64,000 nucleotides of DNA from Candidatus Heimdallarchaeota archaeon (GTDB taxonomy: Archaea > Asgardarchaeota > Heimdallarchaeia > Hodarchaeales > Hodarchaeaceae). A model generated the notes under the pieces. That model was not told where the DNA came from. It was given only the letters and a program-made list of their open reading frames with translations, and searched no databases. Location of the stretch: assembly GCA_048881705.1 (NCBI GenBank), contig JBHLSH010000010.1, positions 1 to 64,000 on the forward strand, in the 5' to 3' direction. The position numbers were made by a program, and so were the translations under genes. Of the stretch, positions 1 to 64,000 are shown one piece after another (within the stretch, counting starts at the first letter, position 1; each line of letters opens with the position of its first letter).

Positions 1-80
1 TTTCCGACACCGAAGAATCACAGTTATCTGTGAATTTTAATCTGGATATAAGATGAGAATTGAAGGGATTTTGAGTACAA

Positions 81-1636
81 ATGGATCAGGAAAGACTAGA
101 GCACCTTTATGTGACTGGTGAATATCCAACACTGCTTGATGAATTACATAATCTAGGTTACAACAAGCCATCCACGAATTTAACAGAATTTGAAGTTGCG
201 ATCTGTTTTTCTTATCATATTAGGACTTTGATACGAATTGGTAAAACTAACGAGGCTGAACGCCTCCATACGGAAATCCCAAAGATTCAATTAGATGATT
301 CTTTCTCTATAACAGATTTAGTCCACTTAACGACTCTTCTAAACTTAAAAATTGAAAGGGGGAAGATATCTGATGCAATAAGAAAAGGGTTGAGAGCAAC
401 AAGATTACTTGAGATAGTGGAAGCCAATTTTTCAAGGCAGTCCGAAAATCTGTCAATTTGGGGTGGCTTTCTTTATTATCTGATCGGAATGGCATATCAA
501 CACCAAGGGGACTGGAGGCTCGCAGATGGGTATTTCCAAAAAACCCTCGATTTAAACCAAATTAGTCCTTACATAAGGGCCAAATCCCTCTATTATATGG
601 CATTTCTGGTACAAGCAAGAGAGGAATTTACGGAGCGCGGAAGACTTCTTGAAGAAAGTTTGGATATTTTCAAAACGATCGGAGCCAAACAAGGAATGGC
701 CTGGATATACGCTAGACAAGGTCAGGCCCTAATAGTGGATGGAGACATTCCTGCTGCAAATAATAAGTATAATAAAGCATTGAAATTGTTTAAGTCAATT
801 GGTGATGTTTCAGGAGTAAATGCGGTTAACATATTTATGAGCACGATGTTTTAACAGCAAGGAAAACCGAAACAAGCGGAAGAGCTTTTAGTAATGGCTC
901 TTGAATCAAGCATTAAAATGGGAGTGCCAATGTCCACTGGTCTTATCTTAGGCGATTGATTTCGCAATATGTTGAAACGAAAAATCGAGATAAGGCACAA
1001 AACAGACTTAAACAATTTGAAGAGCTCACAAAAGGTTCAGATCTTAAAATAGGGAAAATTTTTTTCTCTTTAACAGAAGCACTTTTTCTAAAGACTAGCT
1101 CAAGGATAATAGATAGAGCTAAGGCTCAGGAAAAGTACCTTGACTTACTTCTTCTAATCAATGAATATTTTCCTAAATCTGGACGTCAATTACCGCTTTT
1201 TATCCAAAATTTTTCATTTCAGGTAATCTTCCATCTTGTTGAGCTCTATTTAGACGAGTTCAAGATTACGCGGGACGAAATGATAATTAAAAGAGCTCGA
1301 CAACTAATCGAGAAGCAATATGATGAACTCAAGACAGACGGGTCATACTTTAGGAACGTGGAGCTTTCAATCCTAAGAGCTAAGCTATTGGCCATCGACG
1401 GGGAGATTGATGAAGCTTTATTAACCCTTCAGGAGGCAAAAAACGATGCAAAGAATCGCGGATTTTCCCTTCAGGAGAAACGGATAGACTCTGAAATTGG
1501 AAAGATCAAAGGGGAGTTTGAAAAGTGGGATACGGTAATTCAAAGCTCCTCATTAAAAGATCGTATTGATAAATTGCGCGTTGAGGAATATCTCAAAGAA
1601 ACACGGGAGTTGATTCAGCAACACGAGAGCTGGTAG
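81..1636 (+). pseudogene. Interrupted TPR-repeat protein: in-frame TAA at 852-854 plus a frameshift near 955; ORFs 81..854 and 956..1636 are two halves of one gene
   Basis: After TAA the same frame reads QQGKPKQAEELLVMALESSIKMGVPMSTGLILGD, which continues the TPR pattern. At GGC GAT TGA TT the coding frame shifts to TTG ATT TCG CAA (LISQYVETK...). The C-terminal half resembles the helical region of the 39155..41749 protein. Confidence 0.75.
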
Positions 1637-1723
1637 TAAACCAAAAAGAATTAGGGTTTTAGAGTCAAATTCCTTCCATAGGAATTCTCAGATATTATCC
1701 TACTATTTATTTACAGTTAACAT

Positions 1724-3196
1724 CTAATTGGTATCTGATACCCTAATTTTTTGCTTTAGTGACAATTCTTCTTCTATTCTACTTAAAATGGACCGCGCGG
1801 CGACCAATCCAGACACGCTAGCTTGTGCCAATGAACGGGTAACCCCAGCACCGTCTCCAATAGTATACAAACCACTTATTTCCGTTTCAAGCTCATCCGT
1901 AAGTCGGATCTGAGTACTGTAATATTTGGTCTCGACACCGTAGAGAAGTGTATTGCTGGAATTCACTCCGGGTATTATATGATCTAAAGCTTTCAACATT
2001 TCCAAAATAGATTGCAGGTGCCGATAGGGCAGCACAAATGAGAGATCCCCAGGAATTGCTTCCTTCAAAGTAGGTTCAATCGTGGAACGTTTAATTCGCT
2101 CATAATTGGATCTACGGCCTTTTTTCAGATCCTCGAGGCGTTGTATTATAACTGTCCCAGGTTGATCTGGACTGGCACCAGTCAGGAGATTCGCAAGCTT
2201 ACTAATCGATCGTCCATACGCAAGTGGATCGTCAAAAGGTTCAGTAAACCGGCTACTGACAAGAAGGGCAAAATTTGTGTTTGGAGTTGATTTTGCGGGA
2301 TCAGAATAGGAATGTCCATTGCAGGTGATCCATGTATCGTTCGTATCTGGATCTTTCACAAATTCCTTAACCACTTCTCCGTTAGGACATACGCAAAACG
2401 TTCTACATCTCTGTTCAAATGTGGGTGCATAGTAAAGACATTTAAATTCATACAGAAGGTCGGTCAGGGGGGCTGTTATTTCGGCCGGGACTTCAACGCG
2501 CACCCCAATATCAACGGGATTATTCTGAATCGACAGACCCAATCGAATCGATTCCCTGCGCAGCCAAGCTGCTCCAGATCGTCCTGTCGCAACAATCACA
2601 AAATCTCCATGATAACTCCCTTTATCAGTCCGCACTCCTCTGATATGTCCGTCATCAACCAGTAATTCCCTGGCTGTTTCTCTGAAGCGTACTTCTACCA
2701 ACCCAGAGTTATCCAAATGATCATACATTGAATGAACAATCTTCTCGATCTGATCCGTTCCAATATGTAAGAGTCTATATGGGATCAACGACATTCCGAA
2801 TTGTAGAGCTTTCTTTCTAATTGTTTCGATCGCATCGCCGCGTCCAGTTACTAGACGGTCCCGTGATGCCCCAAACTTAACATATGTTTCCTCAACGACC
2901 TGGAGATACTGTTCCAAGCTGGTTAATGAGATAATCGCTGATAAATAACCACCAATTTGAGGCGAAAGAGTGAGTTTTCCGTCAGAGAAAGAACCAGCGC
3001 CACCCCAACCCTGCATGACTTCTCTTTTACGATTATGTATCCTTTCAGCAATTCTAGGGCCACTGTCTAGCATAAGAATTTTGTGTGGTTTGCTCAGAGT
3101 CTTAACAAGTTGTAGGGCCGAGAATATGCCTGCGGGGCCACAACCAACAATAATGACAGAGTAATTAGAGTTTTGTTCCATACTTGTATTTTCCAT
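1724..3196 (-). CDS. FAD-dependent oxidoreductase/dehydrogenase (COG2509-like)
   Basis: N-terminal Rossmann motif IIVGCGPAGIFSA; GWGGAGSFSDGKL; RTFCVCPNGEV; C-terminal GLYTIGDGAGVTR. Confidence 0.8.
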   Translation of the reverse strand: MENTSMEQNSNYSVIIVGCGPAGIFSALQLVKTLSKPHKILMLDSGPRIAERIHNRKREVMQGWGGAGSFSDGKLTLSPQIGGYLSAIISLTSLEQYLQVVEETYVKFGASRDRLVTGRGDAIETIRKKALQFGMSLIPYRLLHIGTDQIEKIVHSMYDHLDNSGLVEVRFRETARELLVDDGHIRGVRTDKGSYHGDFVIVATGRSGAAWLRRESIRLGLSIQNNPVDIGVRVEVPAEITAPLTDLLYEFKCLYYAPTFEQRCRTFCVCPNGEVVKEFVKDPDTNDTWITCNGHSYSDPAKSTPNTNFALLVSSRFTEPFDDPLAYGRSISKLANLLTGASPDQPGTVIIQRLEDLKKGRRSNYERIKRSTIEPTLKEAIPGDLSFVLPYRHLQSILEMLKALDHIIPGVNSSNTLLYGVETKYYSTQIRLTDELETEISGLYTIGDGAGVTRSLAQASVSGLVAARSILSRIEEELSLKQKIRVSDTN

Positions 3197-3212
3197 TGCG
3201 AGATCTCAGATA

Positions 3213-4112
3213 CTAGCTGTCTGTTGAGGGGACGATTTCGGAGAGTGTGGTAAATTCCGTTTTTCCCCATTCTTCAAGGGATTTTAGTATCAAAAATAAA
3301 TTCTTCCTATTAGTCTTGAACTCCTCCTCCGTAAAATAAGTCTTGTTTTTGACTGAAAATGCTAAATGCCAAGGGTGGAGGTTTAAAGTTAGAACACGGG
3401 GAAGTTTAGTAGGCTTTTTGATTGATATAGATCTTCTAATGATAGTTTTAAGTATTTCAATTATTTCGTCGGCAGATCTGATTCTTTCAAATAATGACCA
3501 AAAATAGGAAACGAAGGGCGAGTCCTTTGTTGGGTATCGCACGATAGGAACTTCAAATATGGTTCCATGAGGAACAGGTAACCTATAGATCTGGGGAACA
3601 GAATCTGTTGTTATTATCTGGGAGGAATCATACCGAAAGCCCTGATTTACGAGAATGTCGTGTGTATGAGGACTGAGACGTAGGTATGGAGCCCGAAAGC
3701 CTATGGGCCGGCGTCCAAACAGGTTAAGGACAAGCTTAATTGCAGCCGATATTAATCCGGCTTCTTGGTTCTTCGAGAAAAAGACACCAGTTTCTTCTCC
3801 AGAAAGGTCCTCGTGGTGAAGACCATGAATCCCTAAATCATTCGGCCACCGCCTAATAAAATCGGATAACTGAGGTACAGCCACGGCAAGTTCATTGATT
3901 ATGCTGGCCTCAAAAAAAAGATTTGCAGGCCAGGAATTGTCTTGGAACAACTCGATCAGTTCTTTTAGAGCCTGAATTGTACCTTTGAGGAGATGCTTCG
4001 CGGGATTGGCCCAAATGTTCGATGTACTGCTGTGAAAAGGAAGGGACACTCCATGAGATACCCCTTTTTTTGGAAATGGAGCATCTCTGTCAACATCCAA
4101 ACAGATGGCCAA
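3213..4112 (-). CDS. Polysaccharide deacetylase (CE4/NodB-like) family protein
   Basis: CLDVD, GIHGLHHE metal-binding motif, GFRAPYL, YDSS motifs. Confidence 0.75.
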   Translation of the reverse strand: MAICLDVDRDAPFPKKGVSHGVSLPFHSSTSNIWANPAKHLLKGTIQALKELIELFQDNSWPANLFFEASIINELAVAVPQLSDFIRRWPNDLGIHGLHHEDLSGEETGVFFSKNQEAGLISAAIKLVLNLFGRRPIGFRAPYLRLSPHTHDILVNQGFRYDSSQIITTDSVPQIYRLPVPHGTIFEVPIVRYPTKDSPFVSYFWSLFERIRSADEIIEILKTIIRRSISIKKPTKLPRVLTLNLHPWHLAFSVKNKTYFTEEEFKTNRKNLFLILKSLEEWGKTEFTTLSEIVPSTDS

Positions 4113-4146
4113 ATAAACCTTTTCGATCTTGTCTCCCTCCTTTGGT

Positions 4147-5676
4147 TTATTCGTATTCTATAGTAGCAGGTGGTTTGTTTGTTAGATCGAAAAATACGCG
4201 ATTTACGCCTTCTACCTCGTTTGCTATCCTTGAAGCGATCTTTTTGAGGGTACTAACGGAAACGTCTGCTACATTAGCGGTCATACCATCAGTACTTTCT
4301 ACTGCTCTGATTACGACCGGATATTGGTAAGATCTTGCATCCCCCATAACACCAACAGTCTCTATGCTGAGAAGCGCCGTAAATGACTGCCATAAACTGG
4401 AATATAGCCCAGCTTTTTTTAATTCCTCCACTAGGATCTGATCGCTTTCCCTTACAATTTGCAGTCGATCTTTTGTAATTTCGCCCACCACTCTCACTGC
4501 CAGTCCAGGTCCAGGAAAAGGATGACGGCGTATCAAGCCATCTGGAATCTTTAGTAATTTTCCTATACGTCTAACTTCATCCTTATAGAGGTCTTTTAGC
4601 GGTTCCAACAAATCGAGGGCCATTTTCTCTGGAAGCCCGCCTACATTGTGATGCGTTTTTATCACTGAAGCCTGAGAGGAGGGTTGAGCACTTTCAATTC
4701 GATCAGGATAGATAGTTCCTTGCCCCAGAAAATCAAAATTCCCAAGTGATTTGGCCTTTTCCTCGAATACTTCTATGAATGTCTTTCCAATGATTCTTCT
4801 TTTTTCTTCAGGGTCACGAATGTCCGTTAACCGAGAGAGAAAGATGTTTGACACATCGTACGCGTGAAAATTGTATTCTGATTGGTCAAAGAAAGTACGC
4901 ACTTCCTCAAATTCATTCATACGGAGGAGGCCATTGTCCAAAAAGACACAATACAACTTCTGGCCAATTGCTTTCCTAATCAACTCAGCAGCAACGGTGG
5001 AATCCACCCCTCCACTTACCCCCATTAGTACTTTTGAATCTCCGACAACCTGTCTAATTTCCTGAACCTTTTCATTGATGAAGTCTTCCAAATTCCAGTC
5101 TCGGTCACAACCTGTTAATGTGAGAAAATTATCTAGGATTCGCATTCCATTCGGTGTGTGAGCAACTTCAGGATGAAACTGAAGAGTATAAATGGAACGA
5201 GATGGATTTTCCATGCTGGAAATATAGTTATTCTCTGATATAGAAGTGGTTTGAAAACCAGGGGGCGATGTATCGACGAAATCAGAATGACTCATCCAAA
5301 CGATCTCTTGAGTTTCTTCACCAGCGTGCCTTTTCAGTAGCTTCGAATCTATTGGTTGCTTTGAAATCAAAGTCTCTCCATATTCTCCTTTTCCTTTGGA
5401 AACTTTACCTCCCAATTCCTGCGCAATTAACTGATGTCCGTAGCAAATTCCAAGAGTGGGGATATTTAACTCAAATATTTCTGGATTAATTTGTGGAGCA
5501 CTAGATATATATACAGAACTCGGACCCCCAGATAATATAATACCACATGGGTTTAATTCTTGAATTTCCTTTGGACTAATGGAAGGGGGAACCAGCTCAG
5601 AATATACATGTAATTCTCTAATTCTACGGCTGATTAGATGAGCAACCTGACTTCCAAAATCCACAACAATGATCAC
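4147..5676 (-). CDS. guaA: GMP synthase (glutamine-hydrolysing), single-chain GATase plus ATP pyrophosphatase
   Basis: VDFGSQ, LGICYGHQL, QFHPEV, SGGVDS, KTHHNVGG, RHPFPGPGLAVR, KPPATIEYE. Confidence 0.97.
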   Translation of the reverse strand: MIIVVDFGSQVAHLISRRIRELHVYSELVPPSISPKEIQELNPCGIILSGGPSSVYISSAPQINPEIFELNIPTLGICYGHQLIAQELGGKVSKGKGEYGETLISKQPIDSKLLKRHAGEETQEIVWMSHSDFVDTSPPGFQTTSISENNYISSMENPSRSIYTLQFHPEVAHTPNGMRILDNFLTLTGCDRDWNLEDFINEKVQEIRQVVGDSKVLMGVSGGVDSTVAAELIRKAIGQKLYCVFLDNGLLRMNEFEEVRTFFDQSEYNFHAYDVSNIFLSRLTDIRDPEEKRRIIGKTFIEVFEEKAKSLGNFDFLGQGTIYPDRIESAQPSSQASVIKTHHNVGGLPEKMALDLLEPLKDLYKDEVRRIGKLLKIPDGLIRRHPFPGPGLAVRVVGEITKDRLQIVRESDQILVEELKKAGLYSSLWQSFTALLSIETVGVMGDARSYQYPVVIRAVESTDGMTANVADVSVSTLKKIASRIANEVEGVNRVFFDLTNKPPATIEYE

Positions 5677-6695
5677 GAAACTACCTCCTCCAATATCCCA
5701 TTCTCACGGGCTTCTTTTATTTCCCTGGAAATACGTCGGCCGGTACTCATGGGCTCTGCAAAATAATAGCATGAATATTGACTTCCATTCGGATACAGAT
5801 TTGTACCTGCAACGATTCGGGCACTAATTTCAAATGCAAAGAATTCTAACTCAGGTGTACAAATCGTTTCGATACAGAATGGGCCAGATATTCCAGGAGG
5901 GAATAATTGCTTAGAAGAGGCCACCGCTTTTTCTCCCATTTCCATGATTTCCGGTAACAATGATTCTCGAATCACCACTGGTGCATTACCTGTCACGGTA
6001 TATGTAGGTTCTATCCGTTCTTGAATTCTATGTAAGCCATCAACGTTACTTTCCAAGCGTTGGTCAATTCCGAGAAATTCAACTCGATTTCGTGCGACTG
6101 AATGAAAATAATGAAAGTAGTATCGTACTCCAACAATATACTTCTGAATGACGACGGTACTGGGATCTCGGCCAGCCAGTCCCTCAAATAGTTCAGCTTC
6201 GTTATGTACTAAGAAAAATCCCCTTCCTCCTTTGGCACCTCCCATCTTCACTATACATAAGGTATCAATTTCGTCAGGCTGTTTATAATCTGGAACCTTT
6301 AACCCAGCCGTCCGCATCCACGTATCTACCTTTTTTCGTGAGCTCTCCCATTCTAGGCTAGCTTTATTTCCAAAAACAGGAACCCGAAAGGTATGGAGGA
6401 TCTGGTTCGCGCCGACGTACTCTACAAAGCTTCCATGAGGTATTATTATCACGTTTCGCTGTATTAGTTGATCTTCTACCTCTTTATTCGTAACTTCATC
6501 CCATGAACCTATCTCCAATAATGCATCGGGACCTCCTAAGGAGAAAGCCTCGTAAAGTGTCCGACGTTGAGGAAGAGTTAGTCCGATTGTGCGAAAGCCC
6601 TCCAACCTGGCCCCGTGGAATATCTGAAGCGCCGAATGACTGCACACTGTACCAACAGTAAGATTATCAATGTCATAGTCCTTGAGGAGACTCAT
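5673..6695 (-). CDS. purP: 5-formaminoimidazole-4-carboxamide ribonucleotide (FAICAR) synthetase PurP, ATP-grasp
   Basis: CSHSALQIFHGARLEGF, IPHGSFVEY, GAKGGRGFF, DQRLESN, VIRESLLP, FEISARIVAGTN. Confidence 0.9.
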   Translation of the reverse strand: MSLLKDYDIDNLTVGTVCSHSALQIFHGARLEGFRTIGLTLPQRRTLYEAFSLGGPDALLEIGSWDEVTNKEVEDQLIQRNVIIIPHGSFVEYVGANQILHTFRVPVFGNKASLEWESSRKKVDTWMRTAGLKVPDYKQPDEIDTLCIVKMGGAKGGRGFFLVHNEAELFEGLAGRDPSTVVIQKYIVGVRYYFHYFHSVARNRVEFLGIDQRLESNVDGLHRIQERIEPTYTVTGNAPVVIRESLLPEIMEMGEKAVASSKQLFPPGISGPFCIETICTPELEFFAFEISARIVAGTNLYPNGSQYSCYYFAEPMSTGRRISREIKEARENGILEEVVS

Positions 6696-7759
6696 GTGGT
6701 CACCTCATCGAGCCTTTCAGTGTCTATTGCCTTTCTTAATTCCATCATACAAAGATCCAAAGGAGACAATATATCCCGATTGTATTTCAAGCGGAGCCTT
6801 CTCATTTCTGGACTTGTGGGACCCAGGCAAGGTGAGCCAGGAATGCGTGGGGAAACATCAAAAACGATGAAATCGCTTTCTTTAGTGATTGCACCTTGCA
6901 GGGCAAACAATCCAATTATGCCAGGTGGATGCGTTCGTTGTGTGGTTTCAATAAAGCGCTTGGCAGCTTCATATACTAATGGTTTCTTTGATTCTCGCAT
7001 TGTAACACCTTTGTGTCCGATTTCCTCATTGGTAATAGGGACATTAAGACCTAGCTGATCGTGCGCGGGTAAATTGAGCAGGCCACTCAAATTCGTTTGA
7101 ATTCGATCGTCAAAACCAACGAAATCAAACTTACCAAATTCGTCAGATAAACCGTACGACTGGAAATTAGCGTTAAATCTCGGGCCAATCACGAACTCCT
7201 CTATAATTGAGTCACTAAGAGCTGATTCATCAATGATATCTTGTCTTATCAGGTGTTTGCTTTTCTGGTCGTATTCATCTGGGGTACTTATGTAAAAAAA
7301 CGCTCGTTCAAGAGGATTGTTCTTTTGCTGAACCTTAACGATGGCCAGCCGATCCACATCATCGGGATTTTCAAATTCCAAAGGTCTGCGTATCTCTGCC
7401 TGATCTAGCAATTTGTACTGAATCCGACGGTCTTCAATACCAAGTAGGTCCCGGCTGCCATAGATTGGAATAGGAAAAGCATTCTCAATGCTTTCCAAAT
7501 CTAGATAAACGGAGAATGATCTGTTTGGAAACCAAATTACGTTTTTCTCCTGTAGTTTCCTGATGTTTTCTGGACGGATAAGATGGTTAAATCTTTGAAG
7601 TGTCAAATGGTGGGTGAAAAGAAAAGCGTTATACCGGGTGTAAAATTCCTCTCGGCCCTTCTGGCATACTACAAAAGAGTCAAAACCATTTGAACTTGCA
7701 CTGATACCTACTTCTTCTGCGCTGTGACTACCTAGAACACCTACTGTTCTTGTACTCAG
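6692..7759 (-). CDS. Second PurP-family ATP-grasp protein (PurP-like paralogue); start is probably CTG at 7759, not 7606 as in the ORF track
   Basis: The frame is open 153 nt upstream of 7606 and encodes STRTVGVLGSHSAEEVGISA...VVCQKGREEFY, the PurP N-terminal GSHS motif. Also PNRSFSVY, DDRIQTN, FDVSPRIPG. CTG overlaps the purQ TGA (CTGA). Confidence 0.85.
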   Translation of the reverse strand: MSTRTVGVLGSHSAEEVGISASSNGFDSFVVCQKGREEFYTRYNAFLFTHHLTLQRFNHLIRPENIRKLQEKNVIWFPNRSFSVYLDLESIENAFPIPIYGSRDLLGIEDRRIQYKLLDQAEIRRPLEFENPDDVDRLAIVKVQQKNNPLERAFFYISTPDEYDQKSKHLIRQDIIDESALSDSIIEEFVIGPRFNANFQSYGLSDEFGKFDFVGFDDRIQTNLSGLLNLPAHDQLGLNVPITNEEIGHKGVTMRESKKPLVYEAAKRFIETTQRTHPPGIIGLFALQGAITKESDFIVFDVSPRIPGSPCLGPTSPEMRRLRLKYNRDILSPLDLCMMELRKAIDTERLDEVTT

Positions 7760-8490
7760 TGTTTTTCACCAGCTCTAACGAAATTTCTGTAGAATTGTAG
7801 CCCCTCACCCTCCTTCGCCAAGACCCCTTTTGGGAGGCGAGTCCAAGATGGATGCTGGAAATAATGTACGAATTTCTCTGGATGGGGCATTAATCCAATA
7901 ACATTCCCCTCTTGGTTTATTATTCCAGCAATGTTCCTATAAGATCCATTCGGGTTTTCTTTGTACTCAAAAACAACTCTCTTTTCTACTTCTAACATGT
8001 CTAACGTTTTTTCGGTTGCGATAAACTTCCCTTCACCATGATTGATTGGAACGAATAGATGATCAATGTTCTCAGTAAATCTGTTATCAGCAACACGATT
8101 TAATGTTATCCATCGATCGATAAATAGTCCTGAATCATTGGTTTCTAAGGTCGCATCCACATCTAACAGATCAGATTTAATTAACGCCTGGAAACCATTA
8201 CAGATTCCAAGAATCGGTTTGTTATCTTCAACAAAGGCCAAAATCTCCTTTCGAAGACGATATTGGAGAATAGATGCGAGAACCTTCCCAGCTGCAATAT
8301 GATCACCATAAGCGAATCCACCGGGGATCACTAGCCCTTGAAAATCCTCCAAAGACAGCCTATTTCTTAAGAGTTCATTGATATGGGCCAGAGCTGGGAT
8401 CGATCCAGCCAATTTAAGTGCATAGAGGGTCTCCTGTTCGCAATTAGTACCGTCAACCCGTAAAACTAGTGTACGCATGAATTTCACCAT
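7756..8490 (-). CDS. purQ: FGAM synthase glutaminase subunit PurQ
   Basis: GTNCEQET, PGGFAYGD, LGICNGFQ (catalytic Cys), HGEGK, GLMPHPE. Confidence 0.96.
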   Translation of the reverse strand: MVKFMRTLVLRVDGTNCEQETLYALKLAGSIPALAHINELLRNRLSLEDFQGLVIPGGFAYGDHIAAGKVLASILQYRLRKEILAFVEDNKPILGICNGFQALIKSDLLDVDATLETNDSGLFIDRWITLNRVADNRFTENIDHLFVPINHGEGKFIATEKTLDMLEVEKRVVFEYKENPNGSYRNIAGIINQEGNVIGLMPHPEKFVHYFQHPSWTRLPKGVLAKEGEGLQFYRNFVRAGEKH

Positions 8491-11309
8491 GCAAAGGTCT
8501 GTTGCCAGATTTTCTTTAGTTCGTTAACTGGAGCATCGATTATGAGGTCTTTATTTATTCCCGAGATCTTGACAGAGGATCCTTTGACGTAACCTAGATG
8601 ATAGACAGGAATACCTTCCATAAATTTCTCGAATTCTTCTTTCTGGGAAACCTCAACAATGAACCTAGAATTAGACTCCGAAAAGAGTAATTCGATATCT
8701 GAAAGGTTAGCGTCTTTGAATACTCGTAAATTAACGTCAACTCCTAAATTCCCGCCAAAACACATTTCCGCTAAGGTTACGGCAATCCCACCCTCGCTAC
8801 AGTCGTGACAAGTCAGTATCATTTCAGCATCAATTGCAGCTATGGTTCTTTCGAAAATCTGCTTGACTTTTCGAGGATTGGGAACATCAGGGATAACTCC
8901 ATTTTGGATGCCTTTGACTAGGTGATACATAGATCCTCCTAATTCGTTATAGGTGTCTCCAATTATATAGATGGAATTCATTTCCCGCTTGAAGTCCGAA
9001 GTGATGCTTTTCCTTATATCGGGAATGATTCCAACACATGTTATCAATAGAGTATGCGGAATAGTGATGGTTTCTCCGTGTTTTGTCTGAAAGTCATTAT
9101 AAAGGCTGTCCTTTCCACTGATAAAAGGTGATCCAAGAGCAGTTGCTGATTCATAACAAGCTCGACATGCCTCGACGAGTGCTCCCAGATTCTCGGCATC
9201 CTCCGGATTTCCCCAACTAAAGTTATCGAGAAGACTGAAACGACGACCCCCAGAACAAATATTATTTCTGATAGCCTCATCAATGCTGCTTAAGGCCATT
9301 TTTCTCGGGTTACTCGAATAATTGGGATTGAATCCGTTAGATATTACTACTCCCATCCAGGAGTCATTTAGTGGCTTGATAACGCTCGCATCTCCGTGAC
9401 CATCAAAATTTATACCCTGTAAAGGCTTAATAATGGTATTACCCTGAACCTCGTGATCATATTGACGCACCACCCATTCTTTACTAGCAATAGTGGGATG
9501 GGAGAGCATTTGCTTCAATTCTGATATGTAATCGGCTTGAAACGAATATTGAACTGGTTTCTCATCGGGAAAATTGAATCTCGCCTCACGCTGGATAAGA
9601 GGTCTCCCCTTATGAAGAAAATCCAAGTCGATTTGACCCACCACCGTTCCCAGATACCTCAGTTCAAGTAGTCTTTTGTCTGTAAATTCTCCTATCACAC
9701 TTGCATCACAATTTTCCAGTTCACAGATCTCTAAAAGCCGATCCAGGTTAGCGGGAGGAACTGCAAGTAACATTCTTTCTTGTGATTCGGATATCCAGAT
9801 CTCCCAAGGTTTCAATCCTGCATACTTCAGGGGAACTCTATCTAAACTAACTTGTGCTCCCAATTCAGCGGCCATTTCTCCAACAGCAGAACTAAGTCCC
9901 CCTCCACCACAATCTGTTATTGCAGAGTACAATGGTTGATCTTTCTCATCTCGTGCTTTCAGAAGTGCATCTAAAACTCTTCTTTCCTCTAATGGATTTC
10001 CGATCTGAACTGCCCCGCTTCCCGTTTTCTCTGATTCGGAAGTTAAAGTGAGTGAAGCGAACGTGACTCCATGTATACCATCACGACCTGTTCTTCCACC
10101 GAGCAGTACAATTTTATTGCCAGGTTGCGGATTTCTGGAATATTTCTTGATTGGAAGTAACCCGACTACGCCCGCAAACACCAATGGATTTCCTAGAAAG
10201 TCTGCATGGAACCCAACACATCCATTTACTGTTGGAACACCCATTTGATTTCCATAATCTCGGATCCCCGCTACACATCCCCTCATAAGACGTTTTGGAT
10301 GCATTGTTCCTTCAGGGAGATGATCATACGGAAAATCCAGTGGTCCGAAGAACAGACAATCAGTGGACAATATGGGCTTTGCCCCCACTCCCATAGCATC
10401 TCTCAGAACCCCACCTGTTCCTGTTCCTGCTCCCCCATACGGATCCAAGGCTGAGGGATGATTATGAGTCTCAACTTTCACAGCAAGGCCATAATCATTT
10501 GTGAAATCTATTATTCCTGCGTTATCAGAGAAAACATTTACACACCATTTAGGACTGATCTCCTCAGTCGCCCGCATGATATAAGATTTCAATAATCCGT
10601 TGATCGTATCCCCTTCGTAAACGATCTGACCCTTAAAGGTCTTATGAACACAATGCTCGGACCAGGTCTGACCAATGGTTTCAAGTTCCGCATCTGTGGG
10701 ATCACGATTTAGCTTTTGGTAAAATCTCTGTATTGCTAGCATTTCTTCGACATTTAATGCGAGTAGCAACTCTTTGCTTAAAGCCTGTAAATCTAAAACA
10801 GAAAGATTTCTCAGAGGAATCGTATTGTATTCCCCATTTGAATTTTGAACCTCGTGAATTTCAACGTCATTAATCAAGTCGTTAGATAAGGATTGTTTTA
10901 CAATATTCAGTAATTCTATTGCCGTTAACTCAGTTTTGATGAAGTAAGAAATGCCCGTTCGTACTCTTTGCAAATATATATCCAGAAATTTTGCTGCATC
11001 GATCACAGTTAAACCTGTGGCATCCATCACCCCTTCTTTATAAGTCACAGAGACAATAAACCCTTCGCCCGACGTTTGAACAGGAAACGTAAGATTATCA
11101 ATCCAATATTGCTGCGAAGTTTTATCACACAGCAATTTTTCACAGAGCAGAACGATTTCATGATTTGAAGGTGCTTCGATTTCATAAATCAAAAACGATC
11201 GGACATTGGCAGATATGCCAAATTCCTCAAGTGAAGATTCAACACTTCGCGCATTCGGATCAACTATCCCCTCTCTATTGGAGACACTTACATAGAAAGG
11301 TCTATTCAT
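8484..11309 (-). CDS. purL: FGAM synthase PurL with two N-terminal PurS-like modules (likely start ATG 11309; ORF track extends to 11363)
   Basis: WSEHCVHKTF, KVETHNHPS, DCGGGGL, SESQERM, QYDHEV, ISGKDSLYN, LFSESNSRF; N-terminal duplicated motifs GIVDPNARSV and GVMDATGLTV. Confidence 0.95.
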   Translation of the reverse strand: MNRPFYVSVSNREGIVDPNARSVESSLEEFGISANVRSFLIYEIEAPSNHEIVLLCEKLLCDKTSQQYWIDNLTFPVQTSGEGFIVSVTYKEGVMDATGLTVIDAAKFLDIYLQRVRTGISYFIKTELTAIELLNIVKQSLSNDLINDVEIHEVQNSNGEYNTIPLRNLSVLDLQALSKELLLALNVEEMLAIQRFYQKLNRDPTDAELETIGQTWSEHCVHKTFKGQIVYEGDTINGLLKSYIMRATEEISPKWCVNVFSDNAGIIDFTNDYGLAVKVETHNHPSALDPYGGAGTGTGGVLRDAMGVGAKPILSTDCLFFGPLDFPYDHLPEGTMHPKRLMRGCVAGIRDYGNQMGVPTVNGCVGFHADFLGNPLVFAGVVGLLPIKKYSRNPQPGNKIVLLGGRTGRDGIHGVTFASLTLTSESEKTGSGAVQIGNPLEERRVLDALLKARDEKDQPLYSAITDCGGGGLSSAVGEMAAELGAQVSLDRVPLKYAGLKPWEIWISESQERMLLAVPPANLDRLLEICELENCDASVIGEFTDKRLLELRYLGTVVGQIDLDFLHKGRPLIQREARFNFPDEKPVQYSFQADYISELKQMLSHPTIASKEWVVRQYDHEVQGNTIIKPLQGINFDGHGDASVIKPLNDSWMGVVISNGFNPNYSSNPRKMALSSIDEAIRNNICSGGRRFSLLDNFSWGNPEDAENLGALVEACRACYESATALGSPFISGKDSLYNDFQTKHGETITIPHTLLITCVGIIPDIRKSITSDFKREMNSIYIIGDTYNELGGSMYHLVKGIQNGVIPDVPNPRKVKQIFERTIAAIDAEMILTCHDCSEGGIAVTLAEMCFGGNLGVDVNLRVFKDANLSDIELLFSESNSRFIVEVSQKEEFEKFMEGIPVYHLGYVKGSSVKISGINKDLIIDAPVNELKKIWQQTFAW

Positions 11310-11383
11310 CTTAAAACACAAAGATAATTCATAATTAAAAGAATTTCTTAAGATTCCACCCAAGTGGCCGTTGGTAATGCTGG

Positions 11384-11397
11384 TATAAATATTTAAA
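11384..11397 (-). promoter_or_regulatory. Candidate TATA box for the purL-purQ-purP-guaA arm
   Basis: TTTAAATATTTATA on the minus strand, about 75 nt upstream of the purL ATG. Confidence 0.4.
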
Positions 11398-11463
11398 CGC
11401 GGTGTTAAATAACTGATTTCCCCTAAAAGTCTTTCGTCAATTTGTCCTCTTGAAAAGTTTATT

Positions 11464-12243
11464 TCAATCAGTCTTACAGGCTGCCAACTTTCTAAGGACT
11501 GAAATTACAACATTTTGCCGTATACAGATTCCTCTGGGCGTTGTTAGTGATTTCGCTATCTGTTTAAGTTCATTATAGGTTTGGGGGTTCAAGGTTTTTT
11601 CTAGTGAACCCTTAAGATCTATTCCTACTTCATCTATAACTTCTTCAATCGTGTTGTAATAGGTGTTACGTGTAAAATTTTCATCAATTATGGCTTCAAA
11701 CTTGTGATCATATAATGTTGCCTTTTTGAGAGTATAAAGAGAAAGGGTCTTTTTTTCAGTCCAATCTCCTCCATCATAATTCACCAAATCGCCCGGTTTG
11801 CGAGAAATTAAATGCAGAACAGAGCCTCTATTACCCTTGAATGGTTGATGGAGACTCGGTTGAAGCCCTATCAATATGCCTCCATTGGGCTTCAGAACCC
11901 GCCATGCCTCATCTACACCATTTTTCATTTCTTCTAATCCATCAAAACAACATAAAGAGTAAGTAAAAAACACAATATCAAAGGAATTATCCGAAAATGG
12001 CAAGCTTTCGCCTCCTCCCTCTCGAAACTCTAGCTTTGCTGTTAAATGACTCGGTATTTTCTCAATCGCCTTTTTTATCTCTTCCATGGATGGATCGATT
12101 GCGATGACGTGCTCCGTTAAAGCGGCATATTTGTAGGTTAGCCTTCCATCTCCACATCCAATCTCTAACACCTTTTTACCATCAAAATCGGCGTATTTCA
12201 AGATATGTTTGAGTTCCACGCCTTCAGGGTCGCGTATTCGCAT
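11464..12243 (-). CDS. Class I SAM-dependent methyltransferase (Methyltransf_11-like)
   Basis: VLEIGCGDGR, VIAIDPS, ESLPFSDNSFDIV, RVLKPNGG. Confidence 0.85.
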   Translation of the reverse strand: MRIRDPEGVELKHILKYADFDGKKVLEIGCGDGRLTYKYAALTEHVIAIDPSMEEIKKAIEKIPSHLTAKLEFREGGGESLPFSDNSFDIVFFTYSLCCFDGLEEMKNGVDEAWRVLKPNGGILIGLQPSLHQPFKGNRGSVLHLISRKPGDLVNYDGGDWTEKKTLSLYTLKKATLYDHKFEAIIDENFTRNTYYNTIEEVIDEVGIDLKGSLEKTLNPQTYNELKQIAKSLTTPRGICIRQNVVISVLRKLAACKTD

Positions 12244-12353
12244 AATTTAGTGGGAATCTAGCCAGTTTTTAATTTGATACTTTTTTCAATCAGATTGATA
12301 AAACCTAGCTTGAGGGCATCAATGATGTTCGCTGGGGTACGAATCCTTTTTGC

Positions 12354-13334
12354 TTATAAATTGGAGAGTTTTAGTCCCTTTATCGTTAGCCAAGGACTAG
12401 GTTCTTGTAGTTTTTCGAGTTGGATTCTCCAAGTTGGAGTAATTCCGCAGATCCAAGTCACGTAATCCTGACATAGGCTTCCTAAAGACTTTAAGAGCCC
12501 CTGAATTTCGGTTCGGACTTCTTTTCCCGCTGGGGTTAATGCTTCCACTAATTCAAAGATATCGGCATAATAACTCCTGAAATAGGCAAGGGCATGCCAC
12601 TTACTAGAAACAGATTGCTTCAGACGAGGAAAATCAGCTTTAGTTAAATCATGACTCAATATATATCTCGTTATAGACGAAATCGTTTTTTTATATTCAG
12701 GCTGCTTCCATCTCTCTGGCCACTCATTCAGAAACAATAAATCTTTGATTAGTCCCCAACCGCATGGTAACTTCATCCGATCACTTTTCAAGGGGCCTTT
12801 TTTATAATAGCACAGACCCTCTTTTCCATGAATTCGTTTTAAGTGTTTAAAACTTGCCCGTTTGACATCTTCTCTCTCACCGAAACCCATCAAGAGTAAC
12901 GAACGCAATAACATACTGTTTTCGCATTGCATAAAATGCCCCCATACTTTGTGATCTTCACGAAAAACATACTCCTCCTGGTGAATTTTGGTTGCAAAAA
13001 CATAATCGACAGCCTTACCAATATTTGGAAGTGAAAGACCGTTTACTCCGAGATACCCCAAGAAAAGAAGCGTCCAAACAGTACTCTTATGCATGGGGCT
13101 CCATACTCCATCCTTTCCAGGTTCCAACCAACTACCATTGTTCAATTGCTTGTTCATAAATCTTGATATCCGTTTTTGGGAGAGAAATCGATCTTGTTTC
13201 TCTAAATATTCGGAATTTTGGATTCCAAGATCTAAAACGTCTCGCATATACAATAACTGAAAATATGGCTTTTCTGCGTGTGATTCCAAGTATTCTTCAG
13301 CTTTTACGGGATTAAAATTCGGAATATCAACCAT
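12354..13334 (-). CDS. Uncharacterised alpha/alpha-toroid (prenyltransferase/terpene cyclase-like) protein
   Basis: QW-like motif QLNNGSW, KSTVWTLLFLGYLG, YYADIFELVEAL, EPSPWLT; all-helical pattern. Confidence 0.55.
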   Translation of the reverse strand: MVDIPNFNPVKAEEYLESHAEKPYFQLLYMRDVLDLGIQNSEYLEKQDRFLSQKRISRFMNKQLNNGSWLEPGKDGVWSPMHKSTVWTLLFLGYLGVNGLSLPNIGKAVDYVFATKIHQEEYVFREDHKVWGHFMQCENSMLLRSLLLMGFGEREDVKRASFKHLKRIHGKEGLCYYKKGPLKSDRMKLPCGWGLIKDLLFLNEWPERWKQPEYKKTISSITRYILSHDLTKADFPRLKQSVSSKWHALAYFRSYYADIFELVEALTPAGKEVRTEIQGLLKSLGSLCQDYVTWICGITPTWRIQLEKLQEPSPWLTIKGLKLSNL

Positions 13335-13485
13335 AAAATCACCTTGACGGATATTGGTAAATTTAATCCAAGTGATTATTCTGCAATACTTCCGGTCAAT
13401 CAGTTTTCAAATACAGTTGTTGTGGCAAAAAGTGCTCAACGGTATAATGGTACTTTTCAAGGTGTTTTAAAGATCGACAATGTCA

Positions 13486-14448
13486 TTAAATCTCTACAGT
13501 TACATTCTCAAAAGAAGATTTAATCTGTACCCGTCCTTTCTCCATATTGGTTACTTTCCCGATCAATAAGGCTGATTGGGACGCCTCTTCAAAGGAACTC
13601 CTATGGAGTGGATCGACAATCTCAATGAAACCTATCCCACAATTAAACGTTCTAAGCATTTCCATGCACGCCGTTTCAGAATTTTGTTTTAGTCTTTCAA
13701 AAAGGATCTGAAAGATTCTTGGCGTTTTTATCTCGGTTAAGTCAATTTTCATCCCTAAATTGTTGTTTAGAAGTTTTTTTAGTTTTGTAAATGCTCCACC
13801 TGTAATGTGCATCCGTTTTTTGGCCCATCGGTCTGTAAGATTTAGCTCACCAAGATAAATTTCGGTCGGTGTTGTTAAAACATCCAAATATTTCAAAATT
13901 TCCTCTTTAAGCAGCCTTCGAGCTAGAGTTAGACCATTACTATGAATCCCACTACTAGGATGTCCATAAACAAGGTCACCTTCTTCGAGTGGTGTATTGA
14001 TGAGTTTTTGAGCTGTCCCACTAACATGAATCCCGATTTCCAACCCTGAGATAGTGTTCAGAATGGCGGTTTCCCCTCCTGTATAAAGGATCCTGTACTT
14101 CTTGCATAAGGATGCGATCTGAGTTATAATTTGAAAGGAAATATCGTTATTTTCTTCCTGAAGTAATAGATGGCAGTTTAACAATCTAGGTTGAAAACCA
14201 AGAATGGCAAGATCATTGACGTTCATTGCAAACGCGTCGGTGGCTGCTTCTTTGAAACTCCTCCGTTGGAAGTGTAATAGGCCCTTTGTACCAATCCCGT
14301 CAACGTGTTCCATGAAGTAAGGCGAACCAAAAAAATCCTTGATCACGGGATAACCTTGGACATCAAGAACCCGATTGTCCCAGGTTTGACTAATGATTTC
14401 GAGAATCCGCCGACTATAGGGCTTTTCTGGATCATAGGATTGAACCAC
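13486..14448 (-). CDS. purM: Phosphoribosylformylglycinamidine cyclo-ligase (AIR synthase)
   Basis: HVDGIGTK, AMNVNDL, GGETA, SSGIHSNGLTL, HITGG, RTFNCGIG; abuts the purD stop. Confidence 0.93.
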   Translation of the reverse strand: MVQSYDPEKPYSRRILEIISQTWDNRVLDVQGYPVIKDFFGSPYFMEHVDGIGTKGLLHFQRRSFKEAATDAFAMNVNDLAILGFQPRLLNCHLLLQEENNDISFQIITQIASLCKKYRILYTGGETAILNTISGLEIGIHVSGTAQKLINTPLEEGDLVYGHPSSGIHSNGLTLARRLLKEEILKYLDVLTTPTEIYLGELNLTDRWAKKRMHITGGAFTKLKKLLNNNLGMKIDLTEIKTPRIFQILFERLKQNSETACMEMLRTFNCGIGFIEIVDPLHRSSFEEASQSALLIGKVTNMEKGRVQIKSSFENVTVEI

Positions 14449-15756
14449 CTATTTTATCCCACCTGCGATATCAGTTCTATAATGTAAATCTCCCCGAACA
14501 TGCCCAATACAGGAATACGCGATATTTCTGGCTTCTGAAACTGAATCCCCAATCCCAAGAATTCCAAGGGCACGCGAACTAGTTGTACTAACAGTATTTG
14601 TTGCTTCCTCTTTAACAGAGGCATAATAAATCCCCCCGTTCATCTCCTGAATTTGAGGGACATCAATCTTCACCTTCATCCCTTCCACGGGGTTGATCGG
14701 ATAACCTTTGGGTGTTAAGTAGACACAAACAGTTGCCTTTTTTTGCCAATGATCTTTCGGTAGGACTCCCTGTACGAGTTTATAGCAAGATTGCGTAAAA
14801 TCCTCCAGAAAAAGAGGGAGTACATTAATCGCTTCTGGGTCTCCAAGACGGGAGTTAAACTCTATCAGTTTCACTCCTTCAGTAGTGAGCATAAACTGTC
14901 CATACAGGAATCCTCGGTATCCTCCAATTGCTCTGACTGCGCTTTTCATGACTTCAAGTGCAAACTCATAGTCGTTTGAGGACAAAAATGGAAGTAAAAG
15001 GTCTTTACATGAGTATGAACCCATACTCCCGGTATTTGGGCCTTTATCACCATCATAAGCTCGTTTAAAATCTTGAACAAGTGGCATTCCTAAAAGATTT
15101 TCTCCGCTGACAAATGCCTGAAGTGTAAATTCTGAATTTACAAGTTGAGACGGTTTCTGAAGCTTCTTTTCAACGATTACCTTATGATTCCCTTTGGAAA
15201 GGACATCCCCTATATAATCAAGAACTTGATCGCGATCTGAAAAATGATCTCCCCATACTTTTACACCTTTTCCCCCTGTAAGATAATCAGGTTTTACAGC
15301 TACCTGATTATTCCAATCTTTCATTAAACGGTTCATTTCTCGAACAATTTCATTCTGATCGTCCCTATCAGTGAATATATGAAATTCTGGATTTGCTGGT
15401 ATTGAGTTGTCAAACAAAATTTGTCGGCAGTAGGCCTTGCTCCATTCTAATTTGCTCATGGCTTTATCAGGTGATGCTGAAGGGATATCAGCATCTTTCA
15501 TCAATTCGTCCACTATTCCATTTGCTAAAGGATTTTCGGGACCTATGACAGCTAAATCCGCCTTGGTCTTTTTAGCAAAATCCACAATACTCTCGTTGGA
15601 ATTTAGATTCCCTATATGAATTTCCTTTGCTAAACTCTTTATCCCTGGGTTAATCCTGTTCATATAAGCCATTAATTCGACATTTTCGTTATATTTCAAG
15701 GCCTTGGCAATTGTATGTTCTCGGGCACCATTACCTACCAATAATATTCTGTTCAT
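14449..15756 (-). CDS. purD: Phosphoribosylamine-glycine ligase (likely start ATG 15756)
   Basis: LLVGNGAREH, VIGPENPL, LEWSKAY, VKPDYLTGGKGV, GPNTGSMGS, EFNSRLGDPE, YRTDIA. Confidence 0.96.
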   Translation of the reverse strand: MNRILLVGNGAREHTIAKALKYNENVELMAYMNRINPGIKSLAKEIHIGNLNSNESIVDFAKKTKADLAVIGPENPLANGIVDELMKDADIPSASPDKAMSKLEWSKAYCRQILFDNSIPANPEFHIFTDRDDQNEIVREMNRLMKDWNNQVAVKPDYLTGGKGVKVWGDHFSDRDQVLDYIGDVLSKGNHKVIVEKKLQKPSQLVNSEFTLQAFVSGENLLGMPLVQDFKRAYDGDKGPNTGSMGSYSCKDLLLPFLSSNDYEFALEVMKSAVRAIGGYRGFLYGQFMLTTEGVKLIEFNSRLGDPEAINVLPLFLEDFTQSCYKLVQGVLPKDHWQKKATVCVYLTPKGYPINPVEGMKVKIDVPQIQEMNGGIYYASVKEEATNTVSTTSSRALGILGIGDSVSEARNIAYSCIGHVRGDLHYRTDIAGGIK

Positions 15757-17131
15757 AAGCTCGCTCATCCGCATTCATTCTATCGATATTTCTGAAGAGT
15801 TCTCGCGCTCTTGGCGTTGGGTATATCGCATCCAAACATGCTGTACATAATCCATCAACTTCAATCGCTTCTCTCAACCCCTCTATGGTCATATAAGTTA
15901 ATGAATCACAGCCTAATTTGGTTTTGATCTCCTCAACGGTTCGTTTAGAGGCCAATAATTCCCCTGGCCGAGACATATCTATCCCGTACACACAAGGATA
16001 TTTGATTAGGGGAGTTGTAATTCCAACATGAATCTCTTTCGCTCCCTTCTTTCTAAGTAGGTCAATAACACTCGTTAACGTTGTTCCTCTGACGATACTA
16101 TCATCAATTAAGATAATTTTCTTATTTTTGATAACGCTCTCAACGGTTTCATATACAACCTTGATTTCCTTAATCCTTGATTTTTTGGGTTTAATGAAGA
16201 TTCGACCTGTTGTATTCTTAATGAGACCGTCTGCATATCTTAGCCCTAAGTAATCTGCGCATCCTACTGCGCCAGATCGAGATGTGTTGGGGACAGGAAT
16301 TACGTAATCTGCGGTCTTAATGCCCTGTTCTTCCAACAGACGCCCTAAAATCGTTCCCAGATTGTACCGTACTGTATAAACCTCGGCCCCTTCATTGATG
16401 GAAGGAGCTTGGGAAAAATAGGTCCATTCAAACATACAGTGATGGGTTTGTTCGAACCGAATTCTATGTCGTTCAAACCGGCCACGGGAAAAAATGAGTA
16501 ATCCTCCTGGTGGTACAAAATTAAACTCATGAATTCCGAGCTTTTCCAGAATTCGAGTTTCAGAGGTGACTACATATCCATCATCTAATTCTCCCCAACA
16601 TAGAGGCCTTATGCCATATGGATCCCTGAAGGCGATAATTTTATCATCGCCCAACATTGCTACGACACTATAGGATCCGTCAGTTTGTGTCATTACTCTC
16701 TGAACAGCCTTATAAATCGAATGGTCAGTATTTTCCAAATTCTCTTTCAGCAGTTTACAGAGAAGGGCACCATCATTACCTTGATTAATTACCTCTGGAA
16801 AAATGATGTTTCCATTAAATGCCAAACTAAGGACGCCATTTCCTGATGTGGATTCCGTAAACGGAGCTAGGTGTCTGTGAAGCGATTCCTTACGAAGGGT
16901 ACCAATTGTGGGGTATCGTGTAGAGGCAACACAAATATCTACTTTTTCAGATGTATCAGGAAGAGATCTTTCAAGATTCTTAGCAGTTCCTTGAGTTTTT
17001 TCGGAAATAAAACCTCCCACAAATCCCGTTAAGCCAGCAGCCTCCTGTCCTCTCGTGGCAAGTGCCTCAAGACACATCAGAAATGTTCCGATATTGAGTT
17101 TACCTCCAATTACACCGATTATCCCACACAT
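15731..17131 (-). CDS. purF: Amidophosphoribosyltransferase
   Basis: N-terminal MCGIIG (Ntn Cys), RGQEAAG, RDPYGIRPL, CMFEWTYF, IDDSIVRGTT, Fe-S cysteines PCVYGID and LCTAC. Confidence 0.96.
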   Translation of the reverse strand: MCGIIGVIGGKLNIGTFLMCLEALATRGQEAAGLTGFVGGFISEKTQGTAKNLERSLPDTSEKVDICVASTRYPTIGTLRKESLHRHLAPFTESTSGNGVLSLAFNGNIIFPEVINQGNDGALLCKLLKENLENTDHSIYKAVQRVMTQTDGSYSVVAMLGDDKIIAFRDPYGIRPLCWGELDDGYVVTSETRILEKLGIHEFNFVPPGGLLIFSRGRFERHRIRFEQTHHCMFEWTYFSQAPSINEGAEVYTVRYNLGTILGRLLEEQGIKTADYVIPVPNTSRSGAVGCADYLGLRYADGLIKNTTGRIFIKPKKSRIKEIKVVYETVESVIKNKKIILIDDSIVRGTTLTSVIDLLRKKGAKEIHVGITTPLIKYPCVYGIDMSRPGELLASKRTVEEIKTKLGCDSLTYMTIEGLREAIEVDGLCTACLDAIYPTPRARELFRNIDRMNADERAYEQNIIGR

Positions 17132-18357
17132 TACCTCAACACCTCAATCACATTTTCAGTCGTCTCAACCGCTAAACCGAGGTAAGAAGAAGGAACGTTA
17201 GCCTCATAGAGGGTTTTTTTGGCCGCTTGATACGCCTCTTGCCTTCCATAACCTTCTTTTATCAGTTGCATCATCCTTTTTTCCATGAGAATGTCGGGTT
17301 GTTTCAATAAGTTCCCCTTGATATTTTCTTCGAAAAACTCCAGATCCTTTAAAATATAAACAGCCTGGAGGATCATATAATGCGTTAAAATAATCGTTTC
17401 CGGAATTATGATACGTTCATTTGCACTGTTTGTTAAATCTCGTTCGTGTTCCAGCGAGATATTTTCTAATGCTGGCAGAATATTGGTACGCAGGCGTTTT
17501 GCTAAAGCGCAAAGGTTTTCACTTTTGTGCGGATTGCGCTTGTGTGGCATCGTTGAGCTTCCTGTCTGCTTTGAACCAAAAGGCTCACCTACCTCCATTA
17601 TCTCTGTCCTTTGTAAGTTTCTTATTTCGTTTCCTATCTTTTCTATTAAACAGGCTGTCGATATCAGATTGAACAAGTATTTCGCTATAAAAAGCCGAGG
17701 GACAACTTGGTTGGCCACTAAAGGGATTTCTAGACCGAGCTGGGTTAACACGTTCCTTTCTACTTCAACCCCGTTTTCGTTTAGCTCGGCGAAACTTGCG
17801 TATGTTCCGACCGCCCCCTTCATTTTTCCGTAAAATTTGGTTTTGCTTAGGTCTTCGATGACTTCGTTAACCTCATAAGCCCATAGAGCGAATCTAAGGC
17901 CATACGTCATTGGCAAGGCGTGTTGTCCATGGGTCCGGCCGATACAGACAAGATGTTTGGTTTCTTCTGCCTTTTTCAACAGGATGTCTTTTAACTTATG
18001 TAAATCTTGTAAAATCACTTCGTTCGCTTTTTTCATTTGAAGACCGAGGGCGGAGTCGTTTATGTCTTGGGAAGTTGCACCAATATGAACCTTATCGCAC
18101 CCTGAGGCTTCAGTAAGGGCCTGCACCAAGGCCATAATGTCATGATGCGTCATTTTTTCAATATTTTTTACTTTTTGAGCGGTTACTGACCTGGCGCCTT
18201 CCCTGATACTGTGATACTCATCCTCCGTAAGTAATCCCAGATTGTAATGAGTATGGGCCAAGGCAACTTCGACATCGACCATAAAACCAATTCTGGCTTC
18301 CTCCTCAAATAGGTCCGCCACTGAGGTTCGATACCGCTCTTCAAACGGGTGAATCAT
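17131..18357 (-). CDS. purB: Adenylosuccinate lyase
   Basis: THHDIMA, HIGATSQD, GRTHGQHA, GSSTMPHKRNP signature, HERDLTNS. Confidence 0.96.
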   Translation of the reverse strand: MIHPFEERYRTSVADLFEEEARIGFMVDVEVALAHTHYNLGLLTEDEYHSIREGARSVTAQKVKNIEKMTHHDIMALVQALTEASGCDKVHIGATSQDINDSALGLQMKKANEVILQDLHKLKDILLKKAEETKHLVCIGRTHGQHALPMTYGLRFALWAYEVNEVIEDLSKTKFYGKMKGAVGTYASFAELNENGVEVERNVLTQLGLEIPLVANQVVPRLFIAKYLFNLISTACLIEKIGNEIRNLQRTEIMEVGEPFGSKQTGSSTMPHKRNPHKSENLCALAKRLRTNILPALENISLEHERDLTNSANERIIIPETIILTHYMILQAVYILKDLEFFEENIKGNLLKQPDILMEKRMMQLIKEGYGRQEAYQAAKKTLYEANVPSSYLGLAVETTENVIEVLR

Positions 18358-18737
18358 TTTCTTAAAATCCTTAATGCCAAGAGGCCAGCGTTTTGTCCAT
18401 TATCTATACCTACACAGGCGACAGGTACCCCTTTTGGTAGTTGAGCAATCGATAGTAGCGCATCCAATCCATTTAGGAGACCCGAAACAGGAACACCTAT
18501 AACTGGTTTTTTTGTGCGAGCCGCCACATAACCGGGTAAGGCGGCAGCGAGACCAGCAATGCAGATGAAAACCTGTGCTGATGACTCAGCAACGATCCTA
18601 TCTACTACTTCAGGGTTCCGGTGACATGAGGCATAATGAATGGTGAAATCTACATTATTTTCCAATACTTCAGTTACCTCGTTGACAATTCTTTCATCGC
18701 TCTTACTGCCTGCTATTATAGTAATCGTGAAAATCAT
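18354..18737 (-). CDS. purE: AIR carboxylase / N5-CAIR mutase
   Basis: GSKSD, SCHRNP, AGLAAALPG, PVIGVP, GLDALLS, PKGVPVA. Confidence 0.93.
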   Translation of the reverse strand: MIFTITIIAGSKSDERIVNEVTEVLENNVDFTIHYASCHRNPEVVDRIVAESSAQVFICIAGLAAALPGYVAARTKKPVIGVPVSGLLNGLDALLSIAQLPKGVPVACVGIDNGQNAGLLALRILRK

Positions 18738-19431
18738 TCCTCCATAGCTCTAATAATTGTTGGTGAAACCAGTAATGGGCTTCATCCCATTCGATTGTAA
18801 CTTTTCTTCCTTTTCTTTTTAAAAGCCCTTGTTGGTATAATCGCAGCGATTCAGGGTAAATTAAGTGTTCTCGTCTAAGATTTCTATCTCCCAAAACCTT
18901 CGGATCTTCCCCTGGGAATACTGGTGTTGTTGCCTGAAGTATTATTGGACCGTGATCCATTTTATTGTCGGCAAAGTGAGTGGTGCAGCCAATCACTCGT
19001 GTACCATAGTCCCATGCATCCTGGACTCCATGCATACCAGCAAACGCGGGAAGAAGTGCTGGATGGATGTTAATAACATCCCAATTATCCAAAAGAATCG
19101 GAGTAACAAAGAGCATGTATCCCGCCATGCAGAGAACATCAATGTGAAAGTCAAGTAAAGTCTTCTTGATCTGAGAATCATATTCCTGCCTGACAGGGTC
19201 AGCCAGGATTTCATCCAGGTCCCCTCCTTTCTGTAATTTTTTCATATTAAGGGGTGGCCTTATCCATATGGACTCTATGTTATGTTTCCTGGCCCGTTCT
19301 AGCGCATAGGCATCTTTCTTATTGCTGATAACTAGAGTTACTTTCGATTCGGGAATGTAGTCGTGTTGACAGGCGTTAATGATTGACTGCAGATTTGAAC
19401 CTCCACCACTAGCTAAAACGCCAATCTTCAT
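18703..19431 (-). CDS. purN: Phosphoribosylglycinamide formyltransferase (folate-dependent)
   Basis: VLASGGGSNLQSII, LCMAGYM, NIHPALLPAF, GCTTHF, DHGPIILQ. Confidence 0.94.
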   Translation of the reverse strand: MKIGVLASGGGSNLQSIINACQHDYIPESKVTLVISNKKDAYALERARKHNIESIWIRPPLNMKKLQKGGDLDEILADPVRQEYDSQIKKTLLDFHIDVLCMAGYMLFVTPILLDNWDVINIHPALLPAFAGMHGVQDAWDYGTRVIGCTTHFADNKMDHGPIILQATTPVFPGEDPKVLGDRNLRREHLIYPESLRLYQQGLLKRKGRKVTIEWDEAHYWFHQQLLELWRNDFHDYYNSRQ

Positions 19432-20291
19432 TCATCCTCAACTCCGTGCAAATGGTTATATGCCTTTAATGTATTATTTATCAAAACTGCAATGGTCATC
19501 GGACCTACACCTCCTGGAGTTGTTGAAAAATGAGAAGCGATTTCAAATACACGGTCCTCGAATTCCCTCTCTTGACGTGTATTGCCACAATCGATCGTGA
19601 CAACACCTTCTTTTAACATAGAAGCTTTAATAAAACACGGTTTTCCTGTTGCTGAAATTACTATATCTGCGGCTTCTAACTCTCTCTCAATATCTGCTTG
19701 ATCCACTACTGAATGGATTTTTGTGACAAACGCATCATTCTGTTCCAGAAGCATTGCGACTGGAGTTCCCAACAGACGTCCTCTTCCCAAAACAACAGCT
19801 TTTTTCCCTTCAATTGGGATATGATAGTGTTTCAGCATTGTCATAATACCTTCTGCTGCACAAGGGACAAAAACATTGGAGTTATAGAGAGATCGCCCAA
19901 TGTTTACATAATTTAAACCATCTACATCCTTTTCCGTTTCTATTATCTCCAAAATTCTGTTCTCATTCCAGTCTGAAGGCAGGGGAAGTTGTACCATTAC
20001 ACCTGTGACGTCGGGATCGTCATTCATCTGTTTGATCTTATCAGTCAGTTCTTCTTGGGAGGGGGGGTTTTTAAAGACATATAGGGAATAGCGGATTCCC
20101 ACTTCGGCACATTTTTTCTCTTTCATTCGCTGATATGTATACAGGCTTGGATCGCTGCCCACAATAATAGCAGCAAGACGAGGATTGTAGTTCTTCTCTT
20201 GAATGTCGTTTTTGACTTGGGACAAGATGATCTTGGATAGTTTATTCCCATCCATGCATTTATGGAGGTTCCCTTCAATGTACGAGGTCAA
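19428..20291 (-). CDS. folD: Methylenetetrahydrofolate dehydrogenase/cyclohydrolase
   Basis: GVMVQLPLP, KDVDG, VPCAAEG, VLGRGRLLGTP, TPGGVGPMT. Confidence 0.93.
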   Translation of the reverse strand: MTSYIEGNLHKCMDGNKLSKIILSQVKNDIQEKNYNPRLAAIIVGSDPSLYTYQRMKEKKCAEVGIRYSLYVFKNPPSQEELTDKIKQMNDDPDVTGVMVQLPLPSDWNENRILEIIETEKDVDGLNYVNIGRSLYNSNVFVPCAAEGIMTMLKHYHIPIEGKKAVVLGRGRLLGTPVAMLLEQNDAFVTKIHSVVDQADIERELEAADIVISATGKPCFIKASMLKEGVVTIDCGNTRQEREFEDRVFEIASHFSTTPGGVGPMTIAVLINNTLKAYNHLHGVEDE

Positions 20292-21121
20292 TATAACCCA
20301 CTTGCTTCCTTCAATCGATTGGTGACTGTACGATACCGTGAAACAAGAGTAGGACCGTATTTCAGTAAAATTTCCGCATATTCAGATTCGTGTATTCCTT
20401 CGAGATATTTTCTGATAAATTCTTTGTCCAAGAAATCAGGATCCGTATCTCGAGGCCCATTTGCCCAAGTTAGTTCCGCCACTCTAAATTCATCGGGTCC
20501 GAAACTGTCGATTAGGCATAGTTGGCCTGAATCAGATACCCCAAATTCGACTTTTCCGTCAATTAGAAATAAATCGGATTTCCGGAATAGATTAGTAAGC
20601 AAATCGGCAACCTTTCTTGCTTTTTTTAGTGCCTGTTTGAATAGATCAAAACCTTTTTCCGCCGATAAACCAGAAAAGGAATTCACCATAATTCCTTTAA
20701 TTTCCTCCTCAGACAGCCCGTAACGGTCCTTGGCTTCCCTCTTGGTACTAACTTCAACAAAAGTTTCAGGGAAAAGAGCATATTCCGACGGGTTCATTCC
20801 GATCGGAAGTTGAAGCTCTCCAAGTTTAGCTCTCTTTAACGCTGATCCCGTTAGCAGATTTCTCATAATGAATTCAAAATCCAGGGGTTGGCATCTGCGT
20901 TGGATAATAGTATTTCCTTGCCCCTCATCCAATAAAGCAGTGGCGACATTATTCCGGGATAAGAATTTGTAAATTATTCGTGTGCAGTCAGCGAGAACTT
21001 GCCCCCTTCCCGGTGTCTCTCCCACAATGCGGTCAAAGGCCGATAATCTGTTCGAAAAAACGAATTCGATGGTGTGATCGCGGATAATTCCGTCTTTATT
21101 TTTCCCGTTGATACGTTCCAT
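20288..21121 (-). CDS. purC: SAICAR synthetase
   Basis: SNRLSAFD, EFIMRNLLTGS, LIDGKVEFG, DSFGPDEFR, LDKEFIR. Confidence 0.92.
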   Translation of the reverse strand: MERINGKNKDGIIRDHTIEFVFSNRLSAFDRIVGETPGRGQVLADCTRIIYKFLSRNNVATALLDEGQGNTIIQRRCQPLDFEFIMRNLLTGSALKRAKLGELQLPIGMNPSEYALFPETFVEVSTKREAKDRYGLSEEEIKGIMVNSFSGLSAEKGFDLFKQALKKARKVADLLTNLFRKSDLFLIDGKVEFGVSDSGQLCLIDSFGPDEFRVAELTWANGPRDTDPDFLDKEFIRKYLEGIHESEYAEILLKYGPTLVSRYRTVTNRLKEASGLY

Positions 21122-21285
21122 TTTACCGCTAATCCCATAATGGGGATGCTCATTGGACAGGAAGCACTTTTAAGACCTGTTTTTAAAAGGATATTGGCCC
21201 TAATTTGGTTCAATTAGCTTAGCGGGATCTGGAGGGAGCAGGAGGCACACATAATACATGCGGGGGTGTACATCCGATATAAATA
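21122..21285 (-). promoter_or_regulatory. TATA box (21278-21285) followed by a long, potentially structured 5' leader of the pur operon
   Basis: TATTTATA about 160 nt upstream of the purC ATG; several inverted repeats in the intervening sequence. Confidence 0.4.
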
Positions 21286-21344
21286 GAACACAGGGGTACT
21301 TTAGAAGAGAGAAATAAGAGCTGTAGCTTATTGGTCATACCAAT

Positions 21345-22385
21345 TTACCCTGAGTCGAAAAAGCGGTCGATCTTGCGAAGAAGAGGCCACACCCAGAAAA
21401 CCAGAGAAATATGGCCTCCAGGATAGGCAAAAAGGGGCCTTTGAAGCATAAGCGCTAGCTCTTGAACACGAGGGAAAGGAACGATTCTGTCGTAGCGGCC
21501 GCCTATTATCGCAGTTTTTTGATTTGTGGTGAAAGGATAAAAGTATTTCATATTACACGCGTACAGGATTTTATACCAGCCTAATAAGCCCTCATTCTTA
21601 AGTTTTGTAACCAAAGATTTCGAGACAGGCGCAATTTTTGGATTTAATCTAAATAGAAAGGGACTAGCCAACGCGGCAATTATCCTAACTGAATCAATGA
21701 ACTGAGAAGATAAAGCGGTTAAGTGTCCTCCCAAGGAAACTCCGAATATCGTGACATTATCGTATTGCTCTTTCAAATATCGAGTGAATATACATATTTC
21801 TTGAATTGATTGGCGGAATGCCTCGAGCATTCGGACTGGATTCCCATTCAAAAAATAGGCACCTGAAAACGGAGAATCTGTGGGTTGTCTAGCATGATGG
21901 TGGGGGAGTTCCATGGCGTATACATCGCTATCAAGCAGCTGGTTAAACATCCAAAAATAGCTCTGTTCGTGAAAAAAGAAAGTTCCTTCTGCATATCCAT
22001 GAATAAACAGTATGCAGTTTTTCTTACTATCCCCCATGTTCTCTTGGTAACGCTGAAGTCGGAGCTGCTTAACGGGATGAAATTTGGGTAACTTCAGTAT
22101 ATCCTTCACAATTGGCTGATACGGTGTTTCAACGGTGGCCTTTGATAGTTGAAATCTTCGTTGGCGTTTTGTGGGCATCCATTCTAATTTGCCGTTATTG
22201 ATCCTTCCTTTTGTATCGAAGAGTTTTCTAGGATTTTTCCTATAAAACGGGAGATATCGCCTTACGGTTTTGGTATCAATAGGGTCATCAATTGTCCCAT
22301 TATTCCTGTATTTGAAAAACGCGATGGCAGGAATGTCCAAGAGATCTGTAGGAACAAAAGGATTCATAATATGGGGGAACCTCAT
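21345..22385 (-). CDS. Alpha/beta hydrolase (DUF2048/ABHD18-like)
   Basis: FIHGY, nucleophile elbow GVSLGG, GGRYDRIVP, YPGGH. Confidence 0.75.
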   Translation of the reverse strand: MRFPHIMNPFVPTDLLDIPAIAFFKYRNNGTIDDPIDTKTVRRYLPFYRKNPRKLFDTKGRINNGKLEWMPTKRQRRFQLSKATVETPYQPIVKDILKLPKFHPVKQLRLQRYQENMGDSKKNCILFIHGYAEGTFFFHEQSYFWMFNQLLDSDVYAMELPHHHARQPTDSPFSGAYFLNGNPVRMLEAFRQSIQEICIFTRYLKEQYDNVTIFGVSLGGHLTALSSQFIDSVRIIAALASPFLFRLNPKIAPVSKSLVTKLKNEGLLGWYKILYACNMKYFYPFTTNQKTAIIGGRYDRIVPFPRVQELALMLQRPLFAYPGGHISLVFWVWPLLRKIDRFFDSG

Positions 22386-22497
22386 AATTCTTTTTCAAAT
22401 TTTAATATGATTTTCAGGTGAGAAATGTTAGGTTTATGGACAAACTACTTATTGTTGGTAAAAGGTCCGAAGTTTATAATTAAGTCTTATCAAATAC

Positions 22498-23001
22498 TTG
22501 GATAGATGTCTAATGGAAGAATATAGTAAAGAATCATACTGGAATGTATTATCCCAGTTAGAAGGGAGATGGGAAGGTGAGACTGATGGAAAATCAGGTT
22601 TAGGAAAAGGAGTAAGGGATTTTTCCCCAATAATTCAAGGAAAATTTTTCCATGGTAAGAATAGAGTCGTTTTTGAACCTCAGGAGAAAAATCCTGAGGG
22701 AGAAGTCCATGAAGACTGGGAATTCTTTAGCTACGATTCAATCAAGAAAATTGGGAAACTAAGAGTATTTTATGGCGAAGGTTATTTTACAGATTATACA
22801 CTTAAAGGTTTGTCTGTTGCAGATAGGGAACTAGTTTTTCTAACGCAGGAAAATGAAAATCTTCCAGATGGCTTTAGAGCACGCATTACATTGAAATTAT
22901 TAAGCGATAACCACCTGAATGATAAGCTCGAACTTGCTAATCCTGGAAAAGACTTTGGTGTGTGTATAGAGAATAACTGGTACAAAGAATCTTCCGTGTA
23001 G
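22498..23001 (+). CDS. Hypothetical beta-barrel (calycin/nitrobindin-like) protein
   Basis: LEGRWEGE start motif and alternating beta-strand pattern; 167 aa. Confidence 0.5.
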   Translation: MDRCLMEEYSKESYWNVLSQLEGRWEGETDGKSGLGKGVRDFSPIIQGKFFHGKNRVVFEPQEKNPEGEVHEDWEFFSYDSIKKIGKLRVFYGEGYFTDYTLKGLSVADRELVFLTQENENLPDGFRARITLKLLSDNHLNDKLELANPGKDFGVCIENNWYKESSV

Positions 23002-23040
23002 CCGATTTAAACTAATGTCTATTCCAAACATCATCAGATC

Positions 23041-26000
23041 TTACCGCGTACTTTGAATAAACGATTTTGTCTTTCTTTGTTCAAGTTCCCATCTTTTTCT
23101 CTCCGAACGAAGTGCAAATAGATCTACTTCCTTGATAATGATTCCTTCTTTTTTGGGGGGCATCATTCTTTCTTTTCTTTCCTTTTCAGGTGTAAATATA
23201 AGAGAATTCCCAAACTCTGCAACATTGGCGAAGAAGCAGTATGCATAAATTGACCTTCGGGCATCAAAATGAGCAGCCTTGAAATCCTCCGTTACTGGAG
23301 TGAATGCTGGATTAATTATTAGATCTACGGGGGGTTCTGAGTTCTTGAGTTCTACCCTCAAATCCATGTCTAAGAAATCTCTGCAGATTGCTATTGCAAT
23401 ACGGCCGTACTCCGTGTTATAGATCAAGGTCTTATGAATCGGGCCACCAACATCGATTTCCTCGGTTACTTTTCTTCCATCTAGGTGAATTACAGCAGGT
23501 ATGTGCTTATTTTGTCTCCATAGGATACCATCAGGACCAATAACTACACTCTGATTATATTTTGTACTTTCATCGTGATAAGATCCAGGAATTATGTACA
23601 TTCCGTACGATTTCGAAAGATTCAAAATCTCATTATAGAGAATCTCATAATTTAGATCAATAGAGAGTTCAGGGAAGATGAGAATATCGACTCCGTCCGT
23701 GTGAGCCCTTGTAATCATATCATTTACTTTAGATAGCATGAATTCAATTTTATTTTGTTTTAGTCTAATTAATCCATTATTTTTTTTATCATAGAATTCA
23801 TTCAGGAAATCTCCATTACTTGAAATACCAATTTGGGCAATACCTACCTTAAAATACCGTTTGTGACTCCTTGGGGAATCTTGAAGATTGTCTTCATAGA
23901 TTAGCCGGTATTCTCTTAGGATTGAAACCCTTCTCGCTTCTTCGGTGAACTTCCGGATTTCGCTCATCCCTGATGGCAGGCTCGAAACACTAAGATTTGT
24001 TGAAACACTCATGCTTTTTGCGCTTCTAGAGATTGAAGGTTCTTTGATAGTGTTAATCGCGGTAACCAAGATTTCCTCTTCTTTTTCAACCATAGATATA
24101 CGAGTCTGAACTTCATTTTCTTTTTCAACGAAGCCGTGTTTCATGAAAAGTTCAGCTGCAGACTTTAGGTAGCTCGAACCTATCCTTAGGAGAGTTTGTT
24201 TTTTATCCAACTCGATTTCTTTATCTGCTTTAATTAGGTGCCAAGTAGCATCGAAATAAGTGGACGTAGCTAAAACCCAACCGGATGCGGTAATAAAATC
24301 TCCTTTTTGGTATAGCGTGGCGGCGGTTCTCAGGAGGGATTTGATTTCAAGGAACAATTTTTCCTTAATCTTGAGATCATTTGATTCGTCAAATTTACAT
24401 CCATTTGCTAGACTTTGACAAAAAAAGGCGTTACCTGAAGCCAAAAATTTTGTTCTGCTGTCTATTAACAGATTATTAGCTCTTTTAAATAATTCTGAGG
24501 CATTTTGGTACTTTTCAGAATCACCGTACTTCTCTGCAGTTATCATATTCTCCCAAGCCCGACATAAATAATTAAAAGCATCAAATTTTCTTTGTTCCCT
24601 CTTGGTTCCAGAACTTATCGGCGTTTCCTTGAACAGAGAAGCCGCCGATTTCATCTGCTCTGCAGCTGGAATAAGATCTCCTTTTTTCCAGAGAATCTGG
24701 GCATGTTCAATTGAGGAACGGGCAGAACTGTAACTAATCCCAAGATTGGTGAGGGAAATCATCTTGTTAACGCGATCTCGCTCTTTATTGTTGTCAATAT
24801 CCTTTATAGCCTGATTGAAAGCATTCAACGCATTTGTATAAGCGACTTGACATCTTAGAAATTCTGATCGAGAATTCTGATAGTTTTCCTTTGAACTCAG
24901 ATATTCGGCTTTTTCTTGTATAGCTAAAGCTTCAAAGTAAGGGGCTTCATAGGAATGGTCAGGCAGATTTATGAGAATTTTGGAAGCCGCCAAATATTCG
25001 GCTTCCGCATTTTGTTGATCTTCTCTTTTATGATGGATTTTAGCACTCTCAATTAATGCCCATGCATTAGTATAGTTGATTTTCTCAACGATTTTTTCCC
25101 TTAATGGTTTATATTCAATTTTTTCTAAAGATTGGGTGTGTTTTTCTCTGGCTTGAACATAATAATCCGTAGAAAAATTGAAATTCCCTAATTTGTCCTC
25201 TATATGAGCTAGGTTCTCTGAAGCGGCAGCTGAGTAAGAAAAATATCCCCTCTCGTTACAATCATTTAATATGCTTTGAAATAGCTCCCTTAACTTTTCC
25301 AAAAGGTTTGATTGACCGGTTATTTCATACAGTTCCTCGTATAAAAGCCCTATTCGAAATCGTGCATTAATGACTCCTACCCGTGATTCGAGAGCGTAAT
25401 CCGCATATTTTTCCATTGCATCTATGGCCCTAGTGAGGTAACCAATTCGATCTTCCTGATCTTTAGAAATTTCTGCCAAGGTTTTGTAACATCGATAAAG
25501 AGAAGAGAAAGCCGAGGCTCGGGCGAATCCTCCTTCGTAATTTTTCGCGAACTTCTCCCCACGTTCCGCGTACTGAAGCATAATTTTGGCATTCTTTTGC
25601 CGTTCAGGTGCACCTGAAGCCAATATGGTCAACTGGGAATATGCCCATGTTTGCATTTGTAGGGGCCATAAAGATATGGGGGAAGAGGGAATTATCCGTA
25701 AACATTCTAGGGCATATTTATTTGCCATTTCCGCAAACTGACGTCTTTGAGAACTAGAAAAAAAACTCCTCTGAGCAAAATTCGCATAAGCAAAAGTAGG
25801 TAAAAAGTTTGCATAAAAATTGAAGTTATTAAAGGACTGATACATTATTCTTGCATTGCTTTCTAAAGCTGCGAGATCGTTCTGAATTCGATTTTGTAGA
25901 TACTCCACTCTACCCCAGAATAATGCCCACCAATCAGTCCAGGCCGTTGTTAAGGTATTAAGCAATTTATTCTTGGTTTTTTTATTCAGTTCTTCGGCCT

Positions 26001-26832
26001 TCCCAAAATAACTAAACCCTAGTTCCGCAAATTTGTTCTGTTCTTTATCGTTTTCTACAAACTGAAATCCATATGTATTGTTAGTCAAACCTGCGACGTG
26101 ATAGCTCATTTCAAGATACATAGGATTATCATTCGATTCAATGATTGGAATCGCTTCTTCAAGTTTGTCGATAGTTTCTTCCTCGCTTCTTTTCCAATAA
26201 TGGTCCTTTTTTGATAATCCTATAAACCACTCATAATATTTCAAAAGATGTTCAGCAAAGAGAGATTGTGAAAGTGAAAAAGCATCTCTCTGCTCTATTG
26301 CAATGTTCCAAATTTTGTCGATTATCTCTCTACCTTCTTGACGTAAGCGATTAATTTCATCTGAACTGTTTCTGTAAGGGATAAGATTTGAAAGCGCCAT
26401 TGCAGCACGTGCATAAGTTCTAATGTAATATTTGGTATCCTTCTCGATCGAAAATCCTTTATTTGCCTTTAAGAAAAGTTCGTATGCCTCCTCAAATGCA
26501 CCCACCATTTCAAGAATAGATGGGCTAATGAATCCATTAGAAAAAGCAGATTCGGCCATACAGACAAATTTCTCTGGAAGAGCATCTATGCGAGAATAAA
26601 GGTTCGCACCTTCGTTATATGACTCCATAGAAGACCTAAAATATTCTTTATATTCATTTGCCGTCTCTGCCGATTCCGCGCATCTAGTATAAACATATCC
26701 TTGTTTATAACAGGCGTTAGCGGCCAATTTCACCTCTTCATTCTTCAAATACTCTTCTTTCAATTGATCATATAGAGCAGCCGCTTTGATCCAGTTTAAG
26801 TTCTTCTCTTCCCGCCTTACTTTTTCTATCAA
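23041..26832 (-). CDS. 1263-aa helical-repeat (TPR/SNAP-like) protein with C-terminal carbon-nitrogen hydrolase (nitrilase-superfamily) domain
   Basis: About 960 aa of Ala/Tyr-rich helical repeats, a Ser-rich linker, then KVGIAQ, IFPELS (Glu), QNKHIP (Lys), AICRDF (Cys); domain approx. 23041-23856. Confidence 0.85.
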   Translation of the reverse strand: MIEKVRREEKNLNWIKAAALYDQLKEEYLKNEEVKLAANACYKQGYVYTRCAESAETANEYKEYFRSSMESYNEGANLYSRIDALPEKFVCMAESAFSNGFISPSILEMVGAFEEAYELFLKANKGFSIEKDTKYYIRTYARAAMALSNLIPYRNSSDEINRLRQEGREIIDKIWNIAIEQRDAFSLSQSLFAEHLLKYYEWFIGLSKKDHYWKRSEEETIDKLEEAIPIIESNDNPMYLEMSYHVAGLTNNTYGFQFVENDKEQNKFAELGFSYFGKAEELNKKTKNKLLNTLTTAWTDWWALFWGRVEYLQNRIQNDLAALESNARIMYQSFNNFNFYANFLPTFAYANFAQRSFFSSSQRRQFAEMANKYALECLRIIPSSPISLWPLQMQTWAYSQLTILASGAPERQKNAKIMLQYAERGEKFAKNYEGGFARASAFSSLYRCYKTLAEISKDQEDRIGYLTRAIDAMEKYADYALESRVGVINARFRIGLLYEELYEITGQSNLLEKLRELFQSILNDCNERGYFSYSAAASENLAHIEDKLGNFNFSTDYYVQAREKHTQSLEKIEYKPLREKIVEKINYTNAWALIESAKIHHKREDQQNAEAEYLAASKILINLPDHSYEAPYFEALAIQEKAEYLSSKENYQNSRSEFLRCQVAYTNALNAFNQAIKDIDNNKERDRVNKMISLTNLGISYSSARSSIEHAQILWKKGDLIPAAEQMKSAASLFKETPISSGTKREQRKFDAFNYLCRAWENMITAEKYGDSEKYQNASELFKRANNLLIDSRTKFLASGNAFFCQSLANGCKFDESNDLKIKEKLFLEIKSLLRTAATLYQKGDFITASGWVLATSTYFDATWHLIKADKEIELDKKQTLLRIGSSYLKSAAELFMKHGFVEKENEVQTRISMVEKEEEILVTAINTIKEPSISRSAKSMSVSTNLSVSSLPSGMSEIRKFTEEARRVSILREYRLIYEDNLQDSPRSHKRYFKVGIAQIGISSNGDFLNEFYDKKNNGLIRLKQNKIEFMLSKVNDMITRAHTDGVDILIFPELSIDLNYEILYNEILNLSKSYGMYIIPGSYHDESTKYNQSVVIGPDGILWRQNKHIPAVIHLDGRKVTEEIDVGGPIHKTLIYNTEYGRIAIAICRDFLDMDLRVELKNSEPPVDLIINPAFTPVTEDFKAAHFDARRSIYAYCFFANVAEFGNSLIFTPEKERKERMMPPKKEGIIIKEVDLFALRSERKRWELEQRKTKSFIQSTR

Positions 26833-27008
26833 AGTTTATCAGCCTTGTAATAAATTATTTCTTCATATAGCGAAATATAAACCTTGTTAACCTTAAGTTA
26901 TAAATTAAGATTAAGATGATTTTTTCGAATAACTCCTAGATTTCGGTGATAGAACGATCAGCTTATTAACTGTTTAAACAGGTTCGTTGCTAAATCAAAG
27001 GGAAGATT

Positions 27009-27812
27009 ATGGTTTGTTATCCAATCCCTAAAAAGAAGTGTGGGGTTAAAATCAAAGATGCCCTAAGGCTTATACCAGACTTGAAAGTCATTAAGGGCGG
27101 TCAAACCAATCGAATTGACCTAGGAGATCCAATTACTTTATTACTATACAATCGATTAATATTGAAAGATTTCTTGAATTTAGATTTTTCAATTCCAAAA
27201 GGGTTTTTGGTTCCAACCATATGCAATCGGTGGGCATTTGTGGATTGGATTCTTCAGGAACATCCGTCCTACGTTCTGGAAGTTGGTACTGGAGCGTCAG
27301 CAATTTTGGCTTTAATGTTTGCTGCAATGGGATGTAAGGTCGTAGCCACAGAAATCAATAAGGATGCTTTTCTTTCCGCTGAAGAGAATGTTGTTCGGAA
27401 CTCATTCCAAGAATTAATCGTTCTCAGATATGTAAAGGATCCGAAACATATTTTGGCAGATCTATTTCAATCAATTGAACAATTCGATGCAGTGGTTTGT
27501 AATCCACCTCAGTATGATCATGAATACTTTCAAAATCAATTACGAAGTAAAAAAGGATTTTTAGGTCAAGAATCAGAACTTGTGGGAGGTATTGAAGGAA
27601 CAGAGTTTTTAAGAAGGTTTTTGAAAGAGGGATCGTCGTATCCCAATTTCCCAGCAATCTATTTTCAGCTATTAAACCCCAAAATATTTACAAAAGTAGG
27701 AGAATTTCTAACCAAGAATGATTTTCACTTTAACGAGAAGAAAATTTCATTTGGAACCCGAACTAGATCCTTTTTCCGAGTATACGGAAAAGGATCTGGA
27801 AAATTCACATAG
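27009..27812 (+). CDS. RlmF/METTL16-family adenine N6 RNA methyltransferase
   Basis: LYNRLILKDFLNLDFSIPKGFLVPTICNR, LEVGTGASAI, ATEIN, CNPPQY, ELVGGIEG. Confidence 0.75.
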   Translation: MVCYPIPKKKCGVKIKDALRLIPDLKVIKGGQTNRIDLGDPITLLLYNRLILKDFLNLDFSIPKGFLVPTICNRWAFVDWILQEHPSYVLEVGTGASAILALMFAAMGCKVVATEINKDAFLSAEENVVRNSFQELIVLRYVKDPKHILADLFQSIEQFDAVVCNPPQYDHEYFQNQLRSKKGFLGQESELVGGIEGTEFLRRFLKEGSSYPNFPAIYFQLLNPKIFTKVGEFLTKNDFHFNEKKISFGTRTRSFFRVYGKGSGKFT

Positions 27813-27842
27813 AAGGCTGGATTTTTGCTCTCATAAACATGA

Positions 27843-28205
27843 TTAACCAACCAATTTGGACGGGGATGAATCAATCGCTTCTTCTAGAATCTCAACTGCT
27901 TTTCTCAGGTGAGGAATAACGATGGAACCACCGACTACTAAGGCAACAGTAAATGCCTCATAGAATTCTTCTTCCGTTACACCTATCTGGTGACACTGAA
28001 GGATGTGGTATGTAATACAGTCATTACAACGTAGCACCATAGACGCAACAAGACCAAGGAGTTCCTTGGTCTTAGATGAAAGCGCTCCATCATAATAGGT
28101 TCGTGTGTCTAGATTGAAGAACCGTTTAATCTCAAGATTCGATTTTTCCAGAATGATCTCGTTCATTTTTTCTCGGTATTGATTAAAATCATCGATTTTC
28201 GACAT
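27843..28205 (-). CDS. Carboxymuconolactone decarboxylase / AhpD-like protein
   Basis: GALSSKTKELLGL, CxxC motif (RCNDCITYH). Confidence 0.85.
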   Translation of the reverse strand: MSKIDDFNQYREKMNEIILEKSNLEIKRFFNLDTRTYYDGALSSKTKELLGLVASMVLRCNDCITYHILQCHQIGVTEEEFYEAFTVALVVGGSIVIPHLRKAVEILEEAIDSSPSKLVG

Positions 28206-28851
28206 CTAATCACCGTTGGTCTGCCTCTCTCCTCGTGCTTTTGTGTACTGTGAGAAATGCTCCATAATCAAGATATGCTAGGTTAATCAAACAATAATTA
28301 ATTACGGGGGTCCTTTGCCATTTTTTTTTCCAATCTCTGTGATTTGTTGCGTTTCTTAATAGATTGAAATTATTAATTACTCCTCCACCTATTTTAAGAA
28401 TGGAAACTGTTGTAAAACAAGGACGGCTGTACAAGGATCGATATTTATAAGGTTGAAATGTAAAAACCTCTTTACTGGCTTATTCATTCCAATTCGTGTA
28501 TGATTCGCATATTTAATGCTAAATAATATTAGTTCAAATGCTGGAACTATCTTCTACCCTTTTAAACTTAGAAATACGTTCTCAGTAGGGTCCCTTTCTT
28601 TTTTAATCACCATAGAACGGGTGGATACGCGTAAAATTACCCAAAAATGGGATTGAATCCCTGAAAAATCTTGTAGATGAATTCTTTGGAAATTAAGTGC
28701 ATCTCAGCCTTTTATCAGTAAATAAATTGGGCAGGGAATCTGACCTGATAAAGAAAGGTTATATCGTCTTACTAGATGAAAATGGCTGGTCATCCTTAAC
28801 TAGCGGAACTAACATAAGGTTCATAATCCTCCTACTTCTCCCACAAACCAG

Positions 28852-30075
28852 GTGATTCTGAGCATGATCACGAGTACGCTTAATCTAACGATGTCACAAA
28901 AATTTCGATCAATTTTGGAGGAAGTTAGTGAATTTATGGTAAATAAAGTGTTCCCGTTAGAACCCCAACTTGCAGGAAAATCGTTTCGGCAAATGCTTCC
29001 AACTCTTGACAATCTGAGAAGAGAGGTTAAAAGCCTGGGCTTATGGCTACCTCAGATTCCCAAAGAATATGGTGGACTGGGTTTAACATTAGTCGAACAC
29101 GGGATTTTAAGTGAAGAATTAGGGAAATCACCCTGGGGCCATTACTTATTCAACTGTCAGGCGCCTGATGCAGGCAATATGGAAATCCTCATTGAATACG
29201 GTACAGATGAACAGAAAGAGAAGTACCTAATGCCATTATTGAGCGGAAATATCAGGAGCTGTTTTTCAATTGTAGAACCAGATTGTCCAGGCTCAAATCC
29301 TACCTGGATTGAGACGATTGCGGAAAAGGACGGGGAAGATTACGTCATTAATGGTCATAAATGGTTTAGTTCCTCAGCCGATGGAGCAGCTTTTGCAATT
29401 GTAATGGCGGTTACAAATCCCGAACAAGAAAAACGCCATTTTAAGGCCAGCCAAATAATTGTTCCAGCAAACACACCAGGATTCAACTTTGTTAGAAACA
29501 TTCCCGTAATGGGTCATGTGGGAGAAGATTGGGCCAGCCATGGGGAGATTAAATACGAGAATTGCCGGGTTCCGCAAAAAAATCGACTAGGCGATGAAGG
29601 TATGGGTTTCGTAATAGCTCAGCAGCGCTTGGGCCCAGGACGAATCCATCATTGTATGCGATGGCTTGGAATATGTGAAAGGGCTTTTGATTTGATGTGT
29701 CGTAGAGCGGTTGACCGCGAAGTTGCACCAGGACGGACTTTGGCTATTCAGCAGACTGTCCGTAATTGGATTGCAGAAAGTCGGGCGGAAATAAACGCTG
29801 CTCGTCTATTAGTTCTAGATACGGCCCATAAGATTGATACTGAAGGTGTTTATGCAGCCCGTATTGATATTTCACTTATTAAGTTCTTTGTGGCCAATAC
29901 TTTACAAAGGGTCTTGGATCGGGCAATTCAAGTCCATGGGGCACTGGGCATGACCAATCAGACTCCCCTCGCGTTTTGGTATGCCCTTGAACGGGGTGCT
30001 CGTATTTATGATGGTCCTGACGAGGTTCACAAATTTTCGGTTGCAAAGCGAATCTTAAGCCAATATGAATCTTGA
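28852..30075 (+). CDS. Acyl-CoA dehydrogenase, ACAD10/ACAD11/LvaC type (likely start ATG 28891)
   Basis: FNCQAPDAGNME, INGHKWFSS, RLGPGRIHHCMR, RIYDGPDEVH. Confidence 0.9.
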   Translation: MILSMITSTLNLTMSQKFRSILEEVSEFMVNKVFPLEPQLAGKSFRQMLPTLDNLRREVKSLGLWLPQIPKEYGGLGLTLVEHGILSEELGKSPWGHYLFNCQAPDAGNMEILIEYGTDEQKEKYLMPLLSGNIRSCFSIVEPDCPGSNPTWIETIAEKDGEDYVINGHKWFSSSADGAAFAIVMAVTNPEQEKRHFKASQIIVPANTPGFNFVRNIPVMGHVGEDWASHGEIKYENCRVPQKNRLGDEGMGFVIAQQRLGPGRIHHCMRWLGICERAFDLMCRRAVDREVAPGRTLAIQQTVRNWIAESRAEINAARLLVLDTAHKIDTEGVYAARIDISLIKFFVANTLQRVLDRAIQVHGALGMTNQTPLAFWYALERGARIYDGPDEVHKFSVAKRILSQYES

Positions 30076-31198
30076 TTCCTACCTGAACTTATTCATCCAG
30101 ATTGGTGGTACATTCAACGTGATTCCCGACGAGCGAACGGAAAATGATACTATTTCTGTTCGTGCTGATGAAACATTTGACACAAGATCTCTTGCTCGCT
30201 ATCTCAGTGATAAACTTCCTGGTACACAAGTATCTCTCACTGTAAGACAATTTTGGGGTGGGGCGGCAAATTTGACATATCTTCTTGATTTTGAAGGTAA
30301 AGAATATGTTCTACGTCGTCCTCCGCTCGGACCGGTGGCAAAATCCTCTCATGATATGAATCGGGAATACAGTGTGCTTTCTGTGCTACACAAGGCATTT
30401 CCGTATGCTCCCCAAGCCTATTTGTTCTGTGAAGATCCTTCAGTTATAGGTGCCCCGTTTTTTATAATGGAGCGAAAAAAGGGATTTGTTATCCGTAGAT
30501 CGTTTCCCAAAGGATTAACTCCTTCACCGCAAATTGCTACTAAGATCAGTAACCAATTAGTAGATCGTTTAGTCGAATTCCATGACGTTGACTACGAAAG
30601 TTTGGGATTATCTGAGTTAGGGCGGCCTGAAGGTTTTATCAAGCGTCAAGTGGAAGGGTGGTATAGACGATGGCATCGGGCGAAAACCGAAGACAATGTA
30701 GACGTTGATCAAGTTTATGATTGGTTAAGGAAGAATATTCCGAAGACTGAGCATTTTTCCCTTGTCCACAATGATTTTAAACTTGACAATGTCATGGTTG
30801 ATAGCTCTGGACAGATAGTAGCAATTTTTGATTGGGATATGTGCACTCTTGGGGACCCTTTGTCCGATCTAGGTGCGCTGCTTACCTATTGGACTGATCC
30901 CACTGATCCTCCTTACCTTCAGGTACTTTCAACGATGCCGACCCACGAAAGTATCGGATGGCCGTCTCGTCAAGAGTTAATCGAAAGGTATGAAGCGAAA
31001 AGTGGGATAGCAGTAAACAATGTCCAATTTTACCATACGCTCGGTTTGTTTCGTCTTACTGTGATTATTGCCCAGATCTATATTCGCTTCGTTAAAAAGC
31101 AAACCCAAGATCAACGTTTTGAAGCCTTGGGTACGATTATTCCGTTTGTTGCTCGTGCAGCAATTGAAACTGCATTAGGTAACTTTCCGGGAGAGTAG
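30065..31198 (+). CDS. APH-family phosphotransferase (ACAD10/11 kinase domain / LvaA-like)
   Basis: GGAANLTY, VLRRPP, HDMNREY, HNDFKLDN, FDWDMCTLGDPLSDL; overlaps the upstream ACAD by 11 nt. Confidence 0.88.
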   Translation: MNLDSYLNLFIQIGGTFNVIPDERTENDTISVRADETFDTRSLARYLSDKLPGTQVSLTVRQFWGGAANLTYLLDFEGKEYVLRRPPLGPVAKSSHDMNREYSVLSVLHKAFPYAPQAYLFCEDPSVIGAPFFIMERKKGFVIRRSFPKGLTPSPQIATKISNQLVDRLVEFHDVDYESLGLSELGRPEGFIKRQVEGWYRRWHRAKTEDNVDVDQVYDWLRKNIPKTEHFSLVHNDFKLDNVMVDSSGQIVAIFDWDMCTLGDPLSDLGALLTYWTDPTDPPYLQVLSTMPTHESIGWPSRQELIERYEAKSGIAVNNVQFYHTLGLFRLTVIIAQIYIRFVKKQTQDQRFEALGTIIPFVARAAIETALGNFPGE

Positions 31199-31252
31199 AA
31201 TGCTTTTGAACCGTGGATCGTCTTGAGTGTAGCGTTTTAGAGGTCAGGAACT

Positions 31253-32716
31253 GTGTTGGATCACAAACTTTATCCCTCAACCATATTAAATCCAGTTTTG
31301 GAAATTCTTGTTTACAATGCCAAGAAGGATCCCCAAATCTCAGGTTTGGCATTAACAAAGGCTCCTGACTATGTTGGTGCAAACATGGGACTTTCGACCG
31401 GGTTAATCCTTATCGCAAAGGATAAGGCAAATATTCCAGACATTAATTCTGCTATTCTTGATAAAATCTATCCTCACATAACATTTCAACTGGAATACAA
31501 GTATCCATTGCGTGTTGTTCTCTACCTTGGGGAAGAGTGTTTAAAACTAGAATTAAAGTATACTACTGATCTTAAAAGCTTTGAGGAATCTATAACTTCG
31601 AGTACATATGTCCTGTATGATCAGGATGGCAGTTTAACCGACATCTTGAGGGAATGGAGGCCTGGATTGGAATCAAAGGAAGATATGATATACGATAAAG
31701 TACAGGACTTCCTTTTTGCATTCGAGGCCTTTTCCAATGCCCACAGGATCAGCGATGGGTACCAAGCCTATTATTACTATGGTTTGGCTCTTCAAGAGCT
31801 CGTAGAACTTATTTCTATTCTCCGAAGAGATAAAAAAACTGAATTCACAAGCCCTCCTGATTTTTTCGCAACCAAATACCTATCAAGAGATGAACAAATA
31901 CAATTCAGGCATTTGGGAGGTAGTATCCGTCTCAAAGATATGAATGAAGCAAAATTAAGGTTGAAACATGCTTTTGATAGGATTCTAATTGAGGCTGAAG
32001 CGAGACTCGGCTCCCGGTTGAGTGTAGATAAAATCAAGTCGTTCTGTGACAAAATATATAGAAGAGATTATTTTTGGAATCTTCGCGATTTGGCGCGTTT
32101 TAATCCTGCCAAAATTCGTAAAAATATGATTCTCCGCTCTGCAACGTTACATAACTATATCGCCGATCCATATTTCATTGAATGGATAGACAAAACAGGA
32201 ATAAAGGCGATAATCAATCTTCAGACGAATCTTGAGATTCAAAAGCGTCCATACTCTGAGGATTTCATGTCGAAGGTACGATATTACCAAATCCCCCTCA
32301 TTCCTGGAGTTGGTTTGGACAAAGATGGGCCCAACCTTGAATCAGAGATTGATATTGCCTTCGAGGATCTCTATGTTTGGGTTTTGGAAAACCGAAAGGA
32401 ACAAATCAGAGATCTATTTGCCATCCTAGCGAATCCCGAAAATTATCCTTTGATTATTCATTGCTATGGCGGGAAGGATCGAACTGGAATAATTATCGCT
32501 CTTTTACACCTCCTTCTAGGCTCTGAGGAAGTAAATATTATTTTGGACTATTTAATCTCTGCTCCTGAGATGGATTCTATCTATATTCGCTCACTTTTAG
32601 ATTTTATAAGTAATCAAGGAGGAATTCACGAATTTCTGCGGTCAGTTGGGATTTCTCCCGAGGAACTGTCTATAATAACCGATTCTATTTTGATTCCAAT
32701 CTCTAATGCCGATTAA
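31253..32716 (+). CDS. Fusion of a degenerate nucleotidyltransferase-like/helical region to a tyrosine-phosphatase (Y_phosphatase3-type) domain
   Basis: C-terminal NLRDL...LRSA...HCYGGKDRTG P-loop...DYLIS; N-terminal ~270 aa alpha/beta plus helical region with no clear GS/DxD motif. Confidence 0.7.
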   Translation: MLDHKLYPSTILNPVLEILVYNAKKDPQISGLALTKAPDYVGANMGLSTGLILIAKDKANIPDINSAILDKIYPHITFQLEYKYPLRVVLYLGEECLKLELKYTTDLKSFEESITSSTYVLYDQDGSLTDILREWRPGLESKEDMIYDKVQDFLFAFEAFSNAHRISDGYQAYYYYGLALQELVELISILRRDKKTEFTSPPDFFATKYLSRDEQIQFRHLGGSIRLKDMNEAKLRLKHAFDRILIEAEARLGSRLSVDKIKSFCDKIYRRDYFWNLRDLARFNPAKIRKNMILRSATLHNYIADPYFIEWIDKTGIKAIINLQTNLEIQKRPYSEDFMSKVRYYQIPLIPGVGLDKDGPNLESEIDIAFEDLYVWVLENRKEQIRDLFAILANPENYPLIIHCYGGKDRTGIIIALLHLLLGSEEVNIILDYLISAPEMDSIYIRSLLDFISNQGGIHEFLRSVGISPEELSIITDSILIPISNAD

Positions 32717-32952
32717 GGTGACCAAAAAGATACACAGGTGTGAAAATAAGGCTAGTTTACCATTACGGGGATTAAAAGACCTTTGCACTAATATACGGTG
32801 GCTATTGGGTAATATAACTGGAATACAATCAAAACGCATAACCATAAAAATGAGGACGGAGGGAATTTACTTGCATATATAGACAATGTGGGTTGGTTTT
32901 CTAGTTTAAAATTGCTGGAAACAACTAGGAAGAGGTTCTATCATTATTAGGA

Positions 32953-33993
32953 TTGAAAAAAATGCTTAAAGAAATCTTTTTGATGCGGGATGGTATGTTA
33001 ACATATCATTTCGGAAGAGAATCACAAACCACAGTTAGTGATGAGGTCATTCTCAGTTCTGGTCTTTTGAGTGCATTGACTGACTTCAGTAAGACGGCAC
33101 GGTCGGATTTCTTAGAGTCCTTTTTTACAGAGAGAGAACACTTCCTATTTATACGTTATCCGAAGACAGACAATGTCCTCGTGGGAGTTTTCGAACGTGA
33201 TACCCCAGATTCGCTCGCGCTTAGAGGTTTGAAACGAATCCAGGACCTTATTGCTGCGGCTGACTTACCAGAAGAAAACGCAGTAATTGATCTAAATACC
33301 CCAGAGAAAAGGGCTCTTTCAAAGGAACTTTCCGAATTTACCGACCGCTTCTTTGGTCGTGAGGGAGAAGCAACGTACATTGAAGAACTCCTTGAAAAGC
33401 GGACAAATATTTCCTTGGCATTCCTTGTCGATACAGATAATAAGGAACTCATAGCCAAGTTCGCCCGCCCTCGGCCACTGTTTAGAGCACAACACGCTAC
33501 GGACTTTTTTCTTCTGAACGACACGTTATCAACAACATTGTCGCGATTAGGGATCGAAAGTTATTCTTATTTCAACATATTATCCAAAGAGTATGTAACA
33601 TCCGTGGTAAGGAGTGGCTCTAGGTGTAGTGTTGCTTCAGGATCATTGTATACAAATAAAAAAGAAGTAGTGGAGACTGCGTTGGCAATGTTCCACTATT
33701 CCAATTTAGATGAACTAATCGGTAAAAAATTCAAAACCAACTTAGTAACTCAAGCCATTCTGCAGTTTGATGGCAATTTCAAGCAACTACTTGGAGAACC
33801 GTTGCCCGTCCAATTTGCAATTACCTTTCTCGCCCTGATCAACATCGTTAAGGGTTTCTTTCGATTACTTACTCCAAGAAATTTCGAATTATTCGAAATA
33901 GTTTGTCACTCTAAGGAACACAACGAGAGGATAGTAATCTCAAAGCAGAATGATAATGAAAACTACAATATCGAATTATTCTCATCAAGATAG
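32953..33993 (+). CDS. Longin/roadblock-like multidomain protein (eukaryotic signature protein type)
   Basis: EIFLMRDGMLTYH...ILSSGLLSALTDFS longin pattern; second alpha/beta module LAFLVDTDNKELIAKF. Confidence 0.6.
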   Translation: MKKMLKEIFLMRDGMLTYHFGRESQTTVSDEVILSSGLLSALTDFSKTARSDFLESFFTEREHFLFIRYPKTDNVLVGVFERDTPDSLALRGLKRIQDLIAAADLPEENAVIDLNTPEKRALSKELSEFTDRFFGREGEATYIEELLEKRTNISLAFLVDTDNKELIAKFARPRPLFRAQHATDFFLLNDTLSTTLSRLGIESYSYFNILSKEYVTSVVRSGSRCSVASGSLYTNKKEVVETALAMFHYSNLDELIGKKFKTNLVTQAILQFDGNFKQLLGEPLPVQFAITFLALINIVKGFFRLLTPRNFELFEIVCHSKEHNERIVISKQNDNENYNIELFSSR

Positions 33994-34076
33994 ATCTTCA
34001 ATTCCTAACAAAAACTTAAACTATCTAACATTTAGAAGGGGGAAGAAGGTATAACCTCTTTTTATGGGATCGATAA

Positions 34077-34811
34077 ATGTCACATGCTATTAAAGAGGGT
34101 CAAAAGGGGAGATTGGATGCAGTTTTCTTATATGGCGGTATTTTAGACGCTTATGAAGCGGTAGGTATGGAATTAATTGGCCCAAATGTTGTAGAGGATT
34201 ATGTATTCCCAAAAATGGTCTACTATGTTCGAGAATTTTTGCCAGGTATTTTCAATAAGTCTGCCCCTGACCCCGAACGATTGGTATCTGACCTAAGGTC
34301 ATGGTTGGATGACTTTAAACTAAAGATTTCTCGCGCACGTGAACTGAAAAAGAGCGTAATGTTCTCATTAGAGGAGATTTGGCAGTTAAGAGCTGCGATC
34401 TTCGGATATGAAAGCGTCTTTATCGACATCTTAGGAGAAACTGCAATCAAGACGTATGTTTTTAGTCGAATAGCAGATATCTTGTCCTCCTACCTACCAG
34501 ATGTCTTTCTTGGGGAGGAAAAAACGTTAGAAGAAAAATTGAATGCCTACCTGGACTATATCAGAGAAAAAAGATTTGTACAATATACAAGTGTGAGAAT
34601 AAAAGGGAACTCCGTTCGAATCGCCGCCAACAAATGCTACTTTGCTGACATACATAAATCAGAAGCCTATCAAAAATCAAATGTCAGATTCTGTCCATGG
34701 GGAATGATTGGATCAGCCATAATTACAAGTCATAAGGGGGATAGAGCAACCATTGAATCTTGTCAATTTACAACTAGAGGAAGTATTTCTAAGATAGTTA
34801 CTGAGAAATAA
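34077..34811 (+). CDS. V4R/MetOD1/Bet3-like domain protein with an internal duplication
   Basis: Repeat GILDAYEAVGMELIG..VVEDYVF vs AIFGYESVFIDILG..AIKTYVF; C-terminal Cys pattern KCYF..FCPW..SCQF. Confidence 0.55.
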   Translation: MSHAIKEGQKGRLDAVFLYGGILDAYEAVGMELIGPNVVEDYVFPKMVYYVREFLPGIFNKSAPDPERLVSDLRSWLDDFKLKISRARELKKSVMFSLEEIWQLRAAIFGYESVFIDILGETAIKTYVFSRIADILSSYLPDVFLGEEKTLEEKLNAYLDYIREKRFVQYTSVRIKGNSVRIAANKCYFADIHKSEAYQKSNVRFCPWGMIGSAIITSHKGDRATIESCQFTTRGSISKIVTEK

Positions 34812-34821
34812 TGGGTTAATT

Positions 34822-35337
34822 ATGACGCTCGTGCAAGATCTAGTTTTCAATGGTTATAATATTCCGACTCTCGCCTTATTAGTGCTCATTGTTGAGGTTG
34901 TCCTTTTCTGTGGCTTGTTTGTTGGGTGGTATTTTGGTGCACGTCGCTTGAACATCACGCTGCATCATTGGATGGTCTATGGGGCGACAATTGCACACTT
35001 AACAGTTTGGTTGCTAGTGATGCTGCCCAATGCACTAAGAGCGGCCCCTCGAGTTTTGGCCGATCCTCTTGGACGGTGGATTCCCTTTGCCCATTGGACC
35101 ATGGGATCAATTACAATTGCACTAAGTCTTTTCATCACCATTTCTTTCGCTGTAAAACGTTTTGAAATACGCTTGCGAACTTTGATCAATTTCAGACCAT
35201 TGATGATTGCAACGGTTATTTGTTGGACAATCACACTATTCCTAGGGCTTCTAGTCTTTTTAACGGTCAAAGTGCGGCCAATCGCGACCCCAGAAAACCT
35301 GATTCAAAGCTTGAACGTAATTCTATATTACCTATAA
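34822..35337 (+). CDS. Four-TM membrane protein, DUF420/cytochrome-b-like
   Basis: Four hydrophobic helices with intramembrane His (LHHWM, AHLT, FAHW). Confidence 0.55.
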   Translation: MTLVQDLVFNGYNIPTLALLVLIVEVVLFCGLFVGWYFGARRLNITLHHWMVYGATIAHLTVWLLVMLPNALRAAPRVLADPLGRWIPFAHWTMGSITIALSLFITISFAVKRFEIRLRTLINFRPLMIATVICWTITLFLGLLVFLTVKVRPIATPENLIQSLNVILYYL

Positions 35338-35378
35338 CGGCAGCTGTCATATTTAGAGCAAAAGGGATATAGTTAACC

Positions 35379-36587
35379 ATGACACCCATCAAAATCCCTC
35401 AATCACGACTAAGTGAACGTAGGGGTCAATTTTTTAAAATTTTAACCGCCGAACACGAACTACGGCACTTTATAGTCCTTAATCCCATTTCAATTTATTA
35501 TTTAACTGGTTTTGTCTTGATACCTACCGAACGTCCTTTCTTTTTGATATGTACGAATATAACGAGGAATCCCTCCATTAATTTTTTTGTACCAGAACTG
35601 GAAAAGCAACACGTTCAGGAGGAGGTTCCGTTTGTCGAGGAAGTTGAAAGCTATTTTGAATATCCAGGCGAAGTACATCCAATGACCAAATTTGCCTCAT
35701 TTTTGAAGGACAAATTGCGAATCTCTGGTAACATTGGAGCAGAGGGCGCAGGAGCTCCAGGCAAATGGGGATATATAGGTCCATCTTTCAGTGATGTCTT
35801 GAAATTTCCAGTAAGAATCGTCTCTGATATCATTGCTAACATGCGGATCATTAAAGATGAAGATGAATTGGCCTCCATTCGTGAAAGTGCAAAATGGGGT
35901 AATTTAGCTCATCGATTGTTGCAAGACTATACTGCGGTCGGAGAAAATGAAATCGACGTATCGTTTCGAGCCTCTCACGAGGCATCGAAACGTATGCGGG
36001 AAGCTCTAGGTCCCGATTATTCGCCGATTGGGTACGGTGCGCGTCCCTGCGGTGCAGGATACAGAGGACAGATAGGACCTTATTCAGCAATCCCTCACGC
36101 AATGACCCGCAATGCCGTATTCCATAAAGGTGATACATTGGTTACGGGAGCAGGCGGAAATGTTGCAGGATATCTTTCGGAATTAGAAAGAACCATGTTT
36201 ATGGGAGAGCCAAATAAAAAGCAGAAAGATTACTTTGATATTATGATTCGCGCCCAGAAGGCTGCTTTTGAAACACTTGGGCCTGAGGTACCTTTATCCA
36301 AAGTAGATAAGGCCACACGTGCTGTTTTTAAAGATTCTGGTGTGTTAAACCTAGTTCAACATCACACGGGCCATGCTCTCGGATTAGAAGGTCATGAACG
36401 CCCTTTTCTTGATCTCGGAATGGATGAGCTTCTAAGGCCTGGAATGGTTTTTTCCGTTGAACCAGGAATCTACGACCGTTCTATCGGGGGTTTTCGGCAT
36501 TCAGACACGATTATAATAACAGCAGATGGGATAGAAATTATCACAGAATATCCTCGAACTTTAGAGGAATTGATTATTTATAACTGA
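35379..36587 (+). CDS. Xaa-Pro peptidase (M24 family)
   Basis: YLSELERT, HHTGHALGLEGHE, SVEPGIY, GFRHSDT. Confidence 0.9.
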   Translation: MTPIKIPQSRLSERRGQFFKILTAEHELRHFIVLNPISIYYLTGFVLIPTERPFFLICTNITRNPSINFFVPELEKQHVQEEVPFVEEVESYFEYPGEVHPMTKFASFLKDKLRISGNIGAEGAGAPGKWGYIGPSFSDVLKFPVRIVSDIIANMRIIKDEDELASIRESAKWGNLAHRLLQDYTAVGENEIDVSFRASHEASKRMREALGPDYSPIGYGARPCGAGYRGQIGPYSAIPHAMTRNAVFHKGDTLVTGAGGNVAGYLSELERTMFMGEPNKKQKDYFDIMIRAQKAAFETLGPEVPLSKVDKATRAVFKDSGVLNLVQHHTGHALGLEGHERPFLDLGMDELLRPGMVFSVEPGIYDRSIGGFRHSDTIIITADGIEIITEYPRTLEELIIYN

Positions 36588-36687
36588 TGAGTTAAAACTT
36601 GAGGGACTTATTCTAGCACACAAGTTTTTCTATTCGTATTCCGAGTCAGCATCCTAAAAAATCTTAAATGACTTCTGAATTACAGAT

Positions 36688-37602
36688 TTGGTGACTTCCT
36701 ATATGGAACTTCCAGCAAATTTAATACAGGTCGAGTGGAGCTTCTTTCAGAGGAGTCTGTTCAGGTTTGCCGCGCTGGTCGTTCCAAAATTTTGCCATAA
36801 CTTTTTTCAATTCGAAGTGAGCGGCCTGGAAAACACCTCAGATCTTCCAGAAGGTAAACCAGTAATATTCTGTGGAAATCACAGATCGCATCTTGATGGG
36901 CTATTACTCGGAAGTGCAATCATAAAACCATATGGAAACCGGACTAGGCTAGGATTCATGGCATCAGGGAAGGCCATGGATGGTAACGTGTTTTTTGGCC
37001 TTCTCCGAGTATTGGGGGCATTTCCGGTATATCGTGAAAATCCCAATCTCGCACTGGATTATGCAGTACGGCTATTGAAGAAAGGATTGGGTGTCCTGAT
37101 CGCTCCCCAGGGAAAGAGAATCTTTAGCCATCCACTTCATGATTACTTCAATCTATTGAAAGAAGGAAGGACTGGGGTAGGTCGTGTTATCCTTAAACTG
37201 AATGGAAAAGTCCCAATTGTCCCGTTTTATTGCCATGGAGCGGCCGAAGCCTTAGGAATCGGAAGAATCGTTCCCAAATACAAAGCTTTCGTGTCTGTTT
37301 CATTTGGAAAGCCCCTATACTTCGATGATTACTCTCAAAACGGAGGATGGGATGATTCAAAGCCTGAATTCTATGAAACATCAAGAGAAATAGTAAACAA
37401 GGTTATGATATCTATCCGTAACTTGCTTGTTCTCCAAGAGCAGCATTATTTCAATATCATAAAGAAGAAGTTTCGAGTAAAAGAACTGGAAGATATTATA
37501 ATCCCGACAGGTTCGCGGAAAACATCTCTCAATAAATTTCTCTACAATCTCTTACACTACCACCCTCGGGACTTACAGAGGCTCGCGGAACGTTCAAAAT
37601 AA
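36688..37602 (+). CDS. Lysophospholipid / 1-acyl-sn-glycerol-3-phosphate acyltransferase (PlsC/LPLAT family)
   Basis: NHRSHLD (HX4D), GAFPVYR, IAPQGKR, GVGRVIL, VPIVP, VSFGKP. Confidence 0.85.
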   Translation: MVTSYMELPANLIQVEWSFFQRSLFRFAALVVPKFCHNFFQFEVSGLENTSDLPEGKPVIFCGNHRSHLDGLLLGSAIIKPYGNRTRLGFMASGKAMDGNVFFGLLRVLGAFPVYRENPNLALDYAVRLLKKGLGVLIAPQGKRIFSHPLHDYFNLLKEGRTGVGRVILKLNGKVPIVPFYCHGAAEALGIGRIVPKYKAFVSVSFGKPLYFDDYSQNGGWDDSKPEFYETSREIVNKVMISIRNLLVLQEQHYFNIIKKKFRVKELEDIIIPTGSRKTSLNKFLYNLLHYHPRDLQRLAERSK

Positions 37603-37765
37603 ACACCTAACGCGGAATGGGTCGCGTCATTTGGAACAGGGGCGATCAGTGAACCCCCCTATCGCTGAATCCAACAGTAAAGATTGACCAATGGTTGATT
37701 CACCATTCATCATTTGATTAGGGTTTTGAAATCTAATCACGAATCATACAGCTAGTTGTTTTAGG

Positions 37766-39025
37766 TTATAAAAAGGCGCTTTGACCGAAAGCCCCCTCAT
37801 CAGCCGGATCTAATAAACCCAATAATATCGCTGGCAATCCGCTTCCATCACCATCATCATCATAATACGGATTTTCGGGCCGGGAATCCTGGTCACTAGC
37901 ATACATAAAGGCTTCATACATTGAGACTTTGCCATCGTTATTTAAATCCGAATTTACTATACCCGGATCTCCATTGATTTTTAGTTCAGCAACGGCGCAC
38001 ATGAAGTGATAGACAAATTCATCCCAAGGCCCTTCTGTGTCGCAACCATATGAAGATTGTATTGGACTTGCGGCAGTCAAGATAACTCTGCCTGATTTAC
38101 TTAAAACAGGAATAAAAACACCTGATTTACACTGTTCCATAACAATAATTTCTTGATTATATTGAATATTCACGAGCATATTATTAAGCTCATTGGGAGT
38201 GAGAGCGTAGGGATCCATCGGCCCCCACAGGCTGAGGCCTGAACTCCCGCCATGATTGGTAGTATAAATGAATAAATTATCTGATCGGGTCATCTTGTTC
38301 TGAAGTTCAGTGAACACAGTTTGTATATAGGTATGAGTTGCGGGTCCATGAACAGGAGCAAAGCCATTTTCCGGGATTCCGTCCTTATACACGATATAGA
38401 TGTTCTGCGGATCATAGCCATATAACCATGTCAAAATGAAGTACATAGCAGTGATATCATTCCAGTACCTGGAGTAGGCCTTTTCTGGTTTAATCCCACC
38501 ACTAATCAATACAGCGTATTTCCGTTGGTTGAAGGGAAACTGGGTAATATCATAAAGTTTGGAAGTGTCGATGAACTTGTTTTGTAAATGATTCAATGCC
38601 CCTTCCTTAATAAGTGAGTGAGATCCATATGTAATTTCCAACAAACCTTCGGTTTCATCGGCCCAAGAAATTCGCCCTTTAAGGTGTACTTGCGCTCCTA
38701 TCTGTGTCTGTAGTAATGATGGCACATTACCACCTATTATCAGATAATTGTCCGGTGTTAGTGAATTATTTTCGAATATAACTGGCTCAGTAATCAGCAG
38801 GGATATATTGGATCCTCCTTCGACATAATATCCATCTAGAGTAACCGTTTTCCCGAGGTAATCGGCCTTATTATTATTTAGAATTGTTACAACATCGAGT
38901 GGTACGTCCTCTTGCGGAGTTACTGGAAAGAGGGTTGTAAAATAGTAAAACTGAAATACATTCAAACCAGCAAGACTAACTACGAGGAAAAAAACGAAAA
39001 GAGACTTCTTGGACATGGTAATCAC
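37766..39025 (-). CDS. Secreted or membrane-anchored C13-family (legumain/GPI8-like, clan CD) cysteine peptidase
   Basis: N-terminal hydrophobic helix; YAVLISGG, RYWND, YTTNHGG (His), MEQCKSG (Cys), DLNNDGKVS. Confidence 0.75.
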   Translation of the reverse strand: MITMSKKSLFVFFLVVSLAGLNVFQFYYFTTLFPVTPQEDVPLDVVTILNNNKADYLGKTVTLDGYYVEGGSNISLLITEPVIFENNSLTPDNYLIIGGNVPSLLQTQIGAQVHLKGRISWADETEGLLEITYGSHSLIKEGALNHLQNKFIDTSKLYDITQFPFNQRKYAVLISGGIKPEKAYSRYWNDITAMYFILTWLYGYDPQNIYIVYKDGIPENGFAPVHGPATHTYIQTVFTELQNKMTRSDNLFIYTTNHGGSSGLSLWGPMDPYALTPNELNNMLVNIQYNQEIIVMEQCKSGVFIPVLSKSGRVILTAASPIQSSYGCDTEGPWDEFVYHFMCAVAELKINGDPGIVNSDLNNDGKVSMYEAFMYASDQDSRPENPYYDDDGDGSGLPAILLGLLDPADEGAFGQSAFL

Positions 39026-39154
39026 GATCTCTCTTCGAAATTCACCCCGTTAGTTAAATAGCTGTTTTTACGATATGAATAGAGGGAGTTGAAGTTAGGA
39101 TCTGTTGGATCTTTCTCACTCTACTGATTTGAAAATTCCGCTGGGATTCCGCAA

Positions 39155-41749
39155 TTGGTAGTGGTTGAGATGTTTTTGGTTGCTCTAGGAATATTGTTTA
39201 TTTACGGTCGATTCTTTTTAGGTGAGGCGATCCTTATGAGCTTGGAAGTAATTCAGAAATTAATCCAAGATGAGAAACTAGATGATGCTCTCTCAAGAAT
39301 TGAAATACTCGAGAGGAAGGATCGAATTGAGGGAGAAGTACTTAAGAGCCTCATATTTCGGATACGACGCGATTACGATGGTGCATTATCGATTTTAGAG
39401 AAGATTCTCAATTCCCGCCTGGAACAACTTAATCCTGTTCAAGAATTTGGGGCACGAAATGCGAGAATACAAACCTTGTACAAATTAAGGAGATTTTCTG
39501 AGATTACAGAAGAAGTCGAAATGTGTGACATTATTTTATCGAAAATGAATGATTCTGACAGGCAAAAAATACGGGAATGGGAAGGAGAATTATTGGCATT
39601 TAAGGGGGGGTTTCAAATTTCTATTGGTGAATTCGATAAAGCCTTAGATTTTTTCAAAAGAAGCTTGAACTTGTTTAGGGAAATCAATCATAAACGAGGT
39701 ATTTATTATCAATTAAATAATATAGGCTGGATATTGAGGGCCAGAGGAAGTTTAGACGAAGCGCAATACTATATACAGAAACAATTGGAAATCAGTAAAG
39801 CGATAGGGAATACCAAGTATATCGCTTGGTCCAATTATTCCCTAGGTTACATCCACTATTATAAAGGGGAATTAGACGCAGCATTACGATGTGCTGAAGA
39901 AAGTTTTGAGATCTTTGATGATTTAGAACATGAGATAGGTCTTTCTGAAGTTTCAACTCTTATGGGTTCAGTCCATCAAGGAAAAGGAAATTTTAGGAAA
40001 GGTATTCAGTATTATGATAAAGCTCTAAAGGATTATTCTCCATCTTCATCTCGGGATGTTCCCCATGGTTATTGTGTTACCTTTCGGTATTTGGGCGCTG
40101 TTCATTATCACCAAGGTGAACTAGAAAAGGCGATTGAATATTTCAACAAAGCAATTGATATTCACAAGTCAATATGCAAATCCAGAAATACTTTCTTGGA
40201 TTTTGAGCTGGCCATCCTTCATTTGTACTTAACCATGGTATATGTTGAACTCCACAATGAACAACAAATCGACGTGTCACAGCAGAAGCTGGATGAATAC
40301 GTAGAGCGGTGGCCATGGCTAGATGTTGTAAAAAAGCTAGCTCAGGCGCTCGTTTTAAAAGAAAAAAAAAGAGCAGTCTACAGATTTCAAGCTCAACAGA
40401 TTCTGCAAGAAATCAAGGAAGACAAATTTGACTATGAAATTGAGTTTATGATCAAAGTAAATCTCTGTGAATTATTATTAGATGAACTGAAATATTCCGG
40501 AGAAGAAACAATTATATTAGATATTCAACAATTATTAGATCAGATTTCAAATCTAGCAGACAAACAAAGATCGATTACGACCTTGGTATCCTTATATTCC
40601 CTTCAAGCAAGGCTTTCATTAATTGAAGGCAAATCCGACCTATCGAAAGAATTACTTGAAAAAGCGCTTGCGATCGCTGAAGATAAAGGATTAGGACTGA
40701 TATATTCAAAATTATTAATTCAGCGGCAGGAATTTATAGGTCAATTAGATGAATGGAAAAAACTATTTATCCGTAATTCGACATTACAGGAAAGGATTGA
40801 GCTTTTAAACCTCCGTGAATACATTTCGAACGCCATAAATGATGTCTTAGAAGATAAGTTCAAAACGCTAACAAGATTCAAATTGGTCTATAAGGATCTA
40901 TATCATTCTCATGCTAGAACTCAGAAGCATAAATGTCGAATCGGAATAGCCCAAATAGGAATCTCGGAAACTGATGATATTCTAAGCGATCTCTTTTGTT
41001 CAAAAATTCCTGGTTTGTTTAATATACGGAAAGAAAAAGTTGAATTCATCAGAAATTCGATCAAAAACAAAATACGGAGGGCTTTCGCGAAGGGCATCAA
41101 CATTCTGTTATTCCCCGAGCTTATCGTCGACCTGAATTACAAGTTTTTAAGAGAGGATATCTCAAAATCTGCTCAGATGTATGGAATGTACATAATTCCT
41201 GGGTCCTTTCATGATCAAACGACCAATCGAAATACAAGTATTGTGTTTGGCCCAAAAGGTGTGCTGTGGGAGCAAGAGAAGCATCACCCTGCAACCATCT
41301 ATGTTGCTGGAAAAAAGATCAAGGAGGGCATATCCGTTGATAAATTTCCCAGAAACACCATTGTATGCAATACAGAGTACGGAAGGATGGCAATCTTAAT
41401 CTGTCGCGATTTTCTTGATCTGGATTTCAGAGCAGAGTTGAAAAACTTCGATCCACCAGTAGACATTATTTTTAATCCAGCTTTTACACCAGTTACCGCT
41501 GATTTCAAAGCGGCGCATTTCGATGCCCGAAGATCGATTTATGCTTACTGTTTCTTTGCCAATATTGCCGAGTTTGGTGATTCTTTCATCTATACTCCTG
41601 AAAAGGAGAGAACAGAATATAAGATTCCCCCTAAAAAGGAAGATTTGATCTATAAAGATGTAGACATTTTTCAGCTACGCTCTGAGAGAAAAAAGTGGGA
41701 GAAAGAAATGAAAAAGACAAGATCGTTTATCCAGAGCACTCGGACATAA
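39155..41749 (+). CDS. TPR-repeat protein with C-terminal carbon-nitrogen hydrolase (nitrilase-superfamily) domain (likely start ATG 39237)
   Basis: Canonical TPRs (NNIGWILRARGSLDEAQYY, RYLGAVHYHQGELEKAIEYF); LFPELI, QEKHHP, LICRDF triad; domain approx. 40934-41749. Confidence 0.87.
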   Translation: MVVVEMFLVALGILFIYGRFFLGEAILMSLEVIQKLIQDEKLDDALSRIEILERKDRIEGEVLKSLIFRIRRDYDGALSILEKILNSRLEQLNPVQEFGARNARIQTLYKLRRFSEITEEVEMCDIILSKMNDSDRQKIREWEGELLAFKGGFQISIGEFDKALDFFKRSLNLFREINHKRGIYYQLNNIGWILRARGSLDEAQYYIQKQLEISKAIGNTKYIAWSNYSLGYIHYYKGELDAALRCAEESFEIFDDLEHEIGLSEVSTLMGSVHQGKGNFRKGIQYYDKALKDYSPSSSRDVPHGYCVTFRYLGAVHYHQGELEKAIEYFNKAIDIHKSICKSRNTFLDFELAILHLYLTMVYVELHNEQQIDVSQQKLDEYVERWPWLDVVKKLAQALVLKEKKRAVYRFQAQQILQEIKEDKFDYEIEFMIKVNLCELLLDELKYSGEETIILDIQQLLDQISNLADKQRSITTLVSLYSLQARLSLIEGKSDLSKELLEKALAIAEDKGLGLIYSKLLIQRQEFIGQLDEWKKLFIRNSTLQERIELLNLREYISNAINDVLEDKFKTLTRFKLVYKDLYHSHARTQKHKCRIGIAQIGISETDDILSDLFCSKIPGLFNIRKEKVEFIRNSIKNKIRRAFAKGINILLFPELIVDLNYKFLREDISKSAQMYGMYIIPGSFHDQTTNRNTSIVFGPKGVLWEQEKHHPATIYVAGKKIKEGISVDKFPRNTIVCNTEYGRMAILICRDFLDLDFRAELKNFDPPVDIIFNPAFTPVTADFKAAHFDARRSIYAYCFFANIAEFGDSFIYTPEKERTEYKIPPKKEDLIYKDVDIFQLRSERKKWEKEMKKTRSFIQSTRT

Positions 41750-41771
41750 AAAAAGAAAAAAAAGGAGAAAA
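41748..41771 (-). terminator. Oligo-T tract, probable archaeal terminator for the thiolase / HAD-ECH transcript
   Basis: Minus strand reads TTTTCTCCTTTTTTTTCTTTTTTT just after the stop at 41775, between convergent genes. Confidence 0.5.
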
Positions 41772-41774
41772 TAG

Positions 41775-43760
41775 CTATTTTCCTTGGAACTCGGGTTCTT
41801 TTTTCTGGAACATTGACATAATTCCCTCTTTCGCATCTTCGGTCAAGAAGGCGATTCCAGCCCCTAGTGATTCCATTTGAAGTCCTATATCGATCGGAAC
41901 TTCTGCTGCTTGGTTAACTAACCGCTTTGCTATCCCAACTGAAATAGGGGCACTCAATTTGGCCACTTTTTTCGCATATTTATCGACATATTCCTCGAAA
42001 TCTTCCTCGTCGACTTCTTTATTAATGAGGCCGATTTCTTCTGCCTCTTCCGCATCTATTCGTTTCGCAGTTAATATCATTTCCATCGTTCGGCCCAAGC
42101 CAATGTGTCGGCGTAAGTTCTGGGTGCCTCCCCATCCTGGGATAATTCCAAGGCCGACCTCTGTTAATCCCATCTTGGTTTTTTCAGAAGCAATTCTTAG
42201 ATCACAACTCATAGCTAGCTCTAAACCACCTGCAAAACAGTATTTCTGCATGGCAGCAATGACGACCTTTGGGATATCTCTTAATTTCTTGAAGGTATAT
42301 TGCCCTTTTCTAACCATGTTAACGACAAACCACGAGTCTGCGTCAAGGAATTTCGAAATATCAAGCTCAAATCCTGCAGAAAAGACCCGATTTTCACCAC
42401 GAATCACGATAACTCGTGTTTTATTATCATTCCAAAGTAAATCCAGGGCTGCGGATAGATCATCTAAAACTTGTTCATTAATCAAGTTTGGGTAAGGCCT
42501 AGCAAACCAGATCGTCGTAACAAAGTTGTCTGGATCCCGATCGAGACGGATGGTTTCAAATTCATCTTCTTTCTTCTCTTGTTTGGCCGTTGTACCCTTT
42601 GCAATATCCAATAAAGTTCCTTCACGGATATACTTGTGAGCCTTAAAGATTTCAGTACCAAATTTCTCCGCCAAACCGTCTAAGAACTCTGTCAACTCTT
42701 TGAAATCCTGTCCTTCCGCCATTTCTATAGGACCAAAAGCACTCATTCCCAGTTTCATCCCCGTATCTATTTCTTCCGCAGAGCAAAGTCCTTCTTCCAG
42801 AATTTTTGATGCTTCATTGATTTGGATCTTAATTAGATTCATTAGATCAAAATCTGACTCCACGGATGTGTCGATCATCGGCCTTCCAACCTCAGGCCAC
42901 TTGTAATACCCTTCTCCTGTTTTTTTCCCTAGTTTGTTTTCCTTAATCATCTTTTCCAGAGTGGGCGTTGGTTTATAGTCCTGATGGAGGCGTTCTGCCC
43001 AGTATTTCATGGAATGATATCCAATGTCTACTCCTGAATTATCGAGCATCAGGAAGACTCCCATGGGTAAGCCCATCTGGTTTGCCGCAGAATCTATCTG
43101 TTCAACGGTGTATTCGCCACGATCAATCAACAATTGCAGGTATAGGCTGGTTGGAGCTCCAATCCGATTTACAATAAATCCGGGACTATCCTTTTTACAA
43201 ATAATAGAAGTTTTTTTCATCTTCTTTGTAACGTCAACAAGTATAGAGACCGTTTCATCAGAAGTTTTCTCGCCACGAGTTATTTCGATTAAATTCATCA
43301 GAACTACGGGATTGAAATAGTGCATCCCAACCACCTTCTCAGGTCGGCTTGTGGCTGCTCCCAGTTCATTTATACTCATATTGGAAGTATTAGAAGCTAG
43401 AATGGCACTCTTTGGCGCGAACTCATCTAAATTTCCGAATATTTTCTTCTTAAGCTCGAGATTTTCAGGCGCTGCTTCGATAACCAATTCTGCATTACGG
43501 ACCGCCTCTTCCAGATCGATAGTTATCTTTAAGTTTCCCATAAATTTATCTCGATCGCCTTTTGCAATTCTGCCTTTTTCCTCAAACTTGTTGAGACTCC
43601 AATCAATTCGTGACTTTCCTTTTTCAACGAATTCGTCTGCAATGTCATATAAATTGACTTTAAAACCCGCCATTAGCGCGGCTTGCCCAATACCGTGACC
43701 CATATCACCAGCACCGACAACTGCTACAGTCTTAATATCGTTAACATTCACTATTTTCAC
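41775..43760 (-). CDS. 3-hydroxyacyl-CoA dehydrogenase / enoyl-CoA hydratase fusion (archaeal domain order)
   Basis: VVGAGDMGHGI, ASNTSNM, GMHYFNP, SPGFIVNR; then FSAGFEL, FAGGLELAMSCDLR, PGWGGTQ. Confidence 0.93.
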   Translation of the reverse strand: MKIVNVNDIKTVAVVGAGDMGHGIGQAALMAGFKVNLYDIADEFVEKGKSRIDWSLNKFEEKGRIAKGDRDKFMGNLKITIDLEEAVRNAELVIEAAPENLELKKKIFGNLDEFAPKSAILASNTSNMSINELGAATSRPEKVVGMHYFNPVVLMNLIEITRGEKTSDETVSILVDVTKKMKKTSIICKKDSPGFIVNRIGAPTSLYLQLLIDRGEYTVEQIDSAANQMGLPMGVFLMLDNSGVDIGYHSMKYWAERLHQDYKPTPTLEKMIKENKLGKKTGEGYYKWPEVGRPMIDTSVESDFDLMNLIKIQINEASKILEEGLCSAEEIDTGMKLGMSAFGPIEMAEGQDFKELTEFLDGLAEKFGTEIFKAHKYIREGTLLDIAKGTTAKQEKKEDEFETIRLDRDPDNFVTTIWFARPYPNLINEQVLDDLSAALDLLWNDNKTRVIVIRGENRVFSAGFELDISKFLDADSWFVVNMVRKGQYTFKKLRDIPKVVIAAMQKYCFAGGLELAMSCDLRIASEKTKMGLTEVGLGIIPGWGGTQNLRRHIGLGRTMEMILTAKRIDAEEAEEIGLINKEVDEEDFEEYVDKYAKKVAKLSAPISVGIAKRLVNQAAEVPIDIGLQMESLGAGIAFLTEDAKEGIMSMFQKKEPEFQGK

Positions 43761-43808
43761 CTCTAATTGTATTCTAACTTTTCGTATACACGCAAACTCA
43801 GAAAATTA

Positions 43809-44996
43809 TCAGCCACCTTTTTCGATAACCGTGGCTATCCCTTGGCCTCCGCCGATGCATGCAGTCGAAAGGCCATATTGACCATCTTCCCAATGAAGAA
43901 TCCGAGCTAGAGTTCCCACGATACGTGTTCCTGTGGCACCAAGGGGATGACCTATGGCAATAGCCCCGCCTTTCACGTTAACCCTATTTCTATCTAGGCT
44001 CAATTCTTTGATGGCGTTAAGAGCTACAACTGCAAATGCTTCATTAATTTCCCAGAAATCGATGTCCGAGACTTGCAGGCCTGCATTCTGTACAGCTTTC
44101 TGACTTGCAGGCACAGGGCCATGTCCCATAATACCAGGATTAACCCCTGCCCAGCCCATAGATTTAATCGTTGCCAGAGGATCTATACCATATTCCCTTG
44201 CTTTTTCTCTTGACATGAGAATCATAGCTGATGCCCCTGCGTTTAATGGAGAGGAGTTTCCCGCGGTTATCACCCCTTCGAAGTCAAATACGGGACTAAG
44301 GCCTTGCATTGACTCCATGGTTCCCCCTCGTCTGACGCTAGCATCTAGGTCGAACGTCTCCCCGTTCACTTTTATTGGCAAGATTTCGTCTTTAAAGAAT
44401 CCTTCATCTTGTGCTTTCGCTGCGAACTCATGAGATTCAAGGCTATATTGATCAAGATCCTCTCGGGTTAATCCAAACCTTTCAGCGACTCTTTTGAATA
44501 ACTTTTCAGCTGTAAATCCCATAACGAAACCGGTCGCAAAATCGTAATTATCATATTTGTCTTCGCTCGCTAAAAACATTGGAGGGTCCATGTGGGGATT
44601 ATTGGCCATTGGGACGTGCGTCATATGTTCAAGGCCCGCAGATATCACAATATCGGAATATCCAGTCATTATTTGCATAGCCCCAGTGTGAATTGTATTC
44701 ATAGAAGAGCCACATTGACGATCAATACTTTGAGCTGTCACTGTTTCCGGTAATTCGGCCATTGCAACAATTCCCCGGCCTCCGTATAGCCATTGTTCTC
44801 CCACTTGGATCGCACAGCCTATTAATACATCACCAATCTCCTTTGGATTGATACCCTTTCGTTCGACCATAGTTTTGATCAATTTTCCTGTCATTTGGTC
44901 CATACGAAAAGGGTTAAGCTTATCTCGTTCAGGTTGATTTGGTCGTGATCGTGAGAATGGTGTACGGAGATAATCTGCAATTACAACTTCTTTCAT
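43809..44996 (-). CDS. Acetyl-CoA C-acyltransferase (thiolase)
   Basis: DRQCGSS (Cys), TAGNSSPLNAGA, EINEAFA, GGAIAIGHPLGATG, CIGGGQG. Confidence 0.95.
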   Translation of the reverse strand: MKEVVIADYLRTPFSRSRPNQPERDKLNPFRMDQMTGKLIKTMVERKGINPKEIGDVLIGCAIQVGEQWLYGGRGIVAMAELPETVTAQSIDRQCGSSMNTIHTGAMQIMTGYSDIVISAGLEHMTHVPMANNPHMDPPMFLASEDKYDNYDFATGFVMGFTAEKLFKRVAERFGLTREDLDQYSLESHEFAAKAQDEGFFKDEILPIKVNGETFDLDASVRRGGTMESMQGLSPVFDFEGVITAGNSSPLNAGASAMILMSREKAREYGIDPLATIKSMGWAGVNPGIMGHGPVPASQKAVQNAGLQVSDIDFWEINEAFAVVALNAIKELSLDRNRVNVKGGAIAIGHPLGATGTRIVGTLARILHWEDGQYGLSTACIGGGQGIATVIEKGG

Positions 44997-45342
44997 ATAA
45001 TGTCACCTATTCCATTTCTTCTAAAGCTTTGATTCTATATTCATTTGTATAGAAAACGTACTGTTGGAGTTTATACCAAGAAAAAAGCATTTACGTTTTC
45101 AATATTAAACTTTGAAGTACCTTAACGAATTAGATTATAAAAACTTGTGCCCCAAATTGGAGGATGACTTAATTGGGGCTATATTGTGATTATTTCAAAA
45201 TGGATGAAATTGAAATTATGCAGCACCATCCATAGCTGGATTTCTTGAAATACTTGCCACCCTGTTTATCCAGCCGATAAAGCGTGTATTGGCCAAATAA
45301 AAAAAGAGATATTTAGAGTGAAACCGTTCCTCCAGAACTGGC

Positions 45343-45687
45343 TTAACTCTGTAGTTTTTTAATTACAGGTAAGAGCTTCATTGTCCCCATTACATCCCCT
45401 TCGATTTTGTATTTCTTTGCAAAGAAGGCTTTTTGCGCATCCTCTTTTCCTGCAGCAATATCAGCCCAAATTTGGCCTGGTCCTACTATGGTAAAACTAG
45501 GTTTTTCATGTGGACCTTCAACAAACTCCGCTGATCCATCTGCCTTATGGAGGACATGAAAAGGACCATCCTCGCCATCCAATTTATACATAGCAACTTT
45601 CTCCCAATTTTTGAGCATCCCACGAACTTCTTCACTGCTATTTATTGAATTCACAAATTCAATTACTGTATCTTTACCAATGCCCAT
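45343..45687 (-). CDS. SCP2 sterol/lipid-carrier domain protein
   Basis: PSFTI...WADIAAGKEDAQKAFFAKKYKIEGDVMGTMKL. Confidence 0.88.
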   Translation of the reverse strand: MGIGKDTVIEFVNSINSSEEVRGMLKNWEKVAMYKLDGEDGPFHVLHKADGSAEFVEGPHEKPSFTIVGPGQIWADIAAGKEDAQKAFFAKKYKIEGDVMGTMKLLPVIKKLQS

Positions 45688-45993
45688 ATTTCATCACTTT
45701 TCGCTTGGATAGTATAGAAAAAATCTGCTGGTTCACTCTGTGATAGGAGTAACCATTTTGATAGTTTCATCCTTTACATCTCTCGGCGCATTTTTAAAAA
45801 CATCGTCTTATTTTTGAAATACATTATAGCTTGGTTCTTTGTAGGGAATAAAAGAGAGGAATGAATAACGCGGTAATTTCACCCGCAGGTGAAAATCCCC
45901 GAACTAATCTGGTTCTAACATCCATTAAACGGGGAAGGAAACTAGGCAGTTTTAATGCGCGATTAATATTTTTCAGAGGATTGATTTATTCCT

Positions 45994-46506
45994 TTATAAC
46001 TGTAGAATCCTTAAGTATTCGATCCAAGGCCCCACGACATGTTTATAGCGCAGTGATAGTGTCTCAATGATTTGAAAAAGGTGGGTATAGTCGTGAACAA
46101 CCCATGTCGCTAAATGCTGTTTTAAAGTCACCTCACCTAATTCGGGATGAATTCCAGTTCTCAGGAGATCATTAATTTCTACCTCTTTCTCCAAAATATC
46201 TAGATTAGCAGCTCTCAATGTTTCAAATTGTGATAAAGATTCTTCCAATCCTAGAGACGTATCGAAGCCAGTCCGTTCAAAAGGAGGAAATTTCTTTGGT
46301 GGATCGTTATCTAACATTAGTCTCATTCGAGGTATCCAGTCATATTTTTCACCCAATATAAGGTGCCCAATTACATCCTTTGGAGAGAAGGCTGCATCGT
46401 GTTTGCGAAAGTTCAGCCACTGAACATCTAGATTTTCCAATAACTTCCTCAATATGGACGGGGTTCGCGATAATATATCCACTGTATCTTTTAAAGAGTA
46501 AACCAT
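45994..46506 (-). CDS. DinB-family protein
   Basis: LSRTP, FSPKDVIGHL, WIPR, WVVHDYTHL. Confidence 0.85.
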   Translation of the reverse strand: MVYSLKDTVDILSRTPSILRKLLENLDVQWLNFRKHDAAFSPKDVIGHLILGEKYDWIPRMRLMLDNDPPKKFPPFERTGFDTSLGLEESLSQFETLRAANLDILEKEVEINDLLRTGIHPELGEVTLKQHLATWVVHDYTHLFQIIETLSLRYKHVVGPWIEYLRILQL

Positions 46507-46640
46507 GGCATGAATGGATTATTGGATCGCAATTATAAACCAAGGGTTATTGGTGAGAAAAAGAGTGTCTCCTCTGATTTTAAAAAAGTCTAATTTAAGA
46601 TGGAATAGGTCCGATTAAGGGGTATTTGAAGACAATAATG

Positions 46641-47327
46641 TTATTTGAATAGCTCTAAGAGTTCAGAAAAGGCAGAAATGGTCAAATCAGCTTCCTTTAC
46701 CTCATCATATCCAAAACCGAACGAGCATCCAATCGCAATTCCCCCGTTGGCTTTAGCCGCCTGGATATCATGGATTCGATCTCCAACAACCACGAATCTT
46801 GAGTTTTTTGAGCCGAATCTTTTGAGTATTTCCTTTACCATCCACTCCTTATTTTTCCCAGGGTAATATCCTGCCGCAAATATTTCTTCAAAATAGGGTG
46901 AAAGACTGAAACGAGACAGTGCGGCCTCAATATAATCAATTCGCGCATTAGTACACATTGCCAATCTGTAACCTCGCTCTTTCAGTTTATCCAATGTTTC
47001 TAATACATACGGATATAGTTCTCCCTTTCCCGATTTGAATGCTTGAATTTCGGCAGTCTCGACACATTCTGCAAATTCCCCAATAATCTTGGGTTCAGAC
47101 GTGGATAGAATATCAGGATATATTTCAAATGCTTGTTTCCCAAATTGTGTGAAGATCTCCTCGTTCGAGGGCCTTCGAGCAAATAGATGGTGAGTTTTAT
47201 TGATCTTATCCAAGCATTCCTGAAATATTTTAAGACTTAAAGCTTCACTCCGATAAAGAGTCCCATCAAAATCAAAAATGATGATGTCTACCTGATCAAA
47301 GCTATGAAGCGAATCCACTTGATGCAC
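46641..47327 (-). CDS. HAD-superfamily hydrolase
   Basis: IFDFDGTL, CTNA, VVGDRIHDIQAA. Confidence 0.88.
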   Translation of the reverse strand: MHQVDSLHSFDQVDIIIFDFDGTLYRSEALSLKIFQECLDKINKTHHLFARRPSNEEIFTQFGKQAFEIYPDILSTSEPKIIGEFAECVETAEIQAFKSGKGELYPYVLETLDKLKERGYRLAMCTNARIDYIEAALSRFSLSPYFEEIFAAGYYPGKNKEWMVKEILKRFGSKNSRFVVVGDRIHDIQAAKANGGIAIGCSFGFGYDEVKEADLTISAFSELLELFK

Positions 47328-47355
47328 CCAATTCGGCCAGGACGTTACTGATCAC

Positions 47356-49071
47356 TTATTCATATGTGAAGATCGGGGGGAGGGAAAGCGGTTCAAAAAC
47401 GGATAGATCGAGTTCAAAGGCAACTGTAGGTACAAATATTTGCCAATTCTCTAGGAGATCTGGTGAAATCTCACCAATTATCCCCGTTTGCTGTCCATCT
47501 ATCATGATCTTGGCAGCTCTACCAGGTAAAAATTCCAAGTTGCTAGCAGATATTAGTGAATATGTTACTCCCATACGAGTCATAAACGTGTCCAATATAC
47601 TATGGCAGTCTTCAAAAGACATTTCTGCTCCTGCAAGGGCAACGCCTGCTTTTGTTCTCGTTTCGATCCCGTCCTTATCACGCGTTACCGTTTCACCAAC
47701 TTCGAACAGCTGTTGTGGATATTCGACATGAGTATTTCGTGATAGGAAGCTGAGCAAGCCTGGAAGGAGTCTATTTCGGATTATGGAATATGTTTGACTT
47801 ACGGGATTTGCCACCTCAATGCATTTGCTTAGAACAGATTCCTCCTGACCCATTTTTGTAGAGAGGTAGTCAGGAGAAGTTAAAGTAAAACTTAAGATTT
47901 CTTGGAGTGCACAACAACTAAGAATTTCTCGTACGTAATTCTCACCTGAGCTCCGGGGTGATATTCTCCCAATTGTAGCAAAGCTCAGATCTTTGGGCGG
48001 TATTTGCATATATCCGTATGAGATCGCAACCTCTTCTGCTATATCAACCCAATGCAAAATATCTACTCTGTATGGAGGATATTTAACGACCAATGATTTG
48101 CCTCGTTCTGTGACCTCAAGGCGACGTTTTCCGAGAAGGGCTTTAATATCCTTTTTCTTGAGATTCAACCCTAGATACTTGGCTATTTCTTTTGGATTTA
48201 CCTCAATCTCAAAGGGAACAGTTGGTGGGGATATCAAAACCTCGGGAGCTTCGCCATGGTTCCGAGGATACTTGATTTCAACACTATAAACCTCACCGCC
48301 ACGGTCTCTTAGTGCTTGAGTTACTATATTGGTCACAGTCTGAACGACTTCAAGATTTGTTCCTGTAACCTCGATTAAAACATCCGAAGTTTCCTCATTT
48401 ACCCGACCAACATCATTACTGTTAATAATGGGTGGTAAGGACAATATCACACCATTGGCGCCTCGAAGGATCGGTAAATCACCTTCTTCAGGTAGAATAT
48501 GGCCGTATTCAATACCCTTTTCGTGATTGAGCAGGATTTCGGAAAGGTTCATCTCGTCATGATAGCCAAGGGGAACAAAGGAAGTTGTGCGGGGTGTAAG
48601 CCCGTAAAAAATGGGACTCTCTACTAGATTTATGTTATAGATTCCAATAGATGATTTACTGCGTTTACGGCCAAAGGAAAAGTCTATCTTTTCCTGGAGC
48701 TGGATGATTTGTTTGATCAAAAAGTCGGTAAATGTAATACCACGTACAATTGAGCAGGCGATATAGGGGCGTACTTTTTTGATCGATGGATCGACCTCCA
48801 AAACAAACCCACTTGGCTTTGTAGTTAGATCTGGAAGGCCTTCTTCCAACCCTAAGATACCCATGAGTTCTCGAGTAAGACCCTCAACACCCCATAGATC
48901 TGGACGGTTGGAAGTTTTGCAGTCAACTTTAATATAATCGTCAGAAAGATCGTACTCCTCTATCTCACATTTAGAATAACTAAAAAGCGTATCCAGTTCC
49001 TCTATTGGAGTGGTTTCGGATAGCTTGAGCATTGACACCACATCGCTATATGCAATTTTAAAGGAAACCAT
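47356..49071 (-). CDS. pheT: Phenylalanine-tRNA ligase beta subunit (archaeal type)
   Basis: SNRPDLWGVEG, QLQEKI, LSLPPIINS, YRVDILHWVDIAEEVAI, FEVGE. Confidence 0.95.
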   Translation of the reverse strand: MVSFKIAYSDVVSMLKLSETTPIEELDTLFSYSKCEIEEYDLSDDYIKVDCKTSNRPDLWGVEGLTRELMGILGLEEGLPDLTTKPSGFVLEVDPSIKKVRPYIACSIVRGITFTDFLIKQIIQLQEKIDFSFGRKRSKSSIGIYNINLVESPIFYGLTPRTTSFVPLGYHDEMNLSEILLNHEKGIEYGHILPEEGDLPILRGANGVILSLPPIINSNDVGRVNEETSDVLIEVTGTNLEVVQTVTNIVTQALRDRGGEVYSVEIKYPRNHGEAPEVLISPPTVPFEIEVNPKEIAKYLGLNLKKKDIKALLGKRRLEVTERGKSLVVKYPPYRVDILHWVDIAEEVAISYGYMQIPPKDLSFATIGRISPRSSGENYVREILSCCALQEILSFTLTSPDYLSTKMGQEESVLSKCIEVANPVSQTYSIIRNRLLPGLLSFLSRNTHVEYPQQLFEVGETVTRDKDGIETRTKAGVALAGAEMSFEDCHSILDTFMTRMGVTYSLISASNLEFLPGRAAKIMIDGQQTGIIGEISPDLLENWQIFVPTVAFELDLSVFEPLSLPPIFTYE

Positions 49072-49083
49072 CTTACCTACCTT

Positions 49084-50580
49084 CTACGTAATTGGTACGG
49101 TGCGAAGCCATTGTAGATTTTGGGAGAATAGTTCACGAATGTCATTAATTTCTTTTTTTACCATAAAAAGCCGATCGACTCCCAAACCCCAGGCAATGAC
49201 CGGATCATTAATTCCAAATGGGGCAGTTACCTCAGGACGAAAAATCCCGGCACCACCAAATTCGATGTATCCTAATGTTGGATGTTTAGCACTCAGTTCA
49301 ACGGAGGGAGACGTAAATGGGTAAAAATCTGGTTTAAATCGAACCTCGGTGGCCCCACCTATTTCAATAGCAAATGTCTTTAGGAGCCCAAGCAGATCTC
49401 GAAATGAAATACTAGGATCACATGAGATTCCCTCAAGCTGATTGAATTCAGAGAGATGAGTTGCATCTACCGAATCAGGACGATAACATCTGGCAATACA
49501 AAAGTACTTTGAGGGTATTGGCATTTTATATAGGGTTCTTGCACTCACTGCAGTACCTTGTGGACGCAATACCAATCGTGCAGATTTCAAAGGATCCCAG
49601 CGATAACGCCAGCCTCGGGAACCGACTGGCGCTCCAGTTTCATGTGCCCGTTTTACGTTTTCTACGATCGAACTATCTTTAGGTAATCTGCCATGAGAAG
49701 GGGATTTAACGATGTATACATCAGACCATTCTCGTGCGGGATGATCCTGCGCTTGGAATAGAGCGTCGAAATTCCAAAATTCGGTTTCCACAGGCGGGCC
49801 ACGCATTTCCGTAAATCCAAGGCCTACCAATCTTATCTTTACTTCTTCTAGAAACGACAAATATGGGTGTTTACTACCTGTTTCAACGGATTTGGGTGCA
49901 GCAGACATGTTATAGCTCTTTAACGTCAGTTCACGCCATTTTCCTGATCGAATCAAATTAGGTGACAACCGAGTTATTCTAGCCTGAATCTCCAAATCTG
50001 CCAAAGATTCCTTACCTAAGGGGGTGAGGGCAAGAGAACTTTCCTGACGCTCCTTTGCTTCTATAAATCGTCGTCGTACGAGTTCTTCAAAAAGTTCTGA
50101 AGAAACTGAGGAGGTTGGATTTTCTGCAATGGTATCAAGGACCTTTTCCAGTTCCGAATTTGCTCGTGCAGAAATATTCTCAGGAAAAACTAATCCCTTT
50201 TCAATTCTTACCATCCCCAATTTGCGAAGCTGGCCTATTCCAGCGTTTATTGCCCTTTTTGACATTTCAAGGGAATCAATGAGAGATTCAATTGAAATAC
50301 CAGAGGCGGATTCGGAAAGTTTTCCCAGAATTTGATTCTCAGGAAGCCCGTCTCTTTGAGTTTGCTCTCCCTCGGGGGTTAATCTTGCTTCAATTACAGT
50401 GGTAGCTTTTGTGGAAACTAATCTCCGTTTCTTCAGATGAGATGTCACAAATTCGATCTTCCCTCTTGACCACCCAATTTCAGAGGCCAGAGTGCTCATT
50501 GTGGTAGGGCCAATCTTCTCCAGATGTAGTAATATTTCCTTCATATCAGAAGTGACCGCGACTTTCTTTTTTGTCAACAT
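49084..50580 (-). CDS. pheS: Phenylalanine-tRNA ligase alpha subunit (archaeal/eukaryotic long type)
   Basis: LPENQ, FWNFDALFQAQDHPARE, CYRPDSVDATHLSEFNQLEG, GAGIFRPEV, AWGLGVDRL. Confidence 0.95.
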   Translation of the reverse strand: MLTKKKVAVTSDMKEILLHLEKIGPTTMSTLASEIGWSRGKIEFVTSHLKKRRLVSTKATTVIEARLTPEGEQTQRDGLPENQILGKLSESASGISIESLIDSLEMSKRAINAGIGQLRKLGMVRIEKGLVFPENISARANSELEKVLDTIAENPTSSVSSELFEELVRRRFIEAKERQESSLALTPLGKESLADLEIQARITRLSPNLIRSGKWRELTLKSYNMSAAPKSVETGSKHPYLSFLEEVKIRLVGLGFTEMRGPPVETEFWNFDALFQAQDHPAREWSDVYIVKSPSHGRLPKDSSIVENVKRAHETGAPVGSRGWRYRWDPLKSARLVLRPQGTAVSARTLYKMPIPSKYFCIARCYRPDSVDATHLSEFNQLEGISCDPSISFRDLLGLLKTFAIEIGGATEVRFKPDFYPFTSPSVELSAKHPTLGYIEFGGAGIFRPEVTAPFGINDPVIAWGLGVDRLFMVKKEINDIRELFSQNLQWLRTVPIT

Positions 50581-50634
50581 ACGACTCTCCTGGAGCTACC
50601 ATGACGGTCTTCCGGATATTCACGGCTCTCCCAA

Positions 50635-50647
50635 GATATATTTAAAA
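50635..50647 (-). promoter_or_regulatory. Candidate TATA box of the pheS-pheT operon
   Basis: TTTTAAATATATC on the minus strand about 55 nt upstream of the pheS ATG. Confidence 0.45.
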
Positions 50648-50908
50648 CAGATTGGGGCCCCTTACTCCTAGTAGGGATTTTTTTTGGATTCACCTTGGAG
50701 AGGTAAATAGAATTAACGTTTATGGGCCCATTTGTTAAAATTCCAAGGCATCTACCTCATTTTACAACCCACTTCTCGATATTTTTATTTTTTTTTTTTT
50801 ATGCCCTTGATAGTTCCAGCCTGGACTGGTTTCATGGCCCAGAACGATTTTTCAAGAGATTGTTCAAAAATCTGGTGCGCCAAAAAGGGGCTCTGAAATC
50901 GGGGATAA

Positions 50909-51325
50909 CTATTCCGTGTCTGGAATCCAGGTCTCATGAAGGTGGATCCATTCAACTCCATTTGCCAAATTTGGATTTATATGAAAAAGCGCCGTACTGA
51001 TACGTCCAGGGTGTATCCTATTGCTATCGTGCCATTCCTCATACATTGCAATGAAAAAGCTCGAAGAAATCGGCTGTATCGTAATATTTTCAATCCTTAT
51101 CTGAAATGGAGTAGTATCTTTCTTATGCGATCCATAAGCAGAGTATATGTGATCAATAACTTGTTTTCGTGAGTTTATCTGGCCATTCGGAGACAGGAGA
51201 ACAAAATCGTCTGCAATAGCTTCCTCTAGGCGAGAAAATCCTACCTTACTTCGAGGGATTTGGCCATTATACCATTTTACAAAAAAATCATGAAGTTCAC
51301 GTATTTCTCGAGCTATGGGATCCAT
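50909..51325 (-). CDS. DUF4440 / NTF2-like (SnoaL-like) protein
   Basis: ELHDFFVKW, ADDFVLLSPNG, MYEEWH, WIHLHET. Confidence 0.75.
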   Translation of the reverse strand: MDPIAREIRELHDFFVKWYNGQIPRSKVGFSRLEEAIADDFVLLSPNGQINSRKQVIDHIYSAYGSHKKDTTPFQIRIENITIQPISSSFFIAMYEEWHDSNRIHPGRISTALFHINPNLANGVEWIHLHETWIPDTE

Positions 51326-51459
51326 AACTCACCATACCACCTATATGTCAACTTGATTAACTTTTCACGCCCGATTTTAGGTGTTGAATCGGTGGCAAAT
51401 AAATAAATCGTTTTGTGGTAAGTAGGCCCAATAAAACACACCTCCGTTGCGGATAATCC

Positions 51460-52392
51460 TTGTCCAATAAGGGTCAAAAAAAAGAACGAAAACGAACTAA
51501 GACAAGTTCATTTGGGACTTCTGGTCGTGAGGGTCACGATTCTTCCGCGTTTTATAATAAGCAATTGTATTCTGGAATAAAAACAGAGGAACCTGGTCCG
51601 TACCGCGAAACGCGACTTGATTCAGATCTGCTTGACAAGATATACTGTCAATCAGCTGAAAAGATGCACCAACTTCCCAACAACAGCATTCATCTCACAG
51701 TTACTAGCCCCCCTTACTCAGTCGGCAAGGATTATGATCAAGATCTCTCTCTGTCCGACTATCTCTCATTCTTAAAGACTGTGTTCAAGGAAGTTCACAG
51801 ATCATTAGTTTCAGGAGGTAGGGCCTGCATTAATATCGCTAACCTGGGACGCAAGCCCTATATCCCCCTCCATACGTACATAATCGATATCCTAGAGGAT
51901 CTTGGCTTCTTAATGCGCGGAGAAATCATTTGGGATAAATCTGCCAGCGCTGGTACCTCTACCGCCTGGGGTAGCTGGCAATCTCCGAGTAATCCTACTC
52001 TTCGTGATGTCCACGAATACATACTGATTTTTTCAAAGGGTAAATTCAAACGGGGAAGGACAGATAACAAAAAAAGCACGATTTCACGAAATGAGTTCCT
52101 CACATATACTAAAAGTGTATGGACCTTTCCTACGGAATCTGCCAAACGTATAGGTCATCCTGCTCCATTTCCATTAGAACTCCCGTATCGCTGTATCCAA
52201 TTATATTCTTATTCAAATGATATCGTTTTAGATCCATTCATGGGAAGTGGGCAGACTGCGCTTGCTGCATTAAAAACAGGGCGCCGTTTCGTAGGTTTTG
52301 ATACTAGTGAGGAATATTGTGCGCTCGCCAATCATCGTATCTCACTATACCGACGAGAACTGACAAGGCTAAAGCTAACGGAATTCCTGTAA
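51460..52392 (+). CDS. Orphan amino-DNA methyltransferase (beta class, SPPY, probably N4-cytosine)
   Basis: VTSPPY motif IV precedes VLDPFMGSGQT motif I; HPAPFP. Confidence 0.88.
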   Translation: MSNKGQKKERKRTKTSSFGTSGREGHDSSAFYNKQLYSGIKTEEPGPYRETRLDSDLLDKIYCQSAEKMHQLPNNSIHLTVTSPPYSVGKDYDQDLSLSDYLSFLKTVFKEVHRSLVSGGRACINIANLGRKPYIPLHTYIIDILEDLGFLMRGEIIWDKSASAGTSTAWGSWQSPSNPTLRDVHEYILIFSKGKFKRGRTDNKKSTISRNEFLTYTKSVWTFPTESAKRIGHPAPFPLELPYRCIQLYSYSNDIVLDPFMGSGQTALAALKTGRRFVGFDTSEEYCALANHRISLYRRELTRLKLTEFL

Positions 52393-52578
52393 ATACTGTA
52401 AACGACGTAATATTGCTTTCCCATCCGGACCTTCTTGAAATGATAGATATTGGCTAGAAATATGCACGAGAAATTTAGAAATTCCCTAGTTAACAGGATA
52501 GTTTGGTTTCCTACTCCGAAATGAATTATTCGCTCTTAGGGAATTCATTCTTAGTTTCATTCGTCTTCATTCATCTAT

Positions 52579-53754
52579 TTGGATAATTTTTTTAGGATCG
52601 GTATCGGGGAGAGATTAAACTATTTCCCGCAATTATTCATCTTGAACTTATTTGGATCGTGGTCTGTAATGCGAACTGAGCCACATGGTGAGAGGACGAG
52701 CGTTGAGGACTTTATGGGCCTTTGGGTTGTCGAAAAGAACTCAGGAATACCCATCTGTTCGGTAAACCTTGAAGATACAATGAAGATTGATGAGGTTCTC
52801 TTTGGTGGTTTTCTCGCAGCGTTACGAGGTATGTCCACTGACTTGCAGATAGGTGAGTTAGATTCCTTTCAGACTAAGAGTTCTACACTATTGATGGCCG
52901 GATCCGGAGCGGTTTTTTCTGTACTTGCAATCACCAAGAATGTAAATTCGGAAGCATGGTATAGTACACTTCTGAAAGTTCAAGAAGCAGTAGAACACTC
53001 GTACACAGATTATAGAAAGGAAGATCTAATTATTGATACAACAATATTCGATCAATTAAAACCCCAATTGAAGAATATCATTTTGGCCCAAATAGAAAGT
53101 AACTCAGAGCAGTTTGAGAGTTCCACCAGTATTAAAGCTCGTACTCGAAGATCATTCGATAAAAATTTTGAAACTGGGGATTTAGATTTCTTATTTCAAT
53201 ACTTTCCTGACCATTTGGGACAGATAATCTACACTCTGCTCCTTGAGGAACCAGTAGTCCTTTATGGCCAGATTAAGGAGATCCTTCATAAAGTTACAGA
53301 GTCCATTGCTCTTCTGGTACCACATAGGTCACTGAAACGTGATTACGCGACGAATTTTATGGAGCCTAAAGATAAGGATCTAATTATCTGCTCCTCTCAG
53401 GTTGATTTTCTAAAGCTGTATGAAAAAACCGATATTACACGGGTTAATGTCGACAATAGAAAAATCTTCTCCCATTTCAAGAACACACCAAGCGTAGATA
53501 ATCTAATTCACACATTACAAATAGCTCCCGAGGAAACTCAGGAAACCGTCTTGCATGGTTATATTGGACGGCTAATGACAAAGTCAGGAGATCTCATTCG
53601 CCTGGTTCAAAATGATACCGTCTCAAAAGAGGAAATACAAGCATTTCGCGGAGATCTCAAGGCGGATGAACTCAACGTTATCCTTTCTAAGGTTAGAAAA
53701 GCAGCACCTCAGCACAAGGATAAACTGTTCCATTTTGCAAGGTCAATAAGTTAA
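52579..53754 (+). CDS. Longin plus DENN-core-like protein (real start probably near 52669-52714)
   Basis: LWVVEKNSGIPI...LFGGFLAALRGMS longin pattern; IIYTLLLEEPVVLYG...SIALLVP...RVNVDNRKI resembles the cDENN core. Confidence 0.6.
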   Translation: MDNFFRIGIGERLNYFPQLFILNLFGSWSVMRTEPHGERTSVEDFMGLWVVEKNSGIPICSVNLEDTMKIDEVLFGGFLAALRGMSTDLQIGELDSFQTKSSTLLMAGSGAVFSVLAITKNVNSEAWYSTLLKVQEAVEHSYTDYRKEDLIIDTTIFDQLKPQLKNIILAQIESNSEQFESSTSIKARTRRSFDKNFETGDLDFLFQYFPDHLGQIIYTLLLEEPVVLYGQIKEILHKVTESIALLVPHRSLKRDYATNFMEPKDKDLIICSSQVDFLKLYEKTDITRVNVDNRKIFSHFKNTPSVDNLIHTLQIAPEETQETVLHGYIGRLMTKSGDLIRLVQNDTVSKEEIQAFRGDLKADELNVILSKVRKAAPQHKDKLFHFARSIS

Positions 53755-53781
53755 ATACATCCTAAAACCGTCTTCTTGGGT

Positions 53782-55554
53782 TCATAAAAACGAACCAAAA
53801 GGGAATTGGGCGGCCAGCATCCAAGAGAGCAAAAGCGTATTGAGAAGAGCTCCTCCTCCGATTCGTCCAGTAACTCGGTAACCCCACCATGAAATGAGTG
53901 TAGTGGTAGCAAACAATGGCAACATGATCCAAAAGAACTGAAAAAGCAAGGGACTTAATCCCCAACTAATGGGCAGAACATTAAAGAGGAATTTAGGAAG
54001 GTATTGAAAGGCCAGCACAACTAATATTGGTAGGGTTCTTATAACCAGTAATCGAATCGCGCCCATGCAACTTTCAGTTATTTCTTTATCGACCTCGCCA
54101 TGAGAGGAGAGTTCAAGGAATAAAATACCTTCAAAAGTGAAATATGTTAGGAGAAATGGGATAAAAAGAATGAACATCACCAAACGGGACGGAGGGAATA
54201 GATCGTTAAAAATCGGGACTATAAAGTGAAGGTCAAGAGCTGTCCATGCCTCCAGAAATAGGAGTAGAAAATAAAATGTCGCAAAATATCCCAAGACCAG
54301 CAGGAGGGTATATTTAGATATAAACTCAGATTCAGGATGAGAAAAAAAATGCCCTAGGTCTATATTGGCCGTAATTAGGGATAACCTATTTAAAATCTTG
54401 ATACTCACTAACCCCGTTAAACCGACTGCTAGCAGCCACCACGCGGTCGAGGCTCCAAATATGAGAGGAGGAATATTGATAATGAATCCAATTATTGTCA
54501 TGGGGATGAATAGAATGATGGTTAACCCACCATAGGTTAACCCAGACACCAAAAATCCTATTTTGCCATTAAAGCTCTTCTTTGGATTATGGGTCGATGG
54601 TCTAGTATTCCTCAAGGCCTCAGATCCATAAAGGATGGTGGACAAAGGTACAATTAGCGAGAGAAAGGAAATTGTAACAGCTAGTAAGCTCAGTTCTCGA
54701 ACAAGAAATATTTGGTTGTTGTAAGGGATAATAGCATTTCGACCTCCCCATAGGGATGCGTCCATCCTCGACAAAATCTCCGAAACTATAATGGGATCTA
54801 CCGGCTCCAGTAGATGAATTGTATCAGAAATCACGAGTTTACGGGCATTCTGATTATGAAAATTACCATAAACAGAATTCGCTATGACGGGAGTGTCAGT
54901 TCCAAATACTGGCATCAGAGCTACTCTCAATTCATTTAAATCACTAAAGAGCTCATCATATCTACCAACGGTAAATAGGAAATTCCGAGGAAAGGTCGTG
55001 TTTACAATCCCATAAACGGATTCATTCCGTGTCCAGCTAAATCCACTGCCCAAAGTAGCTACTGCTGATATATTCTTATGCGCGAAGGCCGTTGCTCGAA
55101 CGGCGACTCCCCCCAATGAATGTCCGACCAATCCAAGGCTTGACCCGTTTATATACGGTTGTAGTTCAAGGTATCTAACGGCAGAAAGAGTTCCTAAGGT
55201 CGGATCACCAGATGATAGAGTACCCTCTGAATTTCCATGCCCTTCTAGGTCTATCGCGAGAGCAACAAACCCTCGTCGTGCTAGTTCTAGAGCGATTCCG
55301 TTCATGAGCTGTTGACTACCAGAGATACCGTGAGCTAAGACTACTCCGGGTCTGACATCATCAATTGTAGCGGTAATTGGGCGGTAAATAACTCCGTTGA
55401 TGGCCACAGAACCATCTGAAATGCCCACTCGAGATATTTGAATGGAACCATACCCGCCATCTGTGATAAGAGCAAGAAAAATTCCAGAAACGAGCGTAAT
55501 AAGGAGAATTAACGCTACTAGGAACGATTTTCTTCGAGAATTGCGATCAGACAT
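53782..55554 (-). CDS. Membrane-anchored alpha/beta hydrolase with a multi-TM C-terminus
   Basis: VVLAHGISG, GLVGHSLGG, N-terminal TM helix, several C-terminal TM helices. Confidence 0.75.
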   Translation of the reverse strand: MSDRNSRRKSFLVALILLITLVSGIFLALITDGGYGSIQISRVGISDGSVAINGVIYRPITATIDDVRPGVVLAHGISGSQQLMNGIALELARRGFVALAIDLEGHGNSEGTLSSGDPTLGTLSAVRYLELQPYINGSSLGLVGHSLGGVAVRATAFAHKNISAVATLGSGFSWTRNESVYGIVNTTFPRNFLFTVGRYDELFSDLNELRVALMPVFGTDTPVIANSVYGNFHNQNARKLVISDTIHLLEPVDPIIVSEILSRMDASLWGGRNAIIPYNNQIFLVRELSLLAVTISFLSLIVPLSTILYGSEALRNTRPSTHNPKKSFNGKIGFLVSGLTYGGLTIILFIPMTIIGFIINIPPLIFGASTAWWLLAVGLTGLVSIKILNRLSLITANIDLGHFFSHPESEFISKYTLLLVLGYFATFYFLLLFLEAWTALDLHFIVPIFNDLFPPSRLVMFILFIPFLLTYFTFEGILFLELSSHGEVDKEITESCMGAIRLLVIRTLPILVVLAFQYLPKFLFNVLPISWGLSPLLFQFFWIMLPLFATTTLISWWGYRVTGRIGGGALLNTLLLSWMLAAQFPFGSFL

Positions 55555-55664
55555 AAATTGAACAACCCGTTAAATCATGGGTATTTATACGATCGGGAGT
55601 TCAAATCCTTTCATGAATTTACCAGTATTCAATATGCGACCGCTAATAAGGATACGATCCAAGT

Positions 55665-56387
55665 ATGAGCACTCCAGAAGTTCTATTTACCCAGTACGAT
55701 TTGGAGATTATTAGAAGGTTTCCGTGGACAAAATCCTTCATTGAATATCAATATAAATCGAGGTATCTAGTTAAAGAAGTTCCGAAAGAATCGGTTCTCC
55801 AAAGATTGTTGTCCATTGCGGCTTTTGAGAAAAACGATCGGATTCTGGCTGGTGGAATCTTGTACGATTTGCAAAACCATCTATATAGTACAGTCTATAC
55901 TTCTCCCATCACAGAGACAAGATACCCTTACATTCCTTCACTATTAAGCATTCGAAATAAAAAACCTTTAATCGAAGTTATAAAGCATTTCAAAGAGAAA
56001 TTTGATATTATATTGATTGAAGGGGCTGGGATTCAGCATCCTCGATTTTTTGGACTGGCATGTGAAATCGGGGTTGATTTAGATGTACCTACGTTTGGGG
56101 TAACCAAAAACAGTCTATGTGGAAAAACGGTTTGCGGCCAAACTGAAACAACGGATATCAAGGTGACTTCAAAACACGAAATATGTCCCGTTCGTTATTT
56201 GAATAGAGAAGTTGCGTATTTTGTAAGAAAAAGGGGTTTTGTCAAGGGGATATACGTTTCTATTGGCCATTTGGTCTCTATGTCAAGTATCCTTGCAATT
56301 ACGCTTTCATTACTTACCCATCGAATTCCAGAACCAATTAGATTGATTAAGGGGCAGTTAAGAAGTGTTATCAGAGAGGAAATGTAG
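55665..56387 (+). CDS. nfi: Endonuclease V homologue, apparently lacking its catalytic metal ligands
   Basis: YPYIPSLLSIR, EGAGIQHPR, GVTKNSLCG, YVSIGH, RIPEPIR. Confidence 0.8.
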   Translation: MSTPEVLFTQYDLEIIRRFPWTKSFIEYQYKSRYLVKEVPKESVLQRLLSIAAFEKNDRILAGGILYDLQNHLYSTVYTSPITETRYPYIPSLLSIRNKKPLIEVIKHFKEKFDIILIEGAGIQHPRFFGLACEIGVDLDVPTFGVTKNSLCGKTVCGQTETTDIKVTSKHEICPVRYLNREVAYFVRKRGFVKGIYVSIGHLVSMSSILAITLSLLTHRIPEPIRLIKGQLRSVIREEM

Positions 56388-56565
56388 TGGAGAGACCCCC
56401 CGATATTCCTTTCATGGGATGACCATATTTTGGATATCTATAGTTTTTCACTCGGATTGAAGGTGTCTTCCTTATTACAGGCGTATCATCAGTATTTAAT
56501 TTGCCAAGATTTAAATAAGATCAATTCTTCAAATACAATAGAGAAATCGCACGAAGTGGTTTGCC

Positions 56566-56787
56566 ATGGTGACATTTAGCTGTCCTGATTGTGTGGAAGG
56601 AGTATGTCATATGGTTCCGCATCTTCCGAATACATTCAAGTGTAAAACATGTGGATCGGAGTTTTTCTTTCCCCGAAAAGTTTTAAAACTCTTAAATATC
56701 GATAAATCAAAATTGCAGAAGCCTTTGCCGTTCACTAAAGACAGGATCTCTGGAGTAAAGGAAACATCATCGATCAAACCATCTTAG
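56566..56787 (+). CDS. Small zinc-ribbon protein
   Basis: CPDC...CKTC pairs; 73 aa; fills an otherwise empty gap. Confidence 0.55.
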   Translation: MVTFSCPDCVEGVCHMVPHLPNTFKCKTCGSEFFFPRKVLKLLNIDKSKLQKPLPFTKDRISGVKETSSIKPS

Positions 56788-56905
56788 TTATAAATTGAGT
56801 TTTTCTAGGTACTTTTGAATTCCTTCACGAGTAATCATGAAAAATTCAAGTAGGGGATACCTATACTTAAATTTCTCGTGATTGAATTTCATAGAGTGAA
56901 CTAAA

Positions 56906-57271
56906 ATGAGAAAAAGTATAGCAAAAGGGCCAACGGCTGGCCCCTACTCCCCAGGAATTATTGCCACTGGCCAGAAGTTTGTTTTTGTATCCGGTCAAAT
57001 CGGACAAGACCTAAAAGGTGATATTAAGTCTCAAACACATGAATCCCTTGCCAAAATACAGAAAGTTCTATCAGAAGCAGGTGCAAAAATGAAAGACATC
57101 GTTAAGACCACAGTGTATCTTGAAAACATTGGCGATTACACAGAAATGAACGATGTCTATAAGACATACTTCATTGATGTAGAACCACCCGCTAGGGCGG
57201 CTTTTCAAGTAGCGGCCTTGCCTCTTGGTGCTAAAATAGAGATTGAGGCTATTGCGATTTTGGATGAATAG
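56906..57271 (+). CDS. ridA: RidA/YjgF enamine-imine deaminase
   Basis: GPYSP, FVSGQIG, VKTTVYL, PPARAA, IEIEAIA. Confidence 0.88.
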   Translation: MRKSIAKGPTAGPYSPGIIATGQKFVFVSGQIGQDLKGDIKSQTHESLAKIQKVLSEAGAKMKDIVKTTVYLENIGDYTEMNDVYKTYFIDVEPPARAAFQVAALPLGAKIEIEAIAILDE

Positions 57272-57284
57272 AGGCATTGAATAA

Positions 57285-58058
57285 ATGGGCACCGAATTCC
57301 TTCCAGGGGCAGAACCACTTTTTTTAGAAGGATCATCTAATCAGGGTTGTTTATTACTCCATGGGGCAGGAGGGGGTTCTGCATGGGATTTAAAGGAATT
57401 TGCTTATTTTCTCCATAAAAAAGCAAAAATGGCAATTCGACTTCCCACTCTAAAGGGATTCGGGTCAAAATCGGAAGATTTAAGAGATGTTGTGTATCAA
57501 GATTGGCATCAACAGGCGGAAGATCAAGTAGCTGTACTCCAGGCTGGCTATGATGATGTATTTGTGGTAGGACATTCTTTTGGTGGAATTATTGCCCTTC
57601 TTCTTTCTGCAAACCATCCCAGGATTGCAGGATTAACGCTTTGGTCCACCCCTTTTGAAATTAAATCACGTCTATTCAAATTGCTACCCATCCTTGTTAA
57701 AATTCCCGGTACAAAGCGATTGTTCTCCTTTCACGTAAAAACTCCCGCTCCCGTGCATCTAAAAGGGCTGGGATGGATTGGGTACGAAAAAGTACCCGCC
57801 TCTCTTGGCTTGGTCATCCTTGAGGGATTTTCACGGTTAAAAAAGACTATTCATAAAGTGACATGCCCCACGCTTATTGTTCAAGGGGAAAATGATGAAT
57901 TAATCCAGGAAAAAAGCGCGGAGAGAATATTTCATGGAATTAGTTCCCATCGAAAAGATGTATGTATCCTAAATGGTGCCCGCCATCCTTTCATGTTTGA
58001 TCCTAACATAAAGAAACTGTTGTTTAGGAAGACTATTGATTTTCTTATGGCACATTGA
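57285..58058 (+). CDS. Carboxylesterase / monoacylglycerol lipase-like alpha/beta hydrolase
   Basis: GAEPLFL, LLLHG, VVGHSFGG, QGENDE, ARHP. Confidence 0.85.
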   Translation: MGTEFLPGAEPLFLEGSSNQGCLLLHGAGGGSAWDLKEFAYFLHKKAKMAIRLPTLKGFGSKSEDLRDVVYQDWHQQAEDQVAVLQAGYDDVFVVGHSFGGIIALLLSANHPRIAGLTLWSTPFEIKSRLFKLLPILVKIPGTKRLFSFHVKTPAPVHLKGLGWIGYEKVPASLGLVILEGFSRLKKTIHKVTCPTLIVQGENDELIQEKSAERIFHGISSHRKDVCILNGARHPFMFDPNIKKLLFRKTIDFLMAH

Positions 58059-58088
58059 CCGTACTGAACAAAAAACTCGACTTTCGAG

Positions 58089-59057
58089 TCAGGCGGTTTT
58101 GAATAAGCTTATTGCCTCCCTAGATGTATACATAGGTTGGAATCCCATCCTTTTAAGTTTCTCATTCGATGCAACGAAGGGAAACGCCACAAAATCAAGG
58201 TATCCGGGTGGTCCTCTGGAAATTCTAAGTTTCCATTGAATCCAGACAATAAAACGTAACAAGGATAAAGGAACCCTAAATCCAGTATTATTCATTAAGC
58301 TCGGAATTTCTCCCATTCTTACTCCACCATCATCATCGTTGGGCGTCAGATTAAATGCCCCTGACAATCGATCCCTTAACATGAGTCCGAATCCTTGAAG
58401 GGCATCTCTAATATGAAGGAATTGTATTTTGGTTTCCCCTCTCGGATACGGTTGAATGAACATTGTACGCCATCCCCCTTGAAGAATCTCTGCAAACCAA
58501 TTCCTTAAACCCGGTGACAAAATTGGTGCCGGTCTTAATCTTCCGATCTTGAAAGATCTATGTGGGTTATTGGCTTCAAAATTCTCGATTAGTTCTTCTG
58601 CAAGAGCCTTGTGGAGAGAGTAATGAAATGCTTTATTCCCCCGGAGTGGCATCTCCTCTGTTAAAATCGGCGGATTGTCTTGGTGGGCGCCGTATGCCAA
58701 TGTAGATGACGTGTGAAGAAGGTATTTTATGTTTGCCTCCATTGAGGAGTCTAAAACGGAATTCGTACCGCCGATGTCAACGGAATAAGCCCTAGTTAGA
58801 TCGTGATCTGGAGTAAGAGTCCAGGCTAAATGCACGACATCTGTTACAGAATGTTCCAATAAGATTTCGTGAAAGGGATTCCTGATATCATGTTTGTAAG
58901 TTATTAGGGGGAGATCCAAGGAGGAAGAAAATCGCTTAATATCAATGCCAATGAATTGGTCGATTTCTGGAACCGTTTCGTGTAAAAAGGGTATCAATTG
59001 GCTGCCAATAAACCCACTAATCCCAGTCACAGCAATTACGCGGCCCATCCAAAACAC
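58089..59057 (-). CDS. Extended SDR (NAD-dependent epimerase/dehydratase family)
   Basis: AVTGISGFIG, VVHLAW, HTSSTLAYG, YSLHK. Confidence 0.85.
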   Translation of the reverse strand: MFWMGRVIAVTGISGFIGSQLIPFLHETVPEIDQFIGIDIKRFSSSLDLPLITYKHDIRNPFHEILLEHSVTDVVHLAWTLTPDHDLTRAYSVDIGGTNSVLDSSMEANIKYLLHTSSTLAYGAHQDNPPILTEEMPLRGNKAFHYSLHKALAEELIENFEANNPHRSFKIGRLRPAPILSPGLRNWFAEILQGGWRTMFIQPYPRGETKIQFLHIRDALQGFGLMLRDRLSGAFNLTPNDDDGGVRMGEIPSLMNNTGFRVPLSLLRFIVWIQWKLRISRGPPGYLDFVAFPFVASNEKLKRMGFQPMYTSREAISLFKTA

Positions 59058-59594
59058 CTAATAACGATTATAGCTGACCAAACTCATTTTGTATTAGGAT
59101 TCTCGTTTTAGTGGGAGAAGGTCTTCCTGATAAAAATGGCTCTTTTAAAAGTTTAGATGAATTCCTACTAAAAGCTTCACCAAAGTCCGAACAAATCCTA
59201 CTGTTGAAGCTTCAAAATGGTGTGATTTTTCTCACTATTGTTGTTTGTCCATTAACACTGCCTGGAACTGCCACATTCGTCCTATTTACTATTTCAATTA
59301 TCCAAAATCACTTCCATTGACGGGACTTTAGTCCTCAATCCTCGCGTCCTTCATGACGTATCCTTCTGTCCAAAAGAATATTCGAGATAGAAATGATCTT
59401 CAGAATTCGTCATGGCTTATTAGCCCAGAAGTTATCTGTTGTCTCGCTAAGTAGAACCAAAATCTTGATAAAATGTTACTTTTGATTTAAGGCGGATTTT
59501 AATGACAGCAATAGCCGATAAACCTTTTTAGTAACCTAGTGGATCCTCAAATCCCAATATATTATAAACTGGCATGTCGAACAATTAAGTCATA

Positions 59595-60449
59595 ATGGAT
59601 CTGGTTGTGCTATTCAGTCAAATATCCTTGATGTTCATTCGCATGATTGGATTAGGGGTGGGTCTCGATTTCCTCTTGGTAAGAAGGAAAAAGAGATTCA
59701 ACGCACAGGTTTGGGGATGGTTGATTTATAGCTTTGCGAGTCTGTCGCAATTCCTGGCCCAATTTGCCTTTGAAAGTTACCTACTTCAAATCTTTCGCTT
59801 TCTATTCGGTGTTTCAACATTAATTGGATCATTCTTGATATCGGTTAGTATTATCGTATACTTTCATCCCATAGAACCCAAGAGTATCCTTTTTATGACT
59901 ATTTTACTGATAATACTACCTTTGGGGTCGCTAAGCTTGTTTGGTCTAGAAGAAAGCGTTACCTCCTCTATCCTTGGCAGCTTCTTGATCATTGCAGGTT
60001 TGTATATTGCTGGGATTATTAAAGGTACAGCCTTTAAGCAGGAGGTTGGTCAAAGCGTAAAATGGTTCTACTTGCTAATTGCTTCTGGGATTATCCAAAT
60101 GATCCTCTACATTTTCTTTATTGTCAATGGAATTGATATCAATCTAACTTCTCAGAATGAAGATCCTTTCGCTTTTGCGGTTATAAATTCCGTGGCAATG
60201 GCCATAACGGTATTAACGGTAATTTTACTTATACATTTAGAAAACAGTAGATCTAATCTTTACAGTTTTAAATTAAAGGATACGTATAGCCACAATCTAG
60301 CAAATCTTATTCAAGTTCTGGTTAGTGGTATGCATATAATCGAAAGCGAAACTGCGGCTGAAAGTGAGAAAGAAAAAACCATGGAACTATTAGAGAGGAA
60401 CTCTGAAGAGATTTTAAGGTTACTACAAGAAATACGAACTCTTGAGTAA
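59595..60449 (+). CDS. Seven-TM membrane protein ending in a HisKA-like helical stub (no HATPase domain)
   Basis: About seven hydrophobic segments, then DTYSHNLANLIQVL...; stop at 60449. Confidence 0.6.
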   Translation: MDLVVLFSQISLMFIRMIGLGVGLDFLLVRRKKRFNAQVWGWLIYSFASLSQFLAQFAFESYLLQIFRFLFGVSTLIGSFLISVSIIVYFHPIEPKSILFMTILLIILPLGSLSLFGLEESVTSSILGSFLIIAGLYIAGIIKGTAFKQEVGQSVKWFYLLIASGIIQMILYIFFIVNGIDINLTSQNEDPFAFAVINSVAMAITVLTVILLIHLENSRSNLYSFKLKDTYSHNLANLIQVLVSGMHIIESETAAESEKEKTMELLERNSEEILRLLQEIRTLE

Positions 60450-60562
60450 AGGGATCTTTTGGTCAGTTTGAATTCGCTATATTATTCTTAACCAACACCG
60501 AGGCGGGAATTAAAACTTTTAAGTCCGTAGATCGCCGTATATTTGTTCGAGGTAATATTTCG

Positions 60563-61156
60563 TTAACCGTGAGACAAAGCTTCTACGATAAACACTAGGA
60601 TTCCCGTAACAATCCCAGCAATGATCATTTTAAAGCCATAATTGGCGATATTTTCTCCTGAAATTCGTCCGAGGTACGCCCCAAGTATGAAGAGTGAAAC
60701 GGCCGTTAAAAAGATCGAAATGATATAAGATATTTGTATATCCCAAACTAGCAGAAGGCCTGCAATAAAAGGGAGAAATGAGATGCTTGCTGCCAAAAAA
60801 GGACTGATACCATCCACTGCAGCAACAAAAAGCGAGCTCCATGCCGCTGCCCGACTATGAACTGTATTCTCTAGTTCTTCTAACATTGCGGATTCAATTT
60901 CGGCCATTTCTTCCTTTTTAACGGCAGATTCCGTAAGAAACGCCCCAAAAGCGCCACTTACCCCCATTGCTATTGACGCTCCTAAGCCTGCTACTATTAC
61001 GACTCGAGCATCATTCACGGGCACCAACCAACCACCTAGTATGATTCCCAACGCTGTTAAGGAGCCATCGAAAGAATTCATAACCATATATCTCTTCGCA
61101 ATGCCCCCAGAACCTCCAAGTTTAAGAAGGTCACGGATTCGTTTGAATGATTGCAT
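60563..61156 (-). CDS. VIT1/CCC1-family metal transporter
   Basis: RYMVMNSFDGSLTALG, AMGVSGAFGAFLTE, VDGISP. Confidence 0.85.
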   Translation of the reverse strand: MQSFKRIRDLLKLGGSGGIAKRYMVMNSFDGSLTALGIILGGWLVPVNDARVVIVAGLGASIAMGVSGAFGAFLTESAVKKEEMAEIESAMLEELENTVHSRAAAWSSLFVAAVDGISPFLAASISFLPFIAGLLLVWDIQISYIISIFLTAVSLFILGAYLGRISGENIANYGFKMIIAGIVTGILVFIVEALSHG

Positions 61157-61378
61157 TATTAGTAAAAACCAAGTTACTTTATTTTCTGATTAGTTTAAAG
61201 CGCCCTACTCTCCCCTTTCTTAATAACATTTCCTTTACGCACCTGATTGTGTCTCTCGGTTTGTTTTCTATTAAGAAAAATATAATATAAGAAAAATGCA
61301 TTGATCTGATTGAGATAACGGGATGGCCCTTAAGATAGATACTGGTTTTAGAGAGCGGGGATTTAGCCATCTCATACC

Positions 61379-62608
61379 ATGACCCCAACCAATCTCATCA
61401 AATCAGCCCCCTCCTTCTTGGAAAGGCTCTTATGTACGAAATGTTCATACATGATCGAACCTATTAAGGTAAGAACAGTCTGTCCTAAATGTGGACATAT
61501 TCTCTTTGCCCAGTATGATTTAGAAAAGGCCAGAGACTCCCTTCAAAAGGGAACGATCTTCCAGAGAAGCTATAACATCTGGCGGTATCCCGAAGTGATG
61601 CCCGTTAAGGATCCTTCCTTTAGATTCACGCTTGGGGAAGGTTGGACGCCCTTGGTTTCATTATCCAAGAATTCCACATTTAGGCACGTTATGATAAAGG
61701 ATGAAGGCCAAAACCCTACTGGAACCTTCAAAGCTCGTGGTTTAGCGGCGGCGGTTTCAAAAGGATGTGAACTGGGGATTTCAAAATATACAATACCTAC
61801 CGCTGGAAACGCTGGTGCAGCGCTAGCAGCATACACGGGATGTTCAGGGACAGAAGCTCATATTTTCATGCCGAAAACCACCCCTTCCTTCATTCAGGAA
61901 GTGGCTAAATGTTTAGGGGGTTACGTTAATCTGGTGGAAGGGCTGATCGATGAGGCTGGAGTCGCAGTTCAGAGCGCAGTGAAGCAGTTCGGATGGTTTA
62001 ACATGGCTACATTTAAGGAACCATACCGAGTAGAAGGAAAAAAAACAATGGGGATGGAAATCTTGGAACAATTAGGATGGAATGTTCCCGATACGATCGT
62101 TTATCCCGTTGGAGGGGGTACGGGAATCGTGGGCATTTGGAAGGCCATAAATGAATTTAACGAATTAGGATATATCGATAGTTACCCTCGTATGGTGGCA
62201 GTTCAAGCTAAGGGATGCGCTCCCATCGTTAAAGCGTTTGAAAAGAGAAGTCCTACTTCTGGTTACTGGAAAGATCCTAAAACTTTAATTCCAGGATTAC
62301 GTGTGCCCAAGGCTTTTGCAGATTACCTGGTTCTATCTGTATTATACGAATCCAATGGAACAGCGATAGCAATTAGCGATGCATCAGTTCTTACTGCAAT
62401 GAAAACCCTAGCAAAGGACGAAGGTATCTTTCTCTCACCTGAAGGAGCTGCAACATTCGCAGCGCTGGAGGAACTGTTACAAAGGGGATTTTTGGATAAA
62501 TCCGAAACGATAGTATGTATGGGGACTGGATCAGGATTCATCTACCCCGATATCTGGAATCTTATAATGAATAGTAATAAAAATCACGCGGTAAACAATA
62601 GATCATAG
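61379..62608 (+). CDS. thrC: Threonine synthase-like PLP enzyme
   Basis: N-terminal CxxC/CxxC, TLGEGWTP, KDEGQNPTGTFKARG (PLP Lys), AGNAG, RVEGKKTM, SPEGAA. Confidence 0.8.
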   Translation: MTPTNLIKSAPSFLERLLCTKCSYMIEPIKVRTVCPKCGHILFAQYDLEKARDSLQKGTIFQRSYNIWRYPEVMPVKDPSFRFTLGEGWTPLVSLSKNSTFRHVMIKDEGQNPTGTFKARGLAAAVSKGCELGISKYTIPTAGNAGAALAAYTGCSGTEAHIFMPKTTPSFIQEVAKCLGGYVNLVEGLIDEAGVAVQSAVKQFGWFNMATFKEPYRVEGKKTMGMEILEQLGWNVPDTIVYPVGGGTGIVGIWKAINEFNELGYIDSYPRMVAVQAKGCAPIVKAFEKRSPTSGYWKDPKTLIPGLRVPKAFADYLVLSVLYESNGTAIAISDASVLTAMKTLAKDEGIFLSPEGAATFAALEELLQRGFLDKSETIVCMGTGSGFIYPDIWNLIMNSNKNHAVNNRS

Positions 62609-63864
62609 ATTAGAGGGCCGTACTTCTTTTCGGTATCTAGAATCGAAAGTTGAATAAGTTGGAGAGCGCTTTTCTTCCCTAACACCTTACTTATGATTCG
62701 AATAATATTGTCAAGGAAACTTAGGAATGCTTGTTGAAATAGAGGAGTAATAATCTCAGAACGGCTTTTCATGATAGATTTTAGCTTCTCAAAATGAAAA
62801 GAAACGGCATCGTGATCAACCAATTTGGCTACAGACAATGTCCGACCTTTTCTTCTTGCCTGTGATGCATCTTGTCTAAAAATCTCCTCAAACATGTCAT
62901 AACATACCGTATCCCCTACTGCCGCAGATAGTTTACGATGGAGGTTATTTAAAAACCCTTCAAATATTATTATTGTTAGATCAGAGTCGGAAAGAGGGGA
63001 AATGTAACCCTGTAACGATAGCCATCTCAGAAAATGAGGAACCTTCCTTTCATGTTCTAGTGTATCACCGAATTTGGCGGCGAGAGTAGAAATGGTGTTT
63101 CTACCATCTAGGGATTGTGTAAGCCTCACCCCCCACTCATCCCACATTTTGTTTATTGATTGGTACGCAGTACCTTGCTCAAGTAAGATTCCAGATAAAT
63201 AAGCCTCATCGATGATAAAAAGGTCCGTATCGCGGATTGATATATCCACTGGTTTGATGATTCCAAGCTGTTGAAACATGGCGGTTCTGCATAGAACATA
63301 AGGCTTTGGCCAGCGAATTTCTCTATAAACGTCATTGACTGACTTCTTTCCATCAAGAAACTCGTAAAGCTGCCCCCATTTCTGTGGTATCCGTAGCTTT
63401 AAGTTAAAGGTGGGGGGCTTCTCTGCTGATCTGAATACAACGTTTTCGTCTAATACGGCCAGCAAATATTTTTGTGTCAGGTTCATAAAATCAAGATAGT
63501 CTTCATGAACAATATGATGGGTCTTTCGAAGAGTTTCTAGATAGTTTTCTTCGAAGATATCAAGTATCGTACGAATCTTTTCCATCAGGATCATGCTTTC
63601 TTGATCGGCAACTAGAATGGCTTCAACCTCCTGACCCCTTTCAAACATAATCTTCTTACCTTCTCTCTCAATGACATTGAGTGTACCACTCTCTGAGGAA
63701 ATATTGTCTGTGATGGTGTCGGAAAAGGTCGATATAGCATGGACCAAGCCTCCCAAAAGCACAGAATCTGTTTTTGGGGCAAAGCTACTGAATTTAATAT
63801 CAAGAATCGTGAGTCCATGTAGACTTAGTAAGAAGTATATTGGCCTTGATCCACCGCTTACCAT
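62584..63864 (-). CDS. Longin plus tandem winged-helix protein (NPRL2/NPRL3-like architecture)
   Basis: LLGGLVHAISTFS longin; FLDGKKSVNDV...QQLGII and SLDGRNTISTLA...SLQGYI repeats. Confidence 0.6.
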   Translation of the reverse strand: MVSGGSRPIYFLLSLHGLTILDIKFSSFAPKTDSVLLGGLVHAISTFSDTITDNISSESGTLNVIEREGKKIMFERGQEVEAILVADQESMILMEKIRTILDIFEENYLETLRKTHHIVHEDYLDFMNLTQKYLLAVLDENVVFRSAEKPPTFNLKLRIPQKWGQLYEFLDGKKSVNDVYREIRWPKPYVLCRTAMFQQLGIIKPVDISIRDTDLFIIDEAYLSGILLEQGTAYQSINKMWDEWGVRLTQSLDGRNTISTLAAKFGDTLEHERKVPHFLRWLSLQGYISPLSDSDLTIIIFEGFLNNLHRKLSAAVGDTVCYDMFEEIFRQDASQARRKGRTLSVAKLVDHDAVSFHFEKLKSIMKSRSEIITPLFQQAFLSFLDNIIRIISKVLGKKSALQLIQLSILDTEKKYGPLIYDLLFTA

Positions 63865-63892
63865 TGATAAAATCCTCTCAAATTAAAGTTAG

Positions 63893-64000
63893 CTAAGTTA
63901 AAGTGGAGTCAGAAGATCCTCCTGCCTGGTTATGGAGTTCATCAAAGAATAAGGTAACTTTCCATAAACCAAAGAAGATTAGACCGAGGCCCAGGGAAAT
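63893..64000 (-). CDS. 3' end of a membrane-protein gene truncated by the window edge
   Basis: Open frame ISLGLGLIFFGLWKVTLFFDELHNQAGGSSDSTLT* with TAG at 63893-63895. Confidence 0.55.
   Translation of the reverse strand: MSLGLGLIFFGLWKVTLFFDELHNQAGGSSDSTLT

Follow-up and report, generated by a model that had tools for sequence, protein, structure and literature searches.

The described systems that come closest to the two genes reported here are the class 3 UG/Abi reverse transcriptases, which bear either a nitrilase or a phosphohydrolase (PMC9226505), and in particular DRT1, the structure of which was solved in 2026. In DRT1 the nitrilase is the effector; it requires oligomerisation, makes the core of a tetramer and of a filament with the remaining domains outside, and has a conserved C-terminal lid as its gate (PMC13275509). 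A sensor is also fused to a nitrilase in the CARF-nitrilase candidates (PADLOC PDLC01989) and in the nSTAND3-PUA nitrilase-like proteins of an ESM Atlas cluster, all of them bacterial and uncharacterised. The Avs/STAND proteins join a repeat sensor and an effector in one chain, with variable effectors on a conserved frame and several paralogues per genome, and in OGT and SPINDLY a long TPR superhelix stands ahead of an enzyme domain in one chain.

The window, a stretch of 64,000 nucleotides from a Candidatus Heimdallarchaeota archaeon (contig JBHLSH010000010.1), holds two genes in which a large alpha-helical repeat scaffold is followed by a nitrilase domain, here called the cassette. A full-text literature search found no published description of such a solenoid-nitrilase family, in agreement with the first-pass annotation of this DNA, which knew of none; the words nitrilase and TPR are absent from the 2026 Asgard defensome paper, and the 2024 paper on Asgard defence systems (PMC11291487) is not among the papers that combine nitrilase, Asgard and defense.

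Two genes with a common cassette

The features of the two genes, and a related scaffold at the start of the window, are as follows.

23041..26832, minus strand: gene 1 (P0001), an intact open reading frame of 1263 aa from a TTG start, with class-A solenoid, linker and nitrilase cassette
25609..26832, minus strand: gene 1 residues 1-408, N-terminal module of the solenoid and the part of gene 1 with the lowest conservation
24061..25608, minus strand: gene 1 residues 409-924, C-terminal module of the solenoid, by hhalign a remote collinear homologue of the gene 2 TPR array
23920..24060, minus strand: gene 1 residues 925-971, a linker preceding the cassette, Ser-rich in sequence
23044..23919, minus strand: gene 1 residues 972-1263, nitrilase cassette with E1055, K1109, E1124 and C1150 and the end FIQSTR
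39155..41749, plus strand: gene 2 (P0002), an intact open reading frame of 864 aa from TTG, or 837 aa from the probable start
39236..40765, plus strand: gene 2 TPR superhelix (class B) of about 27 helices, from Pfam, AF2 and Foldseek
40766..40867, plus strand: gene 2 linker from TPR array to cassette, a low-confidence segment of the model (511-544)
40868..41746, plus strand: gene 2 nitrilase cassette, residues 572-864 of the reading frame, with E655, K709, E724 and C750 and the end FIQSTRT
81..1636, plus strand: class-B TPR scaffold without an enzyme, in two reading frames (81-854 and 956-1636), identified by its match to the gene 2 TPR part

The true start codon of gene 2 is probably not the TTG at 39155 but the ATG at 39236, which is residue 28 of the reading frame, because the family profile and the collinear paralogue P0003 both begin there. 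A search of the genome's contigs gave a third full copy of 892 aa (contig C41) and a fragment at a contig end, and the closest relative of gene 1 is found in a Candidatus Thorarchaeota MAG, with a cassette 94% identical. No upstream motif common to the genome's three genes was found; in another genome, upstream sequence was common only to recent tandem duplicates.

When the two proteins were compared by BLASTP, a single significant segment was obtained, 972-1263 against 572-863, gapless and with 166 of 292 residues identical (57%, E 9e-114). The earlier figure of about 77% identity over the last 125 aa is exact (96/125), and the Glu-Lys-Cys reported for both genes is indeed kept, together with the second Glu of the tetrad (E1124 and E724; alignment A1). 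The Pfam model CN_hydrolase (PF00795), which has a cut-off of 23.2 bits, gives the two proteins scores of 39.2 and 29.0 bits (E 6.4e-10 for gene 1). Across 40 diverse members, Lys and the second Glu are invariant and the first Glu and Cys are found in at least 90%, which leaves the tetrad complete in 38, the exceptions being one Asp for the first Glu and one Gly for Cys; the C-terminal tail is conserved in the same 40. The AF2 model of the gene 1 cassette (pLDDT 91.3) has the four-layer alpha-beta-beta-alpha fold of nitrilases, with 213 PDB matches in Foldseek at E<=0.001, the top-listed of which are all nitrilase-superfamily enzymes. By model cut-off, tetrad and fold, both genes belong to the nitrilase (C-N hydrolase) superfamily.

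The boundaries of the cassette are sharp, running from KKYxLVYRDLL (consensus KKYxLxYxDLL) to FIQSTR. One architecture, with AAA_16, has the FIQSTR motif internal in the chain, so a free C-terminus is not essential. By analogy with DRT1, and by analogy only, the tail may be thought of as a lid; FIQSTR is absent from the confident contacts of our dimer prediction. As for the oligomer state, a point raised in the first-pass annotation, the cassette is predicted to pair as a homodimer via the canonical two-helix nitrilase 'A' interface, here helices 185-195 and 213-226 with many invariant residues. The prediction reached an ipSAE of 0.42 against 0.00 for the best control, with contact agreement between runs of at least 60% and a partner pLDDT of at least 86. 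Of proteins with solved structures, 20 of 30 pairs and 1 of 23 single chains had reached this ipSAE mark; since nitrilase dimers have already been solved, the predictor may simply be reproducing them.

Such pairing could be the main business of the domain, which would then be a conserved oligomerisation or filament core uniting the scaffolds, possibly in mixed assemblies of paralogues, with catalysis secondary. The very high conservation of the whole domain, predicted dimer helices included, the role of the DRT1 nitrilase as tetramer and filament core, and the several paralogues with near-identical cassettes within one genome are all consistent with this. However, a purely structural role would not require the tetrad that 38 of the 40 members keep, and the TIR and metallophosphoesterase domains that replace the cassette elsewhere (see below) are enzymes, and we regard this explanation as very improbable.

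Judged by profile and fold, the nearest relatives of the cassette appear to be anti-phage-type nitrilases (DRT1, CARF-nitrilase, nSTAND-nitrilase) and not metabolic enzymes. The PADLOC models for RT-associated nitrilase and CARF-nitrilase matched the cassettes at 1e-10 to 1e-14, as against 1e-7 to 1e-10 for the generic Pfam model; for the gene 1 cassette the values were 8e-14 (RT-associated nitrilase) and 5.7e-13 (CARF_nitrilase), and the nitrilase of PDLC01989 is of the same sub-type (E 5e-14). DRT1 (PDB 9yfd) was the only solved chain to match the whole cassette by sequence profile (E 3.9e-6). Outside the family, the neighbours in ESM Atlas were RVT_1 proteins (TM 0.79) and nSTAND3-PUA proteins (TM 0.73). 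DRT1 was not listed in the PDB copy used by Foldseek, which ends in April 2026, so the evidence for a structural kinship to RT-nitrilases comes from the ESM Atlas search and the sequence profile. Nit2/omega-amidase (2w1v), the Pyrococcus amidase 6ypa and beta-ureidopropionase have the same alpha-beta-beta-alpha fold and catalytic tetrad but are stand-alone enzymes of 14-19% identity, and solved metabolic nitrilases reach a TM of 0.59-0.68. Curated models were likewise far from their cut-offs, at 13.4 bits against 500 for the archaeal metabolic nitrilase NF040852 and at 21 bits (1.6e-4) against 132.9 for the Lnt model TIGR00546. By profile and fold, the cassette comes nearer to the defence type than to an ordinary metabolic clade of mostly stand-alone enzymes, the outcome that the first-pass annotation had named as fatal to its proposal. 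The sister group of the cassette is formed by Myxococcota alpha/beta-hydrolase-nitrilases (e.g. Sandaracinus amylolyticus WP_053232411.1), with 43-47% identity, the end FxQSTR and a TM of 0.89; they differ in being bacterial, with a partner that is an N-terminal alpha/beta-hydrolase of ~300 aa, and are uncharacterised, with an uninformative genomic context.

Set beside DRT1, the two proteins have a C-terminal nitrilase with intact tetrad behind alpha-helical repeats and a conserved extreme C-terminus, and nitrilase and phosphohydrolase alternate on the Asgard scaffold as they do in class 3 of the UG/Abi reverse transcriptases. Unlike DRT1, they are archaeal, stand outside defence islands, have low sequence identity to it and a far larger scaffold, and contain no reverse transcriptase (no RVT family at E<=0.1), so that control by a DNA adduct does not apply. 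They differ from the CARF- and nSTAND3-nitrilases in that the sensor there is a CARF domain or a STAND NTPase and not a bare solenoid; a CARF domain is absent from both genes, the PADLOC match covering model positions 165-388 of 457, the nitrilase part only. The comparison with Avs that had been drawn earlier is loose because genes 1 and 2 are without an NTPase: Pfam and NCBIfam gave no NTPase family in P0001 or P0002, AAA_16 occurring only in the sister architecture. Avs has a central STAND NTPase and an N-terminal effector, and the domain order here is the reverse, with the repeats N-terminal and the enzyme C-terminal; what stands of the comparison is a putative repeat sensor and effector in one chain, the variation of effectors on a conserved frame, and the presence of several paralogues in a genome.

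Scaffolds and the exchange of modules

The TPR part of gene 2 is recognised by Pfam (TPR_12 1.1e-26, TPR_MalT 5.9e-19), and its nearest Foldseek matches are the TPR superhelices of OGT, SPY, LGN and CTR9. The full-length AF2 model has helices over residues 1-510 at high pLDDT, with a pTM of 0.60, a low-confidence linker and an uncertain relative placement of TPR part and nitrilase; that model speaks neither for nor against autoinhibition or a linker that plugs the TPR groove.

The first-pass annotation had described one cassette on two different solenoids, with N-termini that share no obvious sequence. This is true at the level of BLASTP, where nothing significant was found between the two N-termini (E 2 or worse), and at that level only, because profile-profile comparison brings out remote collinear homology: hhalign (A2 vs A3) aligned residues ~409-931 of gene 1 with the whole TPR module of gene 2 over 433 columns, collinearly, with 99.1% probability and E 9e-19, as against E 0.1 for controls with reversed sequences. 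On this comparison the C-terminal half of the gene 1 solenoid and the gene 2 TPR array are remote collinear homologues, and the two different solenoids have to be given up. The annotation had itself listed collinear homology as speaking against its reading. Residues 1-408 of gene 1 gave no strong match to the C-terminal half of the solenoid or to the TPR class in profile comparison. This module also occurs as stand-alone proteins of 341-482 aa in other genomes, and its residues 5-73 weakly resemble the MIT domain of VPS4 (E 0.09). Among 15 class-A proteins, mean pairwise identity is 30-37% over residues 1-362 as against 57-61% over residues 763-962.

The class-B scaffold at 81..1636 matches the end of the gene 2 TPR part, up to the junction (28% identity over 213 aa, E 2e-11). 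About 22 of the 25 class-B scaffolds of this genome, this one among them, are without an enzyme, which implies that the scaffold does something in its own right. On contig C77, two class-B paralogues end in tails of 143 and 167 aa, for which no recognisable identity was found.

The cassette itself was found in ~1000 proteins, mostly from Asgard archaea (812 longer and 188 short, 53-94% identity); the short ones are mostly 'partial' or contig-end fragments, and the cassette is almost never stand-alone. Judging from this search, the family is large, made of single-chain modular proteins and almost confined to Asgard archaea. It was detected in 94 of 301 Asgard genomes, in 5 of 30 sampled families (one by a single weak match) and in 13 of 20 genomes of the window's own genus, a patchy, accessory distribution, and it is multi-copy, with up to at least 8 matches per genome and with tandem arrays. 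Next to the cassette stand class-A solenoids of ~970 aa or TPR arrays of ~550 aa; the partners confirmed by Pfam are TPR, protein kinase, FIST, beta-helix/NosD and a combination of AAA_16, into which the cassette is inserted, with alpha/beta-hydrolase, and more distant relatives of the cassette have HEAT and LRR partners. The first-pass idea of a nitrilase domain with exchangeable N-terminal modules, to be followed by counting paralogues and partners in Asgard genomes, is therefore borne out more strongly than it was put, with many unrelated partners in a multi-copy family.

In the cassette tree the architectures are intermixed; class A requires 11 changes, and one starred clade of 20 rows contains four architectures. 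The cassettes of FIST, AAA_16, kinase and TPR proteins are 82-92% identical to class-A cassettes, as against ~60% for class A between lineages, which argues that the cassette was exchanged recently. Sequence comparison thus shows it as a discrete unit that has recently moved among unrelated partners, and in another lineage a linker equivalent to the Ser-rich one of gene 1 has moved together with it into a FIST fusion. The exchange also runs the other way: class-A scaffolds carry TIR_2 (6e-18, 1.3e-14) or Metallophos (4e-12) in the position of the nitrilase, and one, 42% identical across 980 aa of scaffold, has a zinc-ribbon-like tail instead. By these matches the class-A solenoid is shown to bear alternative end modules (TIR, metallophosphoesterase and others) at the same position.

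Genomic context and possible functions

The neighbours of the two genes in the window are purine, RNA-methylase, beta-oxidation and peptidase genes. Beside 20 family loci, 10 PADLOC families, all generic, were counted in 140 reading frames, as against 80 in 136 control reading frames from the same contigs at a distance of 40-60 kb, and with no enrichment of PADLOC families the loci do not stand in defence islands. Pfam tallies of neighbour and control reading frames gave no conserved partner gene, only scattered metabolic genes and small GTPases. Single contexts (the Sandaracinus genome, a 'Zixibacteria' MAG and three Asgard contigs) were uninformative, and no viral relatives of the cassette were found in IMG/VR.

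Genes for enoyl-CoA hydratase, acyl-CoA dehydrogenase and alcohol dehydrogenase do recur beside family loci (ECH_1 in 4 and ADH_N in 6 of the 140 neighbour reading frames), and acyl-CoA/fatty-acid genes lie at 41775-44996 and 28852-31198 in the window. This could suggest a plain metabolic enzyme, a nitrilase or amidase whose fusion to scaffolds serves localisation and which is perhaps tied to these genes. We consider it very improbable: several of the recurring neighbours stem from syntenic relatives and are therefore not independent, acyl-CoA dehydrogenases are present in the control regions too, no operon partner is conserved, the scores with curated metabolic models fall well short of the cut-offs, and neither the exchange of the cassette nor the TIR swap fits.

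Some members of the nitrilase superfamily have proteins as their substrates, among them the N-terminal amidase Nta1 and the acyltransferase Lnt. The TPR part might accordingly recruit proteins for the nitrilase to modify, by deamidation of Gln/Asn or of an N-terminal amide or by lysine deacylation, in cellular regulation and not in conflict, much as in OGT and SPINDLY. The structures that the TPR part matches best, peptide-binding superhelices on or serving enzymes, the housekeeping type of genomic context, the weak Lnt match, and a TPR scaffold family that is large and mostly enzyme-free here, as in general interaction scaffolds, are in keeping with this reading. Yet the resemblance to OGT is architectural only, with a different enzyme fold and chemistry and no effector swapping seen in OGT, whereas the cassette is found with FIST, kinase, beta-helix and AAA_16 partners as well and gives way to TIR or phosphoesterase, which fits interchangeable outputs better. 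With nearest cassette relatives that by profile and fold are defence effector nitrilases and a distribution that is patchy even inside a genus, substrate targeting seems to us unlikely.

The explanation that we prefer, and to which we would give an even chance, is that the proteins are scaffold-gated, oligomerisation-dependent amidases that serve in conflict or signalling. In each, a TPR-type alpha-solenoid that binds peptides would be joined through a flexible linker to the 292-aa nitrilase cassette; its variable front end would bind a protein or peptide trigger, binding would alter the assembly of the nitrilase domains, and assembly would turn on a C-N hydrolase against an amide- or amine-bearing metabolite, as in DRT1 and other nitrilases, with growth arrest, defence or a stress signal as the result. 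The effector-less TPR paralogues may serve as extra binding partners or regulators. Ligand gating, a role in defence and toxicity are what we infer; for a deaminase, which the first-pass annotation had also proposed, nothing specific was found, either for or against. Several observations count against the preferred explanation, namely no defence island, no conserved partner, no viral relatives and many enzyme-less scaffolds. With a mean column identity of 66%, the cassette also appears unusually conserved for a conflict effector, and since genes 1 and 2 are without an NTPase, no known switch mechanism applies to them.

A more far-reaching version, which we hold to be possible but doubtful, is that these are NTPase-independent, single-chain immune or stress receptors of Asgard archaea: giant solenoids of TPR type whose front evolves fast and whose C-terminal output can be exchanged (nitrilase, TIR, metallophosphoesterase, zinc ribbon), with a large repertoire of effector-less TPR paralogues behind them, and in which the nitrilase would assemble on a trigger as in DRT1 and destroy an essential amide-bearing metabolite.

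The understanding of nitrilase effectors, DRT1 included, lags behind that of most other outputs of prokaryotic immunity. With hundreds of natural variants, one very conserved nitrilase cassette and simple RT-free scaffolds, some of which bear TIR or phosphoesterase instead, the family offers a clean system in which to ask what the nitrilase hydrolyses and how assembly gates hydrolysis. Enzyme-coupled TPR, HEAT and LRR solenoids are common in eukaryotes. If the cassette is a protein-directed amidase, it would represent a new type of post-translational regulator; if the proteins are a receptor-effector system, they would add a class of NTPase-less solenoid receptors to the defence and signalling of the archaea closest to eukaryotes.

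The two genes and their shared module

Two intact open reading frames about which the first-pass annotation had proposed a common nitrilase-superfamily ending were compared, one joining the module to a ~970-aa solenoid (class A) and the other to a ~550-aa TPR array (class B).

23041-26832, minus strand: gene 1, class A, intact ORF of 1263 aa
39155-41749, plus strand: gene 2, class B, intact ORF of 864 aa

Both products scored above the Pfam CN_hydrolase cut-off, gene 2 with strong TPR matches besides, and the identity counted by hand over the two tails, 96/125, was exact on recount. The sole significant BLASTP segment was the last 292 residues (166/292 identities, 0 gaps, E 9e-114), hereafter the cassette. 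The true start of gene 2 is most likely the ATG at 39236, since a paralogue and the family profile begin there, and the 27 codons upstream are probably not translated. Translation of this stretch (39155-39235) would yield a hydrophobic segment resembling a membrane helix, which is absent from homologues. A third full copy of 892 aa lies on contig C41 of the same genome, with a fragment at the end of that contig, and its N-terminus is collinear with that of gene 2 at 25% identity.

When 40 diverse members of the family were aligned, the Lys and second Glu did not vary, and conservation was 90% or higher for the first Glu and the Cys; the Glu-Lys-Cys first noticed in both genes was recovered along with the second Glu. 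Many other residues were invariant, and the FIQSTR terminus was present almost without exception.

Gene 1 (minus strand), tetrad: E1055, K1109, E1124, C1150
Gene 2 (plus strand), tetrad: E655, K709, E724, C750

AlphaFold2 confidently predicted a nitrilase fold (pLDDT 91.3), which in Foldseek matched solved metabolic nitrilases with TM no better than 0.59-0.68 and 14-19% identity. The cassette fell far under the cut-offs of curated metabolic nitrilase models, and its closest profiles were the PADLOC RT-associated nitrilase and CARF-nitrilase (1e-10 to 1e-14). The only PDB chain matched over the whole domain in a profile search was the anti-phage reverse transcriptase-nitrilase DRT1 (9yfd). In the ESM Atlas, once the family itself and the myxobacterial sister group are set aside, three clusters come nearest: bacterial RVT_1 proteins (TM 0.79), a set of bacterial proteins that share no family and measure 394-653 aa (TM 0.78), and nSTAND3-PUA proteins (TM 0.73). 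Two copies of the cassette were predicted to pair with an ipSAE of 0.42 against 0.00 for the best control, a mark reached by 20/30 proteins solved as pairs and 1/23 solved as single chains; the prediction passed its controls, at least 60% of contacts agreed between runs and pLDDT was at least 86. The predicted interface, helices 185-195 and 213-226 in module numbering, is rich in invariant residues, but the pass may reflect mere likeness to nitrilase dimers already solved.

Exchange of the cassette between partners

The domain was found in 812 longer proteins and 188 short ones, most of the latter labelled partial or on tiny contigs. Searched exhaustively, the 50%-identity representatives gave 49 clusters at E<1e-30, then a gap, then distant HEAT- or LRR-nitrilase proteins. 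Besides the class-A solenoid and the class-B TPR array, the partners catalogued were an AAA_16 protein (cassette inserted at residues ~130-420, alpha/beta-hydrolase terminal), a protein kinase, FIST, long beta-helix arrays and, in Myxococcota, an alpha/beta-hydrolase. Architectures were intermixed in the cassette tree, where one well-supported clade of 20 rows, its branches very short, united class A, AAA_16 and FIST with a further partner. Cassettes on unrelated partners were 82-92% identical, while class-A proteins across lineages shared ~60%, and it is this contrast that dates the exchange. The shared stretch starts exactly at KKYxLVYRDLL and stops at FIQSTR, taking in the class-A linker too in the FIST fusion. 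From the intermixed tree, the identity contrast and the sharp boundaries, the sequences argue directly for a defined module exchanged recently between partners, in keeping with the initial proposal of exchangeable N-terminal partners.

Cassettes occurred in 94/301 sampled Asgard genomes and 5/30 sampled families (one via a single weak match), in 13/20 genomes of the window's own genus, and in up to eight matches per genome, at most eight candidates being scored in each. Named carriers were Thor-, Prometh-/Loki-, Hod- and Hermodarchaeota and one Odinarchaeota MAG; the few cassette-bearing bins under other names are probably misassigned. On a contig labelled candidate division Zixibacteria (L009, GCA_035543075.1), an AAA_16-nitrilase-hydrolase gene lies with archaeal-looking genes (Fae/OMPdecase fusion, DUF996); the contig may have been binned wrongly under a bacterial name.

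The scaffolds and their other end modules

The two N-termini had been described as different solenoids without obvious shared sequence. This held for BLASTP, which found nothing significant, but not for profile-profile comparison, where residues ~409-931 of gene 1 aligned collinearly with nearly all of gene 2's TPR module (probability 99.1%, E 9e-19), whereas reversed controls, and the class-A halves against each other, gave nothing. On this collinear match with blank controls, the solenoids are remote relatives at the profile level, class A having an extra front module.

Class-A proteins are collinear homologues that diverge most at the front: identity is 30-37% over the initial ~360 residues and climbs to 57-61% immediately ahead of the linker. 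Other Asgard genomes encode the N-terminal ~320-440 residues on their own, as proteins of 341-482 aa (genome:contig:position):

G245:C1:1617011-1618282, stand-alone front module
G139:C28:47122-48429, stand-alone front module
G299:C23:2959-3924, stand-alone front module

Over residues ~5-73 of gene 1 (26620-26832) the class-A profile is weakly like the VPS4 MIT domain (E 0.09), and two homologues carry precomputed PF04212 matches; this could be a three-helix bundle of the ESCRT-III-binding type or merely TPR-like helices.

Class-A genes are frequently arranged in tandem; in one genome, four consecutive genes are followed by a fifth with the same scaffold (42% identity over 980 aa) and a Cys-rich, zinc-ribbon-like tail at its C-terminal end. 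When the scaffold profile was run against the 301 Asgard genomes, it revealed full-length scaffolds ending in TIR_2 (6e-18 and 1.3e-14) or in a calcineurin-like phosphoesterase (4e-12), and one (locus L058, 1243-1689, minus strand) whose end is a 149-aa domain without Pfam match. By eye, the sequence pattern of that domain recalls roadblock/longin-like domains.

The class-B scaffold is expanded in this genome to about 25 paralogues (contigs C125, C111, C25, C72, C77, C8, C99, C23, C61 and others), with the nitrilase on only two, plus a fragment. Most end at most 25 residues past the scaffold's end, and most are of 440-740 aa and bear no enzyme domain. On C77, two adjacent paralogues continue into C-terminal tails 143 and 167 aa long. 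One enzyme-free example lies in the window:

81-1636: pair of ORFs, enzyme-free class-B scaffold

Neighbourhood and possible function

Housekeeping genes make up the neighbourhood in the window: SAICAR synthetase, RNA methyltransferase, a CMD-family protein, M24 and C13 peptidases and beta-oxidation genes.

37766-39025, minus strand: Peptidase_C13 (legumain/caspase-like), divergent from gene 2
28852-31198 and 41775-44996: flanks with acyl-CoA dehydrogenase, kinase, 3-hydroxyacyl-CoA dehydrogenase/enoyl-CoA hydratase fusion and thiolase

Enoyl-CoA hydratase genes lie near 4/20 family loci elsewhere, several of them syntenic relatives. Around the 20 other loci, Peptidase_C13 was not among the 25 commonest Pfam families, no conserved partner gene was found, and defence families were not enriched relative to control regions; no relatives were found in viral contigs. 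A full-text literature search and Asgard defence surveys yielded no description of this cassette family.

Modelled at full length, gene 2 is a superhelix of 27 helices joined to the nitrilase by a linker of low confidence, and how the two modules sit relative to each other is uncertain. The superhelix is similar to peptide-binding TPRs, namely those of OGT, SPY, LGN and CTR9. An OGT-like, substrate-targeting amidase directed at proteins is a serious rival to the main reading, at a clearly lower probability. Several features count against a defence role: the genes sit among housekeeping neighbours, no NTPase switch is present, the cassette is unusually conserved and many of the scaffolds carry no enzyme. 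On the other side, the exchange of the cassette between partners, the TIR or phosphoesterase in the nitrilase's place on the same scaffold, the probable kinship of the cassette with nitrilases that act as effectors, a scaffold front end that varies and the accessory, multi-copy distribution point to a sensor-effector logic as in conflict systems. The swap of end modules echoes the class 3 UG/Abi RTs, the wider group of DRT1, where nitrilase alternates with phosphohydrolase (PMC9226505). In DRT1 itself, the nitrilase is the effector, oligomerisation is required and conserved C-terminal residues gate it, its substrate being still unknown (PMC13275509). Beyond minor alternatives, which take up the remainder, we consider the chances about even that the family comprises scaffold-gated, assembly-dependent amidases in conflict or stress signalling. 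With DRT1 as a mechanistic analogy, the scaffold would gate the nitrilase, and assembly would switch the amidase on.
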